DNA of 64,000 bases from IMG/VR virus record IMGVR_UViG_3300030503_000315, positions 62,001-126,000 of that record. One strand, given 5' to 3'. How positions within the stretch are numbered: the first letter of the stretch is position 1; the number at the start of each line of letters is the position of its first letter. The notes under the pieces are model-generated. The model saw only the letters and a program-made list of their open reading frames with translations, did not search any database and was not told the DNA's origin. Made by a program: the position numbers and the translations under genes. Shown piece after piece: positions 1 through 64,000 of the stretch.

Positions 1-22
1 CTTGTCGGCATTTCAACCTCCA

Positions 23-679
23 TCAACGTCCATATGGATGAAGTAGCTTGAGCTGTTTCTCTCGCTCCTTCACATACTGTTCCGTGGAAATAAATTTGTG
101 ATTCGACCACCCTGTCATGACCTGAACATTGTGTATGGGTACATTCACTATATCCAGGATAACTTCCTGTTGAGAATCTCGGAACTCTAATCCTTCCGAG
201 AAGTATTTTCTTTGATCGTTGAAGTGTTCAATCCAGGCACACCAGGATTTATCTTTCCAAATAGAATCAACATCCAGGATGATGTCGGAATGTTTTGGTT
301 TTATGGTAAGGAGAACTGCACTGGAATCATCTCCTGCGTCACCCATGGAGTTGCTAAAAAAGTAATCACCCATGAATTCGCGAATAACCTTCATGTCCTT
401 TGTCCAGGACGAAGGTTTCTTTGCTCCGACCATCTTGTTCTCAATACACTTCATGAGATTTTTATCAGATAAGGCAATCACTCGATAGAGAGTGCCAGAG
501 TACTGTCTGAATTTTGCTGGCCAGGGTTGCTTTTTGAGTTTCTTGGCTTCACCGGGTAGCGCACTATTTTGCCACTCGCCCAAGGTCTCTACCATATCCT
601 CGGTAGGACCCGCTTCACCTTTCGCCATCATCAGGTGTTGCATCCTGCTTAGACGCGTCGAAGAATTTATTTTAATCAT
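23..679 (-). CDS. Putative ADP-ribosyltransferase (R-S-E class)
   Basis: Motifs in ART order: LYRVI (Arg), SSWT (Ser-x-Thr), QQEVIL (Glu); shares the MIKINS leader with the neighbouring ARTs. Confidence 0.6.
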   Translation of the reverse strand: MIKINSSTRLSRMQHLMMAKGEAGPTEDMVETLGEWQNSALPGEAKKLKKQPWPAKFRQYSGTLYRVIALSDKNLMKCIENKMVGAKKPSSWTKDMKVIREFMGDYFFSNSMGDAGDDSSAVLLTIKPKHSDIILDVDSIWKDKSWCAWIEHFNDQRKYFSEGLEFRDSQQEVILDIVNVPIHNVQVMTGWSNHKFISTEQYVKEREKQLKLLHPYGR

Positions 680-686
680 TTCTACC

Positions 687-1433
687 TCAGCTGCTATACT
701 CGACAGTTATGATACGAGGCTGACCTCGCTTACCTGGTTTAATATCCACTACTTTATACTTAGCATCCTTGTTCAACAGAATCTCATTTTCCGAACGGGT
801 TGCGTGCCCACCTTTCTTGAAAACGGAAAGACTATCGACGGAGATTGCTTTGCTACCCTTCGGCACTTGAATCTTCAGTATCGTTGGATTATCACCACGA
901 GAAAAGTTGTCCGCGGTGTCCTTGTCAGTTGACGTCGATCCATATCCACGATCTTCAAAGGACTCGCCGACTTTCAGATCCTTGAACATATCCATTTCAG
1001 TTGCACCAACACCACGATAGACTTCAAGAGGTTCAGTTGTCTTGGCCTTATCGAATGCTTGTTCAACCAACTTCATTTCCTTTCTATCTGCTGCAGGAAT
1101 ATTCTTCCCCGCACGCAACGCCTTGTTAACCGATTGGTACATCACACCAGTATATTCTTTCAGCGCCTGCACTTCTTTGGGATCAAGTGTAACTGAAGCC
1201 GCTTTGTGTGCTGCTTTACCTTTGGCTACTTTCCCCGCAGGCTGCTCAACTTCAGGACTCGGTACCACTTTGGGTTTTGACTGTGGTTCTGCAACCCCTG
1301 TCTTTCCATACTTACTACGAGGATGTCTCTTTAAGTACTGCTCTTGCTTTTCCTTACTGAGGTTGTCCCACCATCCTGCATCTATCTCGAAGGCAGTAGC
1401 GATCAACCTCCGGACAGAATTGATCTTTATCAT
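687..1433 (-). CDS. VIP2/C3-exoenzyme-like ADP-ribosyltransferase
   Basis: ALKEYTG..Y.SVN..LR helix, EVYRG, GYGSTS and ENEILL motifs; N-terminal WWDNLSKEKQEQYLKRHPRSKY segment and a P/K-rich linker. Confidence 0.9.
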   Translation of the reverse strand: MIKINSVRRLIATAFEIDAGWWDNLSKEKQEQYLKRHPRSKYGKTGVAEPQSKPKVVPSPEVEQPAGKVAKGKAAHKAASVTLDPKEVQALKEYTGVMYQSVNKALRAGKNIPAADRKEMKLVEQAFDKAKTTEPLEVYRGVGATEMDMFKDLKVGESFEDRGYGSTSTDKDTADNFSRGDNPTILKIQVPKGSKAISVDSLSVFKKGGHATRSENEILLNKDAKYKVVDIKPGKRGQPRIITVEYSS

Positions 1434-1435
1434 AG

Positions 1436-2611
1436 CTAGCCCATATGTCGTTCTTGGTGTTCTTCAATCTCACGCTTAGACCAGTCCTCTGAATTGATAT
1501 TCAAAGCCTCACCTTTTGAGTGAACATACTTTGCCTCACCAACCTGGTTGTCTTTGGAGTCGATGAGCTGGACAACCCAACTACGCGCCCCTTTGTCATA
1601 CCAACGTTCGATTTTCCACCCTGCTGGTAGCTTTTTATCTACTGATATAGCAGCTGCCTGTACGGTGTCTTTACATTTCCTCAAAAAGAAACGTAGGGTA
1701 TTCGTTGAAGGCTTATCTTTAAGTAACCAGGTGATCCCTGGATGCAGTGGCTGTGGGAATTCATTTGGTAGAAACCACTTGTATCCTCCCGATTCTTCAT
1801 TGATCTGAGGTTCGAACTCATGAGGAACCAGAGCCACGTAGTTGTAGTAGACGAACGATTTCTTTTGATCGTTGAATGGTGTCAAGGGACGTAGCTTCAT
1901 CGGACCTTGGTAACCTGTCTCTTCTAAAATTTCCCTACGCAACGCCTGGACGATCTCCTCATTGCCATCTATTGATCCACCAAACTGACCATAGGTATTA
2001 GGCATGGCCGATGTCGAGGATCTTAGCTGAAGCAGGATACGTCCGGTGTCTTGAGCGATAATCAGAGCTCCGGTAGCTGCGTGATAACCACGAATACCAG
2101 GCACCCATTTTTCGTCCAGTTTATGTGCTTTGACGGAGTGGCCACCATGTTTTGACTTAAGATATTTTATGGCTGGACCATACTCAGGTGAGTCTAAAAG
2201 ATCATCCTGCTCACCATCCAACACCTCTTTTAGAATAGCTGGGTCATTTTCTATGTACCGCGCGTGCTCGTGCCAAGGCAAGTGTACCGCAATGATGTCC
2301 GAGGGCTTCACTTCGTCCTGAAGAACAAGCGGCTTATCCCAATTCCTCTTGGGTACTTGAAACTCAACAGTAGGGACTTCTCCAGGAGTACCGTAGAATC
2401 CCTTCTCATCCGCATAGATGCCACGAGGACCTTCAATCCCTTTAGCGTGACTCATTTGAACGCCATGCTTAAGAATAGAAGGCACGTTACTTAATTCCGT
2501 TTGATGGTAGAGCCTTACATAACCAGGTTTGATCTTCGAAGTACCTGGAAGTTCCGGAAGAGTATCGTGAGCGGTAGCTTTAAGTCGAAAGACTGAGTTT
2601 ATCTTCATCAC
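1436..2611 (-). CDS. H-Y-class ART-like domain fused to a Nudix hydrolase
   Basis: N-terminal LYHQT..NVPSILKHG...GIY resembles the His-Tyr ART core; intact Nudix box GGSIDGNEEIVQALRREILEETG. Confidence 0.75.
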   Translation of the reverse strand: MMKINSVFRLKATAHDTLPELPGTSKIKPGYVRLYHQTELSNVPSILKHGVQMSHAKGIEGPRGIYADEKGFYGTPGEVPTVEFQVPKRNWDKPLVLQDEVKPSDIIAVHLPWHEHARYIENDPAILKEVLDGEQDDLLDSPEYGPAIKYLKSKHGGHSVKAHKLDEKWVPGIRGYHAATGALIIAQDTGRILLQLRSSTSAMPNTYGQFGGSIDGNEEIVQALRREILEETGYQGPMKLRPLTPFNDQKKSFVYYNYVALVPHEFEPQINEESGGYKWFLPNEFPQPLHPGITWLLKDKPSTNTLRFFLRKCKDTVQAAAISVDKKLPAGWKIERWYDKGARSWVVQLIDSKDNQVGEAKYVHSKGEALNINSEDWSKREIEEHQERHMG

Positions 2612-4294
2612 TCATTCTTCCTTCATCTGATCGAATTTCTCAAGGTAGGCAGGGATTCTAAATCCCAAAGTCTGCCAGTACATGAGCTGTGCAGCGGGAT
2701 CGATGTATGCATTAAGAGCTGTTGTCCCGGTCACCTTGGTTCCTGAAGCTCCATTACGAACGTGGTTCAGAATCTTACCAACAGCTTCAGCCATCTTCTG
2801 GAACACTACCATAGCAGCCTTTTCGTCCTTAGGTGGTTTCTTCTCAAAGACTTCCTGCATAAGCTGTTGGAAGACGTGTGTTCCCTTAGCTGTACGCAGT
2901 TTGTGGACCGTAGTTCCGTTGGGAGCACCCATCGACTTGAACAATGCATTTACCTGTGTTCCAGTAACGCGAATCGGACGACCCGTAGGTTTAACGTAGG
3001 TGAATAGCGGGTCTTTAGCGGTCTTACCTTGTAGCATTTGAATGATTGCTGCAGCCACATACTTCTGGTTTGCATTTGCTTTCAAAATCTTGTGCACGGT
3101 ATTAACACCATCCTTACCTTTGTAGCGAAGGACGATGTTACCACCAGAATCGACCGAGGCATGCTTCACCTGGAGAGTGGATATCCCATATGTCGATTGA
3201 CCACCTGCTGCATTACCCATCGAACCAACACGAGCGGAAAACTCGTAGAGGATTTCCAGTTCAACAGCAGCAACGCAACGGATGTCCTGAGGATTGAATT
3301 TCCGGACCAGGTTGAACCACTTCTTCTGCATCGATTGCAATTTTGGCAACAGATCGGCTACCTTGCTAAACTTCTGCCTTGCCTGCGCCTTCTTGTAATC
3401 CATGGTGTAGAACGGAGCGCTACCTTGACCATCAGATTTGATTGCCAGGAATACGTAATCTGCACCACCGGGCTTGCCATACTTCGGGTTCATCTCAACC
3501 GAGGGGAAAGTGATAACGGAAGGGACGCCGTTAATCAGATGACCATCGTGAGTGTACATCCTAAGCAGATCATCTACCTGCCCAGTGAATCCAAGAGGAA
3601 GCATGTGATCGATACCATTCGCGTGCAGGAATGCCAGGAGCTCTTCGTACGGAACAGTCGAATGACCAGAGTTACGTACATAACTCACTGCTGCGTCTTT
3701 CCAAATCTGATTGTGTTCCCTGCGGTACAACAGATATTGCTTATACGCATCCGGCTTCAGGTCCTTGACCTGTTTTGCTTCATCTAGAGTAAGTGCAGTA
3801 TCGTCACGACCAACCAACTCGTACACAAGTTGTCGTAAGGATTCGCTGGTCTTCCTTTGTGTACCGACCTTTGGTGCCATGCGCTTGGAGATGTACGGGT
3901 TGTTCATCATACCAGCAAATTTCTCAATCTTCTTCAGGGCAATCTCTGAGTCGGTGCGTAGATATGTTATGAGAGCTTTGAGAATTTCCAACTCTCTTGA
4001 GGTATAGCGTTCGTTCGAACGGAATGATTGAAATTCCTGCTTGAGTTCCTCTCCGAGTAGCGCTAGCTGCTCTGCTTTCGAGCGTCCCGTCAACGCGGCA
4101 TTGAATGCATTGCGGAGGGCAGGCAATTCCTTGCCCCATTGGGCAATCACAGGCTTCTGCAGATGCTTGAGTTCTTGCTCGGTTTCTTCGTCCGGCCGGC
4201 GTTCAGCACCGTTGTCCTTGTAGTCTATACTCAAGGTGTAGAGGGCTTCCAGCAAGGAAACAAGCTGTGATGCAGTAACGAGGATGGGGTTCAT
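2612..4294 (-). CDS. DNA topoisomerase IB with long N-terminal extension
   Basis: Catalytic pentad in order: SARVG (R), YKGKDG (K), HKLRT (R), LNH (H), AYIDP (Tyr nucleophile). Confidence 0.88.
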   Translation of the reverse strand: MNPILVTASQLVSLLEALYTLSIDYKDNGAERRPDEETEQELKHLQKPVIAQWGKELPALRNAFNAALTGRSKAEQLALLGEELKQEFQSFRSNERYTSRELEILKALITYLRTDSEIALKKIEKFAGMMNNPYISKRMAPKVGTQRKTSESLRQLVYELVGRDDTALTLDEAKQVKDLKPDAYKQYLLYRREHNQIWKDAAVSYVRNSGHSTVPYEELLAFLHANGIDHMLPLGFTGQVDDLLRMYTHDGHLINGVPSVITFPSVEMNPKYGKPGGADYVFLAIKSDGQGSAPFYTMDYKKAQARQKFSKVADLLPKLQSMQKKWFNLVRKFNPQDIRCVAAVELEILYEFSARVGSMGNAAGGQSTYGISTLQVKHASVDSGGNIVLRYKGKDGVNTVHKILKANANQKYVAAAIIQMLQGKTAKDPLFTYVKPTGRPIRVTGTQVNALFKSMGAPNGTTVHKLRTAKGTHVFQQLMQEVFEKKPPKDEKAAMVVFQKMAEAVGKILNHVRNGASGTKVTGTTALNAYIDPAAQLMYWQTLGFRIPAYLEKFDQMKEE

Positions 4295-4399
4295 ATTGTG
4301 CCTTCTAATTCTGAATGACAGGATTCGATGGCATCAAATTGCATTCGAAACGACGCAGAGATGGAAAAAGACCACCCTTACTGCTGGTGGTCTTTTTGT

Positions 4400-4606
4400 T
4401 TACTCTTCCTCGTCTCCGTCCTCTTCTTCCGATTCCTCGCTTTGAATCTCATCAAGACGAGTATCTACTTCGTTAAGAAGATCGTCAACGTGATCCTTCA
4501 GCTCATCCAGATCGGAATAGAACAGTTCCAGTTCATCGTCCTCTGCGCTATCAAACAGTTTTGTCAACTGTTCCTTGATATCATCAATCGGCTTACTCAT
4601 CACCAA
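4400..4606 (-). CDS. Small highly acidic protein
   Basis: 68 aa, D/E-rich, overlaps the stop of the upstream gene. Confidence 0.6.
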   Translation of the reverse strand: MVMSKPIDDIKEQLTKLFDSAEDDELELFYSDLDELKDHVDDLLNEVDTRLDEIQSEESEEEDGDEEE

Positions 4607-5400
4607 GTCTCCACTTCATCTTCGCTACCATCGGTTAACATATCCATATCATCCCCGGTAAGAATGGAATCCATTGGGTCTTCAAGAACACTCATGACCA
4701 TACCTACTCGCTGCACCTTCTCTTCAAATTCTACAGACTCCTGATCCAGCTGTGGTCCACCAAACATGTTGGCATACATTGCTTCTTCCGGCGGGATGAA
4801 ATTCGGACCCTTCAGGAATTTTCCGTTAGCGTCTTTAATAGGATTACCATCTTCACCCAGCTTGGTGAAATTCGAACCCATAATGATGGCCAGGTTCTGT
4901 TCGTGCGGTAGGCCAAACTTCAGCGCTTCAGAACGAATGTAGACATTCATATCACCAAGCCAGTCGGCAAGCATTACCAGGATCTGACGATCCACCTCAT
5001 CTATGCCACCATCTTCCCACGCGATAGAAAGGATGTCTGATATCTCAATTGCGCGTTTCGGTTCGATACCAGCTGTGATGGCGTCATGTTGAAGATTCAA
5101 TCCGTCCCACACCGTCGCGCTTTCTGTGCTGAGTGCGATCTCACGCTTGTCCAACACGAATTCGATTTCCTTACCTTCCTTCATTTCCTTCTCGAGTGTC
5201 TTGAGAAAGCCTTGCACACGCTTCAGCGGTTGCTCGTTAAGGTGTTCGGCAGAGAGCGTCGGAGCCGAGTTGATTGGCAGTTCGTAAATCTCATTCTGCT
5301 TCTTGATCGCCCACAGAAAGTACGACGACGCGGGTACGCCGGACTCTTCAAACTCATTCGAGAGACGACCAACCAGGCTTGTGAATTTATCCAGATCCAT
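4600..5400 (-). CDS. MazG/PRA-PH-like all-alpha NTP pyrophosphohydrolase
   Basis: EKEMKE and LADWLGD acidic motifs plus the family tail SNFTKLGEDGNPIKDANGKFLKGPNF; long insertion between the two motifs. Confidence 0.78.
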   Translation of the reverse strand: MDLDKFTSLVGRLSNEFEESGVPASSYFLWAIKKQNEIYELPINSAPTLSAEHLNEQPLKRVQGFLKTLEKEMKEGKEIEFVLDKREIALSTESATVWDGLNLQHDAITAGIEPKRAIEISDILSIAWEDGGIDEVDRQILVMLADWLGDMNVYIRSEALKFGLPHEQNLAIIMGSNFTKLGEDGNPIKDANGKFLKGPNFIPPEEAMYANMFGGPQLDQESVEFEEKVQRVGMVMSVLEDPMDSILTGDDMDMLTDGSEDEVETW

Positions 5401-5439
5401 AATTCCTCATACAGTGATGTTAGGTTTGAACTACCCTAA

Positions 5440-5448
5440 TATTTACTG
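5440..5448 (-). promoter_or_regulatory. Class B promoter-like motif, variant (CAGTAAATA)
   Basis: One mismatch to the TAGTAAATA motif, intergenic, followed by a TTAGG/CCTAA hairpin. Confidence 0.4.
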
Positions 5449-5457
5449 TATGAGAAA

Positions 5458-6329
5458 CTACCAATCAATACTCGTATGCACCTGTAAATATCTGCCACGA
5501 TCAACCAAAGGTATTTCAAATAGCCAGACAAGAATATCCGTCTCATCCAAGGATGTACAGACAACTTTTTCCTCAAACTTATCAACCAAGATATATTGAT
5601 CCGGATAATTCCTCTTCCACTCTTCATGCCGATCAAGCATATCCGCGATAGGATGCGCGAACCACTTAGGGCTATTGTTCTCTACATCCAAAGCTGCAGC
5701 TTTAACCTGTACGGCGGTAAGTATGGAGATCACAGTTCTCAAATCTCCAACTGAGACCTGCGTAGAGGCACCAGACCCCATGAAGTGAAGAGCGATGTCT
5801 CCGTCCTCCATGGCATCTTCAGCTAACTCTTGCTGCGCCTCGATCATTGCCCACCAGGTGGCGAAGCTTGAGATAGCTTTATGCTCTTCATCTGTAAGAG
5901 TAAGAAGATTCACTAGTCTATCATTTTTAACTTTGGTCATTGCTACTCCTTGAGGTTGAATGCGTGCATGAGGATGAACCTTGCTTCCTCGATCAACTTC
6001 TCTTTCTCTTCAATGTATCCCTCGTCCCCCCAGAAATGTAGATCGAATTCTTCCTCAGTCCACTTGGGATATTCTTTAAACTTTAACGCTTTTGCCGACT
6101 TCTCCGCCATCTTTTTGATATGGGACAGCATCGTCACATCTTCTTCCAGGAAATAGAGGGGACGGTGTGCACCTAGGTTTTCCCAACCTACGCACGGTTG
6201 GAAGTACCAACCAGAGTGTGAGTTATGGTTTATGTATCCCGCGAACTTATGTACCCACTTTTCTATAGGAGCTCTACGCGGGGGAGGTGGATCTGGTTTC
6301 CACTTTGACTCCGGAGGAATTCTAACCAT
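5458..6329 (-). other. Two hypothetical CDS (5458..5940, 5943..6329)
   Basis: Tiled minus-strand ORFs with SD-like sequences; no motif recognised. Confidence 0.65.
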
Positions 6330-6339
6330 CTAACTCTCC

Positions 6340-6753
6340 TTATGCTCGAGTATTCCACGAGGCATCCGCATCTTCCTGCGACTTGTATCCGAAGATACCC
6401 ATAGGGCAAACGTGTCGGGTGTTGTCCTTTAAGGACCACTCTTCATTCTTCACCCATCCACTGCACATGACAGAATAGCCTTCCATGTCACCATCGGGAT
6501 AACGTTCAGCCTCTGCTGCACAGAACGGACATGCCTTAAGACCAGTCTTCGGATTGACAACATTTGCCAGATCACTTAAAGTTCGTCCTTCGCAGAAGAA
6601 CGCGAACCCTATCTGCAAATCAAGCCTTTCGTAATCGCCGTCCTCGTCTTTTACAAAATCACTATCCGTATTGCCGTGGTTAGCTTTACACACTTCTTCG
6701 AACATCTTGTGGAGCATCTCGTCCTTCAGCTGCTCAATGGTCTTGTCAGTCAT
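6340..6753 (-). CDS. Lar-family (restriction alleviation)-like Zn-finger protein
   Basis: LKACPFC...YSVMC...C...ASWNTRA pattern typical of Lar-like C-terminal domains. Confidence 0.65.
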   Translation of the reverse strand: MTDKTIEQLKDEMLHKMFEEVCKANHGNTDSDFVKDEDGDYERLDLQIGFAFFCEGRTLSDLANVVNPKTGLKACPFCAAEAERYPDGDMEGYSVMCSGWVKNEEWSLKDNTRHVCPMGIFGYKSQEDADASWNTRA

Positions 6754-6791
6754 TCTTCGTCCTCTAGATATTTGTAGTAAAGCTTCTGGCC

Positions 6792-6983
6792 TTAGTATTC
6801 TTCATAGGGATTGAAGCCTCCAGTGAGGCGGCGATCGCGATATCCATTTGCCCAGCCACGTTCCCAATCCCTGTAGTCTTGTTGATGTTGACTTGGGATG
6901 TAAGGGCATGCCCACATAGCTTTCCCATTCTTACCTGCCTCGTACCCAAGCTCATACGGCGACTTTGGTCTTTCAACCAACAT
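6792..6983 (-). CDS. Rmf (ribosome modulation factor)-like small protein
   Basis: Restarted at ATG 6983 (GAGGA SD); YELGYEAGKNG..CPY...WERGW pattern. Confidence 0.55.
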   Translation of the reverse strand: MLVERPKSPYELGYEAGKNGKAMWACPYIPSQHQQDYRDWERGWANGYRDRRLTGGFNPYEEY

Positions 6984-8411
6984 GATCCTCTCCCTCGAAT
7001 TTAGCATACTCACCATCCTCCCACTTACCACGTATGAAGGCGGCGCAGTCAAGAAGATACTCTCGGCGCTTCTCATGATAATGTGCGGCCTTCGGCATAT
7101 CAGAAGCATCCGCACAAGTCTCCTGATATGAGTGATAGTCGGCCAGAGCCTCTAAAGCTCCCGGGAGTTCCGTTAACATCTTGAACTCTGTAGCAGAGAA
7201 TTCAGGTCGTTTCATCACCTACCTCCATATTTCCTTTGAACACGTATCCATACTTTTCCTTGACGCAGTGTTCATCACACCACGCCTGGGCTTCCTCTAG
7301 CTTCCGAATGACTTCGTGTAACCATCCAGTTGATGCACTGCCCTCAGTTTTCACGCTCCAGTTACCATCATCTTCGCAAACGATGGTGAACACAACATGT
7401 GGATCTTCGGCACCTCTCCAACCGAGCGTAACACCGAAACAGGATCCAAAGAATCCGATCTCGTATTTGTGCTCGGAATAATCCTTCCGAAACCAATCCC
7501 ACCCAATGATGTACGGCTTCTTCTGTTCTTCATTCATTTCTATAACTCTCCTCGCGGCTGAACAACACCAAGCCGTTCGAGTATGCCTCGATCCGTGTCG
7601 GTGATATTTACCCCTTCCAGGAAAGACTGTTGCTTGAACTCTTTCATGTCAAGATGACGATTGACACCCTGATTCGCGATATAGTAGGCGAGCTCCATGG
7701 CATGCTCTACCAGCCACTTGGGATTTGCATGACCTAGGGCATAACGTGCAAACCAGTGCAGCAACTCTACTACCCTCTCATGTTGAACATCCTGAGCACC
7801 GTTTATCTCTTCCGGCTTCATGCAACCACTAAGCAGTATTGCCACTTGCTCTTCACTCAAACCAAAATTATCCATTTTAGTCTCCAGGTGGATGAATGTC
7901 GTGAAAGTACGCAGCTTCGAGGACTTTGCGTAATCCTTCCGGCATGTTCCAACCTTCCAGTACGACACCGACGGTGTACTTCATTCTCTGAAGTTTCAGC
8001 AACTCGTCCTTAGGAGCTTCCAGAAGTTCTTTCACTTCGTCCCGGGTAAACGTAAAGCTGTGAGTCATCTTTGACATCAACAACTCGTGTTTCAGTTTCT
8101 CAATCCAACTGAGATTATCTCTCATCTTCTTTGTCCTTCAATAGTTTCTGAAGTTCTTCCTTGTCCCATTCTATGCCCGTGATTTCATCACTGATCCAGT
8201 CAAGTGATTCTTCTAGCCTATGCATATTTCGGATTAGTATCCTTTCCTCGTAAAGCCCACGGCCACGATACGCTTCATCAAGATCCAGGTCGAGATGCTT
8301 CTTGATGGCATCTAAACGTTCCACCTTCACAAGTACCCAACCTTCCGGAATGTCACTCATCTTTCCTCCCAAGATCAAGCGTCTTGTAAACCGTGGATTC
8401 ATCCGAGGCAA
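6973..8411 (-). other. Run of small hypothetical CDS (6973..7218, 7202..7537, 7540..7968, ~7965..8125, 8115..8411)
   Basis: Contiguous tiling with stop/start overlaps. Confidence 0.6.
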
Positions 8412-8604
8412 ACTTTGAGATCATCCGGGCAATTCGTGCAGCTTCATCTGCAGGAATCGTGATACCTTGCTTACCGTGCTGCCACTCTGTTACTTTCTTT
8501 GTCTTATACATCTGACGCAAGGATATAAAGTTAGCGCCATTGATCTCGACAGCTTCAATACGAATTGCTTTTGTGTCGGTTAGTTCAAATGTTTTCTTAG
8601 ACAT
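8353..8604 (-). CDS. PC4/YdbC-like ssDNA-binding protein
   Basis: IRIEAVEINGANFISLRQMY...WQHGKQGITIP matches the PC4 fold pattern; start at ATG 8604. Confidence 0.72.
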   Translation of the reverse strand: MSKKTFELTDTKAIRIEAVEINGANFISLRQMYKTKKVTEWQHGKQGITIPADEAARIARMISKFASDESTVYKTLDLGRKDE

Positions 8605-9113
8605 ACTTTTGACCCCGGATCTTTTTCCATCCACTACCACTTTGGTTTTGAATCAAGGATGGGATTGATTGTCTAAAAGCTTCCTCGACATCATTGCAAA
8701 ACTGCAACCAAACATTATCTCGGAATCGAGCGTACACCGGAGTACCCCATCCCGGGATGTCCCGAGCGTATATTCCACTGGAATTGGGATTTCTACCCAC
8801 CTGCCACTCTTCATACTCTTTGTCGTTCTCAACGGAATGAGAAGTAACCTTTACGTTCCTAGACATAGGTCTCTCCTTTGATCTTTCGCCAAGGCGTGTT
8901 GGCACTATCCTGCCAGGTGCTTTTTACCTTAGTATTTCTAGCTAGTTCAACCTCAAAGTAGGCTATACACCAAAATCTTCCAGTCCACCTACTATAACAT
9001 TTACTTGACTCACCAAGAAGATCGCGTTCATAGACGCCTGTCTCTGTAGGTAGTCCTGTCTGCCATCCATCATCAAGGATACTATGACTAGTCACCCGAA
9101 TATTCTTCATCAT
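8597..9113 (-). other. Tandem paralogous hypothetical pair (8597..8866, 8859..9113)
   Basis: Shared (K/R)N(V/I)(K/R)VTSHS...WQ.G.P...G(I/V)Y.RD...W(K/R)KI(R/K)G..YV. Confidence 0.75.
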
Positions 9114-9591
9114 AATCTTCGTGTCTTTTAAGAATTGATAGTCCCGAGAACTTTGTGAATGATTCAATAGCCTTAGCATCGTTAACATAGGGGTAATTAG
9201 CATAACCATCAAACGCACGCTTCGCGCTACATAGATGGTTGTGATCCATCGTTCCTAGAACGTATGTAAAGCCCGATTCCGTCAAACCATAGATAGGACT
9301 ATCATACTCCTGCATCTCACCTCTAGGTGGAGACCAAGTCCTACGTATGGTTCCTATCACTTGCAACAGGCCCAGACGGACGAGCACGCGACAGCAGCTT
9401 GAAACACCAAGCGTCCAATTTCTACTACTACGTGCTTTGAACGATTGGCGGAAAACTGGGAGACACGTCTTCACTATGTCGCGGGTCTGGCGTCCTCTGG
9501 TTTTTAAACTCAGGGGAACGAATACAAAGGACGCCAGGATGATTCTATGCTGCATCGTCAAATCGTTTATTGTCAGTCGCTTGTGAGACAC
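9088..9591 (-). CDS. Possible winged-helix DNA-binding protein
   Basis: CRVLVRLGLL...YGLTESG resembles a wHTH recognition helix plus wing. Confidence 0.4.
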   Translation of the reverse strand: MSHKRLTINDLTMQHRIILASFVFVPLSLKTRGRQTRDIVKTCLPVFRQSFKARSSRNWTLGVSSCCRVLVRLGLLQVIGTIRRTWSPPRGEMQEYDSPIYGLTESGFTYVLGTMDHNHLCSAKRAFDGYANYPYVNDAKAIESFTKFSGLSILKRHEDYDEEYSGD

Positions 9592-11329
9592 GTCTTTCTA
9601 TCTCCGAAAAATCCATCTCTAGGGAAATGAACCTCACCTCTGGTGTCTTGCTAGATCGCATAATCCGACCCTTACTCTGAAAATCATCAAGCAAAGAGTT
9701 GTGCTTAGTCTGGTTAAGACGACCTGTTGGTGAGCAGGGAACTATGAAGTTCCAGCAATCCTCGTACAACCTATTTGTTCCATATTGTTGTTCCAGCTTA
9801 TGTATCATGCCCACCCAGTCGATAGGAATGTCGACCAGGTGAGACTCAACCTTTACCTTCTTTCTCATCTTTCACCTCCTCAGGTTTTTCATCTATCGGA
9901 TAGGACATGACCATTCCGAATAGCGCTAGGAACATCATCCACCATGGTCGAGCAAAGCACATGTAAGAACATAGAACGATAGTTATTACAATGTGCCACC
10001 GTTGATCGCTATCCCTCGCCTTTATCCACGCTATAAAGGAGGTCAAGCGTATCAGCAGGAGGAACCGAGAAACCATTGTCGGCCTTGTAGCCAAGTTTGA
10101 ATCGGATTGCTTTGTCACCGTAGAGCTCCTTGCTTTTCTTTAGATAACCGAAGATCGGTCGTGCGACGGGCGGGCGAAAAACGTCAGGTGTTTTCAACCA
10201 GCGGATGTAGCTATGTAGATTCAGGCAATCTTTCAGAATCGTCTCAGTCTCTATGATGTACGCACCCATTGCATGTCGAGACACTCTCTCTGCGAAGAAC
10301 CGATAGACTTCATCCGTATGGATTATCGCTACATTGCCTTTCATGTCAACCATTAGAATAGTTCTTTCTTTGCTCGCATTCTTTACCTCGTTGATTCCGT
10401 TCGTGTCATTCATGTCACACCTCTACTTAATAACTCAGAGATCATGTGTTGATTCTTCGGACCGTACTGGCCCTTTTCTAAACAACGGATAGCCAAATCA
10501 ACACATAACGCTTCGTCCTTTACCTTTCTTTCGACTGCCACTAGCTGCTTGCAGTCACGCCCCGCGTAGCTATCCGCTACGTGATATGCTTTCTTATACT
10601 CAGGACTTATGATCCAATAAGTCCGGTCAATCGACGTATGCTGCAAGGTCGACTCAATCATCACAACCACTGTACCACGTTGTAGATCAAACAGTCTATC
10701 TTTCAACACACCTCGATGCCATGTTTTCATTCGTCTCTCCCTAATTTATCTAAGATGTATTTCACGTTCAAGTGTGACTTGCAACGAACAATCTGTTTCA
10801 TGAAAGAAATCGTCACAGCCGCATACAGGGCAGACCGTCCAATTAGCTGCACCATTTTCGTTCAACACCTGTGCCAGCTCCCCGCAATCCTCCGCAAAAT
10901 ACAGAACCTTGTAATCTTCGATACTAAGAATTATATTCATTTCCTGTCCTATCGTGCCATGAAGTCCAATGTTTCCTTGATCTGCTGTGGCTTAGGTTGT
11001 TCTGCATCGTGGGGTCGAGCCATGAAAAGACGATGCCCACCTTCCGCAATCTTCGGCAGAATCTCTTTCAAGATTCCTCGCAGTCCAGGATCATACTCAT
11101 CCACGATGAGTATGTGTGGTTGCGGTTTGGAGTCTAACCACATCTCAAGGTGCTGCAACGTGCGATAGTGGATGTGGGCAATATCAACCATGCCCAAATC
11201 AAGCGCGGCTTCTTCCCATTCGTGGGATTCCAACATCCGGCAAATAAGCAGCCACGGCAACCTCATCTCGTCGTCTTTTATGGATGATTCGATATTTTTC
11301 AGAACGACAATCTTGTTTTCATGATTCAT
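9545..11329 (-). other. Run of small hypothetical CDS (9545..9868, 9846..10118 membrane, 10009..10413, 10410..10730, 10746..10940, 10949..11329)
   Basis: Tiled minus-strand ORFs with GGAG SDs. Confidence 0.6.
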
Positions 11330-11341
11330 ACACTCTACTCC

Positions 11342-11587
11342 TCAAAATTTCCATTTCATATTTGCCACGGTCATTCTTGTCAGGAATGGACCCGACGGAT
11401 CTTCGCTATTAGCGCGGTCGCATTCAGCTTTGATACTTTTTCCTCGAGCCCATCCATACTCAACAGCCGCAAGAGGTTCACCTTCTAAACCCGTTATGTT
11501 GGGTAGGGGCTTTCCATCCACACCTGCGTCGTATGCTTCGCTATACATTCTGTTTGTTTCAGCTTTGGTGTATTCTTTCATATCCAC
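11342..11587 (-). CDS. Rmf-like pattern small protein
   Basis: YSEAYDAGVDG...YGWARGK echoes the Y..G..AG..G...GW..G pattern. Confidence 0.35.
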   Translation of the reverse strand: MDMKEYTKAETNRMYSEAYDAGVDGKPLPNITGLEGEPLAAVEYGWARGKSIKAECDRANSEDPSGPFLTRMTVANMKWKF

Positions 11588-11591
11588 CTCC

Positions 11592-14265
11592 TAGCAGCTT
11601 GCGTTTTCAATTGCGACTCTCATATCCTGCACCACTTCTGCATACTTGAAACTCTTGCCTTGCCACGTGACCACTCGACTACGTTGATCGTACACCCCAG
11701 TATGATTCAGGTAGACAAATGTAATCATGTTAGCCCTCGTACTCTCTTCGAGATTTTATATCAATGCTGCATCGGGAAATCTCTTTACCTTCAAGTAAGA
11801 GGATTACGGAGCGTCCGTTGGGATCTGTGAATCCACCCTCTTCAACCTTGATCTCGAGATCATTCTTCAAAATCTCACGGCATATTGCTTCGATGCGCCA
11901 TATGGGCAACGTCATTTCTTGACCCCAGTATTTGCTCCAGCTTTGTTTCCATATTCGTTGTGGCGCTGGAAGGGTCGGCGCCACACGCCTGTCGTTCGGA
12001 ACGGGAAATTATTCCTCGTCTTTTCCCCCTGCCGTCTTCGGTGCCGCCTCATCTTCATCATATTTCATCAACAAAGTATCGAGTCTATTGCACCGGCTAC
12101 CTCGCATCTGCCTTCGAACACCGTAGTCATCAACACACCTCAGGAGATATAAAGCTTCCTCAAAATCTGCTTCGCCCATCATAGCTCTCTGTATTCTTCA
12201 TTCATGATTTTCACCAGGCTATTGGGTGATCGATTGATACTATCCTGTCGTTAGAGTCCGTGCTATTGATAGCCATCGCGACCCCAATCTTTGATGGAAG
12301 TTTTACAAAATCTTCGAAACTTATTTCTTTGCCCAGATAAGGCGCCAACTTATCCAGTTGGTTTTGAGTGAAAGAGTGGTCTTTCGGAATTTCAAGTCTC
12401 ATGATCTTCTCCTAAAAATCTTCTAGATCCTGTCTTCTTTCGTCCTCTTGAGCCTTCTTGTAAGCCTCCGCAAACTTAGAATCATTCACTTGGCCTTCTT
12501 GTACAAGGAAAACAACAAGCGCTCTTGCAGCAAAAGCTGCTTCTTCTGATCTATCTTGATTCCTATAACGAGCACCCGCGTAGTCACCATACTTAACATT
12601 GAAGTTATCCACTAATTCCTGCAATGTTTTACTCATGACCTCCTCCTTAGTTCGCCGCGCTTCTCGGCAGCTAGTTCACTGTCGGTTAGAAGTTGTAGTG
12701 GTCCTTTGTTGAAGGATGGACCTATACGTGACTGCAATTGTCGAAAATGCTCCTGCGCCCTGGCTTCACGTTCTGCCATCTCAGGACTCAGATATGGACG
12801 TGGTTCCGGATCCGGTGCAACGAATCGCTTCTCAACATGGTGAACTTCACGTCGCACCACAGGATACTGAGGCATCTTAGACCTATTGAACGCCTCAATG
12901 TCAGTCTTGCTTCTCTCCGTCCGAGCGAATCCAGAAGTCAGTGTTTTCAGTCTCTCTGCGTTGCATGAAAGTTGCAGGATCTCCTGTTCCCTCAACTGCT
13001 GGTTCTTCGATCTCTGCCTCGCAGCCTTCGCTTTCGATTTTAGACTCATGACCATACTCCTTAGTACCCGCCATCATCCGAATGATCTCATCCGCATCTG
13101 CATACGCGGCGTCAGTGTCAACTAATTTCTGTCGCTCCTGGATAAGCGCGGCCATAGGCCCTATCAGAATAGATACCTTACAAAGCCTATCCATATCATG
13201 AATACACCGGTCAAGTACTGCCAGGTTGCGGCACGCCCACTTTACATACAGGATGTGTAATCCGGGATTAGACTTCCGAAAATCACTTTCGTACTCTTTA
13301 GTCATGTCCGACTCCTTTATTTACCACTGTTCGAAATAGCGATTGATGGTCTGCGGATGGTCGTAAGTACGCCAGTCATGCTCGTTTTCAAACACGGCGA
13401 TAAGTGTCCGATTATTTCGACAGCACACCTCGTACACCCGCCCGGACACTGCCTGCACGACGAGACCAAAATCATCCCACACCTTGCAGATACGGCAGAG
13501 CTCCTTCTCGTGTCGTGCAGATGCGGCCGCGATCTCCTCCGGCATCTCCTCAGACATCCCAAGATTTATCAATTGAGGTTCAGGCATCGCCGGGTGTTTT
13601 GCTTGCCAGTCAGCCAGGTAGTTACGATATGCTTCAATCATCTTGCTCATTTTGTCCGGTCCTCGATACAAGTTATAGAACTGACTTGAGTTTTGCTAAC
13701 AGGTCCTCTATGCTTTCTACTTTGAGGTAGGTCTTACTAGACCTAGCTCCGTAAACTCCTATATGGACAGTTTTGTCTAGGAAATCTATCGATACTGTTG
13801 CCACCCTACCGTTCTTAGGCAGAATCAACGTGTCAGTGTAGAAGGTCACCCCAGACCCACTGATCTTTATGGAGAAATATTCCTCCAAAAACTCACGGAG
13901 TGTTTGAGACTCCGGTCTCAAGGCTGGTAACATATGCACTCCGTTTCGTTGGGAATGGCGAAGAGGGGCCCCGGTGGCCCCTCGTCTCTACTTTACAGCT
14001 TTGGGAATTCCAAAACATCGGGCAGGATACGTACGACTTGATAGTTCGTTGCCCGAGTCATGATGTACAAAACACCACTTCGGTCCTTCAACAACATCTT
14101 CAGGTCACGTTCGCGTTTTGCAGTCTTGGGAAGTTTTTCGACTTCCAGAATCAGTCCAACCTCGTTGTCCGAATCGTTCCACCACAGTTCCACCCACTGA
14201 CCTGCATGTAGGTCGAGTACGTTTACACCGTGTTTGTTGATACGCCAATCGGTTTTAACGACCAT
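11592..14265 (-). other. Run of small hypothetical CDS, including sub-60-aa ORFs not in the track (e.g. ~11592..11729, ~12007..12180)
   Basis: Tiling and SD sequences; includes 12211..12402, 12412..12636, 12633..13055, 12901..13305, 13321..13671, 13673..13933, 13993..14265. Confidence 0.55.
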
Positions 14266-14270
14266 GCTAA

Positions 14271-14288
14271 CTCCGTTTCGTTAGGAGG
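14271..14288 (-). promoter_or_regulatory. Conserved leader/RBS hairpin CCTCCTAACGAAACGGAG
   Basis: The exact 12-mer AACGAAACGGAG also occurs at 13939, 33307, 50452, 61336 and 63502, always 5-8 nt before a start codon. Confidence 0.8.
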
Positions 14289-14361
14289 AATTCGACGTGC
14301 GCATTTTGCGCACGTCGACTTGCATGGGCCGATGCCCGAGGTGGGCAAGGACCCACACCCT

Positions 14362-14406
14362 ATTGTAACATGGATGTCAATCCGACGTGTTGTATAAAAA
14401 CAACAC
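14362..14406 (-). promoter_or_regulatory. Class A promoter: ATGTTACAAT extended -10 plus GTGTTG-N8-CAACAC palindrome
   Basis: Intergenic; same architecture at 25218-25282, 33391-33452, 50534-50596 and 57773-57821. Confidence 0.72.
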
Positions 14407-14418
14407 CGTGTAAACCAC

Positions 14419-15543
14419 CTACCAGGTGGTTTCAATGGGACCCTCAGACTCATCCGCAGTAGCATCCTGGCGTCGTCGGCTGCGTTCCATGATCTCGCGT
14501 GTTCGGATTTGACCTCTGTCCGTCATAGCCACCTCGTCCAGCTCCTGAGACGACACGATAGGAATCGTTGCTTCTTCCTCGATCTGACCAGCCAAGGTAT
14601 TAGTCGCATTTATAACCGCAGAGAAATCTGCGTTCTTTGCCGTCACCAGTCGAAACATGTCGAAGATGACACGAGAATCGCCAGAGTTGAAAGTCATGTG
14701 ATATGCAGGCGGTTCATCAGCCGATGCTTGACTCAACATGAAACCTTTCACTTTACTCTTCTCCATCACCGAATGCTTCGCCATCCACTCAACTGCCAGA
14801 GCATGAGGGTTGTCATCCATGCTGAGGATCCTCGCAAGCATTTCCTGCTCAGGAATCACTTTGCGATCCGCATAATTCTTACCAAATAAATAAGTATTCT
14901 TTTCCTCGGGTTCTTTATCGAGATCATCCTCTCTATCACTATCCTCGTCACTATCACCAAACCTACTAGGACGAGCTGGTTTTTTGTACCCAAGTCTTTG
15001 CGTTCGAATGGCCGGATATTCCTTGGCTTCCAATACCCGTTCTTCCTCGGAACCAAGAACCCCTTTGAAGTTTGCGACGAGTTCGAGTATGAACGCCGCA
15101 TCCAGATTCAGCGCCGGCTGGTGCACGACCTCATTCCATACCCAGTGATCCAGATTATAAGGTCTGTAGGTATCAAGATACGCCTGGGCCTTCTCCCAAC
15201 CCAAACCAAGTTCCAACATTGCGCCCATCGCTTCCTTGGTTAAGGAATTAACTTTCGGTTCATGATACTGAATACCCCGCGATGTCCCGTAGTTGGTCCA
15301 GTACAGATATCTCAGCATACCGTTCAGGTATGCTTTCTTCAACCCGTCCATCTCTTGCGAGTCAACTATCAAGGCATTGCGGGCTACCCAACCGACATCT
15401 TCTACACCACAGACCAAACTAATCAACCACAGTGGGATCGGTACATCTTTCATCTTAGGTGACAATGAAAAGAATGTAACCATACGTGTGTACCCAGGAA
15501 CACACGCCTTGCATTGTTTCAGGAAATTTAGAGTAGTGTACAT
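14419..15543 (-). CDS. Hypothetical phage protein
   Basis: 374-aa ORF; N-terminal TL..L...AC..GY motif and an acidic internal patch. Confidence 0.75.
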   Translation of the reverse strand: MYTTLNFLKQCKACVPGYTRMVTFFSLSPKMKDVPIPLWLISLVCGVEDVGWVARNALIVDSQEMDGLKKAYLNGMLRYLYWTNYGTSRGIQYHEPKVNSLTKEAMGAMLELGLGWEKAQAYLDTYRPYNLDHWVWNEVVHQPALNLDAAFILELVANFKGVLGSEEERVLEAKEYPAIRTQRLGYKKPARPSRFGDSDEDSDREDDLDKEPEEKNTYLFGKNYADRKVIPEQEMLARILSMDDNPHALAVEWMAKHSVMEKSKVKGFMLSQASADEPPAYHMTFNSGDSRVIFDMFRLVTAKNADFSAVINATNTLAGQIEEEATIPIVSSQELDEVAMTDRGQIRTREIMERSRRRQDATADESEGPIETTW

Positions 15544-15569
15544 CCTGCATCTCCGAATCGATCAAATGG

Positions 15570-15601
15570 AAAAGGGCTTCCTCTAAATTGAAGGAAGCCC
15601 T
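15570..15601 (-). terminator. Rho-independent terminator
   Basis: GGGCTTCCT/AGGAAGCCC stem followed by TTTT on the minus strand, just after 15621..16397. Confidence 0.7.
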
Positions 15602-15620
15602 GTGTTACGTGATTCTGTTA

Positions 15621-16397
15621 TTACTGGTTGTCGCCGTTGAGGAAATTCGGATTTTCCTGGAACGCTTCGACTGCTGACAGGAAACCTTTGAATTTCGTCT
15701 CCGCGCGTTCGCTTGCAAATTTCCCTGTTGGCGTAAACTCCGACAGTGCCATTCCCCAATCCTTGACATTGTTCAGTCTAATGAACGCAGCACGTGCAAG
15801 TTCTTCCAACAAGATCAACTTCTCGGCCTGTGTGTGATCCTCCACCTGGACTATCCCTGCGGAGGCTCGATGCGGAATCACCGCTTCCATCATGTACGGT
15901 GAATCCATCAAAGGATTCAGGGACCAGGAATAGTCCCCGCCGTACTCATATAGATTGCCAAGAGCTACATTGTATTGTCGAAGCTGTTCACTGATAAATG
16001 CAGTCTTACCCCGCTCTGGAATGTCCATAGAGATGTCGCGCACGACCGCAAGGACAGAGGATGCTTGACGATAGCGATCTCCAACAAATACTCGAGCGCC
16101 GGAAGTGTTGTGCCCAAGCAGGAGATCCCCACGACCCATCACCCAGTCGACATCGTCATTTACGTTAGACAAGCCAATTGCAATCACGGGGAACCAATAA
16201 TCAATTTTCCAGTCTGGGTTGAGACGAAGCAGATGCTTCTCTACTGAATCAACACGATCTTGAATCGCTGTAGATTTGCGAAGTTCTCTAATTGTAGTAA
16301 ACATTTTGGATTTCCTTATAGAAGTTGAACAGTATCTTTCTTGCAGAGAGTAACGTATAACATATCTTTCGACTTCATGTAACCCACCACGGACCAC
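15621..16397 (-). CDS. Hypothetical protein
   Basis: Long ORF; true start is probably internal (MFTTIREL). Confidence 0.65.
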   Translation of the reverse strand: MVRGGLHEVERYVIRYSLQERYCSTSIRKSKMFTTIRELRKSTAIQDRVDSVEKHLLRLNPDWKIDYWFPVIAIGLSNVNDDVDWVMGRGDLLLGHNTSGARVFVGDRYRQASSVLAVVRDISMDIPERGKTAFISEQLRQYNVALGNLYEYGGDYSWSLNPLMDSPYMMEAVIPHRASAGIVQVEDHTQAEKLILLEELARAAFIRLNNVKDWGMALSEFTPTGKFASERAETKFKGFLSAVEAFQENPNFLNGDNQ

Positions 16398-16874
16398 TTA
16401 TTTCTGAACCTTAAGGTCGTACGCGTATGCAACGGTCGGCCAATCACATACTTCGTGCTTTCCAATTTTGCTGGGAACAAAACCACAACGGTAGAAGAAC
16501 GGCTCCACCAAACGATCTCCGTACTCGTTATCCGGGATAAGTTCCACCAACCTCTTACGCCCCGGAAGCCAACCTTTGCACAGACTGATAACCTGTTGAA
16601 TCGCTTGTTTGCCTATCCCAAATTTACGAGCCTCAGGCATGATCCCTGTCCAACGAAGGAACACATCTTCATCATTCTCCGGCTCGAAGAAGATTCCCGT
16701 GATGCCAACCACATTGAACCGGTTGATGATAAACAGAATCTGTCCTGTCTGGCAGTCTTCCTTCGAAGCTTCATACGCAAATGCACGATAAGGATCAGGC
16801 CAGATTTCCTCCAGTACCGGATATTCCTCGAAAGGATTTCTAACACCCGGATGCGGTACAATCAAATGTGCCAT
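16398..16874 (-). CDS. GNAT-family acetyltransferase
   Basis: Acetyl-CoA loop TGIMPEARKFGIGKQAI and FFYRCGF motif B; start at ATG 16874. Confidence 0.82.
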   Translation of the reverse strand: MAHLIVPHPGVRNPFEEYPVLEEIWPDPYRAFAYEASKEDCQTGQILFIINRFNVVGITGIFFEPENDEDVFLRWTGIMPEARKFGIGKQAIQQVISLCKGWLPGRKRLVELIPDNEYGDRLVEPFFYRCGFVPSKIGKHEVCDWPTVAYAYDLKVQK

Positions 16875-16884
16875 TACTTCGACC

Positions 16885-17238
16885 TCACTGTTCAATGACG
16901 ATTTTCGACCTCGAGCAACACGACAACAATTGCTCGTACACCTCAGGGTCCACGTTGATGCAACCATCCGTGATCGACTTCCTGTCTTCAACGCTGTCCG
17001 AATGAAGACGTTCCAAACGATGCTGCTTGGGCTTCAACAACCACACTCGATGTACTGCGTACACACCACTCTCATCTCTAGCAAAGGCTAAAACATCTCC
17101 TCCGTAACCCGGTGCCAAAATCCGACTATGCTGCAACACGAATGTTCCCACTGGAGTCCGAGGACCAACCAAAGCCGGGTAGCAATGATTGGCCCAACAG
17201 ATCACAGCAGCTGCAAGATGCACAACCACTGTATCCAT
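16885..17238 (-). CDS. L,D-transpeptidase (YkuD) catalytic-domain protein
   Basis: YAVHRVW...SITDGCINV catalytic His/Cys motif; TPVGTF loop. Confidence 0.82.
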   Translation of the reverse strand: MDTVVVHLAAAVICWANHCYPALVGPRTPVGTFVLQHSRILAPGYGGDVLAFARDESGVYAVHRVWLLKPKQHRLERLHSDSVEDRKSITDGCINVDPEVYEQLLSCCSRSKIVIEQ

Positions 17239-17241
17239 TAT

Positions 17242-18738
17242 TTACTCGTGCGCCGGGGTCTTGATAAGCGGCAGCGGATCGGCCGCTACATTCGGCGTCG
17301 TGATGAATGAGCCCAGATCGCACGGGAGAATCTGAACGGTCGTCACCATCTGTTGGATCGAACCCGATGCACCCATACCACCCTGACCCCAACCCCCGTT
17401 CGAACCACCGGTTCCGATTGCGATGTTACGTGCGCCCGCCAGACCGACAATCGCCGTAAACATCACCACCTGCGAACCGAAACGATGATAGCCTGTACCG
17501 CGGTAATCAACGAACGGAACATCATGATACATCTCGTTGCCATTCGCATCCAACACGGGAGCAACCGTATCTTCATGACCTTGCTCGAACTTAGAGTTGA
17601 TCACCAGACCAAAGTACGTGCCTTCCACCGTCTGCGACGTCTTTTGCATAAGCGGACCGCACGCCATCGTTTCCTTCACAATGTTGCCAACTGCGAGTTC
17701 AGAAGGCGGCGTTGCCGGAACAACTGGCGGGATGTAGATCGCCTTGTAGCTTGAGTTCGTATTCGCATTCACGATCGTGCCACTCGACAACGAACCATTC
17801 CCAACGTTCTGCCCGTTTGCGTTCGACTGCGCGCCACCCGTCAGGGATTGAGCCCCACCCGTGTTCGAGGATGCGATCTTGTTAGTCGAAGACTGGCCTT
17901 GCCCTTGACTCGAGTTACCACCCTTGCTCGTCGTGTTGACACTTCCGCTATTGGTCGTTGCCGACCCTCCCTTTGTGTCACCATTCCCAGCCGACACCAC
18001 ATTGCCTCCCGTGGTGGATGCATTTCCGCTCTTGGTTGATGCGGTGCCTCCATTCGTTGTCGAAGTACCACCGTTCGCAGTTCCGCCCGTGGTGGTAGCG
18101 TTACCGCTTGTTGCATTTCCACCCTTGGTGTTTGCAGTTCCACCGTTCGTCGTCGCCGCGCCAGAAGTGGAGGATGCTGCACCCGCGTTGCTGGATGAGT
18201 TCGAGTTGCCGGCATTTGTCGACGAGTTACCAGCTTGGGTTGATGCAGGACCGGATTGAACGTTGCCCGAGTTGGACGAATTGACATTGCCACCGCTGTT
18301 GTTATTGTTGTTTGCACTTGATGTCGATGCTCCGGTCGACAGATTGTTACCACCACTATTCGAGGTGGAAGCACCCGTGCTGTTATTGTTGTTCGACAGA
18401 TTACCTGTCGCCGAGCCCCCCGCACCACCCTGTGAGCTGTTGTTTGCCGAATTGCTCGAAGTGTTCGCGCCGTTCGACATCGTGTTCTGTGGATTGTTAC
18501 CGTTCGTGTTCGTGAAACTGTTCCCATTCGAATTGGCTGAGTTGCCCAACTGATTCGAACTGGAAGTGTTCGTGCTGTTCGAAGCTTGACTCGTTGTCGA
18601 AGGATTGCCAACGTTCTGTGTCGATTCGGAACACGATACTGCGCCAGTATCACAGGAGCCCGTCGACTGGCTAACTTGTGCGTGTGCGGCTGCATTGAAT
18701 GCCAGGACGACGATTGCTGCGAAAATGGTCTTGTTCAT
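17242..18738 (-). CDS. Exported G/S/T/N-rich repeat protein with a C-terminal globular domain
   Basis: Signal peptide MNKTIFAAIVVLAFNAAAHA-Q; about 300 aa of low complexity with xxTxGG(T/N) repeats. Confidence 0.8.
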   Translation of the reverse strand: MNKTIFAAIVVLAFNAAAHAQVSQSTGSCDTGAVSCSESTQNVGNPSTTSQASNSTNTSSSNQLGNSANSNGNSFTNTNGNNPQNTMSNGANTSSNSANNSSQGGAGGSATGNLSNNNNSTGASTSNSGGNNLSTGASTSSANNNNNSGGNVNSSNSGNVQSGPASTQAGNSSTNAGNSNSSSNAGAASSTSGAATTNGGTANTKGGNATSGNATTTGGTANGGTSTTNGGTASTKSGNASTTGGNVVSAGNGDTKGGSATTNSGSVNTTSKGGNSSQGQGQSSTNKIASSNTGGAQSLTGGAQSNANGQNVGNGSLSSGTIVNANTNSSYKAIYIPPVVPATPPSELAVGNIVKETMACGPLMQKTSQTVEGTYFGLVINSKFEQGHEDTVAPVLDANGNEMYHDVPFVDYRGTGYHRFGSQVVMFTAIVGLAGARNIAIGTGGSNGGWGQGGMGASGSIQQMVTTVQILPCDLGSFITTPNVAADPLPLIKTPAHE

Positions 18739-18843
18739 TTTTCAGGTCCAATAGCTAAAGTGTGATTGAGAAATACGAAAGTACAACGAACCCCGCCCCG
18801 CGCTATACTACATTGCTCATTCCACGTACATCACTCTAATACG

Positions 18844-19155
18844 TTATTCCTTGTCCTTCTCTTTTTTGATCTTTTTCTGCTTCGGCAACTTTAGCCGCAC
18901 GCAGATTACCTGGTTGTTGATCTTACGGAATACGTCCGATTTATCTTTGTCGAGGTAATACTCATGCGAAACTGAGTCGACTACCAACTTCACATTCTCA
19001 TGCGGACCCCCAATACCCTGTAGTGTTGTGAATGTTACTTCCTGACCAACGATGGGTAAAACATCTGGCTCTAACGTCATCAAGATTTGATCTTCCCACA
19101 ACCATGTCACCTGACAGTGAATCATAGTTTGTACCTCTTTTGGAATTGTTCCCAT
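18844..19155 (-). CDS. Hypothetical protein
   Basis: ORF coupled to the ligase stop. Confidence 0.6.
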   Translation of the reverse strand: MGTIPKEVQTMIHCQVTWLWEDQILMTLEPDVLPIVGQEVTFTTLQGIGGPHENVKLVVDSVSHEYYLDKDKSDVFRKINNQVICVRLKLPKQKKIKKEKDKE

Positions 19156-21008
19156 GTCATTGCACGATCCCCAGCCTTCGCTACCTTCGTTGATGCCTTA
19201 CCACCTTCCTTATAGAGAAGGACCGTAGTCTTACTTGAGAACGATGAAGCAACTTCGCCACCATCCATCTCCACTAGTGCTTCTTCCTTTTTATCTCTGT
19301 AACCAGTCCACACAACTGTCACGCCTGCAAGTTTCCCTGCCTTCGCCTTCTTAACCGTAGGTAGTGATCCGTCCACCGACAACGTTTTCCGATAGGGTTC
19401 AAACCACTTCTTGAAGAAGATCAAGCCCTCAATCAAAGCTCGCGTCGTCTTATCTGAGAATCCTTTGATTGCAAGAATTGCTTGCGAGTTCCACTTACCG
19501 AGTAATAAATCACTCATCGAAATCCCTGCATCCTCCAACAACTTCAACTTGCGTTCACCGATGCCGTTCTCGAAACATCCAGATGCAACCATCAACTTCT
19601 TCAGATTGATTTGCCTACTCAGTACTCGATGAAGTTCCTCAAGTATCTTGATCTTCAGATTGTCACCCAACTTGGCATTTTTGATGCCAGACTTTCCCCA
19701 GTCGAGTGTCTTGCAGCTCCCAAGCTCGATATAGTTGTACAGGCCGATGTAACCTACATCATACAATTTTTCGATTGTCTTCTCTGCCAGGAATTCGATT
19801 CCAAGTGTCGTCAGGAAGTGATGAATCTTCTGTACCCGCGTTGCTTTGTCCTCTTCTGCTGCGTAGAAGAACCGACCACGCAACTCGTACTCACCCGGTG
19901 GACCCTTGAACTTTGCTTTCTTCACCACACCAACGATCTTCGGGATAACACCACCCGAACGCAATACCTTGAGTATTGCGCCTCGGCCGACGCCCATATC
20001 CTTCATCCATCCCGGATTGTGCGCAGTCACATAAGTGACTGTAACTCCGTCCATCACCGTCGGCTTGATTCGAATCTTGCATGACCAACGATTCAGTCGT
20101 GTCTTCTCCCAGATTTCCTCTAGCGCTTCTACTTCCGCTGCACTTTCTTCGTCATTCAACTTGAACGCGATCACTTCCTTTGGCTTGTCTGCGCTGGCGT
20201 ACTTCATCACCCAATTGGAAGGACCTCGCACCGTGCCATCGATCTCGTACAGCGATACTTTACGACGAATCTCGAGAAACTCCTTATGATCCTCGGCGTT
20301 GAACTCAAGTTCCGTAACAATGTGATCTACTACTTGATGTCCCCACTCCATTGCATCTTGCAACCCGGAGGACAGTGCCCTTCCATACACACCAAGGACA
20401 ACCATATCGACATGCTTCAACGCTTCGTGCTGTTCCTTCTTGTTGAAGATACCGTTTACCAGATTACGTGCATTATCATACTTAGATGACCAGTATTTCT
20501 GGAACACTCTCTTCTGCATCACACCTTCAACACGAAACACGACACGATTCCGTGCCGAAATACGTTCTGGAATTCGTCCGAGCTTAACCAGCCATGGTAT
20601 GAAGAATGATATATCGCCGCCATTCGTTCCATCACCCCGGGTGATCAATCTCACAGGTTCACCGTGGTGGTAGATCAACTGAAGACTTGTGCCGTCCAGC
20701 TTGTCCATGTCGATCCAGTAGACCACCTTTCTACTGCTGGAACGTTTATAGAACTTCGTCACGTCCTCCGGATACATCTTGTTCAAACTAGGCATGAACT
20801 CTTCGAGAGGAACCTCGGTCTTCTTGTTCGCGACCTTAACACCCGTCTTCTTCAACTCTTTCCACTTCGGATCAATTCTCTTGATCTCATCTTCCAGCGA
20901 ATCGAACATTGCATCGGTCATGACAGGTTGACCGTTGTAGTAAGCTTCCTTAGCCTTCACGTACTTCTTCTTCGCAGTCTCGATATTGGAGATCCCGATA
21001 GCCATCAT
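19122..21008 (-). CDS. ligA: NAD+-dependent DNA ligase
   Basis: Domain Ia AYYNGQPVMTDAMFD, KLDG adenylation motif, IDGTV, OB domain with GGVIPKI, HhH, C-terminal BRCT (VVWTG); no Cys4 zinc finger. Confidence 0.92.
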   Translation of the reverse strand: MMAIGISNIETAKKKYVKAKEAYYNGQPVMTDAMFDSLEDEIKRIDPKWKELKKTGVKVANKKTEVPLEEFMPSLNKMYPEDVTKFYKRSSSRKVVYWIDMDKLDGTSLQLIYHHGEPVRLITRGDGTNGGDISFFIPWLVKLGRIPERISARNRVVFRVEGVMQKRVFQKYWSSKYDNARNLVNGIFNKKEQHEALKHVDMVVLGVYGRALSSGLQDAMEWGHQVVDHIVTELEFNAEDHKEFLEIRRKVSLYEIDGTVRGPSNWVMKYASADKPKEVIAFKLNDEESAAEVEALEEIWEKTRLNRWSCKIRIKPTVMDGVTVTYVTAHNPGWMKDMGVGRGAILKVLRSGGVIPKIVGVVKKAKFKGPPGEYELRGRFFYAAEEDKATRVQKIHHFLTTLGIEFLAEKTIEKLYDVGYIGLYNYIELGSCKTLDWGKSGIKNAKLGDNLKIKILEELHRVLSRQINLKKLMVASGCFENGIGERKLKLLEDAGISMSDLLLGKWNSQAILAIKGFSDKTTRALIEGLIFFKKWFEPYRKTLSVDGSLPTVKKAKAGKLAGVTVVWTGYRDKKEEALVEMDGGEVASSFSSKTTVLLYKEGGKASTKVAKAGDRAMTWEQFQKRYKL

Positions 21009-22034
21009 TCTTCCCCACAGTATAAACAAGTGTACTCGTATCTACGAGGGCTCCCGCATGTCTCGCATGGTACTACCCGGATGGCATAGGTCTCGCGCAA
21101 ATTCTTCTCTCGCTTCCTATATAGTTTACCATCCTGCTTGATCTTACGCGGACTGCGTTTCGCTTCCATCTGCATCCTCCTCTGGTGCGCACAATGTTGC
21201 AAATGCATCTGGTAGATTTTGCTCCTCCAACTGATCCCACTGAACCTCAGTCATTTCCAAACACCGACAATCCTCGGCGCGCATCAACCAGTCAGCCCAG
21301 TAGATAGTGTCGGCTTTCTTGAATTCTGGCAGGAGGAACGCGTTATCTTCCACAATAGCTTTCTCTATTGCTTCGAACTTCGTGGGATCATAAACGTAGA
21401 TATGGTAATGATCTCTCAGACGCTCTTCGGTGCAGTCAACCCACGATACGATCGCCTTCCGCCCATCCGGCAATGTATGAATCCACATGAGTGGACCATC
21501 ATAGTAGTAGTACAGCAAATCTACGTCTGTATCTGAACTTGCATGAATATCACCCGCAATAGCGGGGTCAACGGGAATTCCACGTAAAGGAATCATTTTT
21601 CTTCCTTGTCTTCGATGAGTTCAAGTTCGAACTCAGAGTAGTAACATGATATGGCGCCTCCATCAGCTAGTACCCGATACGGGTACAGGTCATCCTTTTC
21701 ATCGACGGATACGACGGTGCCTTCGCCTTGTGCCTGTGGCGGCAAGAATTTAACCCTGTCCTTCAGAGCGAACTTCATATTAATCCTGCCCGCCGCATGC
21801 GGCTTCAGCAGATACTGCGCGAGCATCGGCATCCTGTTGTGCTGCATCATGCGCTCTACGAACAAGATTGCATGCCTGTTGTCCTTCACCGTTGAAGGTC
21901 AGAAGACGAACGATTTCCACCAGTGCATTCTTCAGCTGTTGAGATCCGTGGTTGGGTCCCCACTCTTCATTCGATTCATACCCAGTGTCAGTCTCGATAC
22001 TGACCTTTACAAAACTTTTCACGATCTTGCTCAT
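21005..22034 (-). other. Hypothetical CDS run (21005..21208 with CxxC..CxxC, 21144..21596, 21593..~21785, 21780..22034)
   Basis: Tiled ORFs. Confidence 0.6.
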
Positions 22035-22213
22035 TCGATTTTCTCCTTTCCCTCATCAAGTAATTTTCGATATGCCAAAACAGCACGACGGACAACTTCG
22101 CTCATGCTATCGGCGTGTATCTCATCCCGTACTTCTTCCAACAGGGTTTTCACTTCAGGATGAAGATCAAGGTTTACCCGAACCTTGCTAACTTCTCTTG
22201 GAGGTCGGGGCAT
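22031..22213 (-). CDS. CopG/ribbon-helix-helix DNA-binding protein
   Basis: KVRVNLDL strand, helix, then SMSEVVRRAV helix. Confidence 0.78.
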   Translation of the reverse strand: MPRPPREVSKVRVNLDLHPEVKTLLEEVRDEIHADSMSEVVRRAVLAYRKLLDEGKEKIE

Positions 22214-22214
22214 G

Positions 22215-23244
22215 TTACTTCCTGTGACGGAACGACTGCTTCTTGTCGAAGCCATGAGCTTCAACCTTCTGGATATTCGTCTGTTCGACGGCAGGCATCA
22301 TGTCAGGATTATCAGAGTACAACTTACCCATAAACATGGCCAATTCCTGATAGAGTTGGTCAGCAGGGACAAATGCTGCCAGCCCGAGATCCCCCAGCGA
22401 AGGTACTCGAACCTCAACCCGCACAGTCCGGTCGTGTTGATCGTACACAAACACTGGCGCCTTAACGTGCTTGCTCAACTCCATCAATGCCGGGATTTCA
22501 TGTCCCGATTGATAGATCGAAGGAGGGCCATAACTATGTTTGATCTCCAGACGGTCGACAACGTGCCAGTCGTGAACTACTTTGCCATAGGCACCATAGA
22601 CACTGTCCACGTCACGTACACCAAGCTTCTCTTGCTGGAGAATGAACATTCGTCCTGCCACGGCTAAACTCTTGTACAGCTTTACGCTTTCACCTTCTTT
22701 AATGAAGCTGACATGCAAATAGGATCCCGTTGAGGACCAATCGTTCGGGATATGATGGAGAGACTCCTGGTCGAACTCTTTCGGGAGGCAGAAGCCACTA
22801 CCTGAAACAACACCCCGAGGATGATACGTGGCTTTCTTACCGTCTGGGTCTTCAATGATTTCCCGGTTGTAGACGAGGTTCGGATCCCCGCCACCATAGA
22901 TATGTTGGATGTAGTCGTAATAATCCTTGAACCTACTGCGGATTCTCATCACTCACTCCTTCTTTGGTTCCGGGTTCATAGTCCTGACCTGCAACGAGTT
23001 CTTCCTGATCGCCAGCAGTCTGCAACGTCATATTCTGTACTAGATCGCTCACTTGCTTGCAGGTGTGCTCAATCTCGTCTGAAAGATCCTCCATCCTTTC
23101 TTCCGCATCAAGGCGCCGGGATCGTGTCAGTCTCTCATATTTGAAAATCAGGTTCGTGTGTTTAACCTGAAGGGCAATTAGATTGGCGATCACCGCGCGT
23201 TGGTGTAACGCTGCCTGAATTCCAAGCAATGTTTGCTTATCCAT
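22215..23244 (-). other. Two hypothetical CDS (22215..22952 starting MRIRSRFKDYYD; 22933..23244)
   Basis: Tiled ORFs. Confidence 0.65.
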
Positions 23245-23247
23245 AAC

Positions 23248-23841
23248 TTACCTCGTAACGCAATGTCCGATCATGAAGGTCGGTGGTTTGGAGTGATAGT
23301 ACCGTGCGAATCGCGACTTGTCTTCTTTATACGCTCTGCGATACGCGCGCACGACCTGCCGTAATCTTTGTTCGGATGAACCCTTCGTTTTCACTTTGAG
23401 ATTTTCAGGTAGGTACTGAGGCGGCTCCGTCATATAGAAACACGGGTTCGCTTTCATCTCGGCCACTGAGATCTTCGGATGTTTGTCGTCACCGCGCTGT
23501 CGGTAGACTTTTCGGATAGCCTTGATGCCACCTACGTTATCGTACGCGCGGACCAACTTTGCCCAACCTTCGTGATCCTTCGGACCGAACCGACGCTGAT
23601 ACTCCGCATGATACTGGACGGTCAACTCAAGAAGGGCAACGAAATTAGAGAAGTCCTCCGACAACCAGATCATCAACTGCTTGCCCGGAGGAATGGGTTT
23701 CATCTCCTGAACTCCATGCCCGTGATACAACAACTGTGACAGGAGGAGCTGTGTATGCTCGGTCACCATCTTAACGCAGTGTTGGTCGCACGCATACTTT
23801 GCGCTCTTACGCGGGTCCAAATCCAGCCAGAAGATGTTCAT
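23248..23841 (-). CDS. Pyrimidine-dimer DNA glycosylase (DenV-like) family protein
   Basis: MNIFWLDLDP...CDQHCVKM..E..QLL N-terminus; PPQ..P and V.AYR..Y..DK motifs. Confidence 0.75.
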   Translation of the reverse strand: MNIFWLDLDPRKSAKYACDQHCVKMVTEHTQLLLSQLLYHGHGVQEMKPIPPGKQLMIWLSEDFSNFVALLELTVQYHAEYQRRFGPKDHEGWAKLVRAYDNVGGIKAIRKVYRQRGDDKHPKISVAEMKANPCFYMTEPPQYLPENLKVKTKGSSEQRLRQVVRAYRRAYKEDKSRFARYYHSKPPTFMIGHCVTR

Positions 23842-23873
23842 TGTTTGAAGGGGACCTCGATCCCCTACCCGTA

Positions 23874-24770
23874 TTATGCTAACTTGAGATTGGTGGCTAC
23901 CTTGATTCCCAACCGCCCTGTTATAAGGGTGCGAATCGATGTCATGCCATCCGCATGTACGTAGTTCGGCACGCCCTTCATAGAAGGCATAGTGCCTTTT
24001 ATCCAATTCGTTCCGATGGTCAGATCCATCATGCCTACCGTGTTCTTAATCCGCGTCCCACCTTCACTGCCTTCCAGGAAGTGAAGATTGAGCTTGCCTT
24101 TATATTCACCTTCGAGCATATGTCGCTGCTTCGACATTAAACCAATGATGCAGACCTTCGGAAGGGTGATGCGCTCCACCACTTCTTCTTTCTCTGGTAC
24201 ATATTCATCCGGGGACAGAACACCCGGTAAACGACGCTCGAGCACCGTATTCACTTCTTCACGTATCAGGTTCTTCAGTGTCGAAGTATCAACAGCTCTG
24301 AGGAGACGTGAGACCAACTCCTGCGCCAACATCTCGGTTGTCAAATCTTCGAGGTTGAGTTTCTTCTGATGCTGTGATTCATGCTGAGGTGGCGCCACAG
24401 GGTTGATGGCTCGCGGCCATTGTTTTGTTGTGCCATAGACCGGCGACGATTCCGGTTCCTTCCCCCGAAGATCGGTGCGAGGTTCGTCAGCCTCAGCAAC
24501 CGTCGCCTGCTCTTTTGTCAGATCGATTGTCGGCACTTTCTCCTGAGGACGGATTGATTCGCCGCGCAAGAGCTTCGGCCATGCCTCCTTCACAAAGTCC
24601 ACCTGTTGCATCTGTATCAGCTTGCGCTGCTTCTCTGCAGGCAACAGAGCTTCCATAGCACGTCGGACGCATTCAATGTCGGAGATTGCTGAGTCTGGAT
24701 TCTGACGAATCTTGAAGCTCAGTTCGGCAACTTCAAACTTGTCTTGCTTCGTCCAGGTAATACGTTCCAT
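23874..24770 (-). CDS. Hypothetical protein with a C-terminal alpha/beta domain
   Basis: 298-aa ORF; KVCIIGL..., possible DUF2325-like tail. Confidence 0.6.
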   Translation of the reverse strand: MERITWTKQDKFEVAELSFKIRQNPDSAISDIECVRRAMEALLPAEKQRKLIQMQQVDFVKEAWPKLLRGESIRPQEKVPTIDLTKEQATVAEADEPRTDLRGKEPESSPVYGTTKQWPRAINPVAPPQHESQHQKKLNLEDLTTEMLAQELVSRLLRAVDTSTLKNLIREEVNTVLERRLPGVLSPDEYVPEKEEVVERITLPKVCIIGLMSKQRHMLEGEYKGKLNLHFLEGSEGGTRIKNTVGMMDLTIGTNWIKGTMPSMKGVPNYVHADGMTSIRTLITGRLGIKVATNLKLA

Positions 24771-24844
24771 GTTTGATCCTCGATCAACTTAAGTTTGAGA
24801 TGAACTACACTGGAGACGACCCATGCCATCCCCATCTTTACCAC

Positions 24845-25170
24845 TTAATGGAAACGATACGGGTTGGCGATGAAATAGTATTGCCAGACGATTCGTGCCG
24901 CATCCTCGTTCCGCACAGGCGTGAACTCCTTCACGTCTTCAAAAACACCTTCTTCCTTCTTCACCTTCGATTCGCGGACGTACTGCAGTTCAAGTTTCGG
25001 TGCGTACTCTGCGATGGTTGCATCGATACGTTGCACCTGCTCATACTCAGGGCAACGTGGGCTGTTGATGTTCTCAGGCAGCTTCACCGCCATACGACCT
25101 GCGCAGAGGCGATGCAGATGTGCGATCGCCTTCGTTTGTTGTTCGTTCAACTCGATGCCGAGGATGTCCA
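24845..25170 (-). CDS. Hypothetical protein (probable start MDILGIEL)
   Basis: Downstream of a class A promoter, with a GGA SD. Confidence 0.55.
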
Positions 25171-25217
25171 TTTTGTAGCGTTCCTTTGAAGTTGGTTTTA
25201 TGCGCGAGGCGCATCTA

Positions 25218-25282
25218 ATTGTAACATAAACCGTGCGAACTGTCGATCCGTGCGAATCCTCGGTTGTTGTAAAAATACAACA
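25218..25282 (-). promoter_or_regulatory. Class A promoter (ATGTTACAAT plus TGTTG-N8-CAACA)
   Basis: Exact ATGTTACAAT at 25218-25227; palindrome 25265-25282; TTCGCACGG occurs twice between them. Confidence 0.72.
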
Positions 25283-25283
25283 C

Positions 25284-25559
25284 TCACATGTTGAAGTGAG
25301 AATCACGGGCACGCTTCCCAATCCTCAGGACTAGGATTACATCCCGCACGACGTCACTTACGGTGATCCAGTTTTCAATCATATTGTGATCGAACGCGAG
25401 GCCGTACTTGGGGAAATCGAATTCGTCCTCCACCAAGGAGGCAAGCTCGAAAATATCTATCGAATCAAACTTCAGGTCTTCGGCAAGCTTCGATGACAGC
25501 TGTGGTTCGACTGCCGGGTTGAACAGCTTGACCAGCTTCAACACTTCATCCGGTTCCAT
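25284..25559 (-). CDS. Acyl carrier protein
   Basis: LAEDLKFDSIDIFELASLVEDEF phosphopantetheine-Ser motif; acidic, 91 aa; ITVSDVV helix. Confidence 0.82.
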   Translation of the reverse strand: MEPDEVLKLVKLFNPAVEPQLSSKLAEDLKFDSIDIFELASLVEDEFDFPKYGLAFDHNMIENWITVSDVVRDVILVLRIGKRARDSHFNM

Positions 25560-25568
25560 GATGGTCCT

Positions 25569-25829
25569 CTACAGTTGAGGAATGTCGCCGATCTTTTCCT
25601 GAAGACTTTTCTGGATACCATCCAAGTCCTGCAGAAATTTCTGACCGTGATCCATTACCTGGAATGGTAGACCGCGACACACGACTATCTGCTTGAGGAA
25701 CAACTCAACTGCTTCTGTCACCGATATGCCTCGTTCCATCAGAACGATCGTTGCTTCCGACTTCAACTTCGAGTCGATCCGAACGTGGATCGATGCATCT
25801 CTCAACTTCAATTTGGTTGTGGCGGCCAT
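25569..25829 (-). CDS. RelB/DinJ-family antitoxin-like RHH protein (orphan)
   Basis: IHVRIDSKLKSEA..VL...GIS.TEAVELFLKQIV..RGLPF. Confidence 0.85.
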   Translation of the reverse strand: MAATTKLKLRDASIHVRIDSKLKSEATIVLMERGISVTEAVELFLKQIVVCRGLPFQVMDHGQKFLQDLDGIQKSLQEKIGDIPQL

Positions 25830-25839
25830 GGTTGAATCC

Positions 25840-26891
25840 TCAAAAGTGTAGACCAAGCATTGTACGTTCGGTGGCGGTCAGCAGTTCCTTCGCCTTGTTC
25901 TTCACAGCTTCCTTTTTCTTTCGCTCTTCTTGTTCGGCCAAGATCACAATCTCCTGAGCTTTGAAGAGATCCACAACGTGCTCCCAGGTATTCTCTGAAC
26001 TTTCGATGTTCAGTATAACTCTATCATGCTCTCCTCTGACGATCCTAGATTTGTCTATGATCTTGGGTAGATCAAACCATACTCCTAATGATTTGCCCCA
26101 AGGCCCGCTCTGGTTATTGTAGAGTGCATCCTCTGCACCTTCTACGAACCCAAAGTCAATCATATGGCCACCTATTTCCTCACACCTTGGATCCTCCAGG
26201 AGGTTCAATCGCCGGGCTTCAACCAGCAGATCGAACAGGCGAATCTTCATCTTGTTTCTTCGGGCCTTCTCTTCGGGTGTCAGCTTACCACCCTTTCGAA
26301 CGATGTTAATTTTCTTAACCACCTTCGTCGTTTTCTTCGCTGTCGTGGGCATCATAACCTCATGAGAATATTTGCTCTAACTCCATTCGGGATTCAACAC
26401 TCTTCTTGACAGGATAACGTTCGTCCATCCATCCCTTCAACTTTCGGATTGCATGCCGGTGCGAGTTTGCAGTGAACCCGGACTCAATGACTACGCGTTT
26501 CAACCCCGCAACTTCCTTCAGAATTGTCGTGCGGTAGTTCTGAGCCTCAACATGAACCATGATGACAGAGAGATCATCCTGACGCAACCAGTACTTCCTT
26601 ATTACCTTAGGCTTCTTGATATCATCCATATTTACTTTCCTTAAATGAGATGATAGCATTGATGTACGACTGGTTGGGTGTCGGTAGATCCTCGGTGTAT
26701 TGGTTATCGACCAACCACTGCTCAATCATCTCGATTGCTTTCTCTTCGTCCCTCTCAAAGTAAAGCTGTACTGGCTCGCAATCTGAGGAACCTCGAAAGA
26801 ACATATTGACGAAACGTTGCCCCAACCTTTGGTGGTCGCTTGCATTCAACCTGTGATAGTTGACAAACTTATCTAACGCTTGGTGCGACAT
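25840..26891 (-). other. Hypothetical CDS (25840..26352 with a K-rich N-terminus, 26360..26629, 26622..26891)
   Basis: Tiled ORFs. Confidence 0.6.
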
Positions 26892-26899
26892 TACAACCT

Positions 26900-27163
26900 C
26901 TACCAGTAACGATTCTGCTTGGGCACCCAGAATGGGTCCGCCTTCTCTTTTGCCTCACCCAGGATTGCCCATGCGAGTACGAGGCACCACCCGATGAAGG
27001 TCCAACCAATTGCAAGATTCAAGACAAACACCTGTCCTACACATTGATGCTTACGTTTCATCGCAATCAAAAACGGGAGGAAGTACGTTGCAGTGCCACC
27101 CAACGCACCACCAGCCAGGATGAATGCTATTACAACTCCAATCTCTACTAGATCTAGTGCCAT
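26900..27163 (-). CDS. Imm-family superinfection immunity membrane protein
   Basis: YFLPFLIA.KRKH....VFVLNL.IGWTFIGW..VLAWA. Confidence 0.88.
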   Translation of the reverse strand: MALDLVEIGVVIAFILAGGALGGTATYFLPFLIAMKRKHQCVGQVFVLNLAIGWTFIGWCLVLAWAILGEAKEKADPFWVPKQNRYW

Positions 27164-27164
27164 T

Positions 27165-27320
27165 TTAATTCCCCGAATTAAGTTTATGTGCTTCTTCCCA
27201 ACCTTGTCGCCACCATGTCCACACCATGCGATGGTCGAGCATTCGGTGTGGATTGTCACTCAACAACTTGCCCTCGCAAAATGCAAGGAAGCCCGCATCA
27301 TAGATTTCTCTCTTAGTCAT
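27165..27320 (-). CDS. Rmf-like small protein
   Basis: YDAGFLAFCEG...DNPH...WWRQGWEEA; start at ATG 27320 with a GGAG SD. Confidence 0.5.
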   Translation of the reverse strand: MTKREIYDAGFLAFCEGKLLSDNPHRMLDHRMVWTWWRQGWEEAHKLNSGN

Positions 27321-30300
27321 TACTTCTCCAATGATCGAATCTACCAATCTCTCCTTCGTGAGGCCGAAACGAATTCCTAACACCACCTCCTGCATTCTCG
27401 AGTGAATCGTACAGTTCATCCGTCACGAAAACACGACATATATCAGATGCGCGGGAATATTCATCATAATCCCCTAGTGATTCCTGTCGTTTTATTTCTC
27501 GATCTAAAGCTTCCTTGGAAATAGCGTAGGTGTAGCCATCGGCTCGATGACCACATCCACGTTCATACTCTGTCCAGGTACAACGATGTAAAAGTAAAAG
27601 CCTCGGAACTTTGCTTCCCTCCGTTTTTATTTCTGTTTTCTCCGTCTCTACCACCGTGCGCTGCACCTTATCTCGTTCAAGACGAGCAAGAACAACAGCA
27701 ACAATATCAGGATGTGCCTGACACGTAACACGAAGGTGTGGCAATTTTTCGACAACGGTCGCAGACCACACCATATCACCGTGCTCACTTACGAGTATCA
27801 GGGGGTCGACCTGACCAACGATTGCATGAGAGTACCACTCTGCTCCGGAACGAAGAGGATGTGATTCTGACATCGAAACAACTACGTCACCTACCTTCAT
27901 TCTACTTCTCCTAATGTTGAATCGCAGGTCATACGGAGGCTTCCCAATCAGAACGCTTGTATGCCTGGTTGAGAATCCTGTCATACCCGACAACCCTGGC
28001 CTTGTTCCGGATTTGTATATCTTCCCACCACTTCTTGTCCTCGCCATGAAACACGAAGGTTGGGATATCTGTTTCCTTCCCGTCCTCAGTCTTGTCCCAT
28101 GAGTATTCAGCTACAAGCTTGTCCCTCAGAGTAATCGTCTTGGTATCCCCATGGAAAATAACAATGTCGTAACCATTGAAGTTATACTCATACAGGAAGT
28201 GAAGCAACCGTCCTATGCACTGGCCACGATAGTTTCCGTACATGTCATTTCTCCTTGAACATATCACCAAAGTTCTCGAATGCTTTGCCCATATGGTCGA
28301 ACGCCTTGCCCATCTCTTTGAATCCTGCGTCGAATGCTTTTTCCTCTTCCTCAGTCATCTCTCGGGTTTCGACAGTTTTCGTGGTTTCCGTTCTGCCACC
28401 AACCGTGCGTTCAATCTTCTTGAAGATTCGAAACATTTTCCACCCAACCATGCTTGGTTAAAAACTCTTGCGTAAAGACAGAGCCGTAGGCATCGGTACC
28501 GCCTTGCATGACAGCAAGGCTCAAACGTGCTGACTTAGCTGCACGGTCTAGATGAATTCCCATACCTATGCTTGTATCCCTTTGAAGCTGAGCTTCACAA
28601 AGCTTTGCTCGCTCTTCCGTTGCGTGTTCCGCGATGCCTCGCAGGCTCATATGTCTACGCAAACTAACAAGACCATTGATGGCGGAAGCCGCTGCATCGT
28701 TGAGCTTTACTACTTTAGTCACTTCCTCAAAATTCGATTGATCCGCAAGGTGCGATACACATTGCTTGAGAATCTCTTCGTCTGACAGATCGCCTTTCTT
28801 CTGTTGATCGATAGCGAACTCATAGACGAACTGCACGTCATCAGACCGCCCACTCGAACCCTGCGGAAACATTTTTTCGAAATTGATCTTCATCATTTCA
28901 CCTTTAGACATTTGCCGGTGACGTTTGCGTTATTTTCCAGCTCGTGTGCCTGTTTGTAAACTTCTGCATAAGCAGATTGGCACGTTTCGACCGAAGGATA
29001 ATCATGTTCAACATGAACCATCGAAGAGACCGGAAAACCACTATACATAATCGTTGCTATCAACACTACCATGGTAGCTCCTCCCATGTTGATCTCCTAT
29101 TGAATGTCAACCCGGTAACAAACCCGATCTTTGATCGAACGATACGCCATCTTCAAGAACGTCTCACGATTCTGTCGTTGAAGCTTGCGGAGCAACTTTG
29201 CTTCCCTCTTCAACCTCTTGCGCTCCTGCTTTGCTTCAAGCAAAGAATAACCACTTCTATAGTTATACGCGCGTCGCCTGAGATACTTTGGTAGCGCGTC
29301 GATTAGGAGATACAAAATATACATAGCCACAATGAAAATGTTTAACACGGTACCCGCGTTTGACCAAGGTGTATCGTGACACTCCTTGAAGAATGTACAG
29401 AGGATGTAGTGTTTGAGTGCATAATACTCCGACAACATGATTACTGCTACGAGCATTATACATGCTAATGTAACCATTACTGAACAGAAGATTCCCAGAA
29501 TGACACGTCGCACGTATGAACAGAAATCATTTTCGATTGACACCTCACCTTCGTAGTGAGGTTTACCATCCTCCCAGATGGAATACTTTTCCTCACGTCG
29601 ATATTTCTTCCAGCCGAAAGCTTCAGCCAACCAATAGTGCCAGGAACCTTGCTCGATGCGTATGCCTTTCATTGCCCTACCCCTTTGAGGAAATTTTGTT
29701 GAACTGCGTGGCCATAGTTCTGCGGTCGTTCCCAATCCCATCCGACCCAACCGAAGGTATATGCTGGCATTTGGTTTGGAAGTCCGTAACCCCGGTTCTT
29801 GCCAACTGCGCGTCCTCTACGCTTCATGTATGAGATTGCGTAGTTGACGTCCTGGGTCTGAAGAAGACCCAGCTCTTCACCCTCATGTGAAAAACAGATA
29901 TACAGCTTGTTGTTGCCTAGTACAGGAAATGCAACACCCTCTACCATTGTACGAATGACTTTCGCCAAGTGCGGTCCAGCACAATCGATTGCCTGCTGCA
30001 ACACAGGATCCTGTTCAAGAATGTTCATTGTCATTCTCCGAATCAGTATCATTCGAATCCAATAATGGATTCGCGGGCTTCTGAGCATCACGACCCGGCT
30101 TACCCAGAAGCCATTTACGAATCTTTGCTGCCTCAACTTCATTGCCCTCGTGCTCATACGCAAGCAGCCAAGCTTCATCGAGCGAGTTCGTATCGAGAAT
30201 ACGTTTGATTGTCATGCTCTCCTTATCCGTTAAGATATCCGCATCATCCGCATCAAGCTCTTCGAGAATTTTCTCGCAGCGCCGATGTATGACACTTAGA

Positions 30301-33300
30301 CTATTGATTTGTGTGAGGATCTCAAAGAATCTCATTGTCATTCTCCGTGTGCACTTCGGGATCCAGGATGTTGATCTGGTAATCGACCTTCTTGATCTCC
30401 GTAAGGAAGTTACGGTAATCTCCGCCGTACTTGCCTTTCACCTTCACGATCTCGAAAGGCAGACGTCCAAAATGCCAATCGGCAAACTGCGTAAATGTGT
30501 GAGCTGCGATGGGTGCAGGACGATGCTCGTCCGGCATGAATGCAAAACAGTGTTCATATGCATCCCACGCAACCTTCTCAAAAATATTCAGCCCATCGGA
30601 TTTCCAGCACGAGTCATGATTACTGGAATTCACCCAATTCGAAATTTCGACGTCTTCCCGTGGATGCGTTACGGCAACAAAAACCTGATGCCTCTGCGTG
30701 ACCAGAATGTGGATCGTACGTTGGTAGCGTTTGTCCCATTCCTTGTGATGCGTGGAACCATTCTTCTCGTATCCGTAGTTCAGCATGTCGAACGAAATGC
30801 GGAAGTATATTGCATAACAACCATCACGCAACGTCAAGAACTGGTGTCCATCTGCGCCGTTAAGCGCAGTCTTGTTGCGATGCCCGCTAACGATGAAGTG
30901 TTCGGCGAGTTCAGCTACCACGTGCTTCGTTTCGATTTGGTTCATTGCTGTTCCCCTTCGTATTTGACCACCGCCTGCCAACAGGCAAACAAGTCATTTT
31001 GTAGAACATGGAATTTATCCATAGCCCCGGAGGGCCCACCAAGTGGTTGCCAACCTTCTTGAAGAGCAACCATCACAAGTTTTGTAAGCTCTGGGAAATT
31101 GCGTTCCGTGAGAACTTTGTAATCAAAGATTTTCATAACCCACTCTCACAGTTGGAGGGGAGGTTTGACATCCGCCATCATTGCTTCAATTTCTTCGACT
31201 GCAAGTGTACCTCCTTCAATATGAAGGCTGTCAAGAATCTGCGCTGTAGTCAGCGCACGCACCAAGGCTTCTCTGTAACAACGAAAGGATGAGGTGTCAC
31301 AGTGCTCAAAATGTTGCACGCCCCAAAATCCAACTGAAGCCATAGCCGACTTCAGTCTACCTTCTAACATTCTTATAGTTGACGTATCCATCTTAGCTCC
31401 CGTTGAATTCAACTTTGGACCAGAGTTCTTTCATCTTCGCTACGGCGTCGAGTTCGTTCTGCATTCCATCATCCGAATCGAAGATGAACACATCTTTATC
31501 CGCAACGATATCGACATCGGGAATAAAGGTCGGACCTTTGCTCAGGACCGGGTCCTGCATCCAACCTGCTTCGTAGTGACGAAGGGTCCACGCCTGCGAA
31601 AGCATGACCACGTAGACCATGGCGAAGCCAAACTGGTTACTCGTGGTGTTACGTTTGGTAACATACATGAAAGGCATATTCATTGTGAACTCCTAGAAAT
31701 AGAACTTGCCATCAACAAACGCTTTCGGGTGCCCTGCCGGCAAATCATTGCCCAAGACTTCCTCAAGAGTTCGACCCATGTCCTTAACGTAGTTCAGCTG
31801 CTCTGCTTCAATCCATGAAGCTTCGAGTTCCTCATCCAGCGCATCGTCTTCCCCGATTTCGACCGGATCGTCGTCATAGACAGGGTCATGATCGTAATAA
31901 CCCGAGGCTTCGAGCTCTTCCTCGGCGGCGTCATTGCGACGTTTGATACATGCGCCGCAGACGCGATACAGAGGACCATACATTCCTTCGTCGTAGTCGC
32001 GGGCATCGCGCAGATCGGTAGCACCGTTGCTACACCAATCACACGTGCCATGCGCCATCTCTTCCTTGTAGGCAGCTAGTTCGACTTTGTGCTGCTCGTA
32101 GCATTCCAGGCACATATCGTTCAGCTCTGCTCCGAACGAATCCGTCTCTCCCTGCACCCTATGAGTTGCAGGACGCCCCGGGTGCGAGTCACACATTGTG
32201 TCCTTGGGAACTGAATGATGCGCACCGGGCAACGTACGGCAGGGTCCAATAACTTCAGCCATGATTATTTTCCTTGATCTCGTAGCCCGCGTCCAGCAGG
32301 GCTTCTTTGATGAAAGCATTCAGTATGTCAGCTTGACGACTTAACCATTCCGCCTTGGCATCATAGCCCATGCCCTTAGGCATGTCGAGTTTGACTCCGA
32401 TATAGGTGATGCCTTCATCACCGTTAGAGTGACCTTCAATCACCCCAACTCCCAACTTCATCTTTGCCATGTCATGCTCCTTGATCCAGTGGACCGCATC
32501 CACCAACAGCTTCGCGATCTGCATAGGTAGCATGGCGAAGCAAGCGCGCTGCCACTACTATATAGGTACTCCCATCTTCAACTTCGGCGATTGCCCGAGC
32601 ACGTGTTAAGGCAATCACTTCAGTCGTGAAGAGATGACCGAGCCCGTTAACAACTTGAAGTTCATAGATGAACTCTCCGGTTCGAGTTGCATCTGTTCGA
32701 TCTTCTACAACGCACTCGCTGCAAACTCGAACAAATGCGTGCTGGTGTTTTTCACAGAACATATCATGCTCCTTGAGCAATGAACAAATCACAAGTTGCC
32801 CACGCCGTTGCGCAACCAATCAACGCCGAGGACAACACGAAGAAGAATGCAGTGAACCCCGGCTCTTGCTTGAACATCGCTTGAAACTCAAGCCGAACCG
32901 CGTACGAGAACACTGCCATGCAGGGCAGATAAACTGCCACCCAAATCAGAAACAGTTTCACTGTGCCTCCTCACTGCTCGAGGGGCAGAGGGAATACATT
33001 TGCCCCATTCTCGATGATACTGAACAAACCAGCGAGGAGGAACGCAGCAGCCTCGCTGATAATCAAAACAGGGCGATGCAATGTAGGATCGAACTCGCTG
33101 CGGTTCATAAGCAGCATAGTAGCAACATCGACATTCGGAGCTTGCTCCGTGCTTTGGACGAGAATGGTTTCTGTGTTGAGACCGACTGCAAACATGATAT
33201 GCTCCTTGAGCAGAGGTAAAACGATTGATGGGTTTTGTGTTCAGATGCCAGTCAGGAAATCAGCGATCTCCTGCAGCTTGTATTCATCGCTCTGTGCCAT
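27313..33300 (-). other. Large accessory array of about 20 small hypothetical CDS, several predicted membrane or Cys-rich
   Basis: Includes 27313.., 27929.., 28245.., 28411.., 28893.., 29097.., 29669.., 30015.., 30322.., 30942.., 31146.., 31393.., 31693.., 32255.., 32472.., 32764.., 32971..; continuous tiling. Confidence 0.6.
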
Positions 33301-33306
33301 GATGAA

Positions 33307-33452
33307 CTCCGTTTCGTTGGGAGGGCATGAAAAACGATAAATGTGCAAATGTCGCACGCGGCATTTTCCTTGCGGTGCGTCCGCAACACTATTCTATCAG
33401 AAACGCGCTCAACTGTGGTCGGGGTGCTGTGGTGTTGCAGAAAAACAACACC
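33307..33452 (-). promoter_or_regulatory. Class A promoter (TGATAGAAT plus GGTGTTG-N8-CAACACC) and AACGAAACGGAG leader
   Basis: -10 at 33391-33399, palindrome 33431-33452, leader motif 33307-33325. Confidence 0.7.
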
Positions 33453-33484
33453 CCGCGAACCACCTATTTACGTGCATTTGCCAG

Positions 33485-33736
33485 CTACAGGAGGGTTATT
33501 CGCTGCGAGTAACGTCTGCCTTTCTCAGGGTTTGGTTTCGACTTCGGAAACAACACCACCGACCGTATCGGAACAGGTATTGGATCACCCGGTGCCACAG
33601 CTTTGCCGTTGATATGAACGGATTTTCCTTCCAGCCATCGCTTCAATTCCGAGCCAGATGCCACACCAATTCCCGACTGCTTCTGAAACTGACAGACGTC
33701 GTGCAACGACCTGAGCCACTGCATGCATGTCATCAT
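33485..33736 (-). CDS. S4-like RNA-binding domain protein
   Basis: SGSELKRWLEGKSVHINGKAV matches the S4 alphaL motif. Confidence 0.6.
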   Translation of the reverse strand: MMTCMQWLRSLHDVCQFQKQSGIGVASGSELKRWLEGKSVHINGKAVAPGDPIPVPIRSVVLFPKSKPNPEKGRRYSQRITLL

Positions 33737-34059
33737 TCCACTTTCTCTCCGAGTATGAACTCCAGGAAGGCCAGCGAGGGTTTCACGTTGTGATCTTCCA
33801 CATAGTGTTGATAACCCTGTGGCCATCTCCAACCATCATTCTGGTATTCTCCAGAACCATTCCTGCACCCACAGATGCGACAGTTCGACCAACCCTTGTA
33901 ATGATGTAGGACAGATCTACGCTGTATGTTTTCCAGAGCTTGAAGGAATCGCCTGCGCCCTACCCAAGGTTTGCCCAACGGCAGCGGTGTGGGCAACATA
34001 GAGCCACGACCTGTTTTCCAAAAACCTTCCCGACTGATAGTCGTATTTTGTTGTAGCAC
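33733..34059 (-). CDS. Hypothetical Cys/His-rich phage protein
   Basis: YKGWSNCRICG..NG..E....W.WP.G..HY...HNV.P. Confidence 0.65.
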   Translation of the reverse strand: MLQQNTTISREGFWKTGRGSMLPTPLPLGKPWVGRRRFLQALENIQRRSVLHHYKGWSNCRICGCRNGSGEYQNDGWRWPQGYQHYVEDHNVKPSLAFLEFILGEKVE

Positions 34060-34127
34060 CTTTACTCTCCCATAGAAATGAAGAAGGGGAACATTCGAAT
34101 GTTCCCCTCATGCATCACTCTACTACA

Positions 34128-34562
34128 TCAATCATCCGTATCGTCTTCAGCAAACTCTGCGAGTTTCTTCTTCAGCTCATCCAACGGCAATGCCGCAACA
34201 GCTTCGTTCTCGCGTTGATTGATGAGTTCCAACAACTTCTGACGTTCATCCTTGCGATGCTGACGCTTCGCCTTCTCATCCCGTTCCGTCACCAGAACGT
34301 CAATGATGTACTTGACGATATCAAGCTTCAACCTTAACAGTTCGTCTCCTGTGGATGCAGCAGGACGAACAAATGACCTAGTACCCTGAGCTTCCTTAAC
34401 CTGACGATCGAGTTCAATTGCTATTGAATCAAGTGATGTTGCTTTCGAACCTTCGGGCACAATCAACTTCATGCCCCACAGATCTTCAACTGACAGTCCG
34501 CCCTTATCCGTATCGAAGCGCAGCTTCAGGCGTGCAGCTTTGATAAACATATTTTCCGACAT
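34128..34562 (-). CDS. Conserved phage protein, partner of the 689-aa protein
   Basis: MF.KAARLKLRF.T.KG.LSVEDLW N-terminus; coiled-coil C-terminus. Confidence 0.7.
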   Translation of the reverse strand: MSENMFIKAARLKLRFDTDKGGLSVEDLWGMKLIVPEGSKATSLDSIAIELDRQVKEAQGTRSFVRPAASTGDELLRLKLDIVKYIIDVLVTERDEKAKRQHRKDERQKLLELINQRENEAVAALPLDELKKKLAEFAEDDTDD

Positions 34563-34573
34563 GTTGATTCTCC

Positions 34574-36643
34574 TTAGAAAACGATTTTGATCAGACGTGA
34601 GAAACTACCTTTCACACGACATACTACATGATTACGCAAGGTTGAGGAGAAGCCCAGACCGCTCAACTGATCCGCGGCGTCGTCGACCTTCATCTTAGAA
34701 CCGACCATCTCAAACACCTTGCGGTGTTGATCCAACTCTTGCTTAAGGAACTCATTGTAAAATGGTCGAGCAGCCTCATCACTCAAACACTTATCCAGAA
34801 TAAAGAAGTAGTGCTTGTTGCCCGTACCTTGGAATGCTAGCTTGTCAGCTAACGTTTCACCGGTGTTCCAGTGATTCGGGCTGAGCATCAACAAGTTGAC
34901 GTTGTGGAAAGTCTGCGTGGGGATGTTCCACTCTGTTCGTACAGCTTCGGAATGTGGTAGCGACTCGATGTACTCAATACCAGCAGCCTTCGAATACTTG
35001 AACTTCGCCACTACTGCATTTGTCTTTGATGACAGTGCGTTGGGGTGTGAGAAGCGACGCACTTCACCCATGAAATCCATCTCAACATCAAAACCAACAT
35101 TGGTAGATTCACGCTTGCTGAACTGATGAACGAACAACTTATAGATGCCTTCCTTCATGTTGTTCTTGCTCCCGTAGAAAATGTTCTCTACGGGTTCGCG
35201 CGTCTGACCGGATCCTGCATTCATATCGACATCGAGACGACCACCGCAACCTGAAGGACCTTTGTTCCAGAAATAAATCTCATTCCCATCCGGCTCGACC
35301 ATATGAAGGTCAAGGTCGTCGTGGTTGTACCACGCAAGACGGCAGCACAGATCACCGGTGACATTACCTCCAGCATTCTTCACTCGTTCCTTGATACCAT
35401 CCGCAACGTCACCGGTGTAGGCCCAGCTGAAACCATTTTCCCACTTGAACAATTTTCCTGCGGTGGGGTCAACAGGAGCAACCAGAGTCATCAACCGTTC
35501 CCTCAGTCGATTCTCAAACAGCAGTTCAACCGTCTTAGCGTGAGGAACGATATCCGAAATGAACTTCTCAATAGTTACTTCTTCGACCTTGTCATAGCTC
35601 TTGATATCCGATTTGACTCCAGCCGCCAGATCATCGAATACATCCCCCAACATGGCAGCCTTCGATTCACGATTGGCAAACAGAATATCGTCGACCGGAA
35701 CATCCGTGATCTTTGCATAGCGCCGTTCGAGGGCGGACACCAAGCCGAGCTCCTGCAACTTAAGCTTTGCGTTCTCGATTTGCTTCTTCGAAACCAATGC
35801 AGTAGGACGTTTGTAGTTCGGACCAGCAGCCTTAAGCTCATATGACTTTACTGCGCCCTCGAGATCATAACCTTCCGACAAGTCACACAACAGTGTTCCG
35901 ATATTATGATTGCGAATACGTGTAACAGCTTCGCTTAGTTTACGCTCTACAACTTTCCAACCAAATAGTTTCTTCTCTTCTGCATCCAACTTCGCGTACT
36001 CAACCTTCAGCTTTCTGAACTCTGTGATAGCCCACTTGTTTTCCTCACCACGGTAGAGCGAGTTTTGGGAGATGAGTTCAAGAACCGTATCTACTGCTTC
36101 ATCTGTGATCGTATCAAGACCACGGATCAACACTTGCTGCGTTGTGCGAGGTTCATTCAGCTTCGAGGCAATGTCCGGACCGTTGCACACATACTTCGGA
36201 TCGATGTTGACGAAGAAGTGATTCCACTCAATGACAGTGGCACCCTGCTTTACTGGTTCAATCAACTGCTCGAAGTTCTTGTCCGTCCCACAACGACGTT
36301 CCGCATGCAAAAACAAATCTGCGATCTCATGTGACTTAACGAACTTCGACAGTGCATCAGCAACGATTTGATACCCGGGTTCGTCTTTCACTACGACGTC
36401 CCACACACTTACGATCTTGTTATCGATAAGTGCTACTGCATTCCCTATACCACGAATGAAACCCTTGCAGCAACCGCAGTCATGTTCGGTGCGTTTGCGG
36501 AACACTTCATTGGTACCTGCAGGAAACGAATTCAGATACAACTCATACATCTTTTCCTTGTCGAGCTGAACACGATACATACCGTGCTTCTGCATCTTCT
36601 CGAATTGCTTCGCTACTGCGAGCTTGAATGCTTTGAAATCCAT
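34574..36643 (-). CDS. Large uncharacterised phage protein with a YfaP/DUF2135-like domain
   Basis: CRLAWYNHDDLDLHMVEPDG...LDVDMN...PVENI motif; N-terminal HDCGCC metal site. Confidence 0.6.
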   Translation of the reverse strand: MDFKAFKLAVAKQFEKMQKHGMYRVQLDKEKMYELYLNSFPAGTNEVFRKRTEHDCGCCKGFIRGIGNAVALIDNKIVSVWDVVVKDEPGYQIVADALSKFVKSHEIADLFLHAERRCGTDKNFEQLIEPVKQGATVIEWNHFFVNIDPKYVCNGPDIASKLNEPRTTQQVLIRGLDTITDEAVDTVLELISQNSLYRGEENKWAITEFRKLKVEYAKLDAEEKKLFGWKVVERKLSEAVTRIRNHNIGTLLCDLSEGYDLEGAVKSYELKAAGPNYKRPTALVSKKQIENAKLKLQELGLVSALERRYAKITDVPVDDILFANRESKAAMLGDVFDDLAAGVKSDIKSYDKVEEVTIEKFISDIVPHAKTVELLFENRLRERLMTLVAPVDPTAGKLFKWENGFSWAYTGDVADGIKERVKNAGGNVTGDLCCRLAWYNHDDLDLHMVEPDGNEIYFWNKGPSGCGGRLDVDMNAGSGQTREPVENIFYGSKNNMKEGIYKLFVHQFSKRESTNVGFDVEMDFMGEVRRFSHPNALSSKTNAVVAKFKYSKAAGIEYIESLPHSEAVRTEWNIPTQTFHNVNLLMLSPNHWNTGETLADKLAFQGTGNKHYFFILDKCLSDEAARPFYNEFLKQELDQHRKVFEMVGSKMKVDDAADQLSGLGFSSTLRNHVVCRVKGSFSRLIKIVF

Positions 36644-36703
36644 ATTGACTCCATCGTTAGGTTGGGTCCGACCTCATGGTCAGGACCCTTGTCTTCTTTC
36701 TTA

Positions 36704-36814
36704 TCAATGACTGTACGATACCGCCGGATCCCCCGGGTGCATAAACACGTCAACTACCGGAGGTTGCACTGCACAACCTGTCAGGAACAAAATCAAAACT
36801 ATTGCATATTTCAT
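36704..36814 (-). CDS. 36-aa lipoprotein (below the ORF-track cutoff)
   Basis: Translated by hand: MKYAIVLILFLTGC-AVQPPVVDVFMHPGDPAVSYSH; lipobox LTGC; ATG 2 nt after the upstream TAA. Confidence 0.7.
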   Translation of the reverse strand: MKYAIVLILFLTGCAVQPPVVDVFMHPGDPAVSYSH

Positions 36815-36816
36815 TT

Positions 36817-37995
36817 TTACGCCCTAGGAATAACCAAATGTTGTCCGACTTGAATTAGATCAGGGTTCGGCAGATTGTTACGCGATTGAATCTTTCGATA
36901 CGCACCAGACGATCCCATCTGTGCTGCTGCAATCTTACCCAACGTATCACCTGGCTTCACGACATACGTTTGCTCACCAGACGTTGCTGCAGTTGTCACA
37001 GCCTTGTCGCTAACGAAGTATTTGATAAGCAGCGCTTTGTAATCGTCCGATGCACGTACGTGAGTAATGGCCGTGTTCAACGCCGTCAGCAAGGATTCAT
37101 CAGTCGAACGCACGCCAATCTTGTACGCGATATCAGAACCATCCAACTTCGTGACTGCGAACTTCAGGTCAGTTCCCTTTACCGACGATACCGCAAAGGG
37201 ATAATCGTAGATGAAGGCATCGACCGTACTGTTATCGATTGACTTATCGATAAAATGCGGATCTGCATCGTCTACAACTTGTGCAGCTGCAAGCGGGAAC
37301 TGGCGGTGCATGAATGCCTTAACGTCCGGGTCACCCTTCAGGATGCCGATGCGAACATCCGGATCATTCAGTTGTGCTGGTGTCTTGATTTTCGACGACG
37401 GACCAACGATCAACGAATAACCGAAATCCGTAACGTATGGTGCGCTATACTCGATTCCCTGCACCGGTTGATCGTCCTGATATGTCAGGCCATCCATCGC
37501 AATATCAACGGTGTAGTTGCCGTTCGCATCCTTCACCAACAACTGTTTTGGCACCTGTGCATATTCCGGCACCTCGTGATTCATGTCAACACGAACCGCA
37601 CCACAGCGCGCCGCGAACACTGGATCCTGGAACAGCAGCTTCGCTAAGTCGACGTTGAACCCTGAAATCTGTCCGCCTTCATCGTTGTAGAATGGCTCGC
37701 TTGGATTCTCCACAGACACACGAACAACACAATTGCTCAGGATCGACTTCAGGGTATCAGACGATGCCACGTAGGGTTGGGCTGGTGCTTGCTGTACTAC
37801 AGGTGAAGACTGCGGTGCGGGTGTTTGATTCGTCGCGGACTGACCGAAATCTGTTTGTTGCTGTGCAACCTGAACTTGTTGTGTTGCTGCCTTGTCGAGC
37901 AAACCGAAATGCTTCACTCCTACATACGCTCCTGTACCGATTACCGCAACACCAAAAAGGATGAGGAGATTCTTACCTAAACGCGTGGCTGCCAT
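36817..37995 (-). CDS. Membrane-anchored amino-acid-type solute-binding protein (SBP family 3) fused to LysM
   Basis: N-terminal TM; PFY...GFNVDLAK, YSAPY, DAFIYDYP motifs; C-terminal YVVKPGDTLGKIA...N...PDLIQVGQ.L.IP LysM. Confidence 0.88.
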   Translation of the reverse strand: MAATRLGKNLLILFGVAVIGTGAYVGVKHFGLLDKAATQQVQVAQQQTDFGQSATNQTPAPQSSPVVQQAPAQPYVASSDTLKSILSNCVVRVSVENPSEPFYNDEGGQISGFNVDLAKLLFQDPVFAARCGAVRVDMNHEVPEYAQVPKQLLVKDANGNYTVDIAMDGLTYQDDQPVQGIEYSAPYVTDFGYSLIVGPSSKIKTPAQLNDPDVRIGILKGDPDVKAFMHRQFPLAAAQVVDDADPHFIDKSIDNSTVDAFIYDYPFAVSSVKGTDLKFAVTKLDGSDIAYKIGVRSTDESLLTALNTAITHVRASDDYKALLIKYFVSDKAVTTAATSGEQTYVVKPGDTLGKIAAAQMGSSGAYRKIQSRNNLPNPDLIQVGQHLVIPRA

Positions 37996-38037
37996 GATTT
38001 GTCCTAGCTTGTTGATAGGTTTAACTTCAATGGGTAT

Positions 38038-38958
38038 TTACTTGCCCTGAATAACTGCTAACGCTGCGGGATGCACTTGCCATTTGATTCTCTCGAGATC
38101 GGTCGGGTCAACATTCTTCCACTTCGGATGTCCCGTCGCTTGCAACTCCGGCATCTTGTTCATAACGCATCGCACTAGACTTGTGATCTCTTTCTGATAC
38201 TGACTCTTGAATGCGTACGTGACCAACACGTTGCCTGTCTTATACGTCGAAACGGATTGTTGCTGGAACGGGTATGAGCCAGATGGGATGATCGACTTGG
38301 TGTACAATCCGAATGCGTCCAACTTTGGATTCGAAATAGACACAAGACGAACACCGGATGCTGTGGTGAACATCCCAACAGGTCTTCCTGCGTTTACAAA
38401 CATTGCATCAACCTGTCCCGACTCTACTGCTTTCAGTCCATCCGATTGCTGCAGATTCACTGCATTCCATTGCAACCCGGTCAACGACTTGATCACCTGC
38501 ACCGAAACCCACGACCCAGATCCTTGCACGTCTTCGTCCACGCGTTTTCCTTGCAGATCATTCAGACTCTGAATCCTCGAGTTGGCAGAAACCAACAGGT
38601 GAATCTCCGACGAGAAGAACGGGAATACAACCTGAATCCGGTCCATCATCTTCGGGTCAACGCCTTGCTGATACATGAGAGCATCAAGCTGAACAATTCC
38701 GTACTGCACGTTCTTATCCCCGTAAACCTTAGCCAGGTTATCTAGCGACCCATCACTCACTATGTTGCTGATCGGCGTCTGCGGCGTAGAACACACTCGA
38801 GCAATGTCACCAGCCATCGGGTAATTTGTTCCAGATGGTTGCCCTGAGGCAATGCCAACCGGTGCCGCGTGGGCGTGTGTCAACAGCAGGACAGACAGGC
38901 CGACGGCAACAGCGGTATTCATCGCCGCTTGAATCCAGATTGCAGTGTTGAGCTTCAT
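38038..38958 (-). CDS. TAXI-family TRAP solute-binding protein
   Basis: Signal peptide; IASGQPSGTNY, DGSLDNL, GIVQLDA, SEIHLLV, DLQGKRV..GSGS, VDAMFV.AG.P. Confidence 0.88.
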   Translation of the reverse strand: MKLNTAIWIQAAMNTAVAVGLSVLLLTHAHAAPVGIASGQPSGTNYPMAGDIARVCSTPQTPISNIVSDGSLDNLAKVYGDKNVQYGIVQLDALMYQQGVDPKMMDRIQVVFPFFSSEIHLLVSANSRIQSLNDLQGKRVDEDVQGSGSWVSVQVIKSLTGLQWNAVNLQQSDGLKAVESGQVDAMFVNAGRPVGMFTTASGVRLVSISNPKLDAFGLYTKSIIPSGSYPFQQQSVSTYKTGNVLVTYAFKSQYQKEITSLVRCVMNKMPELQATGHPKWKNVDPTDLERIKWQVHPAALAVIQGK

Positions 38959-39266
38959 TGCTGTTTCCCTTGATTGAGGAGGAACTGCACACCACGATTT
39001 GCTGATGGGTCAGTCTGCTGCACTACAGGAGCCGGCTGCTCAGCTTGAGCTTCTGCTGGCTGTTGAATAACAACAGGCTGTGCGACCTGAGGACTTGGCG
39101 GAGCCGGAGTGTCATCCTCCTGCGTTTGCGCAGGTTGGATGTCCACCACGGGTTCCTGCTTCTTGTCGAATACACCTTTTTGCTTTGCTGCCCAGTATCC
39201 ACCTCCACCAACCACACCAACAATTACCAGAATGAGGAGATTCTTACCTAACCTTGTAGCTGCCAT
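38955..39266 (-). CDS. Single-TM Q/P-rich periplasmic protein
   Basis: MAATRLGKNLLIL anchor identical to that of 36817..37995. Confidence 0.78.
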   Translation of the reverse strand: MAATRLGKNLLILVIVGVVGGGGYWAAKQKGVFDKKQEPVVDIQPAQTQEDDTPAPPSPQVAQPVVIQQPAEAQAEQPAPVVQQTDPSANRGVQFLLNQGKQQ

Positions 39267-39268
39267 GA

Positions 39269-40261
39269 TTAATCCTTCTTCGTCCAGTAATTACCTTTGG
39301 TATATGCAAGTGGTACCGCAGGTTCGAGTTCGACGTCAACAGGTTGAACCTTCAACTGCAGGGTGCGCGAATTCAAATCTTCCAACACCTTCATGCCATC
39401 GTCCGCGCGGATTGCGTCCGTCAGGTTTCTGCCCTTCATGAAGGAGTCGACATCATCCAGGAATGCATCGATCTGACCGAATTGTCGTTCAGTCTCTTCA
39501 GACATGAAACCCATCGCTAGATCACGCATACCTTCGACATCTTCCGATCCACGGAACGCAGATTTCAGAACGCCCATGATACCACCCAGTGCATTCGACG
39601 CCTTGTACTTGCGGACGATAACGTCGATCTTGTAGTCGATGCTATCATTCGTTGCCTTCAATGCATCAAGCACTTCCTTCAGCTTTGCATCCAAAACTTT
39701 AACCTGATCCGCGCCAGGTTGCAATTCCTTAATTGCACCGATTGCTTCAGCCAATTGCATCGCGCGTCCACGAATCTCCGCAGTCTCACCATTATGAGAT
39801 TGCAGGTAATTCGCTTCCTTCTGCAAGCGTGTCGCGTCTGCCTGGAAACCAGCGATGGTCGATTCGATCAATGCTTGCTGTTCCTTCACCTTACCACGAG
39901 CATCACTTGCAACCTGAAGCTTTTGTCTTGCTGCCTTCTGTCGATCCCGTGCCAACCACGCAGGATCATATTGAATGAACGCGTAGGTCAAAGCCCACAT
40001 AGCCCGCTTGTAGACAAACCACACCAGCTTCGTCAGCCTACCATCAAGAATGATACCAACCAATGCAAGCAATATCAAACCAAGGATGATAGCGTAGATC
40101 GTATTCGCAAACAGAGTTATGATGAATGGAAGAATTTTGAAAAGACCCCATCCACCCAGACCCAAGATACCCAAGCCGAAAAACAATCCGGTTGTACCTT
40201 CCTTCGTGTTCCAAAAGGAAGGTCGCTTGAACCCCGTTGGGGTAGTGAGATCATTTGGCAT
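39269..40261 (-). CDS. Inner-membrane protein with a long helical coiled-coil (PspA-like architecture)
   Basis: SFWNTKEGTTG followed by 2-3 hydrophobic helices and about 220 aa of amphipathic helices. Confidence 0.7.
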   Translation of the reverse strand: MPNDLTTPTGFKRPSFWNTKEGTTGLFFGLGILGLGGWGLFKILPFIITLFANTIYAIILGLILLALVGIILDGRLTKLVWFVYKRAMWALTYAFIQYDPAWLARDRQKAARQKLQVASDARGKVKEQQALIESTIAGFQADATRLQKEANYLQSHNGETAEIRGRAMQLAEAIGAIKELQPGADQVKVLDAKLKEVLDALKATNDSIDYKIDVIVRKYKASNALGGIMGVLKSAFRGSEDVEGMRDLAMGFMSEETERQFGQIDAFLDDVDSFMKGRNLTDAIRADDGMKVLEDLNSRTLQLKVQPVDVELEPAVPLAYTKGNYWTKKD

Positions 40262-40886
40262 TTGTAGCTCCCAGGTACATTTGAACCTTCTTCGAAATAT
40301 CGCTATACTTTGTGCTAAGGTTGGTCACGATACTTTTGAAGTCGATGTCGGCCTTACTCAGGTCGACCGTCTTCTGTTGCACCGAAGTCACCAGAGTCAT
40401 CTTGTCTTGCGTTGCTGTGCTCAACTCTTGTGTCAGTTGTTGAATCTTTTGCTCAGCAACGTCTACCTGAGCTTTCGTCTTCTCGAGATCATCTTTCGAG
40501 GCGGTGACGAACTCAGCTTCGAAACGTTGTGCGGCTTGTGCAAGAACGATGCCATGCGATTCAACTGCGGTAATCAGTTCTTCTGGTGTGGCTTCAATGA
40601 TCGCTTGCACCGTACGGAACTTCGTCGGCTCATCCATGCCGGGGACGTTCTTCAACTTTTCCAACTGCTCTTCGAACTTGTTAAAAACAGCGTACGCAGC
40701 GCTGCCTCTGATGTCGTGCTCGATGTCCGCGGTGATCGTCGGTACATCAAGTACACCCTGTGCTGCCAACGTAGTTCCTGTTCCTGCAGGAATGGATACG
40801 GGAGTAACCGCTTTAGTAACCGGTGCAGGTTTTGCTACCGGTTTCTTGTCGTCTTCAACCAGTCCAAGTTTCTTAAGAAAATCCAT
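40251..40886 (-). CDS. Coiled-coil protein, first gene of the envelope operon
   Basis: MDFLKKLGL amphipathic N-terminus, P/A/K linker, long heptad C-terminus. Confidence 0.72.
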   Translation of the reverse strand: MDFLKKLGLVEDDKKPVAKPAPVTKAVTPVSIPAGTGTTLAAQGVLDVPTITADIEHDIRGSAAYAVFNKFEEQLEKLKNVPGMDEPTKFRTVQAIIEATPEELITAVESHGIVLAQAAQRFEAEFVTASKDDLEKTKAQVDVAEQKIQQLTQELSTATQDKMTLVTSVQQKTVDLSKADIDFKSIVTNLSTKYSDISKKVQMYLGATNAK

Positions 40887-40939
40887 GATGTTTCCCTCTG
40901 TTGGTTAATGCTGTACCGAATGCTTGAAGCAAAAGAAAT

Positions 40940-40980
40940 GGGGCACCGCCGTTTGCCGACCATGCCCCAACTATTTACTA
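40940..40980 (-). promoter_or_regulatory. Class B motif TAGTAAATA (40972-40980) followed by a 5' hairpin
   Basis: Exact motif also at 44832, 47236 and 57266; GGGGCA/TGCCCC stem directly downstream. Confidence 0.62.
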
Positions 40981-40989
40981 CAGTAAAGT

Positions 40990-41630
40990 TTACTTCCTCA
41001 ACTTGTTCTTCACCGACATCAAAGCTTGATGCCAGGCGACGCAGGCATTTATTCCTCGTTCGAATGCTTGCGGTGCCTCTGCAGAATCTTGCTCTGTGAA
41101 CCACGGAAGTTCCATTGTTCCCTGCCGACCATTCTTTGCAACTACATGGTACAGACGTGGGATAACATACTTGGCAGGTAGTACGTACACCGCACGCATG
41201 CCGAACGTGTAAATCTTACCTTCAATGTTCGCTTCGACGCTGAAGTCCATGCCAAAACGCGACACCTCGCCGGTTACGATCGTACCTTCCATCTCACATT
41301 CAAACTTATGCTTGTCATCCCACAGCGTACTCATGTTGGTAACTTCCAATCGATTCGCCACGTGGGCATCAACAACTTGAACTCTTTTTCGGAAAATGGT
41401 TTGCAGGCGATGCCTAGTTCAAACCAGCGATGTAACTTGCTTGCCATTTTACGACGGAACATGGAATGGTGATTTCTACAACGTTGCAACTCAAACACAG
41501 TTATGACTTCATCCATAGTGCAAGACTTTACAACCTGTTTGTATTGCTTGAAGCTCATGTTGAATCTCGATGCGAATTCCTCTTGCTGCTTCTCGAGATC
41601 CGTCACGTCACGTTCTAACACCGTATCCAT
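40990..41630 (-). other. Two hypothetical CDS (40990..~41334, 41331..41630)
   Basis: Tiled ORFs. Confidence 0.6.
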
Positions 41631-41651
41631 GTTCCGCCCTCTCTACATTAA

Positions 41652-42620
41652 CTATGCGTATGCAGAAGGCTCAAGGTAACTTCTAAGCTTGCTAAACACC
41701 TTGGCGACCTGCACGTCAGTGAAGCCGAAGAACTTTGTTGCTCGATCCAAATATCGATCATACGACATCGAATCGATTGCCAGACTGTTGTCACGTTTCA
41801 GATGCTCCGAGAATTCAACATCATGGCGCCCTGCGCAACACAGAATGAATCTTTGTAGTTCAGGCTGCATCCTCTCTCCAACCTTCACCAGAGTTTCCAT
41901 GTGATCCTTGATATGGCTCAAGTATTCACATGGGGCTGTAACCCTGTTGACATGCAGACTGATATCTTCATGCACTGCTTGGTGTTGCCCATGCTCGTCC
42001 ACATACAACCTATTGCGAACACCATTGACATTCTGCGTTATCATGGTCATCGCTGCATGGTGAATCGTCGTCTTCGCTACGTTTGTCATATGAAGCAATG
42101 ACTTGAACCTCGGGTAGTGCATGTATAGTGCACGAACTGCACGTGCCCTCAACTCTGCATCCAAATCTTCCCTGTTCTCCCCGTAGGAACGACACAAGAA
42201 AATCAACTTCCTTGAAATAAGTTTACCGATGTGCTGGTTCATGTGGTTGCAATGAACCGTATCTTCCACCAACTGATCGAAATCTTCCAACGAGTATGCT
42301 TCGTAATCAAGTGACAGGTGATTGAGATTCAGTCTCCGAAGAAACGAAGCGTCAACCGGATCAACCTCATAGTCTACGGCCCTCGGTTTGGCTATCATAC
42401 CGAATCGGTATTTGTGATAAGCCCAGGCATACAACTTGTAGTTCTTGAGGATCTTCCCTTGCGAACGTGACAGACCAATCAGCCTGTCAGAGAGCTCCTT
42501 GTTGTCGAGCAACTTCTTCATGCGGCGTTGATCGATGCGGTGAAACAGATAGGCGTAGTATGCTCCGCCGACACTGCCCATCTCTGAACGTTTGATTCCA
42601 AACTCTTCGTGAAGTAACAT
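41652..42620 (-). CDS. Hypothetical protein with a possible divergent sigma-70 region-2-like segment
   Basis: YGENREDLDAELRARAVRALYMHYPRF...NVAKTTIHHAAMTMI resembles the sigma2 helix pattern; not confirmed. Confidence 0.35.
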   Translation of the reverse strand: MLLHEEFGIKRSEMGSVGGAYYAYLFHRIDQRRMKKLLDNKELSDRLIGLSRSQGKILKNYKLYAWAYHKYRFGMIAKPRAVDYEVDPVDASFLRRLNLNHLSLDYEAYSLEDFDQLVEDTVHCNHMNQHIGKLISRKLIFLCRSYGENREDLDAELRARAVRALYMHYPRFKSLLHMTNVAKTTIHHAAMTMITQNVNGVRNRLYVDEHGQHQAVHEDISLHVNRVTAPCEYLSHIKDHMETLVKVGERMQPELQRFILCCAGRHDVEFSEHLKRDNSLAIDSMSYDRYLDRATKFFGFTDVQVAKVFSKLRSYLEPSAYA

Positions 42621-42637
42621 TATTCCCCCGACAAGCT

Positions 42638-43351
42638 TCAACCACCGCTGACCATATATTCCATCGTATCAAGACGAGTGCGTCGTTTCTTACGCTGCTC
42701 TTTCTCGATCTTGTCGTGCCATTCGCGTGGCGCCGAGTCGATGGTGGGTGGTTCCCACTTGTCCTTCACTGAAGTCTTCTTGATGATCTGATTCGAGGGA
42801 TCGTGAATCTTGTTCTGATCCTTCAACTCATTCCTCTTTTCAATCCACTGCTTGTGTGTCAAAAGGTCCTGTGCATCTGCAGCAAGATAAGAGATGAACG
42901 ACTGGCCTCGCGACCGATTTGGATTTCCCATCAACATCAATTCACCGCTGCTTGTGTAACCTGAAACGAAACCACAAAGGTAATTCGAGATGAAGTCTTT
43001 GCCGATCTTGAAATACAACTTCGTGCCAATCGGCCACTGCGTCTTCTTTGTTTTTGTTCGTAGAAGTCCCAAAAGGACTCGTCGCTCCGAGAACGAAAAT
43101 GATTGGAAAAGGGTTACAACATGAACGAACTCGTCCGAGTTCTTGGCGATCCTCGTGATGTCAGGTGTAAAACACGATGGTGCGATCCCCACAGCTTTGA
43201 TGCCCAGTTTTGAGCAGACCTCTTGTTTGGAAGAATGTGGATGTTTCTTATGGTGTAGGCATTCCCCACACCTGAAAGCTTCGCCAAGGGATTTGGCTGA
43301 CGCTTTCCCCAAAACGTTTTTCTTGAGCATTGGTCGATACTCATAGTACAA
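42638..43351 (-). CDS. Hypothetical protein with an N-terminal Cys/His cluster
   Basis: CGECLHH...C...C pattern. Confidence 0.65.
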   Translation of the reverse strand: MYYEYRPMLKKNVLGKASAKSLGEAFRCGECLHHKKHPHSSKQEVCSKLGIKAVGIAPSCFTPDITRIAKNSDEFVHVVTLFQSFSFSERRVLLGLLRTKTKKTQWPIGTKLYFKIGKDFISNYLCGFVSGYTSSGELMLMGNPNRSRGQSFISYLAADAQDLLTHKQWIEKRNELKDQNKIHDPSNQIIKKTSVKDKWEPPTIDSAPREWHDKIEKEQRKKRRTRLDTMEYMVSGG

Positions 43352-43495
43352 TTTTTTTGTTGACTGACATGCCCCATCAGTCGGCCGTACAACCCCACTA
43401 AATCAACCACCTCCAAAGTTTTGACACGATCGCATAGTGTATCAAACATCCCGGCCTCTTGTCAATCCCCGGGAAACCCAATAGTGAAGCAGGTC

Positions 43496-43825
43496 TCAGG
43501 GTTTTACCAGAACCAGGCCCTGAGGTGGGGTTACGATCATTCCGGTGTCTTCCTGATACTTCTGTTCTAACGGTGCTGGTGCAGGACGCGGCATAACCAC
43601 ATCTTCATACGCGAGGATCATTTGCTCTATAGGTGGGAATGCACCAGAGCAGGTAAGGTACGGAATCAAAGCAAACTGCGGACCATGTTGTGTCATACCC
43701 GAAAGGAATTCCATCGGCTTTTCAATATGGAAGCCATAGTCATCTGACTTGGTAACTTTTGCTAAAACCGTCTGCCCACTGGCCAGGTGGAAAGCAATAA
43801 TTGATCCATCAGCAATTTCGTCCAT
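43496..43825 (-). CDS. Sm/Hfq-like small beta-barrel phage protein
   Basis: FHLASGQTVLAKV...IEKP...Y...TG.IVTP pattern seen in T4-like phage Sm-like proteins. Confidence 0.5.
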   Translation of the reverse strand: MDEIADGSIIAFHLASGQTVLAKVTKSDDYGFHIEKPMEFLSGMTQHGPQFALIPYLTCSGAFPPIEQMILAYEDVVMPRPAPAPLEQKYQEDTGMIVTPPQGLVLVKP

Positions 43826-44082
43826 CAGACACCTCTCGAGATCAAATACAGATTAAGATTGTGTGCGGCGTGGTTGAGGCGATCCATTGCCTCACGGGAT
43901 TCCTTGAGCTTCTTCAAGACCAAGGATTCTTGCAGTGCACGCTGCGCCAGATTGACTTCGGTGATTGACTCACTCCAGTCAAGGATTCCACGACGTTCTT
44001 CCACATCTGTGGTCGGACTGTTGTCGAACCATCGGCTTTCCTTCACTTCTTCTTTTTGTACTTCCTTCACTTCTTCGCTCAT
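43825..44082 (-). CDS. Hypothetical protein
   Basis: Coupled ORF. Confidence 0.6.
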   Translation of the reverse strand: MSEEVKEVQKEEVKESRWFDNSPTTDVEERRGILDWSESITEVNLAQRALQESLVLKKLKESREAMDRLNHAAHNLNLYLISRGV

Positions 44083-44097
44083 CGTTACCTCACGTGG

Positions 44098-44559
44098 TTA
44101 AGGATCTGGTGTAAAGTGACGCTGATACAGCTGCGCCAATGCGAGGTCATAAATTGCTTCACGAGATTTTGCCTGGGGATAGACACGCTTCAACATCTCG
44201 AGCATATACTGCTTCTTCTGGTCCAGTTCTAGGACAACCATCTTCTTCTTGTTTGGGTCTCCAGACGTTGCCTGGAATGCCATGTAGGCACGTGACGCCA
44301 GCCACAACAACTTCTTCTGCCTTTCGCCAAAGTCTCCGTACAGTAAATCAAAATATGGCTTCTTTGAACTCAAACGGTTTGCAATCTTGTGGAGCTTAGA
44401 GTGATGCATATCACAAAGCGAAACCTGCGGACCATCCACACCACCTGCCTGACGCGGGATGATATGGTGCTCTTCTCTATTTGCTGGGCCAGGCGGGTTC
44501 ACGTCGGAAAAACGCGCGCCACACACCCAACACTCTGGCAGGTTTGCTAGGGGTTGCAT
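44098..44559 (-). CDS. HNH endonuclease with an RHH-like C-terminus
   Basis: CWVC...EEHHIIPRQAGG..GPQVSLCDMHHSKLH; C-terminal MVVLEL strand followed by two helices. Confidence 0.8.
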   Translation of the reverse strand: MQPLANLPECWVCGARFSDVNPPGPANREEHHIIPRQAGGVDGPQVSLCDMHHSKLHKIANRLSSKKPYFDLLYGDFGERQKKLLWLASRAYMAFQATSGDPNKKKMVVLELDQKKQYMLEMLKRVYPQAKSREAIYDLALAQLYQRHFTPDP

Positions 44560-44840
44560 GATGATACCTTTTCGATTCGGCTATGAAACATGAAACTATT
44601 TGCGGTCTTTCCCGCCGTCAGACATATCACGCACTTCCGTACTAGCGACAAGGCACAGTATCAACCGACCCTACGGCGAACCACGCCAAGCATTTTGGGA
44701 AGTCCCAAGGAATATCTATGGAGGTGAAGGTAGCGTATATGCCATCCGGTGTTATTTCTGACAGCAGACACCTCCGGCTGGTCTGCTCCGCGGCAGTCGA
44801 CGTTCCACAGCGGCGTTGACTTGTACATGCGTATTTACTA
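44560..44840 (-). ncRNA. Candidate structured non-coding RNA or long leader downstream of a TAGTAAATA motif
   Basis: About 270 nt with no strong ORF; at least five stem-loops. Confidence 0.3.
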
Positions 44841-44843
44841 TTC

Positions 44844-45347
44844 TCAGTTCGCGGCGTCGACCACGCGCGTTGTGTAGTAATCCATGTCCGGAGCATTGTC
44901 GTATTCTTTGTGGAGAATGATTTCCGCATCGAACATGAGAGGGTAATGGTTCGCGTACAGGGTGTCTGCCCACGAGTTGATGAGAGCACGCCTATGCGGT
45001 TTCATCGTCGGCATGTTGCGCTTGATACAAAGGTATGGGAAATAATGCTCACCGTAAAACGCAGACGGTGCGTGCTCACGAAGTTCCCTGCAGCGGGTAA
45101 GCAGCTGTTCGCTCTGCAGCGGCAGCAGCAAGGAGGTTTCACCCGTCGCCGAATCGTAAAATCTATCCATAGATCCTGCGTCTGCTTTGTAAACCTTCGA
45201 CTCATCTGCTTCCATGATCTCTGTCGAGCTGTTGATCTCTACCGAGAATGATTGCAGGTCCAGATCAATCGGCGATCCGGAGAAAACATTTGATAGGTAT
45301 TCAAGGGTGTCCGGTGTGGGCAACACCACCAACTGATAGATCAACAT
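44844..45347 (-). CDS. gp57B/Acb1-like 2H-phosphoesterase fold with degenerate catalytic motifs
   Basis: TSLLLPLQSEQLLTRCRELR...HYFPYLCI parallels T4 57B as recalled; both HxT motifs are substituted. Confidence 0.55.
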   Translation of the reverse strand: MLIYQLVVLPTPDTLEYLSNVFSGSPIDLDLQSFSVEINSSTEIMEADESKVYKADAGSMDRFYDSATGETSLLLPLQSEQLLTRCRELREHAPSAFYGEHYFPYLCIKRNMPTMKPHRRALINSWADTLYANHYPLMFDAEIILHKEYDNAPDMDYYTTRVVDAAN

Positions 45348-45349
45348 TT

Positions 45350-45649
45350 TTAACCTCGCTGTACCACAGTGTACATATCCTTCAGCTGCGGAAAATGTTC
45401 AAGCAAGTAATTCACACCTTGCCCTCTTGCTACCCGCATCTCTACGTTCGTACTTTTCGGATCGAATGGATAGCAACCGTCAGGCATAGCCACCTCCATG
45501 TAAATCTGATCCGTTCCTGCTCCGGTCACAATCGTAACCTTGATTACCGTCATGTAAACGAGTGGCATTTCATCCTCAGAATGCGAAACCGAATCGATCA
45601 ATCTTGACGTGGCCACCTGCGAATGCCCGGGCAAATGCCGAAAGATCAC
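45350..45649 (-). CDS. Hypothetical protein
   Basis: ORF; probable internal start. Confidence 0.55.
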   Translation of the reverse strand: MIFRHLPGHSQVATSRLIDSVSHSEDEMPLVYMTVIKVTIVTGAGTDQIYMEVAMPDGCYPFDPKSTNVEMRVARGQGVNYLLEHFPQLKDMYTVVQRG

Positions 45650-46577
45650 GCTCGGTCATTAACCAAAACCATGAACCCCCAGTTGCACCATAAGGTCTAT
45701 CCAGTACGAAGAAGTACTTTTGTCCTGTTTGCTTTTCGATCATCTTCTTGATCTCTGTAGCCTTGGCTATGATTTTCTTTGGATCAACCTGACGTTCAAT
45801 CGCACCCTTTCGCAACTCGAGGAACGATTTGTTGATACCCAGAACCAACTGGTTGTGGATCACGTTGTAGTCACCGACCTTGACGATGTCGAATCCAGCC
45901 TTCTTCAGACTCGGCGTATTCAAAGGACCCTTGATGAGGGGTACGACCGGAACCCGGGTTAACACAAACGGTTTCTTCTGGAGAGCAGAAATGTTTTCAG
46001 ACTCCTTCTGCGTTTGCTTCAGGACCTTTCCGAATTCATCCAGGATCTTTTCCTCTGATTCCTCGACACGCACTTCATTCTCTTTGCCAACCGAGGCAAT
46101 CGCCTTGTTGGTCGACTCAATCAACGCCTCAACATGCTTCACCGCTTTACGGCATGCAAGGATGGACAACGTCTTCTTGTCCACGGCAGCACCAATGAAT
46201 ACTCCTTCGCGCAGGGAAGTAAGCTCGTTGGAGCATGATCTTAGAGCCTTGCTGACACCGAGTGGTGGTTTGTTTTCCATGATGGTTGTCACCGACTTCA
46301 GTGCTGCGGTGAGTCGCTTCAACTGCTCAGGTTTTTCTACCACGTACAACTTCGACACCTTCAGTACTGCTTTGTCCAACTTGGCCTTGAGTTTGATTAG
46401 AGCATTTTTCTTAGCTTCCAACTTCGCCTTGATCTGTGAATCTTCGGGTGCTTTTTTAGCACGAAGTTCCAGTTGAGGCAACAACTTATTCAACTGTGAT
46501 TGATTCTTCGAGATCAGGTTGTTGCCCGCCTGAAATCTGTCAAAGTTTGAATCAGCTACTCGCTGTAGATTCTTCAT
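45576..46577 (-). CDS. Basic coiled-coil hypothetical protein
   Basis: 333 aa, K-rich helical N-terminal half. Confidence 0.72.
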   Translation of the reverse strand: MKNLQRVADSNFDRFQAGNNLISKNQSQLNKLLPQLELRAKKAPEDSQIKAKLEAKKNALIKLKAKLDKAVLKVSKLYVVEKPEQLKRLTAALKSVTTIMENKPPLGVSKALRSCSNELTSLREGVFIGAAVDKKTLSILACRKAVKHVEALIESTNKAIASVGKENEVRVEESEEKILDEFGKVLKQTQKESENISALQKKPFVLTRVPVVPLIKGPLNTPSLKKAGFDIVKVGDYNVIHNQLVLGINKSFLELRKGAIERQVDPKKIIAKATEIKKMIEKQTGQKYFFVLDRPYGATGGSWFWLMTERDLSAFARAFAGGHVKIDRFGFAF

Positions 46578-46662
46578 GTCTCACCTTCGTTGTTTACGAA
46601 TTGGTATTGGAAGTGCATCTCTTAGCATGAAATTCACTTCCAATTCCTGGAGCACAAACGGT

Positions 46663-46704
46663 AAAAAGCAGAAAGGTTTCCCAACTGTAACTGGGAAACC
46701 TTTC
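46663..46704 (-). terminator. Rho-independent terminator
   Basis: Perfect 13-bp stem GAAAGGTTTCCCA/TGGGAAACCTTTC followed by TGCTTTTT on the minus strand. Confidence 0.75.
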
Positions 46705-46722
46705 CACTAGTGGACACCAGAC

Positions 46723-47181
46723 TTACGCGAGATCGAGCATGAAGCTCTTGTCCTTCTTCGCGCCAGCCTTCTTGACTACTTTTTTCGCCGCAACCTTCTT
46801 GACCACCTTCTTCATGGTCGGCTTGGTGCCCGTCTTCTTCGCTACCTTCTTGGCTGCGACCTTGACCTTGACCTTGACCTTCTTCGCAGTCTTCGCCGGT
46901 GCTTCTTCATCGTCTTCCACTTCTTCAACCTTCGAAGCGCGGGTCGACTTGCGTGCTACCTTCTTCGCGGCACCACGCGTCGTCTTCTTTGCAGCCGGAC
47001 CACGACCCCCGACCTTCTTCTTGGCCTTCGCTGCCTTGATTGCCTCGCGCAGTTTGGCGATGGTCAGTTCTTTCTTTTCCAATGTCTTCTCGAGACGCAC
47101 GTTGGTGCGCAGGATCTTGCCGAATTGACCGGCGGCTTGACGAAGGACAGCGGAAGGGTTAGATGCTTTTTGCGTTGCCAT
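46723..47181 (-). CDS. Histone H1-like K/A-rich DNA-binding protein
   Basis: Repeated KKVA(A/V)KK units with a central EEVEDDEE acidic island. Confidence 0.82.
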   Translation of the reverse strand: MATQKASNPSAVLRQAAGQFGKILRTNVRLEKTLEKKELTIAKLREAIKAAKAKKKVGGRGPAAKKTTRGAAKKVARKSTRASKVEEVEDDEEAPAKTAKKVKVKVKVAAKKVAKKTGTKPTMKKVVKKVAAKKVVKKAGAKKDKSFMLDLA

Positions 47182-47235
47182 TTTAGTTTCCTGTTTGAAT
47201 CTGAAAAGTTAAGATGGGGAATATCCCCTACTGGT

Positions 47236-47244
47236 TATTTACTA
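47236..47244 (-). promoter_or_regulatory. Class B motif TAGTAAATA
   Basis: Intergenic, followed by a GGGGA/TCCCC hairpin, upstream of the H1-like gene. Confidence 0.62.
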
Positions 47245-47310
47245 CATCTTGCTGCAAGGTGCAACCTATACTACCCATCAAATCGTTGCTTGTTTAAATT
47301 GGCGGATGCG

Positions 47311-48715
47311 TTACAGCTCACCCTGCGGTTGACGCGCAAGTTTGCTCGCATTCATGGCCGCCTGGAACATATTGGCGGTTGCCTGGGTTGCGGTACCCAC
47401 CGCTTCATTCACCAACTCGTTCGAACACGTCTGCAGATCATTCGCCATGAGCATCAACCGCTTCGCCTGATTCCTGAGCTTGTGCGAGAGCTCCGAAAAG
47501 CCGACGTACAGAAGTCCGTCTGCGAGATCCAGAAGACGATTCGCTTCCGCATTGAGTTCGCTGCCCAGCGATCCAACACGAATTGCCGGAGGATCCATTT
47601 CCATATCGTTGTTCATCGCTTTCCCCTTTGTGGTTGAAGGAAGGAAGCCGAGGCTTCCTTTTCCAGGTTTAGGCCCCGAGAGCACGCGAGGCAATGGGCT
47701 TAACCTTTGAGTCTTTTTTCAGACGTACCTTGATCGCTGGTTGCGCCAATCCGAATTCGGATAGCCAAATCACCGGATGCTTACCATCGCCAAACGACTC
47801 ATGCACAATCACAGCAGTCTGAATGGCACTTGTGTTACCGACTTTTACATGCTGTACACCATCGTACAGGAAACCACACAAAAGCGGTAGATTCTCAAAC
47901 CTAGTGAGGTCAACTCCCTTCGTTTTATCACTTGCAGGTTTTACTCCACCTGCAACCTTGGTGACGTGGCCGACAAACTTCAACTCTTCGCCGACAACTT
48001 CACGGACTGACTGCCCGGAATGTTCCGGCACGGAACCCTCACCGGGAATACTGAAGATGACATCGTAGCATTCATTGCCTTTAACCTTGACGACACGACC
48101 CTGACCGTGAGCAGGGTGCTCCACAATATCGTTCTTCACAAATCCCGCTGCCAACTGTTCAGGTTTCAATCTGTTCGTCCAGAGCACAAGTTCAGCGACG
48201 TTATACGTCTTCGTAGAATTCGCGTCAAGAACAAACCGTTCGTGGCAGATAACAACGTTCATGCCGACGTTGATACCTTGAGGATTCAACCCGGACACAA
48301 TCCAACCCACCGGTTGTTTGGGCTTCTCCGACAAAGCAACGAATGTTCGTTCGCCCGTCTTTGCGTTGGAAACGTAAGCTGAGATGATCTCCTGCACGGG
48401 ATTCGGTTTGATCTTCAGTTTCTTACTAAGATTTTTCTTAAGCTTACCGACATCGGATTCTTTCGAGGGTTCAACATGTACGGCCGACGCTAGCGCCGCC
48501 GATTTGATTAAATCCTGATCCGTCACGTCGCCAGACCACGTTTGCTTGTCTTCGATCTCTGCTGCGGTGGGGAACGCAAATGCCTTCGCATTGTTTTGTT
48601 CTACTTCAGAACGAAGAGCGCTCTTCACAGTCTTCTTCGTAACCTTCGGGTACGTCGGCTTCTTCGCCATTTCGACCTTGGACTTGACTGCGATCTTCTT
48701 TGCTGACTTTGCCAT
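47311..48715 (-). other. Hypothetical CDS 47311..~47616 and 47669..48715 (K-rich N-terminus, SH3/KOW-like repeats)
   Basis: ORFs; DIVEHPAHGQGRVVKV is SH3-like. Confidence 0.6.
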
Positions 48716-48785
48716 GATGTTGCGTTCCTTGATGGAATGATGTTGCTGGCCATTGATAAGAGGAGGCCAGCTAGCCTCAAATCAA

Positions 48786-49235
48786 CTAATGCTTCAGTAT
48801 TTGAAATCCCTGGCTAACTTTGCCTATGTTTTCTTCAATCACAGCCATTGAGAACTCTTTATAGAAAAAATCCATCCGAACTTCGGCCTGGTCTTCAGAT
48901 ATAGATCTTGGTTTCAGCTCATCATTCACCTGAATAACGAACTCCATAGTTTTCTGAGTAGACCCACTACGATGCAACTCTTCCAGAAGAAATTTGTAAA
49001 TATCCTCCCACACCAATTTCTTGCCTTTAATCTTTGAGGAGAAGACTCTCATTCTATTGAACCAGGTTAAAATCTCTTTCTCCCACCCTCTGGTGTAAGT
49101 TGAGGTAGGGAACAACATTATCTTGAACGCATGAGTGTGCACCTGATCACCCAACTCCTGAATCTTGTTCTTGGCAAACTTTCGGTCGTATGCCATCGCG
49201 GTCAGCTTCAACCGCTTTACTGAATTCGTTTTCAT
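48786..49235 (-). CDS. Hypothetical protein (DUF29-like pattern) carrying the KxNSVxRLxxTA leader
   Basis: MKTNSVKRLKLTA N-terminus; HAFKI...RGWEKEI. Confidence 0.55.
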   Translation of the reverse strand: MKTNSVKRLKLTAMAYDRKFAKNKIQELGDQVHTHAFKIMLFPTSTYTRGWEKEILTWFNRMRVFSSKIKGKKLVWEDIYKFLLEELHRSGSTQKTMEFVIQVNDELKPRSISEDQAEVRMDFFYKEFSMAVIEENIGKVSQGFQILKH

Positions 49236-49528
49236 GTTGATGGTAGTTCCATCGCTGTGAAATCTACCACGGGTGGTGGCTGATAGATTTCAATCGTAAC
49301 AAACTCTACGCAGTTGTCATGCATGAAGGAGTAGGCGAACAGTCGCCCAAGCTGGGCTTCGGTCAGCAGAACGGCCCGTCGTGAGAACGAGAAGGTACCA
49401 TCACCGGACGTATCAACAAAATCCTTGCAGTCTTTCAAACCGGCGTTGGTACCTTCTCGGAGAGCCTTGATAGCTTCAATTTTGCTGCTGGTTATGATCC
49501 GTATTGACACAAGATATTTCTTCATCAT
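49232..49528 (-). CDS. Ribosomal bL12 (L7/L12) C-terminal-domain-like protein
   Basis: KIEAIKALREGTNAGLKDCKDFVD matches the KIxVIKxVRExTGLGLKEAKxxVE helix-turn-helix. Confidence 0.72.
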   Translation of the reverse strand: MMKKYLVSIRIITSSKIEAIKALREGTNAGLKDCKDFVDTSGDGTFSFSRRAVLLTEAQLGRLFAYSFMHDNCVEFVTIEIYQPPPVVDFTAMELPST

Positions 49529-49578
49529 TTTCCCAATTTCGTTTGAAACGGCAAAGTGGAGCCTCAGCCCCACAAAGA

Positions 49579-50444
49579 TTAGCTCGCAGATTTGTCAATC
49601 AACCAAACATCGTACGCGTTGGTGAGTGGATCGAATCTGATTCTAAGAAGACCAAAAGTTTTCACAGGCCATTCCCAGACTGCGTAGTGACCCTTCCACT
49701 TCACCTTTGTTGGAACTTTTTCCCGCAAGTTGATGATTGTGGGCCTGCAATGTTTTGCAGTGAACTGAACTTTGCCACCGGCATTTGTCCAATGCCCTCC
49801 GACTTTGAGTCCGAGCTCATCTAACAGTTTTCGCGCCTTTTCAATGTCTGCTTTCATGCTCTCTCCGTTCCGTTGGAAGTTGTCCTAAATCAGAATGCGT
49901 CGTTCACGCCGTTGTAACGCGGAGTGCGAGTCTTGCGCGCCACAGTCTTCTTTGCTACCGGCTTCAGTGTCTTCTTAACCGCTACAGTTTTCGTCACAGC
50001 TTTCTTTGCGGGTGCAGGCTTGCCCCCGATTTTGCCACCAGCCTTCAGTGCGGTAACAACGAGGTCCATCGTGAACTTCATACGACGGCCGCTTTCGTCT
50101 GTAGCAACGAACGGGAATTTCGGGCGGCTGGGGTATAGACCGATCAGTGTGAATGTTTCCCCACGATACTCAAACGTGTCGTTCAAGCACGAAGCAGGAA
50201 CGCCAAACGAGTCAGAGTATCTTTTGAAATCCGCAGCCTCGGCAGATTCGACCGATCCGTCAGGGTTCACAACTGAAACGTTGATTTTCAGATCAACGCT
50301 CGTTGCTGTTTTCATTGTTCCACCGGCTGGTCGAAAAGCCACGCCATATTTGCGCCCGAGCGCTTCGAGCTCAGCGATCATTGCGTCGGAAAGGACGCGG
50401 CAGGCTGTACGGTCGAGGGTCTTGATTGCTGTTGTCTTTGCCAT
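49579..50444 (-). other. Two hypothetical CDS (49579..49857; 49890..50444 with a K/A-rich tail)
   Basis: ORFs preceded by AACG(A/G)AACGGAG leaders. Confidence 0.68.
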
Positions 50445-50451
50445 GATGAAA

Positions 50452-50596
50452 CTCCGTTTCGTTGGGAGGGTGTGAAAACGCGAACAACGCGCGAAAACCG
50501 AAGTGCGTTTTCGCTACGTGCCCATGCCATACTATTGTAACATTTCTGTCAGGTTTCGTGGAACATTCGAAAACAGTTGTAGGATAAAAACAACAC
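50452..50596 (-). promoter_or_regulatory. Class A promoter plus AACGAAACGGAG leader
   Basis: ATGTTACAAT at 50534-50543; palindrome variant with an 11-nt spacer at 50575-50596; leader 50452-50470. Confidence 0.68.
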
Positions 50597-50620
50597 CCGA
50601 AAACCACTGTGTGGGCAGTA

Positions 50621-50923
50621 CTATCTCTGCTCCAGGCGCTTACTCAATCGAATGTATACCGTCGCGTACAAACCAGTAGGATCGCAGCCGGACGCGCGGT
50701 TCGCAAGCGCAACATTGTCGATGCCGTTCGCAACGAACACCCCATAGTAGTACGCGACCTTCAACACCTTTCGATATCCATCCACGAGAACGTACTCACC
50801 AACGCGTGGGATTGCCAGAGCGTCCTGGATTGTGATCGTTGCTATACCACCGAGCTTATCGCTCATCGGAATTTCGTAGTCTATCTGCATGTCACACCAC
50901 GGTGAGTTCCTGATTATCTTCAC
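50621..50923 (-). CDS. Hypothetical protein
   Basis: Coupled to the topoisomerase A-subunit stop. Confidence 0.5.
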   Translation of the reverse strand: MKIIRNSPWCDMQIDYEIPMSDKLGGIATITIQDALAIPRVGEYVLVDGYRKVLKVAYYYGVFVANGIDNVALANRASGCDPTGLYATVYIRLSKRLEQR

Positions 50924-52412
50924 GATCCTGATACGTCTGATCCTTCAGGACGAGATCGCGAACGCGCAGCACGTCGAGTAGCACCTTCTCTCTTGGTTTC
51001 TTCACCCACGCCTGCAGCTGCTTCAGCAACGTTTGCTGCTCCTTCAGTTTCGCCTTGTACTCGTTCTGGTTCAGCTTCGAGATTTTGCGCAGCTGCAGGT
51101 CACAGACCAACTTCGCCTGTTCTATAGTGATCTTCAGCGCTTTCACCAATGCTGCCTCAGGGTCCTCAGACTTCCGAATCGTCTTGATGATAAGATCAAT
51201 GTGATCCGCGGCGTAGATCATGAGCTCAGAGTACGCTATGTCACGTTCGGTATACGAGATGCGATACGCCAAGCTGCGCAACTCAAGCTTCATCCTCTCC
51301 CGAAGCCACGCAATAATCAACTGCGGAACTGACAGAGCTTCGATCTTCGTATCGAAACTGACAACGCCATCCTCGATGCTGGAAGTCCGTCTCGTCACAT
51401 TAATCTTGAACGGGCGACGTTTGACTGTTGCCTTCTGCACCTTTGCCACAAACTTATCAAACTGATCGAAGTTATACGCGGGCTTGCACACTACAGTGAA
51501 GGTAGTCGAACCTTCGGAGTTCAAGCATGTCAAACACTCGGGCATTTTCCGCACAGCTTCGGTGAACTTCTCAAGATCAGTTCCTGGTGGCCAATCGTTG
51601 ATGACGATACGTTTGCTGTCCCGATCGACCTGAAGATCAGACTCGAACTGTACACTTGCATAAGGTGAGGTGAACAACTGATTCCACTGTGCCTTGTTCT
51701 CTTTCGATTGAACAAGTTGCCCGCCCCAACGATGGCTGAACTTCAGCGTCTTGGCAAAATCCAGCGGCTGCAGTTTCTCACCCTTCAGCAATCTTTCAAT
51801 TACACTCACGACCGACACTGCAGTGAATGTTGGGATCATCGTGTTGATACCCACGCCGATGCCTTCGCCACCATTTAGAATGATGTTGGGTAGCTGTGCT
51901 GGCAGGGTGACTGGCTCGACCCACTTGTCATTGTAGTTGGGAACGAACGACGTTACTTCTTTCGCAATGTAATCCGGCTCCAGAAATGACAAGCCGTAAT
52001 CCGTCAGCTTGCACTCTGTGTATCGATACGCAGCGGCGCCGTCAACCATCGATCCCCAATTGCCACGACCGAAGATAGATGGAGTCGGCATGTTGACCAT
52101 CGTTACCATTGCGCCGTAGATAGAACCATCGCCGTGTGGGTGAAGTTTACCGAGAACGAATCCGACATGCTCACCAGCTTTCTGAATCGACTTCCCACCA
52201 TTCGCCGACATGCCCCAAAGAATGCGCCGATGCACCGGCTTCAAACCATCGAACAGATCCGGAACCGACCGATCCAGATTGGTCGTCACTGCGTATGTTG
52301 TCATGTTGCGTTCGCCAAATGAACGCAACGTTTCATTCTTCAAATGCTTATCTTCTTCCGGCACTAGACTACGTTGCTTGGTCGAGGCACGCTTCTTAGT
52401 TACCATGGTCAC
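50892..52412 (-). CDS. Type IIA topoisomerase subunit A (GyrA/ParC/T4 gp52-like, no beta-pinwheel CTD)
   Basis: DGLKPVHRRILW, HPHGD.SIY, AAAYRYTE (catalytic Tyr), P..LPN...NG..GI.VG. Confidence 0.93.
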   Translation of the reverse strand: MTMVTKKRASTKQRSLVPEEDKHLKNETLRSFGERNMTTYAVTTNLDRSVPDLFDGLKPVHRRILWGMSANGGKSIQKAGEHVGFVLGKLHPHGDGSIYGAMVTMVNMPTPSIFGRGNWGSMVDGAAAYRYTECKLTDYGLSFLEPDYIAKEVTSFVPNYNDKWVEPVTLPAQLPNIILNGGEGIGVGINTMIPTFTAVSVVSVIERLLKGEKLQPLDFAKTLKFSHRWGGQLVQSKENKAQWNQLFTSPYASVQFESDLQVDRDSKRIVINDWPPGTDLEKFTEAVRKMPECLTCLNSEGSTTFTVVCKPAYNFDQFDKFVAKVQKATVKRRPFKINVTRRTSSIEDGVVSFDTKIEALSVPQLIIAWLRERMKLELRSLAYRISYTERDIAYSELMIYAADHIDLIIKTIRKSEDPEAALVKALKITIEQAKLVCDLQLRKISKLNQNEYKAKLKEQQTLLKQLQAWVKKPREKVLLDVLRVRDLVLKDQTYQDREDNQELTVV

Positions 52413-55072
52413 GCCGCCTTCTTAAGTTTGGGTTTGACTCCACGCTTCTCTGCTGCCAGGTCCCGAATTGCGTCAGATATAGGACCGAGTCGCGCAACGC
52501 CTTTCCGTGGTACAGATTTCTTTACTGTTTTCTTCGCTGCGACTTTACGTGGTGGCTTTTCCTGTTCCTCATCGTCCTCTGAAACATCCGAGGCTGAAGG
52601 CAACCCAAAGATCTTCCGGCGATACGCAACGTCTTCGTCCATAAGTTTGACGAACTCGACTTTGTCTTCCTTCTCGATTGCTGAGATTCGAATTAGGCGA
52701 CGCGTCTGCGGGTCGCACGCAAGAATGCGCAGCAGATTCTTCGGAGCTTCCCCCCACCCCTTCAGGTGATTGATCTGAACCGAGGCCGGCGCCTTCAGCT
52801 TCGCCAACTTCTTCTTCATGATCGATACAGTGTCCGCTGTCACCAGTTGCGCTTTGTAGATCGAGTAGAACTCGGGGATCGCCGACACATACACCATCCC
52901 TCTAGCAAACAATTCAGGCAAGTACTTGTAGAACAACGTCAGGAGCAGTGAATTGATGTGGCAGTTGCTTGACACAATACCAGAGGGTAACATGAAGTTA
53001 TGATACCTAGGTACTGTCAAACAGTACACCGGTACGGGTTCGTTCAGATGTTGAACACGCAACTTGCTAACTGCGAAGAATCCTTTGCCCGTCATTCGAT
53101 CAATCAGATCCTTTGCTTTCCCAGTTGCTTCATTTTGAGGCGCATACACCCGATCACCAATTCGCATATCTTCTGCACGAATGTATGCCAGATTTTGGCT
53201 GTACACCTGATAGATACGATCACGCACTGCCGGGGTTCGCACGACCAGGAATTTGTGATTCAAATCGACTTTGTACTTGTGTCCACCAATCTCCATCGAT
53301 ACGAGCGTATCGACATTCTTCTGCAATGAAGCACTTGCAGGTTTCCACTGTAACTCTCCACCAGCCCACACAGGCACGGCGAAGGTTACGCCGGCCTCCG
53401 CAAGGTGCTGAATTGATCGCTGCTGTGATTTGGTGCCATCCAATCCTCCCATCGCAGGAGGTCTGAAGGAAATCAATGTTTCTCCAACGAACGGTCCATC
53501 CGGATCTGGGTCAGCCAGACAAATGATCTTTCCCATAGTCAGCTTCGAGTACGGGTCGGCCGCCTTCGGATCATACCCGATTGCTGCCAGGATGTTAATC
53601 ACTTCCTCAGAATCAAGAGGTGTCTTTTTCTTCGTCGGCTTCAGAGCATTCATGATCTTGCCACGCAACGGCAAGATAGCCTGATACGCGAACCGCGCTT
53701 CCTTTAGCTTGCCCGTCGCAGAATCACCTTCTGTGAGGAAGAGTTCGCGATCATGCACCTTCGTCTTCGGATCGAACCCTGCATATTTTGCAGGCAGACC
53801 CATGCGCTTGACCTTGTTCAGATCAGCAGCGTTCTTCTTCGACATGTTGAACTGATTGCGCGCCTCATTGACTTTCGTCGCCTTGTCGCACAACCTTTGT
53901 GCCATTGCCTTGTTCTCTTTGAAGAACTTTGTTGCTTCGACAATGAGCTTGTCTTCCAGACCTTTGCCCATACGTTCATCCGACAGGAACACCTTGTCCT
54001 GAGAATTGAACTTTGCCTTGTGCAACTTGGCATTGACGACGCCAACCAGACCTTCTTTCAAATCGACTTCGCGGAATACAGGGACGAGTTTGCCGTCGAC
54101 CTTACGTGTCTTGATGTACGGCTTCAATGCCTGATACAGAGCGCCCGTTACTGAGTCAACGTGCTTACCACCCTTGCTATTGAAAGAACCATTAGTGAAC
54201 CCACGAAGGTCGCAGTCGCCATAGTCAGAAAAAGCAACCACGACATCAGCCGCGTGAGGATCCCCATGAACAGACTTGTACTCGAAGATCGTCTTCTCCG
54301 CCTGTGCCTTGAGCTTTGCAAGACGCGCATCAATGTACTCCTTAACTCCAGCCTTGGATAGATACTTCTTTTCGCTTTTAGCTGACTTGATGCGTATCGT
54401 CACACCCGGGTTGAAGTACGCCATCATCTCTGCCCATTCCAGCGCCATTTGCGTCGGAAACTTCGAGCTAGAGAAAATCGACATGTCGGGTTTGCAATGA
54501 ATCAGCGTCCCGGACTTCACCACGCCTTCAGGTCCGCGCGGCGCCTTGCACTTCGACACCGGGGTAACAAGCACACCCTTCTTGAACCCTATGGTGTACC
54601 ACTGACCTTCGAAAAAGGTGTAGACCGTGAAGTACTCACTTGTCGCGTTGGTGCCCTTGCTGCCGATGCCATGCGTCCCGATCGACACTTCATATGCTGC
54701 GGTGTCGTACTTGCCAGACGTATTCAGTGCTCCGAATACAGCTTGCATGGTCGACATCTTATTAATGATATCTTTGCCGTTTACGTGAATCTTTGTCTTC
54801 GTAACCCCCTGTGGTACACCATGCCCCGCATCGCTTACCCAGAACGATCCGTCCTTGTCCAGGTATAGACCGACCATATCATTCCGGCCGGCCAGCGCTT
54901 CATCCAAACCGTTGTCGAGAAGTTCTTTGATAATCATCCACAGGCCGTAGCTATCGGTGCCGCCAATGTACTGGCTAGCATTGCGACGCACCGACTCAGG
55001 GAAGACCAGACTCTTGATATTAGCTGAAGTGTACTTCGCGACTTTCTTAGCTGCTACTTTTTTGATTACCAT
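52409..55072 (-). CDS. Type IIA topoisomerase subunit B (GyrB/ParE-like) containing an intein
   Basis: GHKL motifs ELLDNGLDE, DAGHGVP, GTHGIG; Toprim TEGDSA, PLRGKIMN, DPDPDG; KGWGE. Confidence 0.93.
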   Translation of the reverse strand: MVIKKVAAKKVAKYTSANIKSLVFPESVRRNASQYIGGTDSYGLWMIIKELLDNGLDEALAGRNDMVGLYLDKDGSFWVSDAGHGVPQGVTKTKIHVNGKDIINKMSTMQAVFGALNTSGKYDTAAYEVSIGTHGIGSKGTNATSEYFTVYTFFEGQWYTIGFKKGVLVTPVSKCKAPRGPEGVVKSGTLIHCKPDMSIFSSSKFPTQMALEWAEMMAYFNPGVTIRIKSAKSEKKYLSKAGVKEYIDARLAKLKAQAEKTIFEYKSVHGDPHAADVVVAFSDYGDCDLRGFTNGSFNSKGGKHVDSVTGALYQALKPYIKTRKVDGKLVPVFREVDLKEGLVGVVNAKLHKAKFNSQDKVFLSDERMGKGLEDKLIVEATKFFKENKAMAQRLCDKATKVNEARNQFNMSKKNAADLNKVKRMGLPAKYAGFDPKTKVHDRELFLTEGDSATGKLKEARFAYQAILPLRGKIMNALKPTKKKTPLDSEEVINILAAIGYDPKAADPYSKLTMGKIICLADPDPDGPFVGETLISFRPPAMGGLDGTKSQQRSIQHLAEAGVTFAVPVWAGGELQWKPASASLQKNVDTLVSMEIGGHKYKVDLNHKFLVVRTPAVRDRIYQVYSQNLAYIRAEDMRIGDRVYAPQNEATGKAKDLIDRMTGKGFFAVSKLRVQHLNEPVPVYCLTVPRYHNFMLPSGIVSSNCHINSLLLTLFYKYLPELFARGMVYVSAIPEFYSIYKAQLVTADTVSIMKKKLAKLKAPASVQINHLKGWGEAPKNLLRILACDPQTRRLIRISAIEKEDKVEFVKLMDEDVAYRRKIFGLPSASDVSEDDEEQEKPPRKVAAKKTVKKSVPRKGVARLGPISDAIRDLAAEKRGVKPKLKKAA
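52964..53494 (-). mobile_element. 177-aa mini-intein (Hint domain, no homing endonuclease), class-3-like
   Basis: Begins PFVGETL, block B DLNHKF, block F VYCLTV, ends GIVSSN followed by +1 Cys; removal restores DPDPDG-CHINSLL. Confidence 0.88.
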
Positions 55073-55075
55073 GGC

Positions 55076-56337
55076 TCACTCGGCAGAGTTTTCCTCATTA
55101 TACGGATCGAGATTGGGTACATTCATCAATGCATGTACAAACGGAAGGACATTCGAAAGCTCGGTGATATTGCACTTGGCAGAATGATACGGAGACCACG
55201 AACCTCCTTTGGACAACTCAAGGAGGAAGTGTACGTATCCAGGTTCTATGTACTTGGGTGGGCGCTCCATGCCGGGAGCTGACTTGCCATACACTACTTT
55301 ACCTTTCGGATTATCGAATGTCAACGAGATCCGAATACGCCCCAGCTTCCACTGCACCTTAGGCAACACCTGTTCGTCAGCTTCGAGATTTATGATAGGC
55401 ATCTTGTTGCTATCGAACTTGAAGTCGACGTGAAACTTAATCCGCTTACCCGACGCAGATTCCGAGTACTGTGGAGTGTACGCGAATCCCCAACGAGAGA
55501 AGAAGTTGTGCAGGAGCTGCTCCAGCTTCGGCATAGCTTCCTTCGCGGCCTTGATCTTTTCGGGATCTGTAGCTAGGAATGTCATCTCAGAATTAGAGAT
55601 CAGACACTTGCCATACTTCTTCTTCCACGTCGCGGCTAACATCTCCACAAACGGGTCCATCAATTCTTCCTCGAAAGGAACTTCCTTCCCTACAATACCA
55701 TGAGACTTTGTGATTAGTCTCAAGGTAGGGATAAACGTGTGATGGATTCGTAGAAGTGGAACTCCCAGCTTCTTCAACGTCTTGTACGTCTCGAAGTCAA
55801 CCGGGAAGTACCACTGCTTGATACGCGTCAAACGAATCTCATTGGGATCGAGATTCGACTTGACTTCCTCAGGCTCTGGTGGTGGGGCCGGGATCACTTC
55901 TACCACTTCCTTGCCATCTTCAACTTTCAACTCTGCTTGATTTACTACAGGCAACTTCAACCTCTTCTTGATTGAAGTCTTTGATGCGGGTTTCGTTTCC
56001 GCTTTTGCCTTCATTGGTCGACACCTCTGTCTTTGGATTCAAGGTAGTAGTAAAAGCGCTCGATGAACGCCGGGCTTTGCTTATTAACAAGTTGTAGCAC
56101 ATTCGCTTCAGCTACAGGGTTTCTGGAATTTCTGGCTGCCATCACCTGCTTGGCATATTTCCTTGCGCGGCCGACAACAATGATCTGAACTTCGCCCGCC
56201 GGGCAATCCTCGTTCCCTTTCGAGAAATGACATTTCGCATACTTCTTGGGTTCATCGGGGTCCAGGTGGCCGCACTTTTTGCACAGCGGGCTGTAAACCT
56301 CGAGATAGTCCTTGTTATCCACTTTACCACCTCTCAC
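55076..56337 (-). other. Two hypothetical CDS (55076..56014; 56011..~56320 with Cys/His motifs)
   Basis: Tiled ORFs upstream of the topoisomerase genes. Confidence 0.65.
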
Positions 56338-56355
56338 ATCTCGAAAATGACAGGA

Positions 56356-56387
56356 AGGCTGACGCCCTCATTAGAGAACGTCAGCCT
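56356..56387 (-). terminator. Probable terminator
   Basis: AGGCTGACG/CGTCAGCCT stem extended by G-U pairs, TAAT loop, 30 nt after the poly-Glu gene. Confidence 0.55.
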
Positions 56388-56417
56388 GGCTGATTACTAC
56401 TTTTTCACTTCAGGTGA

Positions 56418-57185
56418 TCAGAAGTTGTCGAGGTCTTCCTCTTCTTCTTCCTCTTCTTCCTCTTCTTCCTCTTCTTCCTCTTCTTCCTCTTCTTCCTCTT
56501 CTTCCTCTTCTTCCTCTTCTTCCTCTTCTTCCTCTTCTTCCTCTTCTTCCTCTTCTTCTTCCTCTTCTTCTTCCTCTTCTTCCTCTTCTTCCTCTTCTTC
56601 CTCTTCTTCCTCTTCTTCTTCCTCTTCTTCCTCTTCCTCTTCTTCCTCTTCTTCGTCAGCCACCGGTGCTGCTGCGACGCCGCCCGAGGTCACGAAGATG
56701 TACGAAGGATCCGAGGCGATGACATTACCCGACTCTTCGGTCACGTACACCGTCTGGTTGTTGCGCTCTTCGATGCCGGTGATGGTACCCAGAAGTTCAA
56801 GAGTTTCATAAACAATGACGTTACCGACCACAGCCTTGACACGAGTCCGTGGGATAATCACGTCGCCCACGCCATAGTACGTTGTAGCTGTCGGCTTCTT
56901 AGCCGCCTCAACACGGGATTGAACCTTGAGGAAAACCTGCTGACCAACAGTCGAGGCAACAGCTGCAGCAACCTTCGTCTTCTTCACGACCTTTTCCGGT
57001 GCAGCCTTCTTTGCTACAGTCTTCTTAGCAGCAACCTTTTTAGCTACGACCTTCTTCGCAGCAACCTTCTTGGCAGGAACTTTCTTTGCTACAGTCTTCT
57101 TAGCAGCAACCTTCTTCACTGCAGCCTTCGCTTTCGTGCCGGCCACCGTCTTTGCTGCTTTCTTTGCTTTCGTACCAATTGCCAT
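56418..57185 (-). CDS. H1-like basic N-terminus, small globular core and a 73-residue poly-Glu tail
   Basis: KKVAAKK repeats in about aa 1-75; aa 178-250 are all Glu. Confidence 0.82.
   Translation of the reverse strand: MAIGTKAKKAAKTVAGTKAKAAVKKVAAKKTVAKKVPAKKVAAKKVVAKKVAAKKTVAKKAAPEKVVKKTKVAAAVASTVGQQVFLKVQSRVEAAKKPTATTYYGVGDVIIPRTRVKAVVGNVIVYETLELLGTITGIEERNNQTVYVTEESGNVIASDPSYIFVTSGGVAAAPVADEEEEEEEEEEEEEEEEEEEEEEEEEEEEEEEEEEEEEEEEEEEEEEEEEEEEEEEEEEEEEEEEEEEEEEEEEDLDNF
56436..56654. repeat. GAA/GAG trinucleotide tract (mostly 9-bp GAAGAGGAA units on the minus strand), 219 nt
   Basis: Read directly from the sequence. Confidence 0.97.
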
Positions 57186-57265
57186 GGTGATATACTCTCT
57201 AGAGATTTGATAAGAACCGATCCGCGTTGCCCGGTGCGGTCGAACCCGGTTTGCTTCTTCCTACA

Positions 57266-57274
57266 TATTTACTA
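57266..57274 (-). promoter_or_regulatory. Class B motif TAGTAAATA
   Basis: About 80 nt upstream of the poly-Glu gene, followed by hairpins. Confidence 0.6.
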
Positions 57275-57777
57275 TCTGAGACGATTCGAAACTTCGTTTA
57301 CCCTCACCGAAATTCCTGCTTTGAACAATCTGTATTCGATACCATCGCATTCTATCCAGGTATGAGCAAGATTCAATGCCATTTTCCGTTGAGCACTTTG
57401 GATCTCAGCAGATTCTCCTGGGAGAGCGAACGCTTCGATACAAGCTTCAACAAATTGCTCTCGTATAGATGCCATCATGCGAATCCATCGCGTGGATTGT
57501 TGTTGTACAATCTGAGCGCCTCCTCGTATCCAGCCTTCCGAGCTAGCTTGTAAATCAGAAACTCGAAGCCGTTGTTCTTGATTATGTACTCAGCCAACGC
57601 TTCAGGTGTCAGGTTGATTGATACCGCGACCGAAACCATTTCAGGGTCCTGCTCGAATGCATCCTTGACTGCTCTGGTGAACTCTTCCTCAATCGTCATG
57701 CTCGTACCTCCTTCGTGAAAGGCTGAACGGGACGGTCGGTTTTCAGCCGCAGTCCCGCGAGGATCGGACGTTATCAT
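57272..57777 (-). other. Two small hypothetical CDS (57272..57478, 57475..~57700)
   Basis: ORFs downstream of a class A element. Confidence 0.55.
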
Positions 57778-57821
57778 ACTTTTGCGCTGGCGTCAAAACT
57801 CGGTGTTGTTTTTACGCAACA
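57773..57821 (-). promoter_or_regulatory. Class A-like element: TATGAT -10 plus inverted TGTTG-N8-CAACA palindrome
   Basis: Palindrome at 57804-57821 with the A/T tract flipped relative to the other copies. Confidence 0.55.
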
Positions 57822-57822
57822 G

Positions 57823-58608
57823 TCACTCGTCCGAGTCTTCAGCCTTCTTGTTTGCACCACGCGTGCGCTTCGGCGGAAGCAGAACATCCTTGAACGCTGC
57901 CGACATGAATCTCCGTGCTTTGACGAATGCCTTGTAGACCGGATCCACTTTGTCGAGCGCCTTCAACTTCTTGACCGAGTTGACGACAACAACCTGAGAC
58001 ACCGCCTTGGTCCCTACTGTGATCGAATTGTCTGCAGCCTTCTTACCGATGCGGAACAGGATGCGAAACGTCGTGTTCGGGGTGAGACGAAACGCTGCGC
58101 CGAATGCTGCCTTCTCTTTTGCTTCACCTTCCTTGTTCTTGAACTTGACCTTGGCACAACGCTCCTTGATCGATGCCGGGTAGAACTTGAGGGCGTTCGT
58201 CTTGAACGTCACCTGAGCCAGACGAGCCTGCAGACCAACCAGCGTCTTTGTGTCATAAGCCGAGATGTCGAACTTCTTCTTATCCTCTGCCTGTGGGTCA
58301 TAGCGACCGACGTAGCGAATGGCTCGAATCTGATTCCCCAGCAGGCCATCCTTTTCGGTACGTACCGTAACTTCGAGGAAGAAGGGCTTGAAGTCTGAAG
58401 GTGCATCGAACAGGAATGTTCCCGGCTTAGCCTTCGCTTTCGTCTTCTTCGCGGCTCCGCCCTTGGCACGTGCCAGTCGCGCTTTCTCCAGCGGAGTCAA
58501 CACTTTGCCTTTCGGTGCGACCTTCTTGCTGCTCGAAGTCACCGACTTCCCACTGGCTGTTTTCTTCGCCACTGTTTTCTTTGTTGCTACTTTCTTGGCT
58601 GTTGCCAT
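57823..58608 (-). CDS. Highly basic protein with an H1-like N-terminus
   Basis: MATAKKVATKKTVAKK...; K/R-rich globular remainder. Confidence 0.75.
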   Translation of the reverse strand: MATAKKVATKKTVAKKTASGKSVTSSSKKVAPKGKVLTPLEKARLARAKGGAAKKTKAKAKPGTFLFDAPSDFKPFFLEVTVRTEKDGLLGNQIRAIRYVGRYDPQAEDKKKFDISAYDTKTLVGLQARLAQVTFKTNALKFYPASIKERCAKVKFKNKEGEAKEKAAFGAAFRLTPNTTFRILFRIGKKAADNSITVGTKAVSQVVVVNSVKKLKALDKVDPVYKAFVKARRFMSAAFKDVLLPPKRTRGANKKAEDSDE

Positions 58609-59311
58609 GATGTTGCTCCGTTAGGTGTGATATGGTTAAATGATTCAATTCCGACTGCAAGATGAAAATTAGGGTTTGCGCGTGCTTCTCAGCATACGCA
58701 CGAATGACTTCAGCCGGTTTTCCTTGCTGATGCAGCATTGCGATCTGAAACGTTGGATCATTCCTCAGGCGCTGAAGCGAAACTTGCGGTCGCTGCAACT
58801 CTTGCTTCAAGTACTCGCGACCTTGGTGACATCGCCAAGCCCACTTGCCTGCACCTGTGTTTTTTACTAACATCAGATATGTTTCCTGAAGGAAAGTCAA
58901 ATCCCCCAGACGATACGCTGCTACGACCAACTGGAACAACTCTGAATCACCTCCACGATCCGGGTGAACGAGTGGGGCAACCATCCGATATGCATTTTTT
59001 ACTAGATGCGCCTGAGCATTGTACAGTTGCTCTGTTCCTGCAGTTATATAACCTGCGGAAGTGATCGCGTCCTGTGCAATCGTTGCAGGCGTACCCCGTG
59101 TAGCCAATCGGATTTCTCTACGCAACCGAATGATTGTTTTAGCCTCAGGCATCTCGTCCAGGTACGACGACACAAGCTTCATCGAAGAATTGTAGAGCTT
59201 GTAGTATTGCTGCCTTGCAGCATCGACCTTGCGCGCCAACAAATCGTACTCGTACAGGTGCGCGAGATTGACTGTCAAATTAATCGGTATAAGGTTAGGC
59301 ACTGTACACAC
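58427..59311 (-). CDS. J-domain (DnaJ-like) co-chaperone
   Basis: VKNAYRMVAPLVHPDRGGDSELFQLVVAAY contains the HPD motif. Confidence 0.78.
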   Translation of the reverse strand: MCTVPNLIPINLTVNLAHLYEYDLLARKVDAARQQYYKLYNSSMKLVSSYLDEMPEAKTIIRLRREIRLATRGTPATIAQDAITSAGYITAGTEQLYNAQAHLVKNAYRMVAPLVHPDRGGDSELFQLVVAAYRLGDLTFLQETYLMLVKNTGAGKWAWRCHQGREYLKQELQRPQVSLQRLRNDPTFQIAMLHQQGKPAEVIRAYAEKHAQTLIFILQSELNHLTISHLTEQHHGNSQESSNKENSGEENSQWEVGDFEQQEGRTERQSVDSAGESATGTCQGRSREEDESEG

Positions 59312-59335
59312 ACTCCAGTTCAGAAGATTTGATCT

Positions 59336-59650
59336 TCATGCAGCCTCCGAAGAAACAGGATCTCCCCAAACGGCACGACCCGTAGGCTTGACTGCGGAGA
59401 TGCGAACATAAACATCTTTCGGGTCAGGAGCATCATTGAGGAACACCATCAACCCGATTCGGCGGGTGTTGGTGATGGGCATCCATCGTCCTGTCTTGAC
59501 ATTCAGATGTGAAGCAATCACCCAACGCTCTTCCTGTTCGAGATACGTCACGCGGCACATGTAGGTACGCTCATCTGCAGACCTGGCAGCATCTGCTTGT
59601 ACAAATGGGATGAGCGTACCCACTGTTGGTAACAACAATGTATTTCCCAT
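59336..59650 (-). CDS. Hypothetical protein
   Basis: ORF with a GGAG SD. Confidence 0.6.
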   Translation of the reverse strand: MGNTLLLPTVGTLIPFVQADAARSADERTYMCRVTYLEQEERWVIASHLNVKTGRWMPITNTRRIGLMVFLNDAPDPKDVYVRISAVKPTGRAVWGDPVSSEAA

Positions 59651-59658
59651 AGTAGCTC

Positions 59659-60575
59659 CTAACGAGCTTTGTAATCTTTCGGATCAAACTCTAATCCGTG
59701 GTCCTCTGCCACAAAAGCGAACTCCTTCAGAAGAACTTGACGAACTTGCCGTTTGGTGGAGCCGATGTATTCGTAGTCGTATAGATCATCATGAACAGTT
59801 TGTAGCTCACACAATAAACTGATATGCTTCTCAAGCAATTTTTTGTACGATTTGTGTTTCGGAGCGGTGATGAATTTACCTAGCTCGTCAACTGCTTTAG
59901 CTTCCATAAGAGGAACATAAATCTCATCTGGAATAATACACCCAACGGCACACATGAGTCCTTTGGAACCCCTATAAGCACAGGTTTCAGTGCCATCTTC
60001 CGCCACTCCCATAGACGCCTTACCTTGCTTGTACAGGAAATGAGTGATGTAGTCGAATAGCTGCTGAGCAGTGATGCTCGGATCAATCATCTTCGGAAGA
60101 TCGCGTTTCATACTTGACCTCTCTTTACTGTATAGTCTTGCGAATCGAACTCCAGACCTTCCTGTGTGGCGAGAATCTGAAATCTCACCAACAATCCTCG
60201 ACGGACTTCATCCCTAGTCAGACTTTCATCGTCGAATGAATCATGGATGCCCTGCAATTCATTCAGAAGATACTCGTGTTCATCTACTAGACGCCAGTAT
60301 TTCTTTTCGCCTTTCCTATTGCGATACGTGCTGAGGATACCTTCCACGTCTCTGCCTTCCATATCCTTGCGATAGAAACGGTCGGGCAGGAAACATCCCA
60401 TGGCACACATTAGGCCACCATCACCTCGATACAGACAGGTCTTGTCGTCCTGATCATCTCCAGGCATAACTCCTATAGACGCCATACCTTGCTGGTACAG
60501 AAAGTGGGTGATGTAATCGAAAATTTGTTGGTCGGTCATTGATGCCGTAATCATTGTCGGCAATTCGCGTTTCAT
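59659..60575 (-). other. Tandem paralogous pair (59659..60111, 60108..60575)
   Basis: MKR(D/E)LP.MI..S.T.QQ.FDYITHFLY.QG...C.YRG..GLMCA.GC. Confidence 0.85.
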
Positions 60576-60594
60576 GTTCTTCTCCTGAACTTAA

Positions 60595-63500
60595 TTAAGC
60601 GTGGGCTTCAACCGAACCAACCGGATTCTTTGCCTTCATCAGAAACTTCTCGATCTCTGAATCCTTCCGCATGATGGGTGTGGCACCAAGATGTTCTGTA
60701 ACCCAGGCAAGAGCCTCGGCCTTCGAGACGAAGGGTTGAATCGCTGGTGTGGTTTTGATAACCTCGCCAAACTCGTTCTGAATGTTGATCTTACGCGTCG
60801 TGCTACGCAATGCATTCCAACCCTTTTGTCCGGGGTTGCGAATGAGCACGACCCAATGTGGTGCCACATACTCCACGCAGCATTGGATCTCAGCAGCTTT
60901 TTTATTCTTGAAATTAAACATGATTGTTATTTCCTTTTCGTTTGGAATGGTTGTTTAACGTGCGGATGAATTTGTTAGGCGTGGTCTTGGTACAAAACAG
61001 GGAACAAATGGTGAACGACGATTCGGGTAGGCCTTACGTAAGACCTCTTTGCGCTCACGAACTTGTGTTCGAATCTGCCAAGACTTGCGTCTAGCGATTA
61101 GGCTTCTTGGCCACATGTTACTTCACCTTTTCGTTCGGTAATTAGAAGAGATAGTTTGAAGACCAAATAGCAATGGTCAAACAAACGAAGGCTGCAACAC
61201 AAGCGGCATTGTATGCGTGACCTTTGAACTTCGGATTTCTCAACGCATCAAGCAGGCTGAAGAACATAAACATTGCTGCTACCTGGACTGTCATTACATA
61301 AATCCAAGGTACTTCTGTTGGACTATCCACTTCAACTCCGTTTCGTTAGGAATGTTCCTCAGCCATTTGCTTTCGTCTTCTTTGCCTTGACAATAACTTT
61401 GGACTTTGACGTCTTCACCTGAGGTAAGGAAAGTAGGCCACGCTCTTCAAGAACTTTTCGTTCAGCAGGGTTCAACTTTGCCAGAGCACCTTGAATCATG
61501 TTCTGAGCTTTATTCTCTGCCTCTACTTTCCGCCGTTGGGCTTCGTCATCCTTCTTGTGTTGATTCCACCAGGTTAAAAGTTCGGTGATATGTTTCTCTT
61601 CAACCTCCGCATCCTTGAGAGCGAGCTGAACACCAAGTTTCCCTGGCCTCGCGAACTCAAGCGCCGTCAGAGCGTTACACGCGATACGTGCAAGCTTGTC
61701 CCTTTGCTCCTTGTTCGCTTCCCAACCGCGCTCGTAGTTGTGGTCATCTTCGTAATCTCTGCACGGCATGATTCACTCCTTGAAGGTCATCTTGATATTA
61801 GGAACAGCAACAGAGCCTTGGTCGATGCTAAGGACCAGAGTGTCCCATGTTACATCGACCGAAAGTAACTTATCACACTTCTGTTGTGAAAGCGCATTAA
61901 GCGTGGTGGAAACAATTTCCTTTACTGCGAACAGCTTGTCTGTTGACTTGGATCCTGAATTCATACAACTCACCTCAGTATGCGCGACGTTGATATTTCT
62001 GAACCTGTTTATCGACCTGAACCATACGAATTTTGAATTCGTTATGGAGGGGGTAATGGATCGCCTGACGTTTCGTTTTCCGAACCGGGAAGTTACCGCC
62101 CCACTGAGCCTCACGTCGCAGCTGATACTTGCAAGCACAGTAGAACCCGATAGCCACCGATAGGAGGATCATCAGCGCGCAGATTACCAATGCAGCGATT
62201 TGCTGCTCGACTGAGTTCGCGGTGACGAACAGGTAGGACGGAAATGCAATCGCCAGGAGAAGACCCAAGCCGGTGATCTTGCACATAAGTTTGAACGGTG
62301 ACATCTTATTCTCCTTAATCGTCTTCGCCAGCATCATCACCTACTGTGTAGGTAACGACACCTTGTCGTTGCTTCATCTCAGCCAGCAGGATCTCCAGGC
62401 TGGAGATCATGACCGGGCGCTGTTCGTCGTGCGGTTTGGACTTTTCCAAATCCAGCAAACTTTGGATCCAACCCACCTGGGCTGTGGCTAAACCATTGCT
62501 GGAAGCACCCACAATGTCTTCCCATAACCCCTGAATCGTGCCACGACAATTGATTAAGGCAGAGAGCGCCCACAGTTCAATAGAACTGTCAGAGTTCGGC
62601 TGCGCATGCATATAGTGCTTCTCCAAAAACGCGCGGAGCTCCTTATAGTCTGAGACTTCGCGGGAGTTGCGATGCAGGATCATCGGGTTAACCTTCTTGT
62701 CTGCGTCTCTCATGATTTACTCCGTAACGTATTTGACTCTGACATTGGTCCACGCCGATTGCTTCATCGGTACCTTCTTGCCCATCTTTGCGTAGAAGCG
62801 CCGGACAGCCTCACCATTGATATCCATCCTGGAGCCCGGGACAAAGTCCAACTCCATGAGGAAATCATGCGGATCTGCAAACTGGAAATTCTCTCCAGCT
62901 ACTTTTGCTTCGAGGAATTCTTCGAGCGACTGCGCTTCGGTTTTGATTTCCCTCAGACGTGCGGTCAACTTCGCTTGTTCTTCCTGCAGCTTGTGCAGCT
63001 CAAACGCGTAGTCTGAAATCTTCTTGCTCGAGACAAACTTCATGATTCATCTCCCTCAAAATCAGTCCAGCCATCGTCTGTTTTCACATCTACGTGATCC
63101 AGCTTTTTCTTCCAAGCTTCGAACTCTTGCAGACGCTGGTCGTACACATTGCACGCAACCATAGCGGCCTTGTTGAGGCTCTCCATAACCTTCTTGAGAG
63201 AAATCGAACAACCACCAAGTAGCCGGTGGTAGTCTTTGACAGTCAAAGTCACACCGCTGTGCATCAATGCGGACTCATATCCACACAAACAGGATCCCGT
63301 GTCAAACGTCATAGCCACTCCATCCGCATCGACCTGAAGAAGTTCAAAGTCGTAGAAGCAGTCGCCTGTGTGTTCGGTCTTGACCAGGAACTCGCCAACA
63401 TGTTTTCTATCCCGACCTTCAGATTGACTGGTGCGGGACATCCCCGAAGGGTTCGCGATAACCCAAACTACATGATCGATTTTACCACGAATCATTTTAT

Positions 63501-63930
63501 TCTCCGTTTCGTTAGGAGGTTGTGATTACTTACTCAGGCAGATAGCCTTGGCACGACTTACCAATGTTTCTTCGCTGAGCTCAGGATGAGCATACGCGTA
63601 CGTGATTACGCGCATCGTTGCTGCCTTCCCTGCTGCATCTCCCGGTGCCTCGTCCATCTTCTGCTGCACCTGTGCAAGTGTAGGTGCAAGAGGAGGTCCC
63701 GTGCTAACCATTGCATACGCAGCATGCGCCGTGTCGTCCGCATGCTCGTTGCAGAACGAGGGGTCGAGACCACTAGGTGTCGTCCCGATTAAGTAGACAA
63801 TCCACAAAATTGTGGCGACTGTCCCGGCGCAGGCTAGACCCATGAGGGTGTATCCGAGACCCCGACCGAAGGATCTAATGTTCATCCTGAACTCCTGTGG
63901 TAACAGGTCGAGCGTAGGTGAGTGTGACAT
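60595..63930 (-). other. Run of small hypothetical CDS (60595..60921, ~60957..61117, 61142..61330, 61359..61769, 61773..62138, ~62091..62307, 62315..62713, 62717..63043, 63040..63495, 63526..~63880)
   Basis: Tiled ORFs; several preceded by the AACGAAACGGAG leader or variants. Confidence 0.6.
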
Positions 63931-64000
63931 CCCTGTGGTGAGATGTAGCGAGAAACAATTCTACCACAGCTCGCAGGAAAGATTTCCCTTCCCACCAGAT

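Follow-up and report, generated by a model that had tools for sequence, protein, structure and literature searches.

A short peptide at the N-terminus of otherwise unrelated proteins was identified in an uncultured jumbo phage, where the genes carrying it cluster with the genes for the phage head. The peptide, here called the leader, is 12-14 residues long and was found at the N-terminus of 15 proteins encoded in 98.8 kb of the same phage. Judged from sequence, it is most probably a capsid-targeting or propeptide leader specific to the lineage of the phiRSL1-like jumbo phages, a reading to which we give a probability of about two in three. In its role it is best read as analogous to the T4 capsid-targeting sequence (CTS), to which it is not homologous in sequence. 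The window, meaning the whole stretch of 64 kb that was analysed, is part of an uncultured relative of the Ralstonia jumbo phage phiRSL1.

Occurrence and genomic distribution of the leader

Four minus-strand open reading frames of the window (Table 1) share the start M(x)K(I/T)NSxxRL. The N-termini read MIKINSSTRLS for protein 1, MIKINSVRRLIATA for protein 2, MMKINSVFRLKATA for protein 3 (1436..2611, when read from an upstream GTG) and MKTNSVKRLKLTA for the distant protein of 149 residues. A first, sequence-only reading of the window had described a shared N-terminus on three tandem genes and a fourth, distant carrier, and all of them are present as described. The motif K[IT]NS occurs exactly four times in the six frames of the window, always at residues 2-6 of these four proteins. 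The bodies behind the leader had been called unrelated; likewise, no mutual similarity was detectable among them here, since BLASTP aligned the leader alone.

Table 1. Positions of the leader-bearing proteins, their domains and the adjacent topoisomerase gene in the window.
Feature	Coordinates	Strand	Remarks
Leader-bearing protein 1, 218 aa	23..679	-	probably a divergent ADP-ribosyltransferase fold of R-S-(Q)xE type
Leader of protein 1	638..679	-	MIKINSSTRLSRMQ
Leader-bearing protein 2, 248 aa	687..1433	-	R-S-ExE ADP-ribosyltransferase, predicted
Predicted ADP-ribosyltransferase catalytic domain, protein 2 aa 72-235	729..1220	-	Pfam envelope
Leader of protein 2	1392..1433	-	MIKINSVRRLIATA
Leader-bearing protein 3, 390 aa from ATG 2608	1436..2608	-	probable H-Y-E-type ART-like + predicted Nudix
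Predicted Nudix hydrolase domain, protein 3 aa 176-290	1739..2083	-	PF00293
Probable H-Y-E-type ART-like domain, protein 3 aa 15-160	2129..2566	-	family invariants, fold matches
Leader of protein 3	2567..2608	-	MKINSVFRLKATAH
Topoisomerase IB	2612..4294	-	PF01028 at 6e-19; 65% identity to phiRSL1 ORF108
Leader-bearing protein, 149 aa	48786..49235	-	leader MKTNSVKRLKLTAM

The PSSM scan which the sequence-only reading had proposed was carried out with a matrix of 14 residues and a threshold of at least 12 bits on the 98.8 kb from the window's phage. It returned 16 matches, compared to 0.4 expected from codon shuffles, and 13 of the 15 seeds scored at least 10 when left out of the matrix. In the window, protein 3 reached 42 bits (39 in the leave-one-out test), protein 2 reached 36 (29), the 149-residue protein 32 (17) and protein 1, whose leader lacks the A-T portion of the consensus, 27 (10). 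The consensus is K-(I/L)-N-(A/S)-A-x-R-L-x-A-(T/S/A), often followed by an acidic residue. The motif originally proposed, M-x-K-(I/T)-N-S-V-x-R-L-x-x-T-A, was drawn too narrowly. The start of topoisomerase IB (MNPILVTA), which had also been brought into connection with the leader, scored -15 or lower and was dropped from the family. Two further candidates, the N-terminus of the capsid protein (..VAATE) and that of the ORF134 homologue (MAINTKKKRVLAAE), resemble the leader by eye only and were rejected on negative PSSM scores.

The leader is kept throughout the phiRSL1-like clade. In 741 kb from relatives, 97 unique matches were identified, of which 96 fall on the gene strand and 82 within 8 residues of a start codon. 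Occasionally the motif is internal or C-terminal, as in homologues of ORF112 and ORF125, and it is repeated in tandem in a conserved protein of 478 residues. The internal and C-terminal copies would suit a cleavage or binding peptide, and not a strictly N-terminal signal.

Selection on the leader acts at the peptide level. Within one genome its invariant Arg is written in six codons and its invariant Leu in five, the codon is identical at just 35% of the identical leader residues, and the DNA upstream of the leader genes is unrelated (27% identity). The scrambled codons and the unrelated upstream DNA show that the leader is not an RNA element; a recent DNA duplication behind the shared N-termini was excluded by the same comparison.

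Topoisomerase IB is the upstream neighbour of the leader genes in the same gene string, and at least 11 further leader genes of the same phage were found just outside the window, in the interval that topoisomerase IB and the major capsid gene enclose. When the same-phage contigs L011 and L040 are used for the head module, the stretch from topoisomerase IB to the major capsid protein counts 34 genes, 14 of them with the leader, compared to 1 of 81 elsewhere in the window (Fisher p = 4.8e-8). The leader genes of the head module flank those for the portal and the prohead protease, and between the genes for protease and capsid there is one for a putative ATPase. The protease was identified by phrog_18299 (6e-83); Pfam and PDB sequence searches gave no match for its family, and Atlas gave leads only, to the S78, S80 and S77 families. 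The pattern in phiRSL1 is alike, with the leader on ORF109, 111, 120, 123, 124, 126, 127 and 133.

Most carriers are small head-module proteins with no recognisable effector function, and when ten other carriers were scanned against Pfam and PHROG, the matches were confined to the protease and the putative ATPase. Two carriers are outliers: the 149-residue protein is encoded far from the head genes, and the gene at 14777 of L040 lies between those for tail sheath and tail tube. The sole family match of the 149-residue protein is phrog_31822, a family with no assigned function, and a tblastn search of isolate phages found no homologue. A DNA search of the locus against near and distant isolate phages was likewise without a match, and no tRNA was detected in a scan of the window. 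The original GenBank record of phiRSL1 holds no proteomic notes, and reviews and related papers list neither virion proteins nor their N-termini for the phiRSL1-like clade. Phages of this group also carry NAD salvage genes.

Enzymes encoded behind the leader

For the three tandem genes, two ADP-ribosyltransferases (ARTs) of the R-S-E class and one of the H-Y class joined to a Nudix domain had been proposed. The R-S-E assignment of protein 2 and the Nudix domain can be regarded as firm predictions, while protein 1 and the H-Y domain are assigned only as probable.

In protein 2, the leader is followed by a WWDxLSxxxQxxYLxxHPxSKY module, a Pro/Lys-rich linker and the ART domain. The protein matched PF03496 (ADPrib_exo_Tox) at 2e-28 (99.5 bits, cut-off 23.4), and in addition PF01129 (4e-6) and the PHROG Alt-like ART (2.4e-7); its PDB sequence matches include Vip2, ExoS/ExoT and C3. 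R140 and S166-T-S168 do not vary among 20 homologues, and E215-x-E217 is conserved to at least 90%. On this sequence evidence protein 2 is firmly predicted to be an R-S-ExE ART. Every homologue retains a leader, and some carry two in tandem.

In protein 3 the leader precedes a probable H-Y-E-type ART-like domain and then the Nudix domain, with a further small domain at the C-terminus. A GTG at 2611 abuts the stop codon of the topoisomerase; read from the ATG at 2608, the protein begins with MKINS..., matching phiRSL1 ORF109 (MKINSAFRLLVTS), and by this sequence comparison the ATG is the likelier start. The Nudix domain is firmly predicted, with 54.8 bits to PF00293 (cut-off 21.1) and the Nudix box G-x5-E-x7-R-E-I-x-E-E-x-G in the translation. 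The domain in front of it found no match in Pfam and belongs to a family of 38 stand-alone proteins, in which H35 (in RLYHQT), Y72 and E82 (in TVEF) are invariant and Y65 is conserved to at least 90%. Its best 50 Foldseek matches in the PDB were all Tpt1/KptA or PARP10/14/15, at weak scores (E at least 0.04, TM about 0.3). From the invariant residues and the modelled fold, this domain is probably an ART of the H-Y-E type. The AF2 model of the N-terminal domain has a pLDDT of 84.5, with values below 50 for residues 1-13, so that in the model the leader resembles an unstructured appendage. ORF109 of phiRSL1 consists of the leader and Nudix only and aligns to residues 159-309 of protein 3. Compared to ORF109, protein 3 has a domain of 145 residues inserted behind the leader, which stays at the extreme N-terminus.

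For protein 1, no match was obtained in Pfam or PHROG, nor in Pfam for 38 aligned homologues. An exhaustive search gave 66 remote homologues; R66 and E172 are invariant in the family, while W92 (in the consensus SSWT, 90-93) and Q170 are conserved to at least 90%. The AF2 model (pLDDT 92) found ART toxin A subunits as its best Foldseek matches in the PDB, although weakly (E 0.026-0.6, TM about 0.3). Atlas TM-scores to ADPrib_exo_Tox clusters are 0.5-0.55. Sequence conservation and model together suggest that protein 1 is probably a divergent R-S-QxE ART. Its homologues P0061 and P0062 have kept a leader.

Exchange of leaders and comparison to known systems

The strongest evidence for a capsid-targeting-like leader is provided, at the sequence level, by the swapping of cargo between leaders of different phage lineages. 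In T4, the peptide MKTYQEFIAE has been proven experimentally to be a capsid-targeting sequence, whose cargo stays in the head and is then ejected (PMC8442874). Stand-alone homologues of the N-terminal domain of protein 3 begin with MKTFKKFLSE, MKTFIQFISE or MKSFKQYLNE, and homologues of protein 1 with MISFKQFLSE or MISFKEFLSE. These homologues lie in tandem arrays whose neighbours have the same leader, once beside a gene of the T4 gp15 family. The contigs belong to uncultured phages mostly without PHROG matches, and the resemblance of their leaders to the CTS is one of sequence only. A third leader dialect, found at the start of ten tandem genes on another contig, reads M(K/R)LxL(K/R)A(S/T); among these ten is a homologue of the protein 3 N-terminal domain. 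No useful match resulted when the neighbouring genes on contigs L054 and L055 were scanned against PHROG, and tblastn searches of isolate phages with the leader-swapped homologues P0005 and P0066 were without a match. The R-S-E class itself matches the PHROG family of Alt-like ARTs from T4 and also the ART ends found on head morphogenesis proteins of the MuF type; in other phages this domain class is often capsid cargo.

To our knowledge, T4 and, for a single protein, P1 are the only phages with demonstrated capsid-targeting leaders. The leader resembles the T4 CTS in being a short N-terminal peptide on otherwise unrelated, fast-evolving proteins, and tandem gene arrays, a prohead protease encoded nearby and putative anti-host enzymes among the cargo are common to both. 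In contrast to T4, the phage is of the phiRSL1-like jumbo myovirus lineage and has many more carriers, interleaved with head genes, the motif is occasionally internal, and the system is known from sequence alone. The leader has no sequence similarity to MKTYQEFIAE, and no (L/I)xE site of the gp21 protease is evident in its consensus. T4 Alt is an ADP-ribosyltransferase which is packaged in the virion and injected with the DNA. Both Alt and, by prediction, protein 2 are R-S-E ARTs of the exoenzyme class; however, their match is confined to the catalytic region, and protein 2 is much smaller with a different N-terminal architecture.

For P1 DarB, the N-terminal packaging signal comprises the first 30 residues (PMC9024508). 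Here, too, an N-terminal signal is proposed or used to bring an anti-host enzyme into a myovirus head; however, the Dar proteins have no common consensus, whereas a clear one is present on about 15 proteins per genome in the phage described here. The MuF (SPP1 gp7-like) proteins with C-terminal ART toxin domains contain the same domain class and are capsid-delivered, but there the toxin is covalently fused to a structural domain associated with the portal and does not depend on a short leader. Encapsulin cargo-loading peptides are short and position-tolerant, and bring diverse enzymes into an HK97-fold shell; these systems are non-viral with another peptide consensus, and the likeness is one of analogy only.

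Proposed function and alternative explanations

For the leader proteins, we infer a course of events that runs from docking and cleavage, through presence in the virion, to injection and enzyme activity. The cargo proteins would be synthesised alongside the head proteins, and the exposed peptide of 12-14 residues, K-(I/L)-N-(A/S)-A-x-R-L-x-A-(T/S), would dock to a component of the assembling prohead, possibly its scaffold or core, its portal or the inner surface of its shell. The prohead protease would probably trim the leader near the A-(T/S)-(E/A/D) boundary, a guessed cleavage site. The mature enzymes would remain inside the DNA-filled head and enter the host together with the DNA. There, the two R-S-E-type ARTs and the H-Y-E-type ART-like/Nudix fusion might modify host targets or use up NAD-derived molecules, acting before any phage gene is expressed. 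The sequence-only reading had taken the leader as the mark of packaged first-strike effectors; the clustering at the head genes and the swaps with T4-CTS-like leaders speak indirectly for the packaging part of this claim, but most carriers are not recognisable effectors.

This last point agrees as well with a different explanation, which we consider unlikely but the most serious competitor: the motif might be a recognition or cleavage site of the prohead protease or an assembly tag on structural, scaffold or decoration proteins of the head, and its carriers might act in morphogenesis or be degraded and expelled like scaffold fragments, with no delivery to the host. The prevalence of small head-region proteins with no assigned function among the carriers, the internal motif in the ORF112 and ORF125 homologues, its tandem copies in the 478-residue protein and the frequent acidic residue after A-T would all fit such a site. 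However, ARTs and a Nudix domain have no obvious role in morphogenesis, the same cargo is found on T4-CTS-like leaders, with T4 cargo being retained and ejected, and this ART class is known as capsid-delivered cargo.

A regulatory peptide or mRNA feature with no link to the capsid, such as a shared translation-initiation region, an N-degron that times proteolysis or a tag bound by a phage chaperone or translocase, is highly improbable. It would account for the position at the extreme N-terminus, and the ATPase gene between the protease and capsid genes could be brought in its favour, but the scrambled codons and unrelated upstream DNA speak against it, and it fails to explain both the clustering at the portal, protease and capsid genes and the swapping of cargo with T4-CTS-like leaders. 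A Sec, Tat or lipoprotein export signal directing the enzymes to the envelope or medium, suggested by an A-T-A end superficially like an A-x-A signal-peptidase site, is effectively refuted by the sequence, since the hydrophobic core of a Sec/Tat signal peptide (roughly 10 residues or more, behind a basic N-region) was sought and found absent in all 15 leaders (maximal 10-residue Kyte-Doolittle mean of at most 1.33), which rules out a signal peptide, and since the leader has merely 12-14 polar or basic residues and many carriers run straight on into acidic soluble sequence.

A capsid-targeting function of the leader would have wider consequences. From the sequence comparisons, cargo domains appear to move between phage lineages through leader swaps. 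With a second clear consensus leader, used by jumbo phages of an unrelated clade, the loading of cargo by leaders would prove to be a general strategy, and candidate injected proteins could be listed from sequence, most of them with no assigned function and possibly directed against host defences. Two R-S-E ARTs, an H-Y-E ART-like domain and a Nudix domain would point to a NAD-centred first-strike chemistry in phiRSL1-like phages. More tentatively, and with the odds rather against it, the leader might be one of at least three interchangeable dialects (MKTFxxFLxE, KINAAxRLxAT and MRLxLRAT) in a general code by which large myoviruses load cargo and which tolerates different positions of the peptide. 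If so, the injected arsenal of an uncultured phage could be read from its genome, here about 15-20 proteins including three putative NAD-using enzymes, and the leader would offer a portable tag for loading proteins into the capsids of phages which infect plant-associated Burkholderiales.

Public gene calls omit the leader of protein 1, which they begin at Met13, and also those of phiRSL1 ORF111 and ORF126; the starts were corrected here.

Gene layout and spread of the leader

All genes in the window lie on the minus strand. Those for proteins 1, 2 and 3 follow topoisomerase IB in one string with gaps of 0-7 nt. For protein 3, a GTG at 2611 directly adjoins the topoisomerase stop codon, but the ATG at 2608, from which the protein begins MKINSVFRLKATA, is the likelier start, since the orthologue ORF109 of the Ralstonia jumbo phage phiRSL1 begins MKINSAFRLLVTS. 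A DNA-level search with the window gave no match among isolate phages. At the protein level, identities of 30-70% and partial synteny to phiRSL1 were identified, and judged from its proteins the phage is a distant phiRSL1 relative. The IMG/VR contig (IMGVR_UViG_3300030503_000315) has a length of 215 kb, of which the window covers positions 62001-126000. Two further loci of it, L011 and L040, extend beyond window position 1 and take in the portal, the prohead protease and the major capsid protein.

Topoisomerase IB string and further leader-bearing ORFs of the phage
Feature	Coordinates	Strand	Context	Start
Topoisomerase IB	2612..4294	minus	precedes three leader ORFs	
Protein 3 ORF	1436..2611 (ATG at 2608)	minus	three-gene string after topoisomerase IB	MKINSVFRLKATA
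Protein 2 ORF	687..1433	minus	three-gene string after topoisomerase IB	
Protein 1 ORF	23..679	minus	three-gene string after topoisomerase IB	
Further leader ORF			downstream of three genes	MMKINSALRLAST
Further leader ORF (478 aa)			downstream of three genes	MQIKAGSRLKATE
Further leader ORF			downstream of three genes	MIKINAARRLMAS
Further leader ORF			downstream of three genes	MKIATNAGARLLATS
Further leader ORF			downstream of three genes	MKINSATRLYATE
Further leader ORF			downstream of three genes	MKIQINATKRLLATE
Further leader ORF			downstream of three genes	MFQINAAFRLFAD
Further leader ORF			downstream of three genes	MIEINSASRLKATE
Further leader ORF			downstream of three genes	MRINSTHRLRAD
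Further leader ORF			downstream of three genes	MFKVNSTARLKATQ
Further leader ORF			downstream of three genes	MFKINSTARLKASE

The sequence-only reading had described a leader shared by three ORFs with unrelated bodies and by the gene 48786..49235. The N-termini agree with its quotation; a search of all six reading frames over the 64 kb located K[IT]NS four times, each at residues 2-6 of one of the three ORFs or of 48786..49235, and BLASTP between the bodies aligned the leader alone. Topoisomerase IB, whose start MNPILVTA had been listed alongside, does not carry the leader. The leader family is far bigger than was visible from the window, and its 478-aa member is kept in all relatives, with the leader present every time.

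With a 14-residue profile (PSSM; 15 seeds, threshold at least 12 bits, codon shuffles as null), 98.8 kb of this phage yielded 16 matches versus 0.4 expected. In leave-one-out scoring, 13 of the 15 seeds reached at least 10. An N-terminal leader is present in 14 of the 34 genes from topoisomerase IB to the capsid gene versus 1 of 81 in the remaining window (p = 4.8e-8). The head-region loci of relatives (741 kb) contain 97 unique matches, 96 of them on the gene strand and 82 at most 8 residues from a start codon, with the iterated consensus K-(I/L)-N-(A/S)-A-x-R-L-(L/K)-A-(T/A/S). A 491-aa leader-bearing protein (L040 14777..16252; MIEVKTKAWQRLLSST, 20 bits) is located outside the head genes, between tail sheath and tail tube.

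Enzymes and domains behind the leader

The proposal of three mechanistically different ADP-ribosyltransferases (ARTs) is plausible overall, being secure for protein 2 and probable for protein 1 and the N-domain of protein 3. Protein 2 is firmly predicted to be an R-S-ExE ART. It matches PF03496 (2e-28) and, among PDB sequences, Vip2, ExoS/T and C3; among its homologues R140 and S166-T-S168 never vary, and E215-x-E217 shows at least 90% conservation. It also matches the PHROG family of T4 Alt-like ARTs and, at their ART ends, MuF-type head proteins, which are capsid-delivered.

Protein 1, for which no Pfam match was obtained, is probably a divergent ART. In its family R66 and E172 are invariant, and W92 (consensus SSWT) and Q170 are at least 90% conserved. 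The best PDB fold matches of its AF2 model (pLDDT 92) are ART toxin subunits, with E values of only 0.026-0.6, and comparison to ART clusters gave Atlas TM values of 0.5-0.55. The N-domain of protein 3 is probably an H-Y-E-type ART, with H35, Y72 and E82 invariant and Y65 at least 90% conserved; the best 50 PDB fold matches of its model (pLDDT 84.5) are all Tpt1/KptA or PARP10/14/15, at weak scores (E at least 0.04, TM about 0.3). Protein 3 is also firmly predicted to contain a Nudix domain with an intact Nudix box.

The C-terminal part of protein 3 (window 1439..1814, aa 265-390) matches the Sonic hedgehog N-terminal domain over aa 265-377 in a PDB sequence search (E = 1.4e-4), a fold common to zinc D,D-peptidases. 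In the alignment, the His is retained and the Asp next to it in the hedgehog chain is replaced by Asn; aa 337-370 are matched by a small PHROG family (category "unknown function"). This part may represent a module of wall-binding or peptidase-like type in a protein that is putatively ejected. Directly after the leader, protein 2 (window 1308..1373, aa 21-42) and all its homologues carry a module (W)WDxLSxxxQxxY(L/V)KxHPxSKY. The same arrangement is seen in relatives and in a leader-bearing protein of 161 aa (L011 12750..13235) that is unrelated to protein 2. The module, which has no Pfam family, may be a common docking or DNA-binding element. Among the genes of the phage is one for an NAD-dependent DNA ligase (19122..21029), and NAD salvage genes lie near topoisomerase IB in phiRSL1 (ORF104, ORF106); a link to the NAD-consuming leader-bearing enzymes is possible.

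Function of the leader

The leader signal acts as a peptide and not as DNA. Within one genome, all six codons are in use for the invariant Arg and five for the invariant Leu, identical leader residues share the same codon in only 35%, and the 30 nt upstream of leader genes show 27% identity, which is the background level. When the N-domain of protein 3 is modelled with AF2, residues 1-13 stay below pLDDT 50, so that the leader looks like a flexible appendage there.

The 38 proteins of the protein 3 N-domain family, mostly stand-alone and of about 150 aa, have bodies 44-58% identical to this domain and N-termini in distinct classes. Several begin MKTFKKFLSE, MKTFIQFISE, MKSFKQYLNE, MKTFLEYLIE or MRAKDFVVE, and one begins MRLRLRATA. 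For T4, the capsid-targeting sequence (CTS) has been defined by experiment as MKTYQEFIAE; it loads foreign proteins by itself and is removed by a single head-protease cut (PMC8442874; PMC3012670). On one homologue's contig (L054), 3-4 nearby genes have similar T4-CTS-like leaders (MKTFKQFIL, MKSFKQILWE, and MKNFKDLLNE from an internal Met). On another, from an unrelated uncultured phage (L055; Logan contig SRR23971560_26220), ten tandem genes (179..10953) start with M(K/R)LxL(K/R)A(S/T), which is similar to the latter half of the phiRSL1-type leader and is read as a third, shorter leader dialect. For protein 1, 66 remote homologues were identified. Two carry phiRSL1-type leaders (MELNATFRLIAG, MLTNTIKRLQAS), and the remainder include starts MISFKQFLSE, MISFKEFLSE or VKSFKQFLIE; two contigs with such homologues (L056, L057) contain gene arrays with the start MI(S/T)FxxF(L/V)xE, one adjoining a T4 gp15-family gene.

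Since homologues of proteins 1 and 3 differ in their N-termini, the same cargo domains occur behind three lineage-specific leader types, one of which is a proven capsid-targeting kind. This cargo swapping, the strongest evidence available, suggests an equivalent role for the phiRSL1-type leader. Together with location and clade-wide conservation, it makes a capsid-packaging signal the best explanation, to which we give about two chances in three; the finding is read as a putative CTS-like system for which both the consensus and the phage clade are new. Its strongest competitor is a tag that serves maturation or assembly alone, in which case the carriers would not reach the next host. An export signal was ruled out, as hydropathy revealed no hydrophobic core in the leaders. 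The leader end L-K-A-T-E resembles by eye the conserved capsid-protein N-terminus ...V-A-A-T/S-E; the profile does not support this relationship, so the cleavage position is a guess.

Leader variants and further shared N-termini

In phiRSL1 the leader is more divergent (x-x-A-A-V-x-R-L-x-x-T). It is carried by ORF109, 111, 120, 123, 124, 126, 127 and 133, in ORF111 and ORF126 only with an alternative start, and is internal in ORF112 and ORF125. Annotated starts conceal or truncate the leader of ORF111 and ORF126, and public gene calls likewise skip that of protein 1, whose clustered protein begins at Met13 (window 643..679). The motif is not strictly N-terminal, since in a small conserved family (L009 5961..6191, L011 7880..8518, ORF112) it follows a 65-residue N-terminal domain and in the first of these is nearly C-terminal (..NAAQRLKATAEEQEKQEE-stop). 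Two tandem leaders occur in some carriers (protein 2 homologues P0042-P0048 and P0055; L011 11317..12753), for example, M..FLIRLEAAKK then ELNAAYRLLAD, or MQIKAGSRLKATE then KIKSNSIKRIRASLAE.

Elsewhere in the window, the N-terminal transmembrane segments of the neighbouring genes 36817..37995 and 38955..39266 are almost identical (MAATRLGKNLLIL...), and the first, longer gene codes for a solute-binding family 3 domain and LysM. The tandem paralogues 59659..60111 and 60108..60575 have similar N-termini (MKRDLPKMIDPSITAQQLFDYITHFLY, MKRELPTMITASMTDQQIFDYITHFLY), and both match one phiRSL1 region.

Follow-up and report, generated by a model that had tools for sequence, protein, structure and literature searches.

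A leader-bearing fusion of an ADP-ribosyltransferase-fold domain and a Nudix hydrolase as a putative head-packaged effector of a phiRSL1-like jumbo phage

A single, uninterrupted ORF on the minus strand of the window (the whole stretch of DNA analysed, 64,000 nucleotides of the IMG/VR virus record IMGVR_UViG_3300030503_000315) encodes a protein of four parts: a leader, an N-terminal domain (N-domain) modelled with the fold of ADP-ribosyltransferases (ARTs), a Nudix hydrolase domain and a small C-terminal domain (C-domain) (Table 1). The source is a phiRSL1-like jumbo phage, and the reading that we favour, at slightly better than an even chance, is that the product is a composite effector that is packaged in the head and injected, so that two enzymes are delivered together and act early in infection. 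Comparative genomics has predicted head-packaged ARTs and Nudix enzymes as a first-line strategy of large myoviruses. To our knowledge, almost no such predicted ART or Nudix enzyme has been tested outside T4 Alt, and the present protein is a compact and tractable example, with two predicted enzymes in 391 aa. The strategy of head-packaged effectors is known; the combination of an ART-like with a Nudix domain is new. T4 Alt is an ART that is packaged in the head and injected (PMC5512222, PMC9503650), polyvalent proteins have been described from phages and conjugative elements (Iyer et al. 2017, PMC5512222), and both Nudix and ART domains have been predicted to be head-packaged (Iyer et al. 2022, PMC9503650).

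Calls of the identical 390-aa product come from 18 contigs; eight of these places are shown, each from a different sample, and the fusion is therefore no assembly artefact. The ORF is tightly packed between the gene for topoisomerase IB and that for an Alt-like ART. The order of topoisomerase IB followed by Nudix is conserved among phiRSL1-like phages, and a near-identity DNA search with positions 1-4300 of the window found no match among deposited phages. A NAPRTase, which is present in phiRSL1, was looked for in this phage genome and is absent.

Table 1. Features of the fusion ORF and its neighbours (positions in the window).
Feature	Position	Strand	Description
Next gene	23..679	-	leader variant (15.7 bits) + 218-aa domain without assigned function
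Adjacent (downstream) gene	687..1433	-	leader + Alt/VIP2/C3-type (R-S-E) ADP-ribosyltransferase, 248 aa; PF03496 E 2e-28; VIP2, ExoS and C3 chains in PDB
Whole ORF	1436..2611	-	391 aa from GTG 2611 or 390 aa from ATG 2608; stop codon 1436-1438
C-domain	1439..1648	-	residues 322-391 (about 70 residues), small beta-rich module; phrog_20571 E 1.6e-4
Linker 2	1649..1669	-	residues 315-321, D-T-V-Q-A-A-A
Nudix hydrolase domain	1670..2122	-	residues 164-314; PF00293 over 176-290; orthologue of phiRSL1 ORF109
Nudix box	1910..1978	-	residues 212-234, G-x5-E-x7-R-E-U-x-E-E-x-G-U, every consensus position present
Linker 1	2123..2140	-	residues 158-163, H-S-V-K-A-H
N-domain	2132..2566	-	residues 16-160 (145 residues); ART-fold core about 16-114, helical subdomain about 111-157
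N-domain candidate active-site residues			R33, H36, Y66, E83; further conserved: H110, W113, H114, R118
Leader	2567..2611	-	residues 1-15, M-M-K-I-N-S-x-x-R-L-x-A-T-A-H; putative capsid-targeting peptide or propeptide
Upstream gene	2612..4294	-	topoisomerase IB, without leader

The ART-fold domain and its metagenomic family

Residues 1-172 have no Pfam, PHROG or NCBIfam match, and sequence profiles gave no significant link to curated ART families (DarT1 at E 0.97 in a PDB profile search, PARP at E 0.06 on the homologue P0006). The fold assignment comes from a model built on a 95-sequence alignment (pLDDT 93.5, pTM 0.86), which superseded an earlier one built on 16 sequences (pLDDT 78, low over residues 51-80, Z at most 5.4). 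In a structural search against all representatives the top 34 rows were all ART-fold, 31 of them named Tpt1/KptA, PARP, DarT or ART toxins. KptA was the best match (Z 7.0, rmsd 2.5 A over 70 residues), with mouse Tpt1 at Z 6.5 and DarT at Z 4.5-4.6, and Foldseek searches of PDB, BFVD and the ESM Atlas agree. These Z-scores of at most 7.0 lie in the range that the tool calls 'middling', and each score is modest individually; the case for the split beta-sheet ART fold is made by the uniformity of the matches together with the invariant residues, rather than by any single Z-score. On this modelling, the N-domain adopts an ART fold, as the initial annotation had proposed.

The motifs that prompted that proposal are present and belong to a strongly conserved family, in which R33, H36, E83 and W113 are invariant (95/95 sequences) and position 66 is Y or W in 89/95. 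A strand (residues 31-37), which carries R33 and H36, is followed by a helix (40-49), as is typical for the His/Arg of the first ART strand, and the two elements carry the motif R-x-[LF]-[YF]-H-x-T ... N-[LV]-x-S-I-L-x-x-G. Local alignments place H36 on the His of ART-PolyVal and on that of DarT1, and E83 lies on strand 81-87. From these strand positions and local alignments, H36, Y66 and E83 are candidates for the catalytic positions of the H-Y-[EDQ] clade.

The domain resembles the NAD-binding lobe of Tpt1/KptA, which provides its best structural matches. Unlike Tpt1, it has no RNA-binding lobe, only residues 91-180 of chain 9ld3_A being aligned, so that one of the two lobes of Tpt1 is missing, and its invariant Glu on a late strand sets it apart from the H-H-h Tpt1 clade. 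The first strand-helix motif is similar to that of DarT1; the DarT sequences themselves, in contrast, gave only the non-significant match noted above. An extra C-terminal helical subdomain, with the conserved residues H110, W113, H114 and R118, distinguishes it from both Tpt1/KptA and DarT. Membership of the H-Y-D ART-PolyVal family was considered and rejected: an hhalign comparison with four aligned ART-PolyVal sequences produced only a local match (P 0.014), which was not counted as evidence, and the domain lies outside that family and has no Pfam model. It appears, on the basis of the model, to define a previously uncatalogued ART-fold family with the signature R-H-[Y/W]-E.

This family is large, comprising 460 clusters, all of them metagenomic. 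Its members mostly lie within giant polyvalent proteins, where the partner domains are LPD38, ART-PolyVal (the commonest neighbour), GP88, MuF, GNAT, ParB_N and Portal_Mu; the one portal fusion, in L025, joins the family to Portal_Mu and Zeta_toxin. A tblastn search with the target N-domain against 50,697 deposited phage genomes and 72,556 plasmids found nothing, a low-sensitivity search of prokaryote genome contigs with one pattern found no relative, and no paralogue was found in the phage's own genome. The N-terminus of P0008, compared by hhalign with alignments A2 and A3, was not significant.

The Nudix and C-terminal domains

The Nudix box that had been read from the sequence is intact, and PF00293 matches well above its gathering score (54.8 bits vs a cut-off of 21.1, E 1.3e-14), which places the domain in the Nudix superfamily; phrog_1198 matches at E 2.4e-29. 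The orthologue in phiRSL1 is ORF109, a MutT/NUDIX family protein whose Nudix domain is 56% identical to that of the target, and which has the same leader and the same place just after topoisomerase IB. Unlike the target, ORF109 has only 167 aa, consisting of leader and Nudix, and lacks both the ART-like domain and the C-domain.

The specificity suggested earlier, a tie of this Nudix domain to ADP-ribose or NAD, found no support. No specific kinship to characterised ADPR or NADH pyrophosphatases was detected, all NCBIfam equivalogs scored far below their cut-offs, and the nearest solved relatives by sequence are NudI, MTH1, DIPP1 and NUDX1, with weak E-values (2e-4 to 1e-2). T4 NudE, likewise a phage Nudix hydrolase, is according to the T4 record active on FAD, diadenosine polyphosphates, ADP-ribose and NADH, and its gene is a neighbour of ipII and ipIII, which encode internal proteins, and of the lysozyme gene. 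The comparison with NudE shows no specific membership for the target Nudix; the two are only 25% identical over 102 residues (E 1e-4), mostly in the Nudix box.

This Nudix recurs in P0004, P0008 and P0009 behind unrelated N-terminal domains, and such varied N-termini are as expected of a cargo module. A short third domain follows, as had been noticed, at about residues 322-391, and is common to the target and P0003. In the Atlas, it comes closest in structure to small hypothetical proteins of viruses and to DUF1508/YegP (TM about 0.54), and tblastn against phage records found no match. With ART-like, Nudix and C-domain in one ORF, and with domains in common with recognised polyvalent proteins, the target itself classes as a polyvalent protein, since it likewise joins several unrelated effector domains in one polypeptide, with virion delivery predicted for the target. 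Unlike those proteins, it is only 391 aa long with three modules, and it appears to be targeted by a leader and not by a MuF or portal fusion.

The leader and the virion module

The leader motif, M-x-K-I-N-S-x-x-R-L-x-A-T, heads about 15 phage genes, nearly all of them in the virion module. One motif fits 14 N-termini at 25-36 bits and two more at 13-16 bits, and the next unrelated windows reach at most 10 bits. When the PSSM was built from the other 13 leaders, with the target left out, the target's own leader scored 34.6 bits, rank 4 of the 62,710 windows ranked. The leader also begins the orthologous Nudix genes P0003 and phiRSL1 ORF109, both of which lack the N-domain, and the Alt/VIP2-type ART gene next to the fusion ORF. 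The latter neighbour, an R-S-E ART that is putative head cargo, parallels T4 Alt, and was counted for the reading of the fusion as a head-packaged effector.

Leader genes flank the gene of the head maturation protease, which was identified through PHROGs (G000 41454-42386, phrog_18299, E 6e-83), and the virion module also contains a head-tail connector and a tail sheath. The same block is found in phiRSL1, extending to the tail sheath and tail tube, and in that phage ORF120 and ORF133 bear the leader as well as ORF109. The prohead protease families S77, S78 and S49 had no match in the genome. A ClpP homologue was rejected as the head protease, as it sits among queuosine-like metabolic genes, and an attempt to identify a 573-aa protein beside the protease as the capsid protein did not succeed.

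A short N-terminal peptide common to many head-module proteins is characteristic of capsid-targeting propeptides of the T4 CTS and phiKZ/SPN3US type. The resemblance to T4 Alt and the internal proteins with a CTS extends to the presence of such a peptide on several proteins and to the location of their genes near the prohead protease (PMC5512222, PMC9503650, PMC10052503). Unlike the T4 CTS, the leader has an unrelated sequence and heads about 15 genes, and its cleavage is putative; and unlike T4 Alt, the target carries an H-type ART-fold domain with a Nudix and not an Alt-type ART. The cleavage sites of phiKZ and SPN3US are A-x-E (PMC10052503), while A-[TS]-E occurs in only about half of the present leaders and the target has A-T-A-H there. 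Delivery of the fusion protein through the head is well supported by this genomic context; its leader probably directs it to the inside of the head, from where it would enter the host. In phiRSL1-like phages the leader picks out about 15 proteins as candidates for ejection. It is directly testable in phiRSL1, a cultivable phage, and could be used to load tagged cargo into capsids.

Modes of action of the fusion protein

The fusion gene would thus encode a small 'polyvalent' virion effector. Its leader would direct the protein into the assembling head, where the head maturation protease would probably trim it, and the protein would enter the host together with the phage DNA. Early in infection, the ART-fold domain may use NAD+ to ADP-ribosylate a host macromolecule, or may consume NAD+, while the Nudix pyrophosphohydrolase of the ORF109 lineage would also act, and the small C-terminal module would complete the effector. 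The gene would have arisen from an ancestral gene of leader and Nudix, by insertion of an ART-like module between these two parts. The two enzymes would be fused mainly for joint packaging and delivery, which does not require that they act on the same target molecule. Packaging, trimming and injection are inferred, as are the activities of the two enzymes and every substrate.

A hint against such independent action is that the N-domain adjoins a Nudix in three architectures: before an RSL1-type Nudix, as in the target; after one that is 44% identical, in an ORF of L033; and before an unrelated Nudix subfamily that precedes ART-PolyVal and GNAT, in P0078. A fourth protein, P0093, has both domains, placed far apart. 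The two could accordingly form a coupled, two-step enzyme, in which the ART-like domain attaches ADP-ribose or makes a derivative of it and the Nudix then cleaves the pyrophosphate, leaving a phosphoribosyl mark resistant to host ADP-ribose erasers, or clearing ADP-ribose or NAD-derived by-products and signals. Trimming of protein-ADP-ribose to phosphoribose is an established activity of some Nudix enzymes. Phage Nudix domains have also been proposed to act on ADP-ribose derivatives (PMC9503650). Against the coupled enzyme, a Nudix was found in only 4 of roughly 200 sampled members of the N-domain family, in which ART-PolyVal is more often the neighbour; the same Nudix lineage stands alone or is fused to unrelated domains; and the Nudix has no marker of ADP-ribose pyrophosphatases, its best solved relatives being those named above. 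Coupling is, on this evidence, unlikely. The initial annotation's idea of a writer/eraser pair, which only the recurring adjacency of the domains supports, is unproven, and that of a fusion protein acting against Thoeris is pure speculation. Less probable than coupling itself is the extended proposal that ART-like plus Nudix is a recurrent head-delivered cassette. Following the mART-plus-phosphodiesterase logic of Legionella SidE, it would mark a host protein or nucleic acid with a phosphoribosyl group instead of ADP-ribose; alternatively, within seconds of injection, it would make inert products out of NAD+ or NAD-derived immune signals. On this view the ART-like domain would found a new, purely metagenomic ART family with the signature R-H-[Y/W]-E plus H-x-x-W-H-x-x-x-R.

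The protein could instead be a polyprotein that the head maturation protease would cleave at the leader and at each linker, to release three separate proteins within the head. The A-H that closes linker 1, followed by K-L-D-E-K-W, aligns with the leader end of P0003, phiRSL1 ORF109 and P0004, and by this alignment the last residues of the linker appear homologous to the leader end in orthologous Nudix genes. P0004 retains a fuller internal leader-like segment (R-R-L-x-x-x-x-x-A-H) before its Nudix, leader-like motifs also occur inside several other proteins of the virion module, and stand-alone N-domain proteins stop exactly where linker 1 starts. Processing of polyvalent proteins has, moreover, been proposed (PMC5512222). 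The linkers as a whole are nevertheless unlike the leader: on the leader PSSM the best window over one reaches -5.1 bits (rank 423) and that over the other -9.2 bits (rank 1,455), against 34.6 for the leader itself; both lack the I-N-S-x-x-R-L core, and no leader contains a counterpart of linker 2. The linkers described earlier lie where they were placed, at residues 158-163 and 315-321, while their likeness to the leader does not exceed chance, and the proposal of separate effectors, which was based on them, is left unsupported. A polyprotein is accordingly improbable.

Least probable of all is a protein that is not injected. In that case the Nudix would have a housekeeping role, as a MutT-like sanitiser of nucleotides in phage DNA replication, the N-domain would be a non-catalytic NAD/ADP-ribose-binding or structural ART-like fold, and the shared N-terminus would serve translation, regulation or localisation and have nothing to do with the capsid. 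In favour of this, the nearest relatives of the Nudix among solved structures and NCBIfam models are of the dNTP type (NudI, MutT, MTH1; all weak), the ORF is the sole Nudix gene of the phage genome, it adjoins the topoisomerase IB gene, and pseudo-ART folds exist, with TASOR and PARP13 among the structural matches. Against it, R33, H36 and E83 do not vary in any of 95 diverse sequences, which argues for catalysis, the N-domain family is embedded in polyvalent proteins and fused to a portal protein, and the leader is held in common with an Alt-type ART and is clustered around the head protease.

A three-domain gene in a virion gene module

The target gene encodes a short leader, an N-domain, a first linker (H-S-V-K-A-H, residues 158-163), a Nudix domain, a second linker (D-T-V-Q-A-A-A, residues 315-321) and a C-domain in one open reading frame, as read with the standard bacterial code only. 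The virus record that holds it (G000) is a single IMG/VR contig of 215,315 bp with a completeness estimate of 91%, and the window spans its bases 62,001-126,000. The start of the gene overlaps the stop of the topoisomerase IB gene upstream, and 2 nt separate its stop from the next gene. Eighteen contigs carry an identical call of the 390-aa product; among its places, the eight listed each come from a different metagenome sample. As the same product recurs on so many contigs and in several samples, the three-domain fusion is genuine, and neither an assembly nor a frameshift artefact.

The topoisomerase IB shares 65% identity with its counterpart in the Ralstonia jumbo phage phiRSL1 (Mieseafarmvirus), with remoter relatives in Burkholderia phage BCSR5 and Achromobacter phage Motura, and the order of topoisomerase IB followed by Nudix is kept in phiRSL1 and two metagenomic relatives. 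In phiRSL1, the block from ORF108/109 extends along a single strand as far as the genes for tail sheath and tail tube. The equivalent block here (G000 about 29-64.6 kb, minus strand) encodes a tail sheath, a head-tail connector, a 1,598-aa helicase-like protein and a head maturation protease. Because this block matches that of phiRSL1 and holds virion genes, the target gene heads a virion gene module. One relative has a homing-endonuclease gene inserted behind topoisomerase IB. Directly upstream of topoisomerase IB, phiRSL1 carries genes for a NadM-like NMN adenylyltransferase/Nudix protein and a nicotinate phosphoribosyltransferase (L001, phiRSL1 52.5-55.6 kb); unlike phiRSL1, G000 gave no match for the latter, and the target gene is the sole Nudix gene of its genome. 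Beyond the window lies a series of QueC-, QueD-, QueE- and FolE-like genes (G000 185-193 kb, plus strand; recognized by eye from N-terminal sequences), which suggests a 7-deazaguanine pathway. The series also includes a ThyX-like gene and a ClpP homologue (PF00574, E 9e-30); the ClpP lies outside the head module.

Coordinates of the target gene, its leader-tagged neighbours and features in related loci
Feature	Location	Strand	Remarks
Target ORF, uninterrupted	window 1436-2611	-	391 codons from GTG 2611; 390 from ATG 2608
Leader + Alt/VIP2/C3-type R-S-E ADP-ribosyltransferase	window 687-1433	-	PF03496, E 2e-28; VIP2, ExoS and C3 in PDB; second post-leader motif
218-aa protein with variant leader	window 23-679	-	leader 15.7 bits; no family match
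ORF far from the leader cluster	window 48786-49235	-	N-terminus 13.7 bits on leader PSSM
Head maturation protease	G000 41454-42386	-	outside window; phrog_18299, E 6e-83
Bearer of second post-leader motif	G000 56755-57240	-	
Bearer of second post-leader motif	G000 168042-169058	+	
GIY-YIG (LEM-3-like) homing-endonuclease gene	L005:5111-6004	+	between topoisomerase IB and Nudix gene
Mu-type portal domain + N-domain + Zeta-toxin kinase, one 973-aa ORF	L025:1384-4302	+	IMG/VR contig
P0004, kinase-like domain + Nudix	L006:6001-7254		243-kb relative

The N-domain and its family

None of Pfam, PHROGs and NCBIfam has a match to the N-domain (residues 16-160). Stand-alone N-domain proteins of about 150 aa with 48-61% identity came from a word search, and an exhaustive profile search returned 460 clusters at E <= 1e-3, many of them within 1,000-4,000-aa proteins. 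R33, H36, E83 and W113 are invariant across an alignment of 95 sequences; conservation reaches 90% or more at T38, G50, P62, H110, H114, R118, G133 and D136, and 89 of the sequences have Y or W at position 66. The AlphaFold model from this alignment (pLDDT 93.5, pTM 0.86) bears out the initial annotation, which had called the domain ART-like. In a VIA-align comparison with 48,161 PDB representatives, the first 34 matches all have the ART fold, 31 being named ART, PARP, Tpt1 or DarT. The best scores are those of KptA (Z 7.0, rmsd 2.5 A over 70 residues), TreX (6.5), mouse Tpt1 (6.5) and PARP13 (5.5); Scabin, CARDS toxin, PltA, PARP16, pertussis S1, DarT and diphtheria toxin come next. Each score is modest alone, and the tool cautions that Z values under 8 are frequent. 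Similarly, Tpt1, PARP, DarT, cholix toxin and the ART toxin TreX recur throughout the top 50 Foldseek matches in the whole PDB (best E 0.045); BFVD gives small phage proteins that bear the names PARP-domain, ADP-ribosyltransferase, DarT and Tpt1 (best E 2.7e-4), and the ESM Atlas gives DarT clusters. In the model, the invariant His ends strand 1 and is followed by a helix, the aromatic residue lies at 66, and the invariant Glu sits on a late strand. Given the uniform matches in four libraries and this His/aromatic/Glu pattern, an ART fold, probably of the H-Y-E type, is the only reasonable reading. Sequence-level links are all non-significant (DarT1, E 0.97; PARP, E 0.06 on protein P0006; ART-PolyVal, hhalign P 0.014), which places the domain outside every curated ART family. 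Roughly residues 111-157 form an additional helical subdomain that has its own conserved H-x-x-W-H-x-x-x-R.

In large proteins, the N-domain is partnered by LPD38, ART-PolyVal, GP88, Phage_Mu_F, KMPT-N, GNAT, ParB_N and DUF3626, domains that belong to the vocabulary of "polyvalent proteins" (PMC5512222). It lies within ORFs of 570 to >2,100 aa in about 38 of 49 IMG/VR loci and stands alone in about nine. One such ORF, at L025, looks like a portal protein bearing two effector domains, a fusion that ties the family physically to the capsid. With the target N-domain as query, tblastn gave no match in either of two deposited sets, 50,697 phage genomes and 72,556 plasmids; a low-sensitivity scan of prokaryote genomes was likewise negative.

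A shared leader and its neighbourhood

The target begins with M-M-K-I-N-S-x-x-R-L-x-A-T-A-H, and like N-termini are found on both downstream genes of the window, on a dozen further genes just beyond it and on one at 168 kb. A 14-column PSSM, derived from the other 13 leaders with the target left out, was scored over 62,710 proteome windows. The target N-terminus reaches 34.6 bits (rank 4 of 62,710); 14 N-termini lie at 25-36 bits and two more at 13-16, with unrelated windows from about 10 bits down. The same leader is present on the orthologous Nudix genes phiRSL1 ORF109 and P0003. An ORF far from the cluster has an N-terminus that scores 13.7 bits (see table).

The head maturation protease, a name given by RefSeq to phiRSL1 ORF132 and its BcepSauron counterpart, has leader-bearing small genes on both sides, an arrangement reminiscent of T4, where core proteins are encoded in the gene 21 region. 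The short leader is probably a head-targeting peptide or propeptide, in analogy to the T4 capsid targeting sequence and to the phiKZ and SPN3US propeptides, whose cleavage comes after A-x-E (PMC10052503); only about one leader in two contains A-[TS]-E. Internal leader-like motifs, which may be processing sites, are also present in virion-module proteins (G000 57237-58685, minus strand; 50010-50813, 55629-56432, 39150-40871 and 32007-33482): a 482-aa protein has the second of two tandem copies at residue 32, and the others have single copies at residues 77-213.

As the gene directly downstream encodes another ADP-ribosyltransferase, the operon would carry two different ART-fold enzymes in tandem. 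The next protein shows Y-R, S-S-W-T and Q-Q-E motifs spaced, by eye, as in an R-S-E ART; a sequence search of the PDB with it gave no match. A second motif, W-[WF]-D-x-L-S-x-x-x-Q-x-x-Y-[LIV]-K-x-H-P-x-S-K-Y, directly follows the leader in three proteins.

Iyer et al. suggested, on comparative-genomic grounds, that myovirus heads often package ART, Nudix, Macro and NADAR proteins for injection and that such effectors are brought together in polyvalent proteins (PMC5512222, PMC9503650). The target locus is a probable instance of this theme. What is new is an ART-fold family with neither a Pfam model nor a tblastn match in deposited phage and plasmid records, its fusion to a phiRSL1-type Nudix, and putative targeting via a short leader common to about 15 other genes, in contrast to effectors fused to MuF or portal proteins.

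The Nudix domain and the origin of the fusion

The Nudix domain (residues 176-290) scores 54.8 bits against PF00293, where the cut-off is 21.1, and also matches phrog_1198 (E 2.4e-29); its Nudix box is intact, as first described, with all consensus residues present at 212-234. The nearest deposited relative is phiRSL1 ORF109 (56% identity). The best solved relatives are NudI, MTH1, DIPP1 and plant NUDX1 (E 2e-4 to 1e-2), all scores against NCBIfam equivalogs fall far under their cut-offs, and T4 NudE is alike at the level of the Nudix box only (25% identity, E 1e-4). The suggested connection with ADP-ribose or NAD thus gains nothing from any of these comparisons. The C-domain (residues 322-391) matches a single family, phrog_20571 (E 1.6e-4); in the Atlas, the structures nearest to it are those of small viral hypothetical proteins and of DUF1508/YegP (TM about 0.54), and it has no match among deposited phage records and no paralogue within the genome.

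A Nudix domain accompanies the N-domain in 4 of roughly 200 sampled family members. In the target, an RSL1-type Nudix follows the N-domain; an ORF at L033 has the reverse order, with an RSL1-type Nudix 44% identical to that of the target; in P0078, the N-domain precedes an unrelated Nudix subfamily, ART-PolyVal and GNAT; and in P0093 the two lie far apart. The two domains are directly adjacent in three of these cases, which cover both orders and two Nudix subfamilies; this suggests a degree of functional linkage, as in a coupled two-step enzyme. However, the same Nudix lineage is also fused to unrelated domains, and the commonest N-domain neighbour is ART-PolyVal, so that co-delivered independent enzymes would rank above a coupled one. 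A polyprotein is possible but weakly supported, because neither linker is leader-like as a whole, contrary to the earlier impression that both echo the leader's ATA: the top PSSM score over linker 1 is -9.2 bits (rank 1,455 of 62,710) and that over linker 2 is -5.1 bits (rank 423), and both miss the I-N-S-x-x-R-L core.

The orthologous Nudix genes differ in what surrounds the domain. The 167-aa ORF109 consists of leader and Nudix, and P0003 (239 aa) adds the C-domain. P0004 starts with a kinase-like domain that matches HipA_C weakly (E 0.02), and a leader-like segment inside the protein separates this domain from the orthologous Nudix. P0004 itself is without an N-terminal leader, which the 200-aa gene before it has. 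P0008 and P0009 carry the same Nudix behind other N-terminal domains. Residues 1-240 of P0008 contain L-F-H-G-T and L-V-Y-A-A motifs that are ART-like in look; hhalign of this N-terminus with two ART alignments was not significant.

Stand-alone N-domain proteins stop exactly where linker 1 starts, and linker 1 ends in A-H followed by K-L-D-E-K-W, the post-leader junction of P0003, phiRSL1 and P0004. This shared junction and the domain boundaries place the ART-like module exactly at the point where leader and Nudix met in an ancestral leader-Nudix gene, with the end of a leader kept in linker 1. Read after the fact, the S-V-K-A-H of linker 1 would correspond to the leader segment S-V-F-R-L-K-A-T-A-H after two deletions, with 12 of 15 nucleotides alike, a post hoc reading that carries little weight.

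What the first reader, a model, noticed from the sequence alone, without database searches (positions are those of the whole stretch)
13939..63519. Recurrent leader hairpin that sequesters the Shine-Dalgarno behind a conserved AACGAAAC loop
Seen: the exact 12-mer AACGAAACGGAG (plus strand ctccgtttcgtt) occurs at 13939, 14271, 33307, 50452, 61336 and 63502, always 5-8 nt before a start codon. It is preceded by (C/T)TCC(C/T), which can pair with the GGAG SD. Variants keep the pairing with different bases: TTCC-AAACGAAAA-GGAA (~60931), ACC-GAACGAAAA-GGT (~61128), CC-GAATCGAAAA-GG (~44568), and a near copy at 49863. Six exact 12-mers in 64 kb is far above chance. Inference: a translational regulon read by a phage RNA-binding protein or nuclease (compare T4 RegA, RegB cleavage at GGAG, or boxB-like loops). 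Candidate readers in the window are the S4-like (33485) and Sm-like (43496) proteins.
Basis: partly seen in the sequence, partly recalled or inferred. Interest (0 to 1): 0.68.

Follow-up and report, generated by a model that had tools for sequence, protein, structure and literature searches.

The report
Conserved ribosome-site leader box in jumbo phages
A 17-base signal (C-rich arm, AACGAAAC box, GGAG ribosome-binding site) sits just before the start codon of about a dozen small genes of this peat jumbo phage and recurs in distant relatives such as Ralstonia phage phiRSL1, so it is a real, selected translation-start signal whose reader is unknown.

Summary
AACGAAACGGAG occurs 6 times in the window (8 in the 215-kb phage genome; 0.01-0.03 expected). 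All copies lie on the coding strand, abut nothing but the Shine-Dalgarno (SD) site, and sit 5-7 nt before a start codon. Four degenerate copies bring the window total to 10.

The window belongs to a phiRSL1-like jumbo phage from peat. The same module is strongly enriched in phiRSL1 (13 copies) and in four metagenomic relatives. Core proteins of these phages are only about 50-60% identical, and the module precedes non-orthologous small ORFan genes.

In this phage, phiRSL1 and one relative, the arm pairs with GGAG in a weak 4-bp hairpin. There are three compensatory changes, and the SD is predicted about three times less accessible than at other genes. In two other relatives only CC/GG pairing survives, and in one there is no arm. 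The universal part is therefore the AACGAA-type box next to the SD.

The best reading is an mRNA-level translation-initiation control module for a class of early/middle genes. No RegA, RegB, CsrA or Hfq homologue is present. This is a new variant of a known kind, of moderate to high interest.

The parts
13939..13955 (-). Module copy TTCC-C-AACGAAAC-GGAG, 5 nt before the ATG of an 86-aa ORFan (13673-13933). A terminator-like hairpin (13963-13983) lies just upstream.
14271..14287 (-). Module copy CTCC-T-AACGAAAC-GGAG, 5 nt before the ATG of a 90-aa ORF (13993-14265). It is the first gene after the promoter-like TGTTACAAT at 14362-14370. A leader hairpin lies at 14294-14316.
33307..33323 (-). Module copy CTCC-C-AACGAAAC-GGAG, 6 nt before the ATG of a 19-codon mini-ORF (33241-33300). 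The promoter-like TGATAGAAT (33391-33399) lies 72 nt upstream.
50452..50468 (-). Module copy CTCC-C-AACGAAAC-GGAG, 7 nt before the ATG of a 184-aa HicB-like gene (49890-50444). The promoter-like TGTTACAAT (50534-50542) lies 70 nt upstream, with a leader hairpin at 50491-50514. The phiRSL1 homologue (inside annotated ORF315) also carries the module.
61336..61352 (-). Module copy TTCC-T-AACGAAAC-GGAG, 5 nt before the GTG of a 62-aa ORFan (61142-61330). It lies inside an operon, 11 nt after the upstream stop codon.
63502..63518 (-). Module copy CTCC-T-AACGAAAC-GGAG, 6 nt before the ATG of a 151-aa ORFan (63040-63495). It lies inside an operon, directly after the upstream stop codon.
49863..49879 (-). 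Variant TTCC-AACGGAAC-GGAG, 5 nt before the ATG of a 92-aa ORFan (49579-49857).
60931..60947 (-). Variant TTCC-A-AACGAAAA-GGAA (arm and SD changed together), 9 nt before the ATG of a 108-aa conserved gene (60595-60921).
61124..61140 (-). Variant TACC-G-AACGAAAA-GGTG (U-A to A-U swap in the stem), 7 nt before the ATG of a 53-aa ORF (60955-61116).
44565..44581 (-). Weak variant CC-GA-ATCGAAAA-GGTA, 5 nt before the ATG of a 153-aa core gene (44098-44559). Only CC/GG can pair.
43496..43825 (-). 109-aa protein with a predicted Sm/LSm fold. It is a single-copy core gene in all 8 genomes compared. It is a candidate trans-acting reader, not shown to bind.
33485..33736 (-). The evidence is weak: Pfam S4 E=0.065, model pLDDT 70, Foldseek E>=0.57, although the top rows are S4-domain proteins.

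Best explanation
The motif is a stereotyped translation-initiation module written in the mRNA. It consists of a C-rich arm (YTCC plus one base), an invariant A/C-rich box (AACGAAAC), a minimal 4-nt Shine-Dalgarno (GGAG) abutting the box, and a start codon 5-7 nt further on.

phiRSL1-like jumbo phages put this module in front of a small class of genes, about 3-4% of all genes. These are mostly small ORFans at the head of, or inside, early/middle transcription units. All other genes use the ordinary (T)AAGGAG site.

In this phage the arm pairs with GGAG in a weak 4-bp hairpin, and the box is its 9-nt loop. The short SD is therefore mostly occluded at rest, and translation depends on what engages the single-stranded box. 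That could be the 30S subunit with protein S1 acting as a standby site, or a specific RNA-binding protein. The genes carrying the module thus form one translationally co-controlled class.

Shown: existence, enrichment, position, strand, conservation across the lineage, independence from gene orthology and from promoter type, and predicted pairing with a few compensatory changes.

Inferred: that the hairpin forms in vivo, that a trans-factor reads the box, and the direction of control (on or off).
For: - Enrichment: 6 copies against 0.01 expected in the window, and 8 against 0.03 in the genome.
- All copies are on the coding strand, the box-SD spacing is invariably zero, and the SD-start spacing is 5-9 nt.
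- The same module is enriched in other genomes: phiRSL1 12-13 copies against 0.05 expected, G002 7 against 0.7, G004 7 against 0.4, G005 9 against 0.6, and G008 (rearranged form) 10 against 0.06. Core proteins of these phages are only ~50-60% identical.
- Orthologues of the two conserved module-bearing genes lack the module in other genomes, and most module genes are ORFans.
- The module occurs after sigma70-like extended -10 sites, after AGTAAATA-type sites, after terminator-like hairpins, and directly after stop codons.
- Pairing: 94.5% of cells paired, 3 double changes (TTCC/GGAA twice, TACC/GGTG once), and 2 of 500 shuffles reach the covariation score. 4 contiguous bp in 29 of 32 sites against 1-4% of other RBSs.
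- The SD unpaired probability is 0.16, 0.22 and 0.13 at module genes against 0.42, 0.41 and 0.39 at other genes in own, phiRSL1 and G002 (p=0.002, 0.014, 0.0008).
- The host does not use the module: 2 non-RBS hits in 2.0 Mb of R. solanacearum, 0 in 1.1 Mb of B. cenocepacia, and only scattered single hits in the truncated scan (first 120 stretches) of 185,579 species genomes.
Against: - The hairpin is marginal, about -4 kcal/mol. The leaders are no more stable than shuffled sequence, with z from -0.3 to +1.4.
- In G004 and G005 the SD is GGAA but the arms are CCCC or AACC, so only 2-3 bp form. In G008 there is no arm. SD accessibility there equals that of other genes. Occlusion is therefore not the conserved core of the function.
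- The covariation rests on only three sites.
- No homologue of a known translational repressor or nuclease was found.
- No RNA data exist for this phage; the public runs are peat DNA only.
- Part of the box can be explained more simply. In the AAAAGGA(G/A) variants, the A-run extends SD pairing to the 16S 3' end ...CCUCCUUU.
Confidence: 0.5

Rival explanations
1. Constitutive translational enhancer or standby site. The unstructured A/C-rich box next to the SD simply recruits 30S/S1 efficiently, so that early phage mRNAs out-compete host mRNAs. There is no dedicated regulator, and the C-rich arm is secondary.
For: - The box is the only universally conserved part, and it persists where the arm is lost (G008) or cannot pair fully (G004, G005).
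- The leaders are less structured than shuffled sequence.
- In the AAAAGGA(G/A) variants and in BCSR5's AAGAAAGGAC, the A-run extends pairing to the 16S 3' end CCUCCUUU.
- The genes concerned are promoter-proximal early-type genes.
Against: - The invariant AWCG part lies beyond the reach of the 16S 3' end.
- In most copies a C separates the A-run from GGAG, which shortens the SD rather than lengthening it.
- The host replicons tested do not use the box.
- No structural or late gene of the phage uses it.
- In three genomes the SD of this class is predicted to be less accessible than average, not more.
Confidence: 0.25
2. Passive end of a mobile promoter-leader cassette, like the T4-type PeSL. 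The identity within a genome is kept by duplication, recombination or gene conversion between cassettes that shuffle ORFans. The box has no function of its own beyond carrying an SD.
For: - Within genomes, whole leaders of 45-60 nt are repeated: own genome 128876 and 112463; G005 GGAATCACTGCACTGAATC...; G008 from the -10 site to the ATG.
- The genes behind the module are mostly ORFans, and 183 of 352 proteins of this phage have no homologue in 7 relatives.
- PeSLs are defined as a sigma70-like promoter, a stem-loop, and an SD plus start codon at the 3' end, and they mediate ORFan shuffling (PMC2839356, PMC4122927).
Against: - Across genomes the leaders differ completely, yet the box and SD stay nearly identical over protein distances of ~0.4 substitutions per site per branch.
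- 6 of the 10 window copies have no promoter-like site upstream and sit inside operons.
- The arm and SD change together in three copies.
Confidence: 0.12
3. Target of a nuclease that cuts at GGAG in the SD (RegB-like) to inactivate early mRNAs.
For: The SD of this class is always GGAG or GGAA in early-type leaders. T4 RegB cleaves GGAG in early SDs (established knowledge, from memory).
Against: - There is no RegB family match in the genome at E<=1.
- As far as I recall, RegB needs no conserved upstream octamer.
- There are no RNA reads with which to look for cleavage.
Confidence: 0.05
4. DNA-level site, such as a promoter for modified host RNA polymerase, an operator or a recombination site.
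For: - phiRSL1 encodes no RNA polymerase and depends on the host enzyme (PMC5468394), so phage-specific promoter motifs must exist.
- CTCC...GGAG is a short inverted repeat.
Against: - The position is fixed relative to the SD and start codon, but variable relative to -10-like sites (17 to 79 nt).
- The motif is strictly strand-specific.
- A transcript starting after a promoter at this position would lack room for the SD.
- A different motif, AGTAAATA(A/G), fits the role of phage-specific promoter.
Confidence: 0.05

Closest known systems
PeSL (promoter-early stem-loop) regulatory cassettes of T4-type phages (Arbiol et al. 2010, PMC2839356; Comeau et al. 2014, PMC4122927)
   Same: Both are repeated composite intergenic cassettes in front of small ORFans in plastic genome regions. 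Both contain a sigma70-like promoter, a stem-loop, and an SD plus start codon at the 3' end. Four window copies have exactly this layout.
   Different: In PeSLs the conserved parts are the promoter and a G/C stem-loop terminator. No conserved box abutting the SD is described. Here the conserved part is the SD-proximal box, it also occurs without any promoter, and it is conserved between phages whose leaders are otherwise unalignable.
T4 RegA translational repression and T4 RegB cleavage of early mRNAs
   Same: In both cases a set of early phage mRNAs shares a feature at the ribosome-binding site, through which one phage factor can shut them off post-transcriptionally. GGAG is the SD.
   Different: No RegA or RegB homologue is present. 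RegA sites are AU-rich and overlap the start codon, and RegB needs only GGAG (from memory). Here an invariant octamer lies 5' of the SD, and there is a complementary arm.
RBS-sequestering hairpins in read-through transcripts of T4 e, soc and I-TevI (from memory)
   Same: The SD is paired with an upstream complementary segment, so translation depends on whether or how the hairpin is opened.
   Different: The T4 hairpins are long, stable and gene-specific, and they are relieved by a promoter inside the hairpin. Here the stem is 4 bp, the loop sequence is conserved and repeated at many genes, and no internal promoter is evident in this window.
Hfq/Crc binding to A-rich CA motifs (AAnAAnAA) and CsrA/RsmA binding to A(N)GGA at ribosome-binding sites
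   Same: An A-rich single-stranded element at or next to the SD is bound by an RNA-binding protein to repress initiation. ACGGA fits A(N)GGA. The phage encodes an Sm-fold protein (Hfq is an Sm protein).
   Different: The box does not fit AAnAAnAA or (ARN)n. GGA lies in the stem, not in a loop. No Hfq or CsrA family match was found in the phage. The Sm-like protein resembles 3BY7 and eukaryotic Sm proteins, not Hfq, by sequence.
Lambda nut boxB hairpin
   Same: A small hairpin with an A-rich purine loop in early leaders.
   Different: boxB is a 5-bp stem with a GNRA-like pentaloop, is partnered with boxA, and is not tied to an SD. Here the stem is 4 bp, the loop is 9 nt, and the 3' arm is the SD itself.

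Membership tests
T4 RegB target set | A RegB endoribonuclease (Pfam PF10715) is encoded by the phage | tested here: not met
   no match at E<=1 in the 215-kb genome (91% complete).
T4 RegB target set | Cleavage inside GGAG of early SDs | not testable with these tools
   No RNA run holds this phage.
T4 RegA operator set | A RegA translational repressor (Pfam PF01818) is present | tested here: not met
   no match at E<=1.
PeSL cassettes | A sigma70-like promoter, a stem-loop, and an SD and start codon at the 3' end, repeated in front of ORFans | tested here: inconclusive
   4 of the 10 window copies have TGnTAnAAT 70-79 nt upstream and a leader hairpin. The other 6 have no promoter-like site. 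The -35 elements are poor, and the generic scan did not list these sites.
PeSL cassettes | Recombination between cassettes (mini-circles, ORFan swaps) | not testable with these tools
   The contigs laid showed no joints, but contigs cannot show rare circles.
Lambda-type nut (boxA + boxB) | A 5-bp stem with a GNRA-like pentaloop, and a boxA partner | tested here: not met
   The stem is 4 bp and the loop is 9 nt. No Rfam family matches in the window.
CsrA/RsmA sites | A(N)GGA presented in a hairpin loop, and CsrA present | tested here: not met
   ACGGA is present, but GGA lies in the predicted stem. There is no CsrA match in the phage. The host is unknown.
Hfq (ARN)n / Crc CA motif | AAnAAnAA or repeated A-R-N triplets, and Hfq present | tested here: not met
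   AACGAAAC fits neither register (read). There is no Hfq family match in the phage.
SD-sequestering leader hairpin (generic) | The SD is base-paired with an upstream anti-SD-like segment, supported by covariation | tested here: met
   This holds for this phage, phiRSL1 and G002. It does not hold for G004, G005 and G008.
Sm/LSm fold (protein 43496-43825) | A small five-stranded bent beta-barrel matching solved Sm/LSm structures | tested here: met
   AF2 pLDDT 85.7. Foldseek top hit is 3BY7 with TM 0.69/0.86 and E 3e-4, followed by spliceosomal Sm proteins. RNA binding was not tested.

The most novel reading that the evidence does not exclude
The Sm-fold protein is a single-copy core gene of the whole phiRSL1-like lineage (window 43496-43825; phiRSL1 ORF009). 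In this reading it forms a ring that binds the single-stranded AACGAAAC box abutting the SD. It thereby switches a whole class of early ORFan mRNAs off (or on) as infection proceeds. This would be a phage-encoded, Hfq/Crc-like or RegA-like translational regulon with its own defined operator, and it could be tested in a culturable system (phiRSL1 on Ralstonia solanacearum).
Probability: 0.15. Interest if true: 0.8.

Novelty: new variant of a known kind. Interest (0 to 1): 0.6.

Why it matters
Temporal control in jumbo phages that rely on the host RNA polymerase is poorly understood. Most of their early genes are unannotatable ORFans.

A short, sharply defined signal at the ribosome-binding site has been kept over deep divergence while the genes behind it turn over. 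This signal does three things:
- It marks those genes as one expression class.
- It corrects start-codon annotation. In phiRSL1, for example, the module lies inside annotated ORF019, ORF315 and ORF337.
- It gives a concrete cis-element with which to fish for the factor that reads it.

phiRSL1 and its host are culturable, so the hypothesis can be tested directly.

Tried and rejected
- **Known RNA families.** The Rfam scan of the window found nothing.
- **Known readers.** Pfam RegB, RegA, CsrA and Hfq searches of the genome found nothing.
- **Host-derived signal.** The 17-mer gives only scattered single hits in unrelated taxa among 185,579 species genomes; the scan was truncated at 120 rows. The R. 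solanacearum megaplasmid has 2 non-RBS hits and a B. cenocepacia replicon has none.
- **16S complementarity.** The Ralstonia and Burkholderia 16S rRNAs end in ...CACCUCCUUU. This explains AAAGGA(G)-type variants as extended SDs. It does not explain the AWCG part or the C before GGAG.
- **RNA evidence.** All 24 public runs holding the stretch are peat DNA contigs. Laying four of them showed 35 strain differences in 5.5 kb, none inside the four module copies, but that number is too small to mean anything.
- **Orthologous-leader conservation.** Orthologues of genes 60595 and 44098 in other genomes do not carry the module.
- **Literature.** A full-text search for the motif string and for phiRSL1/BcepSauron promoters found no description. 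The original phiRSL1 paper (Yamada 2010) is not held, so I cannot exclude that it mentions the motif.
- **A possible second stem.** An upstream CGUU could pair with AACG of the box to give a pseudoknot. I looked at this by eye and dropped it, because phiRSL1's ATCG box is not matched by its upstream ACGTT.
- **Generic promoter scan.** It did not list the extended -10 sites, so their status as promoters is an inference from recurrence and position.

Full report
**What is there.** The 12-mer AACGAAACGGAG occurs six times in the window, at the stated coordinates, always on the minus strand. Dinucleotide shuffles give 0.01. The window is bases 62001-126000 of a 215,315-bp IMG/VR phage record, 91% complete. 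That record holds eight copies, all on the same strand, against 0.03 expected from a first-order Markov model. All genes of the window run on the minus strand.

Every copy is followed after 5-7 nt by a start codon. It is preceded by CTCC or TTCC plus one pyrimidine. A covariance model built from the sites recovers exactly these ten places in the window and no other at E<=1.

The ordinary ribosome-binding site of this phage is (T)AAGGAG. The ACGGAG class is a distinct minority.

**What the phage is.** The window encodes a type IIA topoisomerase in two subunits, an NAD-dependent ligase, a type IB topoisomerase and a Nudix protein, among others. The nearest named phages are Ralstonia phage phiRSL1 (GyrA-like subunit 57.5% identical), Burkholderia phages BcepSauron/BcepSaruman, and BCSR5. 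About 65-80 of 352 predicted proteins are shared with these and with four metagenomic relatives, at 30-80% identity. 183 proteins have no homologue in any of them.

A tree of 20 concatenated core proteins gives (this phage, phiRSL1), (G002, G005), G004 and (G008, BcepSauron), with BCSR5 outermost. Branches are about 0.3-0.5 substitutions per site (0.8 for BCSR5). The DNA comes from peat metagenomes, and no RNA run holds it. phiRSL1 encodes no RNA polymerase and is rifampicin-sensitive (PMC5468394).

**Conservation.** This is the main new result.

| Genome | Form of the module | Copies |
|---|---|---|
| phiRSL1 | CTCC-C-ATCGAAA(C/A)-GGAG, 5-7 nt before start codons | 13 |
| G002 (217.6 kb) | CTCC-C-NNCGAAAC-GGAG | 7 |
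| G005 | CC-Y-AACGAAAA-GGAA | 9 |
| G004 | CCCC-Y-AWCGAAAA-GGAA | 6 |
| G008 | AAACGAAC-C(A)-GGAG, 17-22 nt after a TGTAYAAT -10 site | 10 |
| BcepSauron | weak copies | 3 |
| BCSR5 | its own recurrent TGTC-R-AAGAAAG-GACA | about 8 |

Each form is enriched 10- to 250-fold over expectation and is strand-specific. G006 and G009 give weak model hits. Five more distant relatives give none.

The genes behind the module are mostly ORFans. Where a module gene of this phage is conserved (60595-60921 and 44098-44559), its orthologues elsewhere do not carry the module. An exception is the HicB-like gene at 49890-50444, whose phiRSL1 homologue does carry it. The signal therefore follows a class of genes, not gene descent. 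It has been kept while all surrounding leader sequence diverged.

**Context.** Four of the twelve copies in the genome lie 70-79 nt downstream of TGnTAnAAT, an extended -10-like site. Three of these are in the window, at 14271, 33307 and 50452. Most of them have a GC-rich leader hairpin in between.

phiRSL1 copies lie 32-66 nt after TG(G)CATAAT. G008 copies lie 17-22 nt after TGTAYAAT, and G005 copies lie about 27 nt after TATACT. Other copies follow an AGTAAATA-type site, a terminator-like hairpin, or the stop codon of the preceding gene.

The distance to anything upstream varies. The distance to the SD never does. Together with strict strand specificity, this places the function in the mRNA at the initiation step. 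It argues against a promoter or operator.

**The hairpin.** RNAfold predicts the CUCC/GGAG stem with the 9-nt loop in most copies, at about -4 kcal/mol. The leaders as a whole are not more stable than shuffled sequence.

On 32 sites from this phage, phiRSL1 and G002, 94.5% of cells pair. Three sites show changes on both sides: TTCC/GGAA in two genomes and TACC/GGTG in one. Only 2 of 500 shuffles reach the covariation score, and slid registers fall to 29-52% paired. Four contiguous pairs occur at 29 of 32 sites, against 1-4% of other RBSs with the same geometry.

The SD is predicted unpaired with probability 0.16, 0.22 and 0.13 at module genes, against about 0.4 at other genes (p = 0.002, 0.014 and 0.0008).

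In G004 and G005, however, the SD is GGAA while the arms are CCCC or AACC. Only 2-3 pairs form there, although CC/GG is retained at 15 of 15 sites. G008 has no arm. In these three genomes SD accessibility is average.

The occluding hairpin is thus a real feature of this phage and of two of the relatives compared. It is not the lineage-wide core of the signal. The core is the AACGAA-type box abutting the SD.

**What reads it.** The 16S rRNA of Ralstonia and Burkholderia ends in ...CACCUCCUUU. The AAAGGA(G) variants therefore extend SD pairing to the rRNA end. The invariant AWCG lies beyond that end, and the C before GGAG in most copies shortens the pairing.

The host replicons tested do not use the box, and no bacterial taxon stands out in a genome-wide scan. 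The phage has no RegA, RegB, CsrA or Hfq family member.

The protein at 43496-43825 folds with confidence (pLDDT 85.7). It matches the Sm/LSm-like structure 3BY7 (TM 0.69/0.86) and spliceosomal Sm proteins. It is a single-copy core gene in all eight genomes, including phiRSL1 ORF009. Phage LSm-like proteins with suspected RNA roles have been described in T4 (PMC12152347). That makes it a reasonable candidate reader, but nothing here shows binding.

The 'S4-like' protein at 33485 has only a sub-threshold S4 hit and insignificant fold matches.

**Verdict.** The most likely reading (about 0.5) is a translation-initiation control module that defines a co-regulated class of early/middle ORFan genes. 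In this phage it works through a weak SD-occluding hairpin whose conserved loop is the recognition element.

The rivals are:
- a constitutive enhancer or standby site (0.25);
- a passive PeSL-like cassette end (0.12);
- a RegB-like cleavage target (0.05);
- a DNA-level site (0.05).

It resembles T4 PeSL cassettes in layout (PMC2839356, PMC4122927) and RegA/RegB or Hfq/Crc control in logic. It meets the defining features of none of them. I found no description of the motif in the held literature, but the original phiRSL1 paper could not be read.

Noticed in passing
window 47235-47243(-), 40971-40979(-), 17238-17246(-); 15 copies in the genome: A second recurrent upstream motif, AGTAAATA(A/G), lies in gene orientation 20-60 nt before starts, in both strand blocks including the structural-gene arm. 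It is also enriched in phiRSL1, BCSR5, G004, G005 and G008. It looks like a phage-specific (middle or late) promoter, analogous to the T4 late TATAAATA.
   Followed up: partly
window 33241-33300(-): The module at 33307, behind a promoter-like site, drives only a 19-codon mini-ORF (MAQSDEYKLQEIADFLTGI). A 74-aa gene with an ordinary AAGGAG site follows. This could be a micro-protein or a leader peptide.
   Followed up: partly
phiRSL1 NC_010811.2: 7841, 214179, 227772 (loci L034, L044, L045): Three module copies, each with its start codon, lie inside annotated ORF019, ORF315 (HicB-like) and ORF337. At ORF019 and ORF315 the module-led start is in frame with the annotated ORF. At ORF315 a promoter-like GGCATAAT also lies inside the annotated ORF. 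The deposited starts are probably too far upstream.
   Followed up: partly
BCSR5 MW460245.1: 64831, 65136, 80526, 80960, 84220 and others (loci L063, L064): BCSR5 has its own recurrent RBS module, TGTC-R-AAGAAAG-GACA (7-8 copies against 0.4 expected). The architecture is the same, a short stem around an A-rich loop with the SD in the 3' half, but the letters differ. AAAGGA also matches the 16S 3' end UCCUUU.
   Followed up: partly
window 52409-55072(-): The 887-aa GyrB-like large topoisomerase subunit has a weak, sub-threshold intein-splicing hit (PF14890, E 5.8e-6, 26.6 bits against a cut-off of 35.8) between the Toprim domain and the C-terminal domain.
   Followed up: no
window 2612-4294(-): A 560-aa protein has a eukaryotic-type topoisomerase IB catalytic core (PF01028, E 6e-19), which is unusual in a phage.
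   Followed up: no
window 8353-8604(-): An 83-aa PC4-like single-stranded-DNA-binding protein (PF02229, E 7e-7, above the cut-off) is conserved in six of the seven relatives compared.
   Followed up: no
window 36817-37995(-): A 392-aa protein combines a solute-binding-protein family 3 domain with a C-terminal LysM domain.
   Followed up: no
window 58775-59048, 62652-62774, 63757-63789: Strain differences between peat samples are clustered in three short patches. The rest of the 5.5 kb is identical in four runs. This is consistent with localised recombination or hypervariable ORFan segments.
   Followed up: no
G002 31943-33380 (L116); G004 87251-102329 (L185, L186): In the G002/G004/G005 clade a further conserved element, CTGAT(A), lies 8-12 nt upstream of the box. 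In this phage and phiRSL1 an ACGTT element lies at a similar distance. Its meaning is unknown.
   Followed up: no

What the first reader, a model, noticed from the sequence alone, without database searches (positions are those of the whole stretch)
16398..18738. Phage-encoded exported beta-solenoid/amyloid-like repeat protein co-transcribed with an L,D-transpeptidase and a GNAT
Seen: a 498-aa protein with a clean signal peptide, an N/S/Q/G-rich stretch, then about 12 near-heptad repeats (ATTNGGT, ANTKGGN, ATTTGGT, STTNGGT, ASTKSGN, ASTTGGN...) at about 17940-18190, and a Cys-containing C-terminal domain. The YkuD gene starts 3 nt after its stop and the GNAT follows. Known: G/S/N/Q-rich exported repeats form functional amyloids (CsgA, FapC), Thr-array beta-solenoids bind ice or surfaces, and YkuD enzymes remodel or anchor proteins to peptidoglycan. 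Inference: an envelope or biofilm modification module, for example receptor masking, superinfection exclusion or host-fitness cargo.
Basis: partly seen in the sequence, partly recalled or inferred. Interest (0 to 1): 0.62.

Follow-up and report, generated by a model that had tools for sequence, protein, structure and literature searches.

The report
Phage cell-wall anchoring gene pair
A jumbo phage carries a two-gene cassette (an exported protein ending in a short basic tag, then a miniature cell-wall transpeptidase-like enzyme) that recurs in phages and some bacteria with many unrelated exported proteins and probably fastens them to the host cell wall; the suspected amyloid or solenoid repeat is a variable spacer.

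Summary
The three genes exist as described, on the minus strand. They are a 498-aa exported protein (17242-18738), a 117-aa YkuD-fold protein starting 3 nt later (16885-17238), and a GNAT (16398-16874).

The beta-solenoid/amyloid reading is not supported. The heptad-like block is a local, irregular part of a 300-residue S/N/G/T low-complexity spacer. It is absent from the closest relatives and modelled with low confidence.

The GNAT is not part of the unit. The first two genes are an obligate pair:
- the same 13 of 50,697 phage records hold both genes;
- 11 of 11 bacterial loci hold both;
- the start and stop codons often overlap.

Searching outward from the enzyme showed that its upstream partner can be any of at least six unrelated exported proteins. 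One is the Neisseria BamE-domain lipoprotein Mlp. What they share is an extreme C-terminal tail, consensus V-E-V-P-x-K-(K/R)-I-(R/K)-(E/Q).

My best reading is a tag plus a dedicated mini L,D-transpeptidase that tethers exported cargo to peptidoglycan, like the Lpp box. The chemistry is untested. The phage enzyme also lacks a cleavable signal peptide, which remains unexplained. The pair looks uncharacterised and is mostly phage-borne.

The parts
17242..18738 (-). Gene 1: 498-aa exported protein (P0001). Order of parts: signal peptide, Cys loop, low-complexity spacer, conserved beta domain, basic C-terminal tail.
   Evidence: ORF and translation. Family of 269 representative clusters. No Pfam, PHROG, NCBIfam or PADLOC hit.
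18679..18738 (-). Signal-peptide-like N-terminus (residues 1-20, with an A-H-A|Q cleavage-type site).
   Evidence: Read from the sequence. Relatives have the same n/h/c layout. One relative (L008) has a lipobox instead.
18631..18654 (-). Conserved Cys-x6-Cys loop just after the signal peptide (C29, C36).
   Evidence: Alignment A1.
17779..18678 (-). S/N/G/T-rich low-complexity spacer (residues 21-320). It holds a few conserved Gly/Asn positions (G108, G112, N113).
   Evidence: Composition. Variable length in A1. ESM Atlas whole-protein pLDDT 0.45.
17938..18189 (-). It is a local, irregular period-7 stretch inside the spacer.
   Evidence: Autocorrelation z 4.8 at lag 7 only. TRF finds 2.5 copies of a 21-nt unit. 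The block is an insertion relative to the closest homologues.
17299..17751 (-). Conserved all-beta C-terminal domain (residues about 330-480). It has invariant C360/C473 and a long Gly-rich hairpin tipped by W450.
   Evidence: AlphaFold2 on a 116-sequence alignment: pLDDT 86.7, with strands at residues 93-123 and 129-159 of the modelled segment (P0001 322-490), i.e. P0001 residues 414-444 and 450-480. No significant fold match in PDB, ESM Atlas or BFVD outside its own family.
17245..17298 (-). C-terminal linker and basic tail (residues 481-498, ending ...I-K-T-P-A-H-E). This is a degenerate copy of the family tail V-E-V-P-x-K-(K/R)-I-(R/K)-(E/Q)-COOH.
   Evidence: Alignment A5. Tail statistics over 61 partners.
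16885..17238 (-). Gene 2: 117-aa minimal YkuD-fold protein (P0002). Invariant H63, T90-x-G92-C93-x-N95, Y45-G-G-D48, C14 and C19. No cleavable signal peptide.
   Evidence: Pfam YkuD 19.7 bits, below cut-off; 29 of 41 relatives hit YkuD weakly. phrog_38499, E 3e-45. ESM Atlas model pLDDT 0.91, with TM 0.92 to small periplasmic LDT-like clusters and 0.74 to PG_binding_1+YkuD proteins. Invariant columns.
16398..16874 (-). Gene 3: 158-aa GNAT acetyltransferase. It is a neighbour, not part of the conserved module.
   Evidence: Pfam Acetyltransf_1, E 4e-6, above cut-off. Start and Shine-Dalgarno site. Absent from all other loci. A 36%-identical homologue occurs in Burkholderia phage BCSR5, which lacks the pair.
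18804..18812 (-). TGTAGTATA motif 66 nt upstream of gene 1; a possible phage promoter element.
   Evidence: The pattern TGTAGTAWA occurs 6 times in the window against 0.35 expected. Three of the four minus-strand copies lie in intergenic gaps upstream of genes. Function not tested.
15573..15601 (-). Terminator-like hairpin (11 pairs plus a T run). It is the first strong one downstream of the three genes, after the following 227-258-aa ORF.
   Evidence: Consensus scan.

Best explanation
Genes 1 and 2 form a self-contained, mostly phage-borne cassette: a 'tagged cargo plus dedicated mini L,D-transpeptidase'.

Gene 1 is exported by Sec and folds in the periplasm; two conserved Cys pairs suggest disulfides. 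It consists of a long disordered S/N/G/T spacer, an elongated all-beta head domain of unknown function, and a short basic C-terminal tail.

Gene 2, usually translationally coupled to gene 1, is a stripped-down YkuD-fold Cys/His enzyme. It recognises that tail. Most likely it uses standard L,D-transpeptidase chemistry to link the conserved tail lysine (position -5 in the consensus) to a peptidoglycan stem peptide. That would plant the cargo covalently on the host cell wall, as LdtA-C do with the 'Lpp box' of Braun lipoprotein and OutB.

The low-complexity region, including the heptad-like block, is a flexible tether of variable length, not a solenoid or amyloid core. The GNAT is an unrelated neighbour.

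Shown here: the gene pair is obligate; the tail is the only feature shared by at least six unrelated partner classes; the enzyme has a YkuD fold with invariant Cys and His; close homologues in Neisseria carry signal peptides.

Inferred: tail recognition by the enzyme, covalent linkage to peptidoglycan, how the signal-less phage enzyme reaches the periplasm, and the benefit to the phage. Candidate benefits are envelope stabilisation, or a cell-wall-anchored shield against superinfection.
For: Co-occurrence:
- The same 13 of 50,697 phage records carry both genes, adjacent to each other. They span at least four unrelated phage types.
- 11 of 11 bacterial genome loci and 21 of 23 distinct loci overall have the enzyme downstream.
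- 9 of 21 junctions overlap by 4 nt, and 17 of 21 are 11 nt or less apart.
- No third gene is conserved.

The shared tail:
- Starting from the enzyme, 60 IMG/VR loci were found. Only 8 have the gene-1 domain upstream; 45 have other upstream ORFs. Those inspected are exported proteins of several unrelated classes, and none has a Pfam hit.
- In Neisseria the partner is the BamE-domain lipoprotein Mlp.
- Over 61 distinct partners, the last 12 residues give V-x-V-E-V-P-x-K-(K/R)-I-(R/K/G)-(E/Q/G). Lys is at -5 in 43 of 61.
- A simple tail rule is met by 45 of 61 partners against 77 of 947 control ORFs from the same loci.
- The two gene-1 homologues without a downstream enzyme (L008, L010) also lack the tail.

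The enzyme:
- YkuD fold and invariant H63/C93.
- The Neisseria homologues (E 1e-35 to 1e-38) have clear Sec signal peptides, which places the family's action in the periplasm.
- In the signal-less family the homologous first 22 residues are uncharged and hydrophobic: mean Kyte-Doolittle hydropathy 1.57 with 0.6 charged residues (n=176). The Neisseria proteins score 0.0-0.46 with 4-6 charged residues. This fits an uncleaved export segment.

Precedent: a 6-residue basic C-terminal Lpp box is necessary and sufficient for L,D-transpeptidase-mediated attachment of OutB, and of a beta-lactamase reporter, to peptidoglycan (PMC12274547).
Against: - P0002 and about 1,100 relatives have no cleavable signal peptide. 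The N-terminus is part of the fold (TM 0.92 over residues 1-116).
- The hydrophobic N-terminal segment lacks the positive n-region expected of a signal anchor; N-flank net charge is -0.36.
- The active-site motif is atypical. His lies 30 residues before Cys rather than 14-17. Asp/Asn replaces the second His. Asn replaces the Arg after Cys (canonical motif from PMC9638812).
- Pfam and PDB sequence searches do not reach significance.
- Known Lpp boxes need a C-terminal Lys. Here the chain ends in E/Q/G.
- The Lys is not universal. Some tails have only Arg or His, and P0001's own tail is degenerate.
- No biochemical or expression data exist.
Confidence: 0.45

Rival explanations
1. Non-covalent docking or control. 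The tail is a docking or inhibitory peptide that sits in the enzyme's cleft. The exported partner would recruit, position or neutralise the mini-YkuD enzyme (immunity-like, as Tldi1 does for the signal-less effector Tlde1) rather than being linked to peptidoglycan.
For: - An exported partner paired with a signal-less peptidoglycan-type enzyme, with overlapping stop and start codons, is the layout of periplasm-acting effector/immunity pairs (PMC9638812).
- The ESM Atlas feature search places P0002 near a largely viral Tlde1-domain cluster, at a weak score of 0.83.
- The gene-1 head carries a conserved Gly-rich hairpin that could plug an active site.
Against: - Partners are extremely diverse in fold and size while only the tail is conserved. 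This fits a tag better than a specific inhibitor.
- No T6SS, T4SS or other delivery genes lie next to any of the loci examined.
- Lytic phages of several types keep both genes.
- The Neisseria enzyme has its own signal peptide, so it needs no immunity logic.
Confidence: 0.2
2. Tail as acyl donor, or tail processing. The enzyme removes the last residue or residues of the tail, as L,D-transpeptidases remove D-Ala4. It then either transfers the new C-terminus to an amine (sortase-like, for example to mDAP) or simply matures the partner.
For: - The terminal residue is variable but restricted: E, Q or G in 50 of 61 partners. The -2 to -5 positions before it are conserved. This resembles a leaving group after a recognition motif.
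- Some tails lack Lys altogether, for example the Neisseria sicca type ending H-R-I-R-R. Lys as acceptor cannot explain those.
Against: No YkuD enzyme is known to use an all-L protein C-terminus as donor; this rests on my knowledge of the family. Lys at -5 is the best-conserved tail position.
Confidence: 0.12
3. Cytoplasmic or lysis-time enzyme. P0002 stays in the cytoplasm and acts on muropeptide precursors, or it reaches the wall only when a holin opens the membrane, for example to cut L,D cross-links or protein-peptidoglycan tethers at lysis. Gene 1 would be an indirectly related envelope protein.
For: - There is no signal peptide anywhere in the roughly 114-aa family.
- L,D cross-links inhibit transglycosylase-type endolysins (PMC11390936), so an L,D-specific helper would be useful to a phage.
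Against: - The pair sits beside DNA-metabolism genes (ligase, ThyX), not lysis genes.
- It also occurs alone among ordinary chromosomal genes of bacteria.
- This reading does not explain the tail shared by all partners, or the signal peptide on the Neisseria homologues.
Confidence: 0.1
4. The S/N/G/T repeats fold into a beta-solenoid or functional amyloid (like CsgA or FapC, or ice-binding proteins) that coats or masks the envelope. YkuD and the GNAT would be co-acting modifiers.
For: The composition is N/S/G/Q-rich and prion-like, and there is a local period-7 signal. Several other partner classes also carry G/N/S/T-rich regions, so the region has some recurring role.
Against: - The repeat block is missing from the nearest relatives.
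- The region's length and sequence are not conserved.
- It has only 17 hydrophobic residues in 300.
- There is no curlin or other repeat family hit.
- ESM Atlas gives pLDDT 0.45 for the whole protein.
- The GNAT is not conserved with the pair.
Confidence: 0.05

Closest known systems
Braun lipoprotein Lpp (and OutB) with the L,D-transpeptidases LdtA/B/C; the 'Lpp box'
   Same: A YkuD-fold Cys enzyme is paired with an exported protein whose short basic extreme C-terminus is the recognition and attachment element. The box is portable between unrelated proteins (PMC12274547), as the tail is here.
   Different: - The tail here ends in E/Q/G, with the conserved Lys at -5 rather than at the C-terminus.
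- The enzyme is a 114-117-aa bare catalytic domain encoded next to its substrate, with an atypical motif and, in phages, no signal peptide.
- The cargo is diverse and mostly phage-encoded.
- Covalent linkage is not demonstrated.
Sortase with LPXTG (and similar C-terminal sorting tags)
   Same: The logic is the same: a Cys transpeptidase and a C-terminal tag shared by many unrelated cargo proteins that end up on the cell wall.
   Different: The fold differs (YkuD, not sortase). The setting is Gram-negative and phage. The tag has no hydrophobic membrane segment. The enzyme and each cargo are encoded as a two-gene unit.
Tlde1/Tldi1 (T6SS L,D-transpeptidase-like effector and its periplasmic immunity protein)
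   Same: A small signal-less L,D-transpeptidase-fold enzyme with disulfide-prone cysteines is encoded next to a Sec-exported partner (PMC9638812).
   Different: No secretion-system genes lie nearby. The partner is upstream, very diverse, and defined by a tail. There is no Pfam Tlde1_dom hit. The pair occurs in lytic phages.
SAR (signal-anchor-release) endolysins such as P1 Lyz and R21
   Same: A phage enzyme of a peptidoglycan-acting fold has a weakly hydrophobic N-terminal segment that is also part of the folded domain. Cysteines lie inside that segment (the SAR comparison rests on my knowledge of the field).
   Different: There is no positive n-region, the hydropathy is borderline (mean best 19-residue window 1.58), and release has not been tested. 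The same arrangement exists in bacterial chromosomes without holins.
CsgA/FapC functional amyloids and Thr-array beta-solenoids
   Same: An exported protein with a G/S/N/Q/T-rich region.
   Different: There are no conserved repeat units, no family hit, almost no hydrophobic positions, and the region varies freely in length among homologues.

Membership tests
YkuD / L,D-transpeptidase catalytic domain (PF03734) | Profile score above Pfam's gathering threshold | tested here: not met
   19.7 bits against a cut-off of 23.4 (E 1.3e-3). 18.5 bits in the six-frame search. 29 of 41 relatives match only weakly, best E 1.2e-4.
YkuD / L,D-transpeptidase catalytic domain (PF03734) | YkuD beta-sandwich fold | tested here: met
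   ESM Atlas model of P0002 has pLDDT 0.91. TM is 0.92 to small 'periplasmic protein/L,D-transpeptidase' clusters and 0.74 (102 residues) to PG_binding_1+YkuD proteins. I did not build a model of my own.
YkuD / L,D-transpeptidase catalytic domain (PF03734) | Catalytic motif H-x(14-17)-(S/T)-H-G-C-h-R | tested here: inconclusive
   T90-D-G92-C93-I-N95 is present, and Cys, Gly and His63 are invariant. However, His lies 30 residues upstream, the second His is Asp/Asn, and the Arg is an invariant Asn (motif as given in PMC9638812).
YkuD / L,D-transpeptidase catalytic domain (PF03734) | Export to the periplasm (signal peptide, lipobox or membrane anchor) | tested here: not met
   P0002 starts at the first strand of the domain. 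An in-frame TAA lies 6 nt upstream. All of the roughly 114-aa relatives are alike. The 143-147-aa Neisseria homologues do have signal peptides.
L,D-transpeptidase activity on peptidoglycan or protein | Formation or cleavage of mDAP-linked bonds | not testable with these tools
   Needs muropeptide analysis.
Lpp-box type peptidoglycan-anchored proteins | Short basic tail at the extreme C-terminus, shared by unrelated proteins | tested here: met
   Consensus V-E-V-P-x-K-(K/R)-I-(R/K)-(E/Q). The tail rule is met by 45 of 61 partners against 77 of 947 controls.
Lpp-box type peptidoglycan-anchored proteins | C-terminal Lys as the attachment residue | tested here: not met
   The last residue is E, Q or G in 50 of 61 partners. 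P0001 ends in H-E.
GNAT acetyltransferase (PF00583), gene 3 | Profile score above threshold | tested here: met
   27.5 bits against 20.7, E 4e-6.
Curli/Fap functional amyloid | Conserved imperfect repeats matching a curlin or Fap profile | tested here: not met
   No Pfam hit at E up to 1. The repeat block is not conserved in homologues.
Beta-solenoid repeat protein | Regular repeat register and a confident solenoid model | tested here: not met
   There is signal at lag 7 only, with none at 14 or 21. Whole-protein ESM Atlas pLDDT is 0.45. I did not fold the region on its own.
T6SS effector/immunity pair (Tlde1/Tldi1) | Linkage to secretion-system genes, or a Tlde1_dom match | tested here: not met
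   No such neighbours. No PF10908 hit.
Anti-phage defence systems (PADLOC) | Match to a known defence protein model | tested here: not met
   No hits for any of the three proteins.

The most novel reading that the evidence does not exclude
Phages of Gram-negative bacteria, and a few bacteria including Neisseria, possess a dedicated protein-sorting system. It consists of a C-terminal 'V-E-V-P-x-K-K-I-R-E' tag and a cognate miniature L,D-transpeptidase encoded immediately downstream. Together they covalently plant a wide repertoire of otherwise unrelated exported proteins on peptidoglycan. This would be a Gram-negative, largely viral counterpart of sortase/LPXTG. In phages the enzyme would be exported through a non-cleaved N-terminal segment that is part of its own fold.
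Probability: 0.33. Interest if true: 0.85.

Novelty: new variant of a known kind. Interest (0 to 1): 0.68.

Why it matters
If the tail and mini-enzyme pair really anchors proteins to peptidoglycan, several things follow.

- It would define a portable, two-gene cell-wall tagging system used by many phages to decorate the host envelope during infection or lysogeny. This part of phage biology is almost unexplored.
- It would give function to hundreds of 'hypothetical' phage gene pairs.
- It would point to an unrecognised outer-membrane-to-wall tether in Neisseria: the Mlp lipoprotein with its neighbouring L,D-transpeptidase-like gene.
- It would offer a small genetic tool for fixing periplasmic proteins to the sacculus.
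- It poses a clean question: how does a signal-less wall enzyme reach the periplasm?

Even if anchoring is wrong, the strict association of one short C-terminal motif with one enzyme family across unrelated proteins is a solid comparative-genomic signal. It is directly testable.

Tried and rejected
Complex and structure:
- Complex prediction of the gene-1 C-terminal domain with P0002 returned 'no verdict'. Scores were 0.43, 0.46 and 0.24, and one control scored 0.50. It is not used as evidence either way.
- The first fold, with a 13-sequence alignment, was poor (pLDDT 58.7). It was replaced by the 116-sequence model.
- Fold searches of that model gave nothing significant outside the family:
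  - Foldseek against PDB: best E 0.09, to pore-forming toxin hairpins.
  - VIA-align against 48,161 chains: best Z 4.2.
  - ESM Atlas: TM 0.34 or less.
  - BFVD: only two family members.
  I therefore do not claim a pore-former or any other known fold.

Sequence searches against PDB and protein-family libraries:
- Sequence and profile searches against PDB found nothing for the domain, the YkuD-like profile or P0002.
- Pfam, PHROGs, NCBIfam and PADLOC gave nothing for gene 1.
- Pfam gave nothing for the other partner classes.

- The search for related loci with the wide alignment A3 failed for lack of conserved stretches; A2 was used instead.
- A megablast of the region against the phage collection found nothing.

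Ideas tested and dropped:
- A fusion protein joining the gene-1 domain and YkuD was sought among 160 family members and not found.
- Read-through of the in-frame TAA-ATA-ATG junction was rejected as a general mechanism, because the frame relation is not conserved.
- The upstream intergenic RNA has no unusual structure (z +1.4).

Literature: searches for a described phage mini-L,D-transpeptidase or this tail found nothing.

Genome sampling: the class-level sample found no further copies.
Full report
WHAT IS IN THE WINDOW. The window is bases 62001-126000 of a 215,315-bp IMG/VR virus record estimated 91% complete. Genes run almost entirely on the minus strand, and GC skew is negative throughout. 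The NAD-dependent DNA ligase just upstream (19122-21029) is 54% identical to that of Ralstonia phage phiRSL1. It is 44-47% identical to the ligases of Burkholderia jumbo phages BcepSauron, BcepSaruman and BCSR5. The element is therefore a jumbo phage of a Burkholderiales host.

The three ORFs of the finding are real:
- P0001: 498 aa, 17242-18738.
- P0002: 117 aa, 16885-17238. It starts 3 nt after the P0001 stop, in the same frame (TAA-ATA-ATG).
- A GNAT whose plausible start is the ATG at 16874. That gives 158 aa, with GAGG 8 nt upstream and a start 10 nt after the P0002 stop.

No convincing terminator separates them. The first strong terminator-like hairpin on this strand is at 15573-15601, after the next gene. 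A short motif, TGTAGTAWA, is enriched in the window (6 copies against 0.35 expected). One copy lies 66 nt upstream of P0001.

THE REPEAT REGION. Residues 21-320 of P0001 are S 23%, N 20%, G 18%, T 14% and A 10%, with 8 charged and 17 hydrophobic residues in 300. There is nothing at lags 14 or 21, so the units vary in length. TRF sees only 2.5 copies of a 21-nt unit.

In an alignment with 18 homologues this block is an insertion that even the 66-75%-identical Burkholderia proteins lack. The low-complexity region ranges from a few dozen to about 350 residues. The ESM Atlas model of the whole protein has pLDDT 0.45, and no curlin or other repeat profile matches.

I conclude that it is a flexible spacer. 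It does contain a few conserved positions (a Cys-x6-Cys loop after the signal peptide; G108, G112, N113), so it is not featureless. I could not fold it separately.

THE CONSERVED PART OF GENE 1. Residues about 322-480 form a family with 269 representative clusters at E up to 1e-3, of which 228 are below 1e-10. The family has no Pfam, PHROG, NCBIfam or PADLOC match and no PDB relative by sequence.

With a 116-sequence alignment AlphaFold2 gives a confident all-beta model: pLDDT 86.7, with two 31-residue strands forming a long hairpin. The distal half of the hairpin is Gly-rich. It carries conserved Arg-Asn and Trp-Gly-Gln. C360 and C473 are invariant.

No library gave a significant fold match. 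The weak top rows are elongated sheets such as pore-forming toxins and cystine-knot factors, and I do not lean on them. The head domain's own function is unknown.

GENE 2. P0002 falls below Pfam's YkuD threshold (19.7 against 23.4 bits). However, 29 of 41 relatives hit YkuD weakly. The ESM Atlas model (pLDDT 0.91) superposes on small L,D-transpeptidase-like proteins at TM 0.92, and on canonical PG_binding_1+YkuD proteins at TM 0.74.

Invariant residues include H63, G92, C93, N95, Y45-G-G-D48, C14 and C19. The motif T-x-G-C-h-N, with His 30 residues upstream, departs from the canonical H-x(14-17)-(S/T)-H-G-C-h-R (PMC9638812). The family is large, with 1,101 clusters at 90% identity. The ESM Atlas cluster nearest P0002, probably its own, has 640 members, 77% of them viral.

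None of the roughly 114-aa members has a signal peptide; the chain begins at the first strand of the fold.

THE PAIR IS OBLIGATE; THE GNAT IS NOT PART OF IT.
- tblastn of each protein against 50,697 phage records finds the same 13 records, with the two genes adjacent in each. They are Xanthomonas jumbo phages XacN1, LucasX, Xoo-sp13 and the PhiXhv-12 group; phiXF1; and the Stenotrophomonas siphophages DLP3, DLP5 and Summit.
- All 11 bacterial loci found in species-representative genomes have the enzyme directly downstream. They come from Burkholderia, Variovorax, Sphingomonadaceae and Caulobacteraceae.
- Overall 21 of 23 distinct loci have it.
- Nine of 21 junctions overlap by 4 nt, and 17 of 21 are within 11 nt.
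- All-against-all comparison of the flanks finds no third conserved gene.
- The GNAT occurs at none of these loci. Its only phage homologue is in BCSR5, which lacks the pair.

In bacteria the pair is rare. It was found in 0 of 300 other Burkholderiales and 0 of 300 other Sphingomonadales sampled. It lies either among ordinary chromosomal genes, next to a prophage integrase, or among IS elements.

THE KEY LEAD: THE TAIL. Searching Burkholderiales-order genomes with the enzyme profile turned up three strong hits in genomes without any gene-1 domain. These are Neisseria genes. Each encodes a 143-147-aa homologue with an obvious Sec signal peptide. It is encoded 7-10 nt downstream of the lipoprotein Mlp, which has a lipobox and a BamE domain (E 1e-16). 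Mlp ends in ...E-V-A-P-E-T-P-H-R-I-R-R or ...E-I-V-P-A-T-P-K-R-I-R-Q. That is the same ending I had noticed in the gene-1 family (...V-E-V-P-A-K-R-I-R-Q).

I then fetched 60 IMG/VR loci with the enzyme profile. Only 8 have the gene-1 domain upstream. Forty-five have other upstream ORFs, and those inspected are signal-peptide proteins of several unrelated classes:
- a 135-150-aa two-Cys class;
- two 310-420-aa classes with their own G/N/S/T spacers and different Cys-containing heads;
- a Gly-rich/(T-T-P)n protein.

None has a Pfam hit. Nearly all end in the same tail. Over 61 distinct partners the last twelve residues read V-x-V-E-V-P-x-K-(K/R)-I-(R/K/G)-(E/Q/G). Lys is at -5 in 43 partners, a basic residue at -4 in 43, and Ile at -3 in 35.

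A crude rule requires two or more K/R/H in the last seven residues and a last residue of E, Q or G. It holds for 45 of 61 partners against 77 of 947 control ORFs of the same loci. Most 'failures' are evident variants. The two gene-1 homologues that lack a downstream enzyme (L008, L010) also lack the tail. P0001's own tail (...I-K-T-P-A-H-E) and those of its Burkholderia relatives (...T-K-I-H-Q) are degenerate versions.

INTERPRETATION. The only thing common to all partners of this enzyme family is export plus the tail, so the tail is what the enzyme works on or binds.

The closest precedent is the Lpp box. This is a six-residue basic C-terminus (V-R-T-Y-K-K) that is necessary and sufficient for L,D-transpeptidases to attach Lpp, OutB or a reporter to peptidoglycan (PMC12274547).

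I therefore favour a dedicated mini-transpeptidase that tethers tail-tagged cargo to the wall through the conserved Lys. The S/N/G/T region would act as a long leash for the head domain.

Two rivals remain open: a tail that only docks or inhibits, and a tail that acts as acyl donor. Some tails have no Lys, and the chain does not end in Lys.

What the phage gains is inferred only. The pair sits among early or DNA-metabolism genes and, in a prophage, beside the integrase. That fits envelope remodelling or exclusion functions rather than lysis. L,D cross-linking is known to blunt transglycosylase-type lysins (PMC11390936).

THE UNSOLVED POINT. The phage-type enzyme has no cleavable signal peptide. 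Two observations argue that it nevertheless acts outside the cytoplasm:
- The Neisseria homologues are exported.
- In the signal-less family the homologous first 22 residues have become uncharged and hydrophobic. Mean hydropathy is 1.57 with 0.6 charged residues (n=176), against 0.0-0.46 with 4-6 charges in Neisseria. That is what one would expect if the first strands double as an uncleaved export segment, as in SAR endolysins.

Against this, there is no positive n-region, and only 41% of members reach the classical 1.6 threshold. This needs experiment.

VERDICT. The duo belongs to a widespread, apparently undescribed, mostly viral cassette whose defining element is a C-terminal tag. No paper in the library describes it.

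Noticed in passing
L032:1480-2451 (-), L031:868-1839 (+), L033:1480-2445 (-) (Neisseria genomes): Neisseria species (N. sicca, N. cinerea, N. meningitidis and N. gonorrhoeae by cluster names) encode the BamE-domain lipoprotein Mlp, which carries the same C-terminal tail. A signal-peptide-bearing mini-YkuD gene follows directly. This could be an unrecognised outer-membrane-to-peptidoglycan tether in a genus thought to lack Braun lipoprotein.
   Followed up: partly
L044:2545-2943, L049:2570-2998, L062:2059-2997, L068:1715-2983, L077:1930-2925, L086:1337-2266, L040:2054-2974: At least four further classes of exported, Pfam-less proteins in viral contigs sit upstream of the same enzyme and end in the same tail. 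Three of the classes have their own G/N/S/T-rich spacers, so the spacer is a recurring architectural element.
   Followed up: partly
L008:3683-4630 and L010:3545-4600: Two viral homologues of gene 1 have no YkuD-like gene downstream, and both lack the canonical tail. The L008 protein has a lipobox instead of a plain signal peptide.
   Followed up: yes
proteins P0200, P0204, P0210, P0215, P0226, P0232, P0250: A subfamily of gene-1 homologues carries an extra 90-140-residue C-terminal extension with a conserved V-P-C...E-F-T-D-A...C motif in place of the short tail. Their gene neighbours were not examined.
   Followed up: no
window 18804-18812, 40974-40982, 47238-47246, 55941-55949 (-); 6773-6781, 16293-16301 (+): TGTAGTAWA occurs 6 times against 0.35 expected. 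Three of the four minus-strand copies lie in intergenic gaps upstream of genes. It may be a phage promoter element.
   Followed up: partly
window 17236-17244: P0001 and P0002 are in the same frame, separated only by TAA-ATA. The frame relation is not conserved in other loci, where ATGA/GTGA/TTGA overlaps dominate.
   Followed up: yes
window 15573-15601 (-): A strong terminator-like hairpin (11 pairs, 6 G-C, T run) follows the 227-258-aa ORF downstream of the GNAT. It suggests a transcription unit of at least four genes.
   Followed up: no
L003 (Stenotrophomonas phage Summit, MZ326862.1 78046-78390): The deposited annotation calls the YkuD-like gene as an 83-aa TTG-started fragment. The homology runs over the full 116 residues, starting at the upstream gene's stop codon.
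   Followed up: partly
window 1-64000: No tRNA or tmRNA genes were found in the 64-kb window. Most neighbouring ORFs (for example 18844-19155, 15621-16304, 13993-14265, 21144-21596) have no PHROG match.
   Followed up: no
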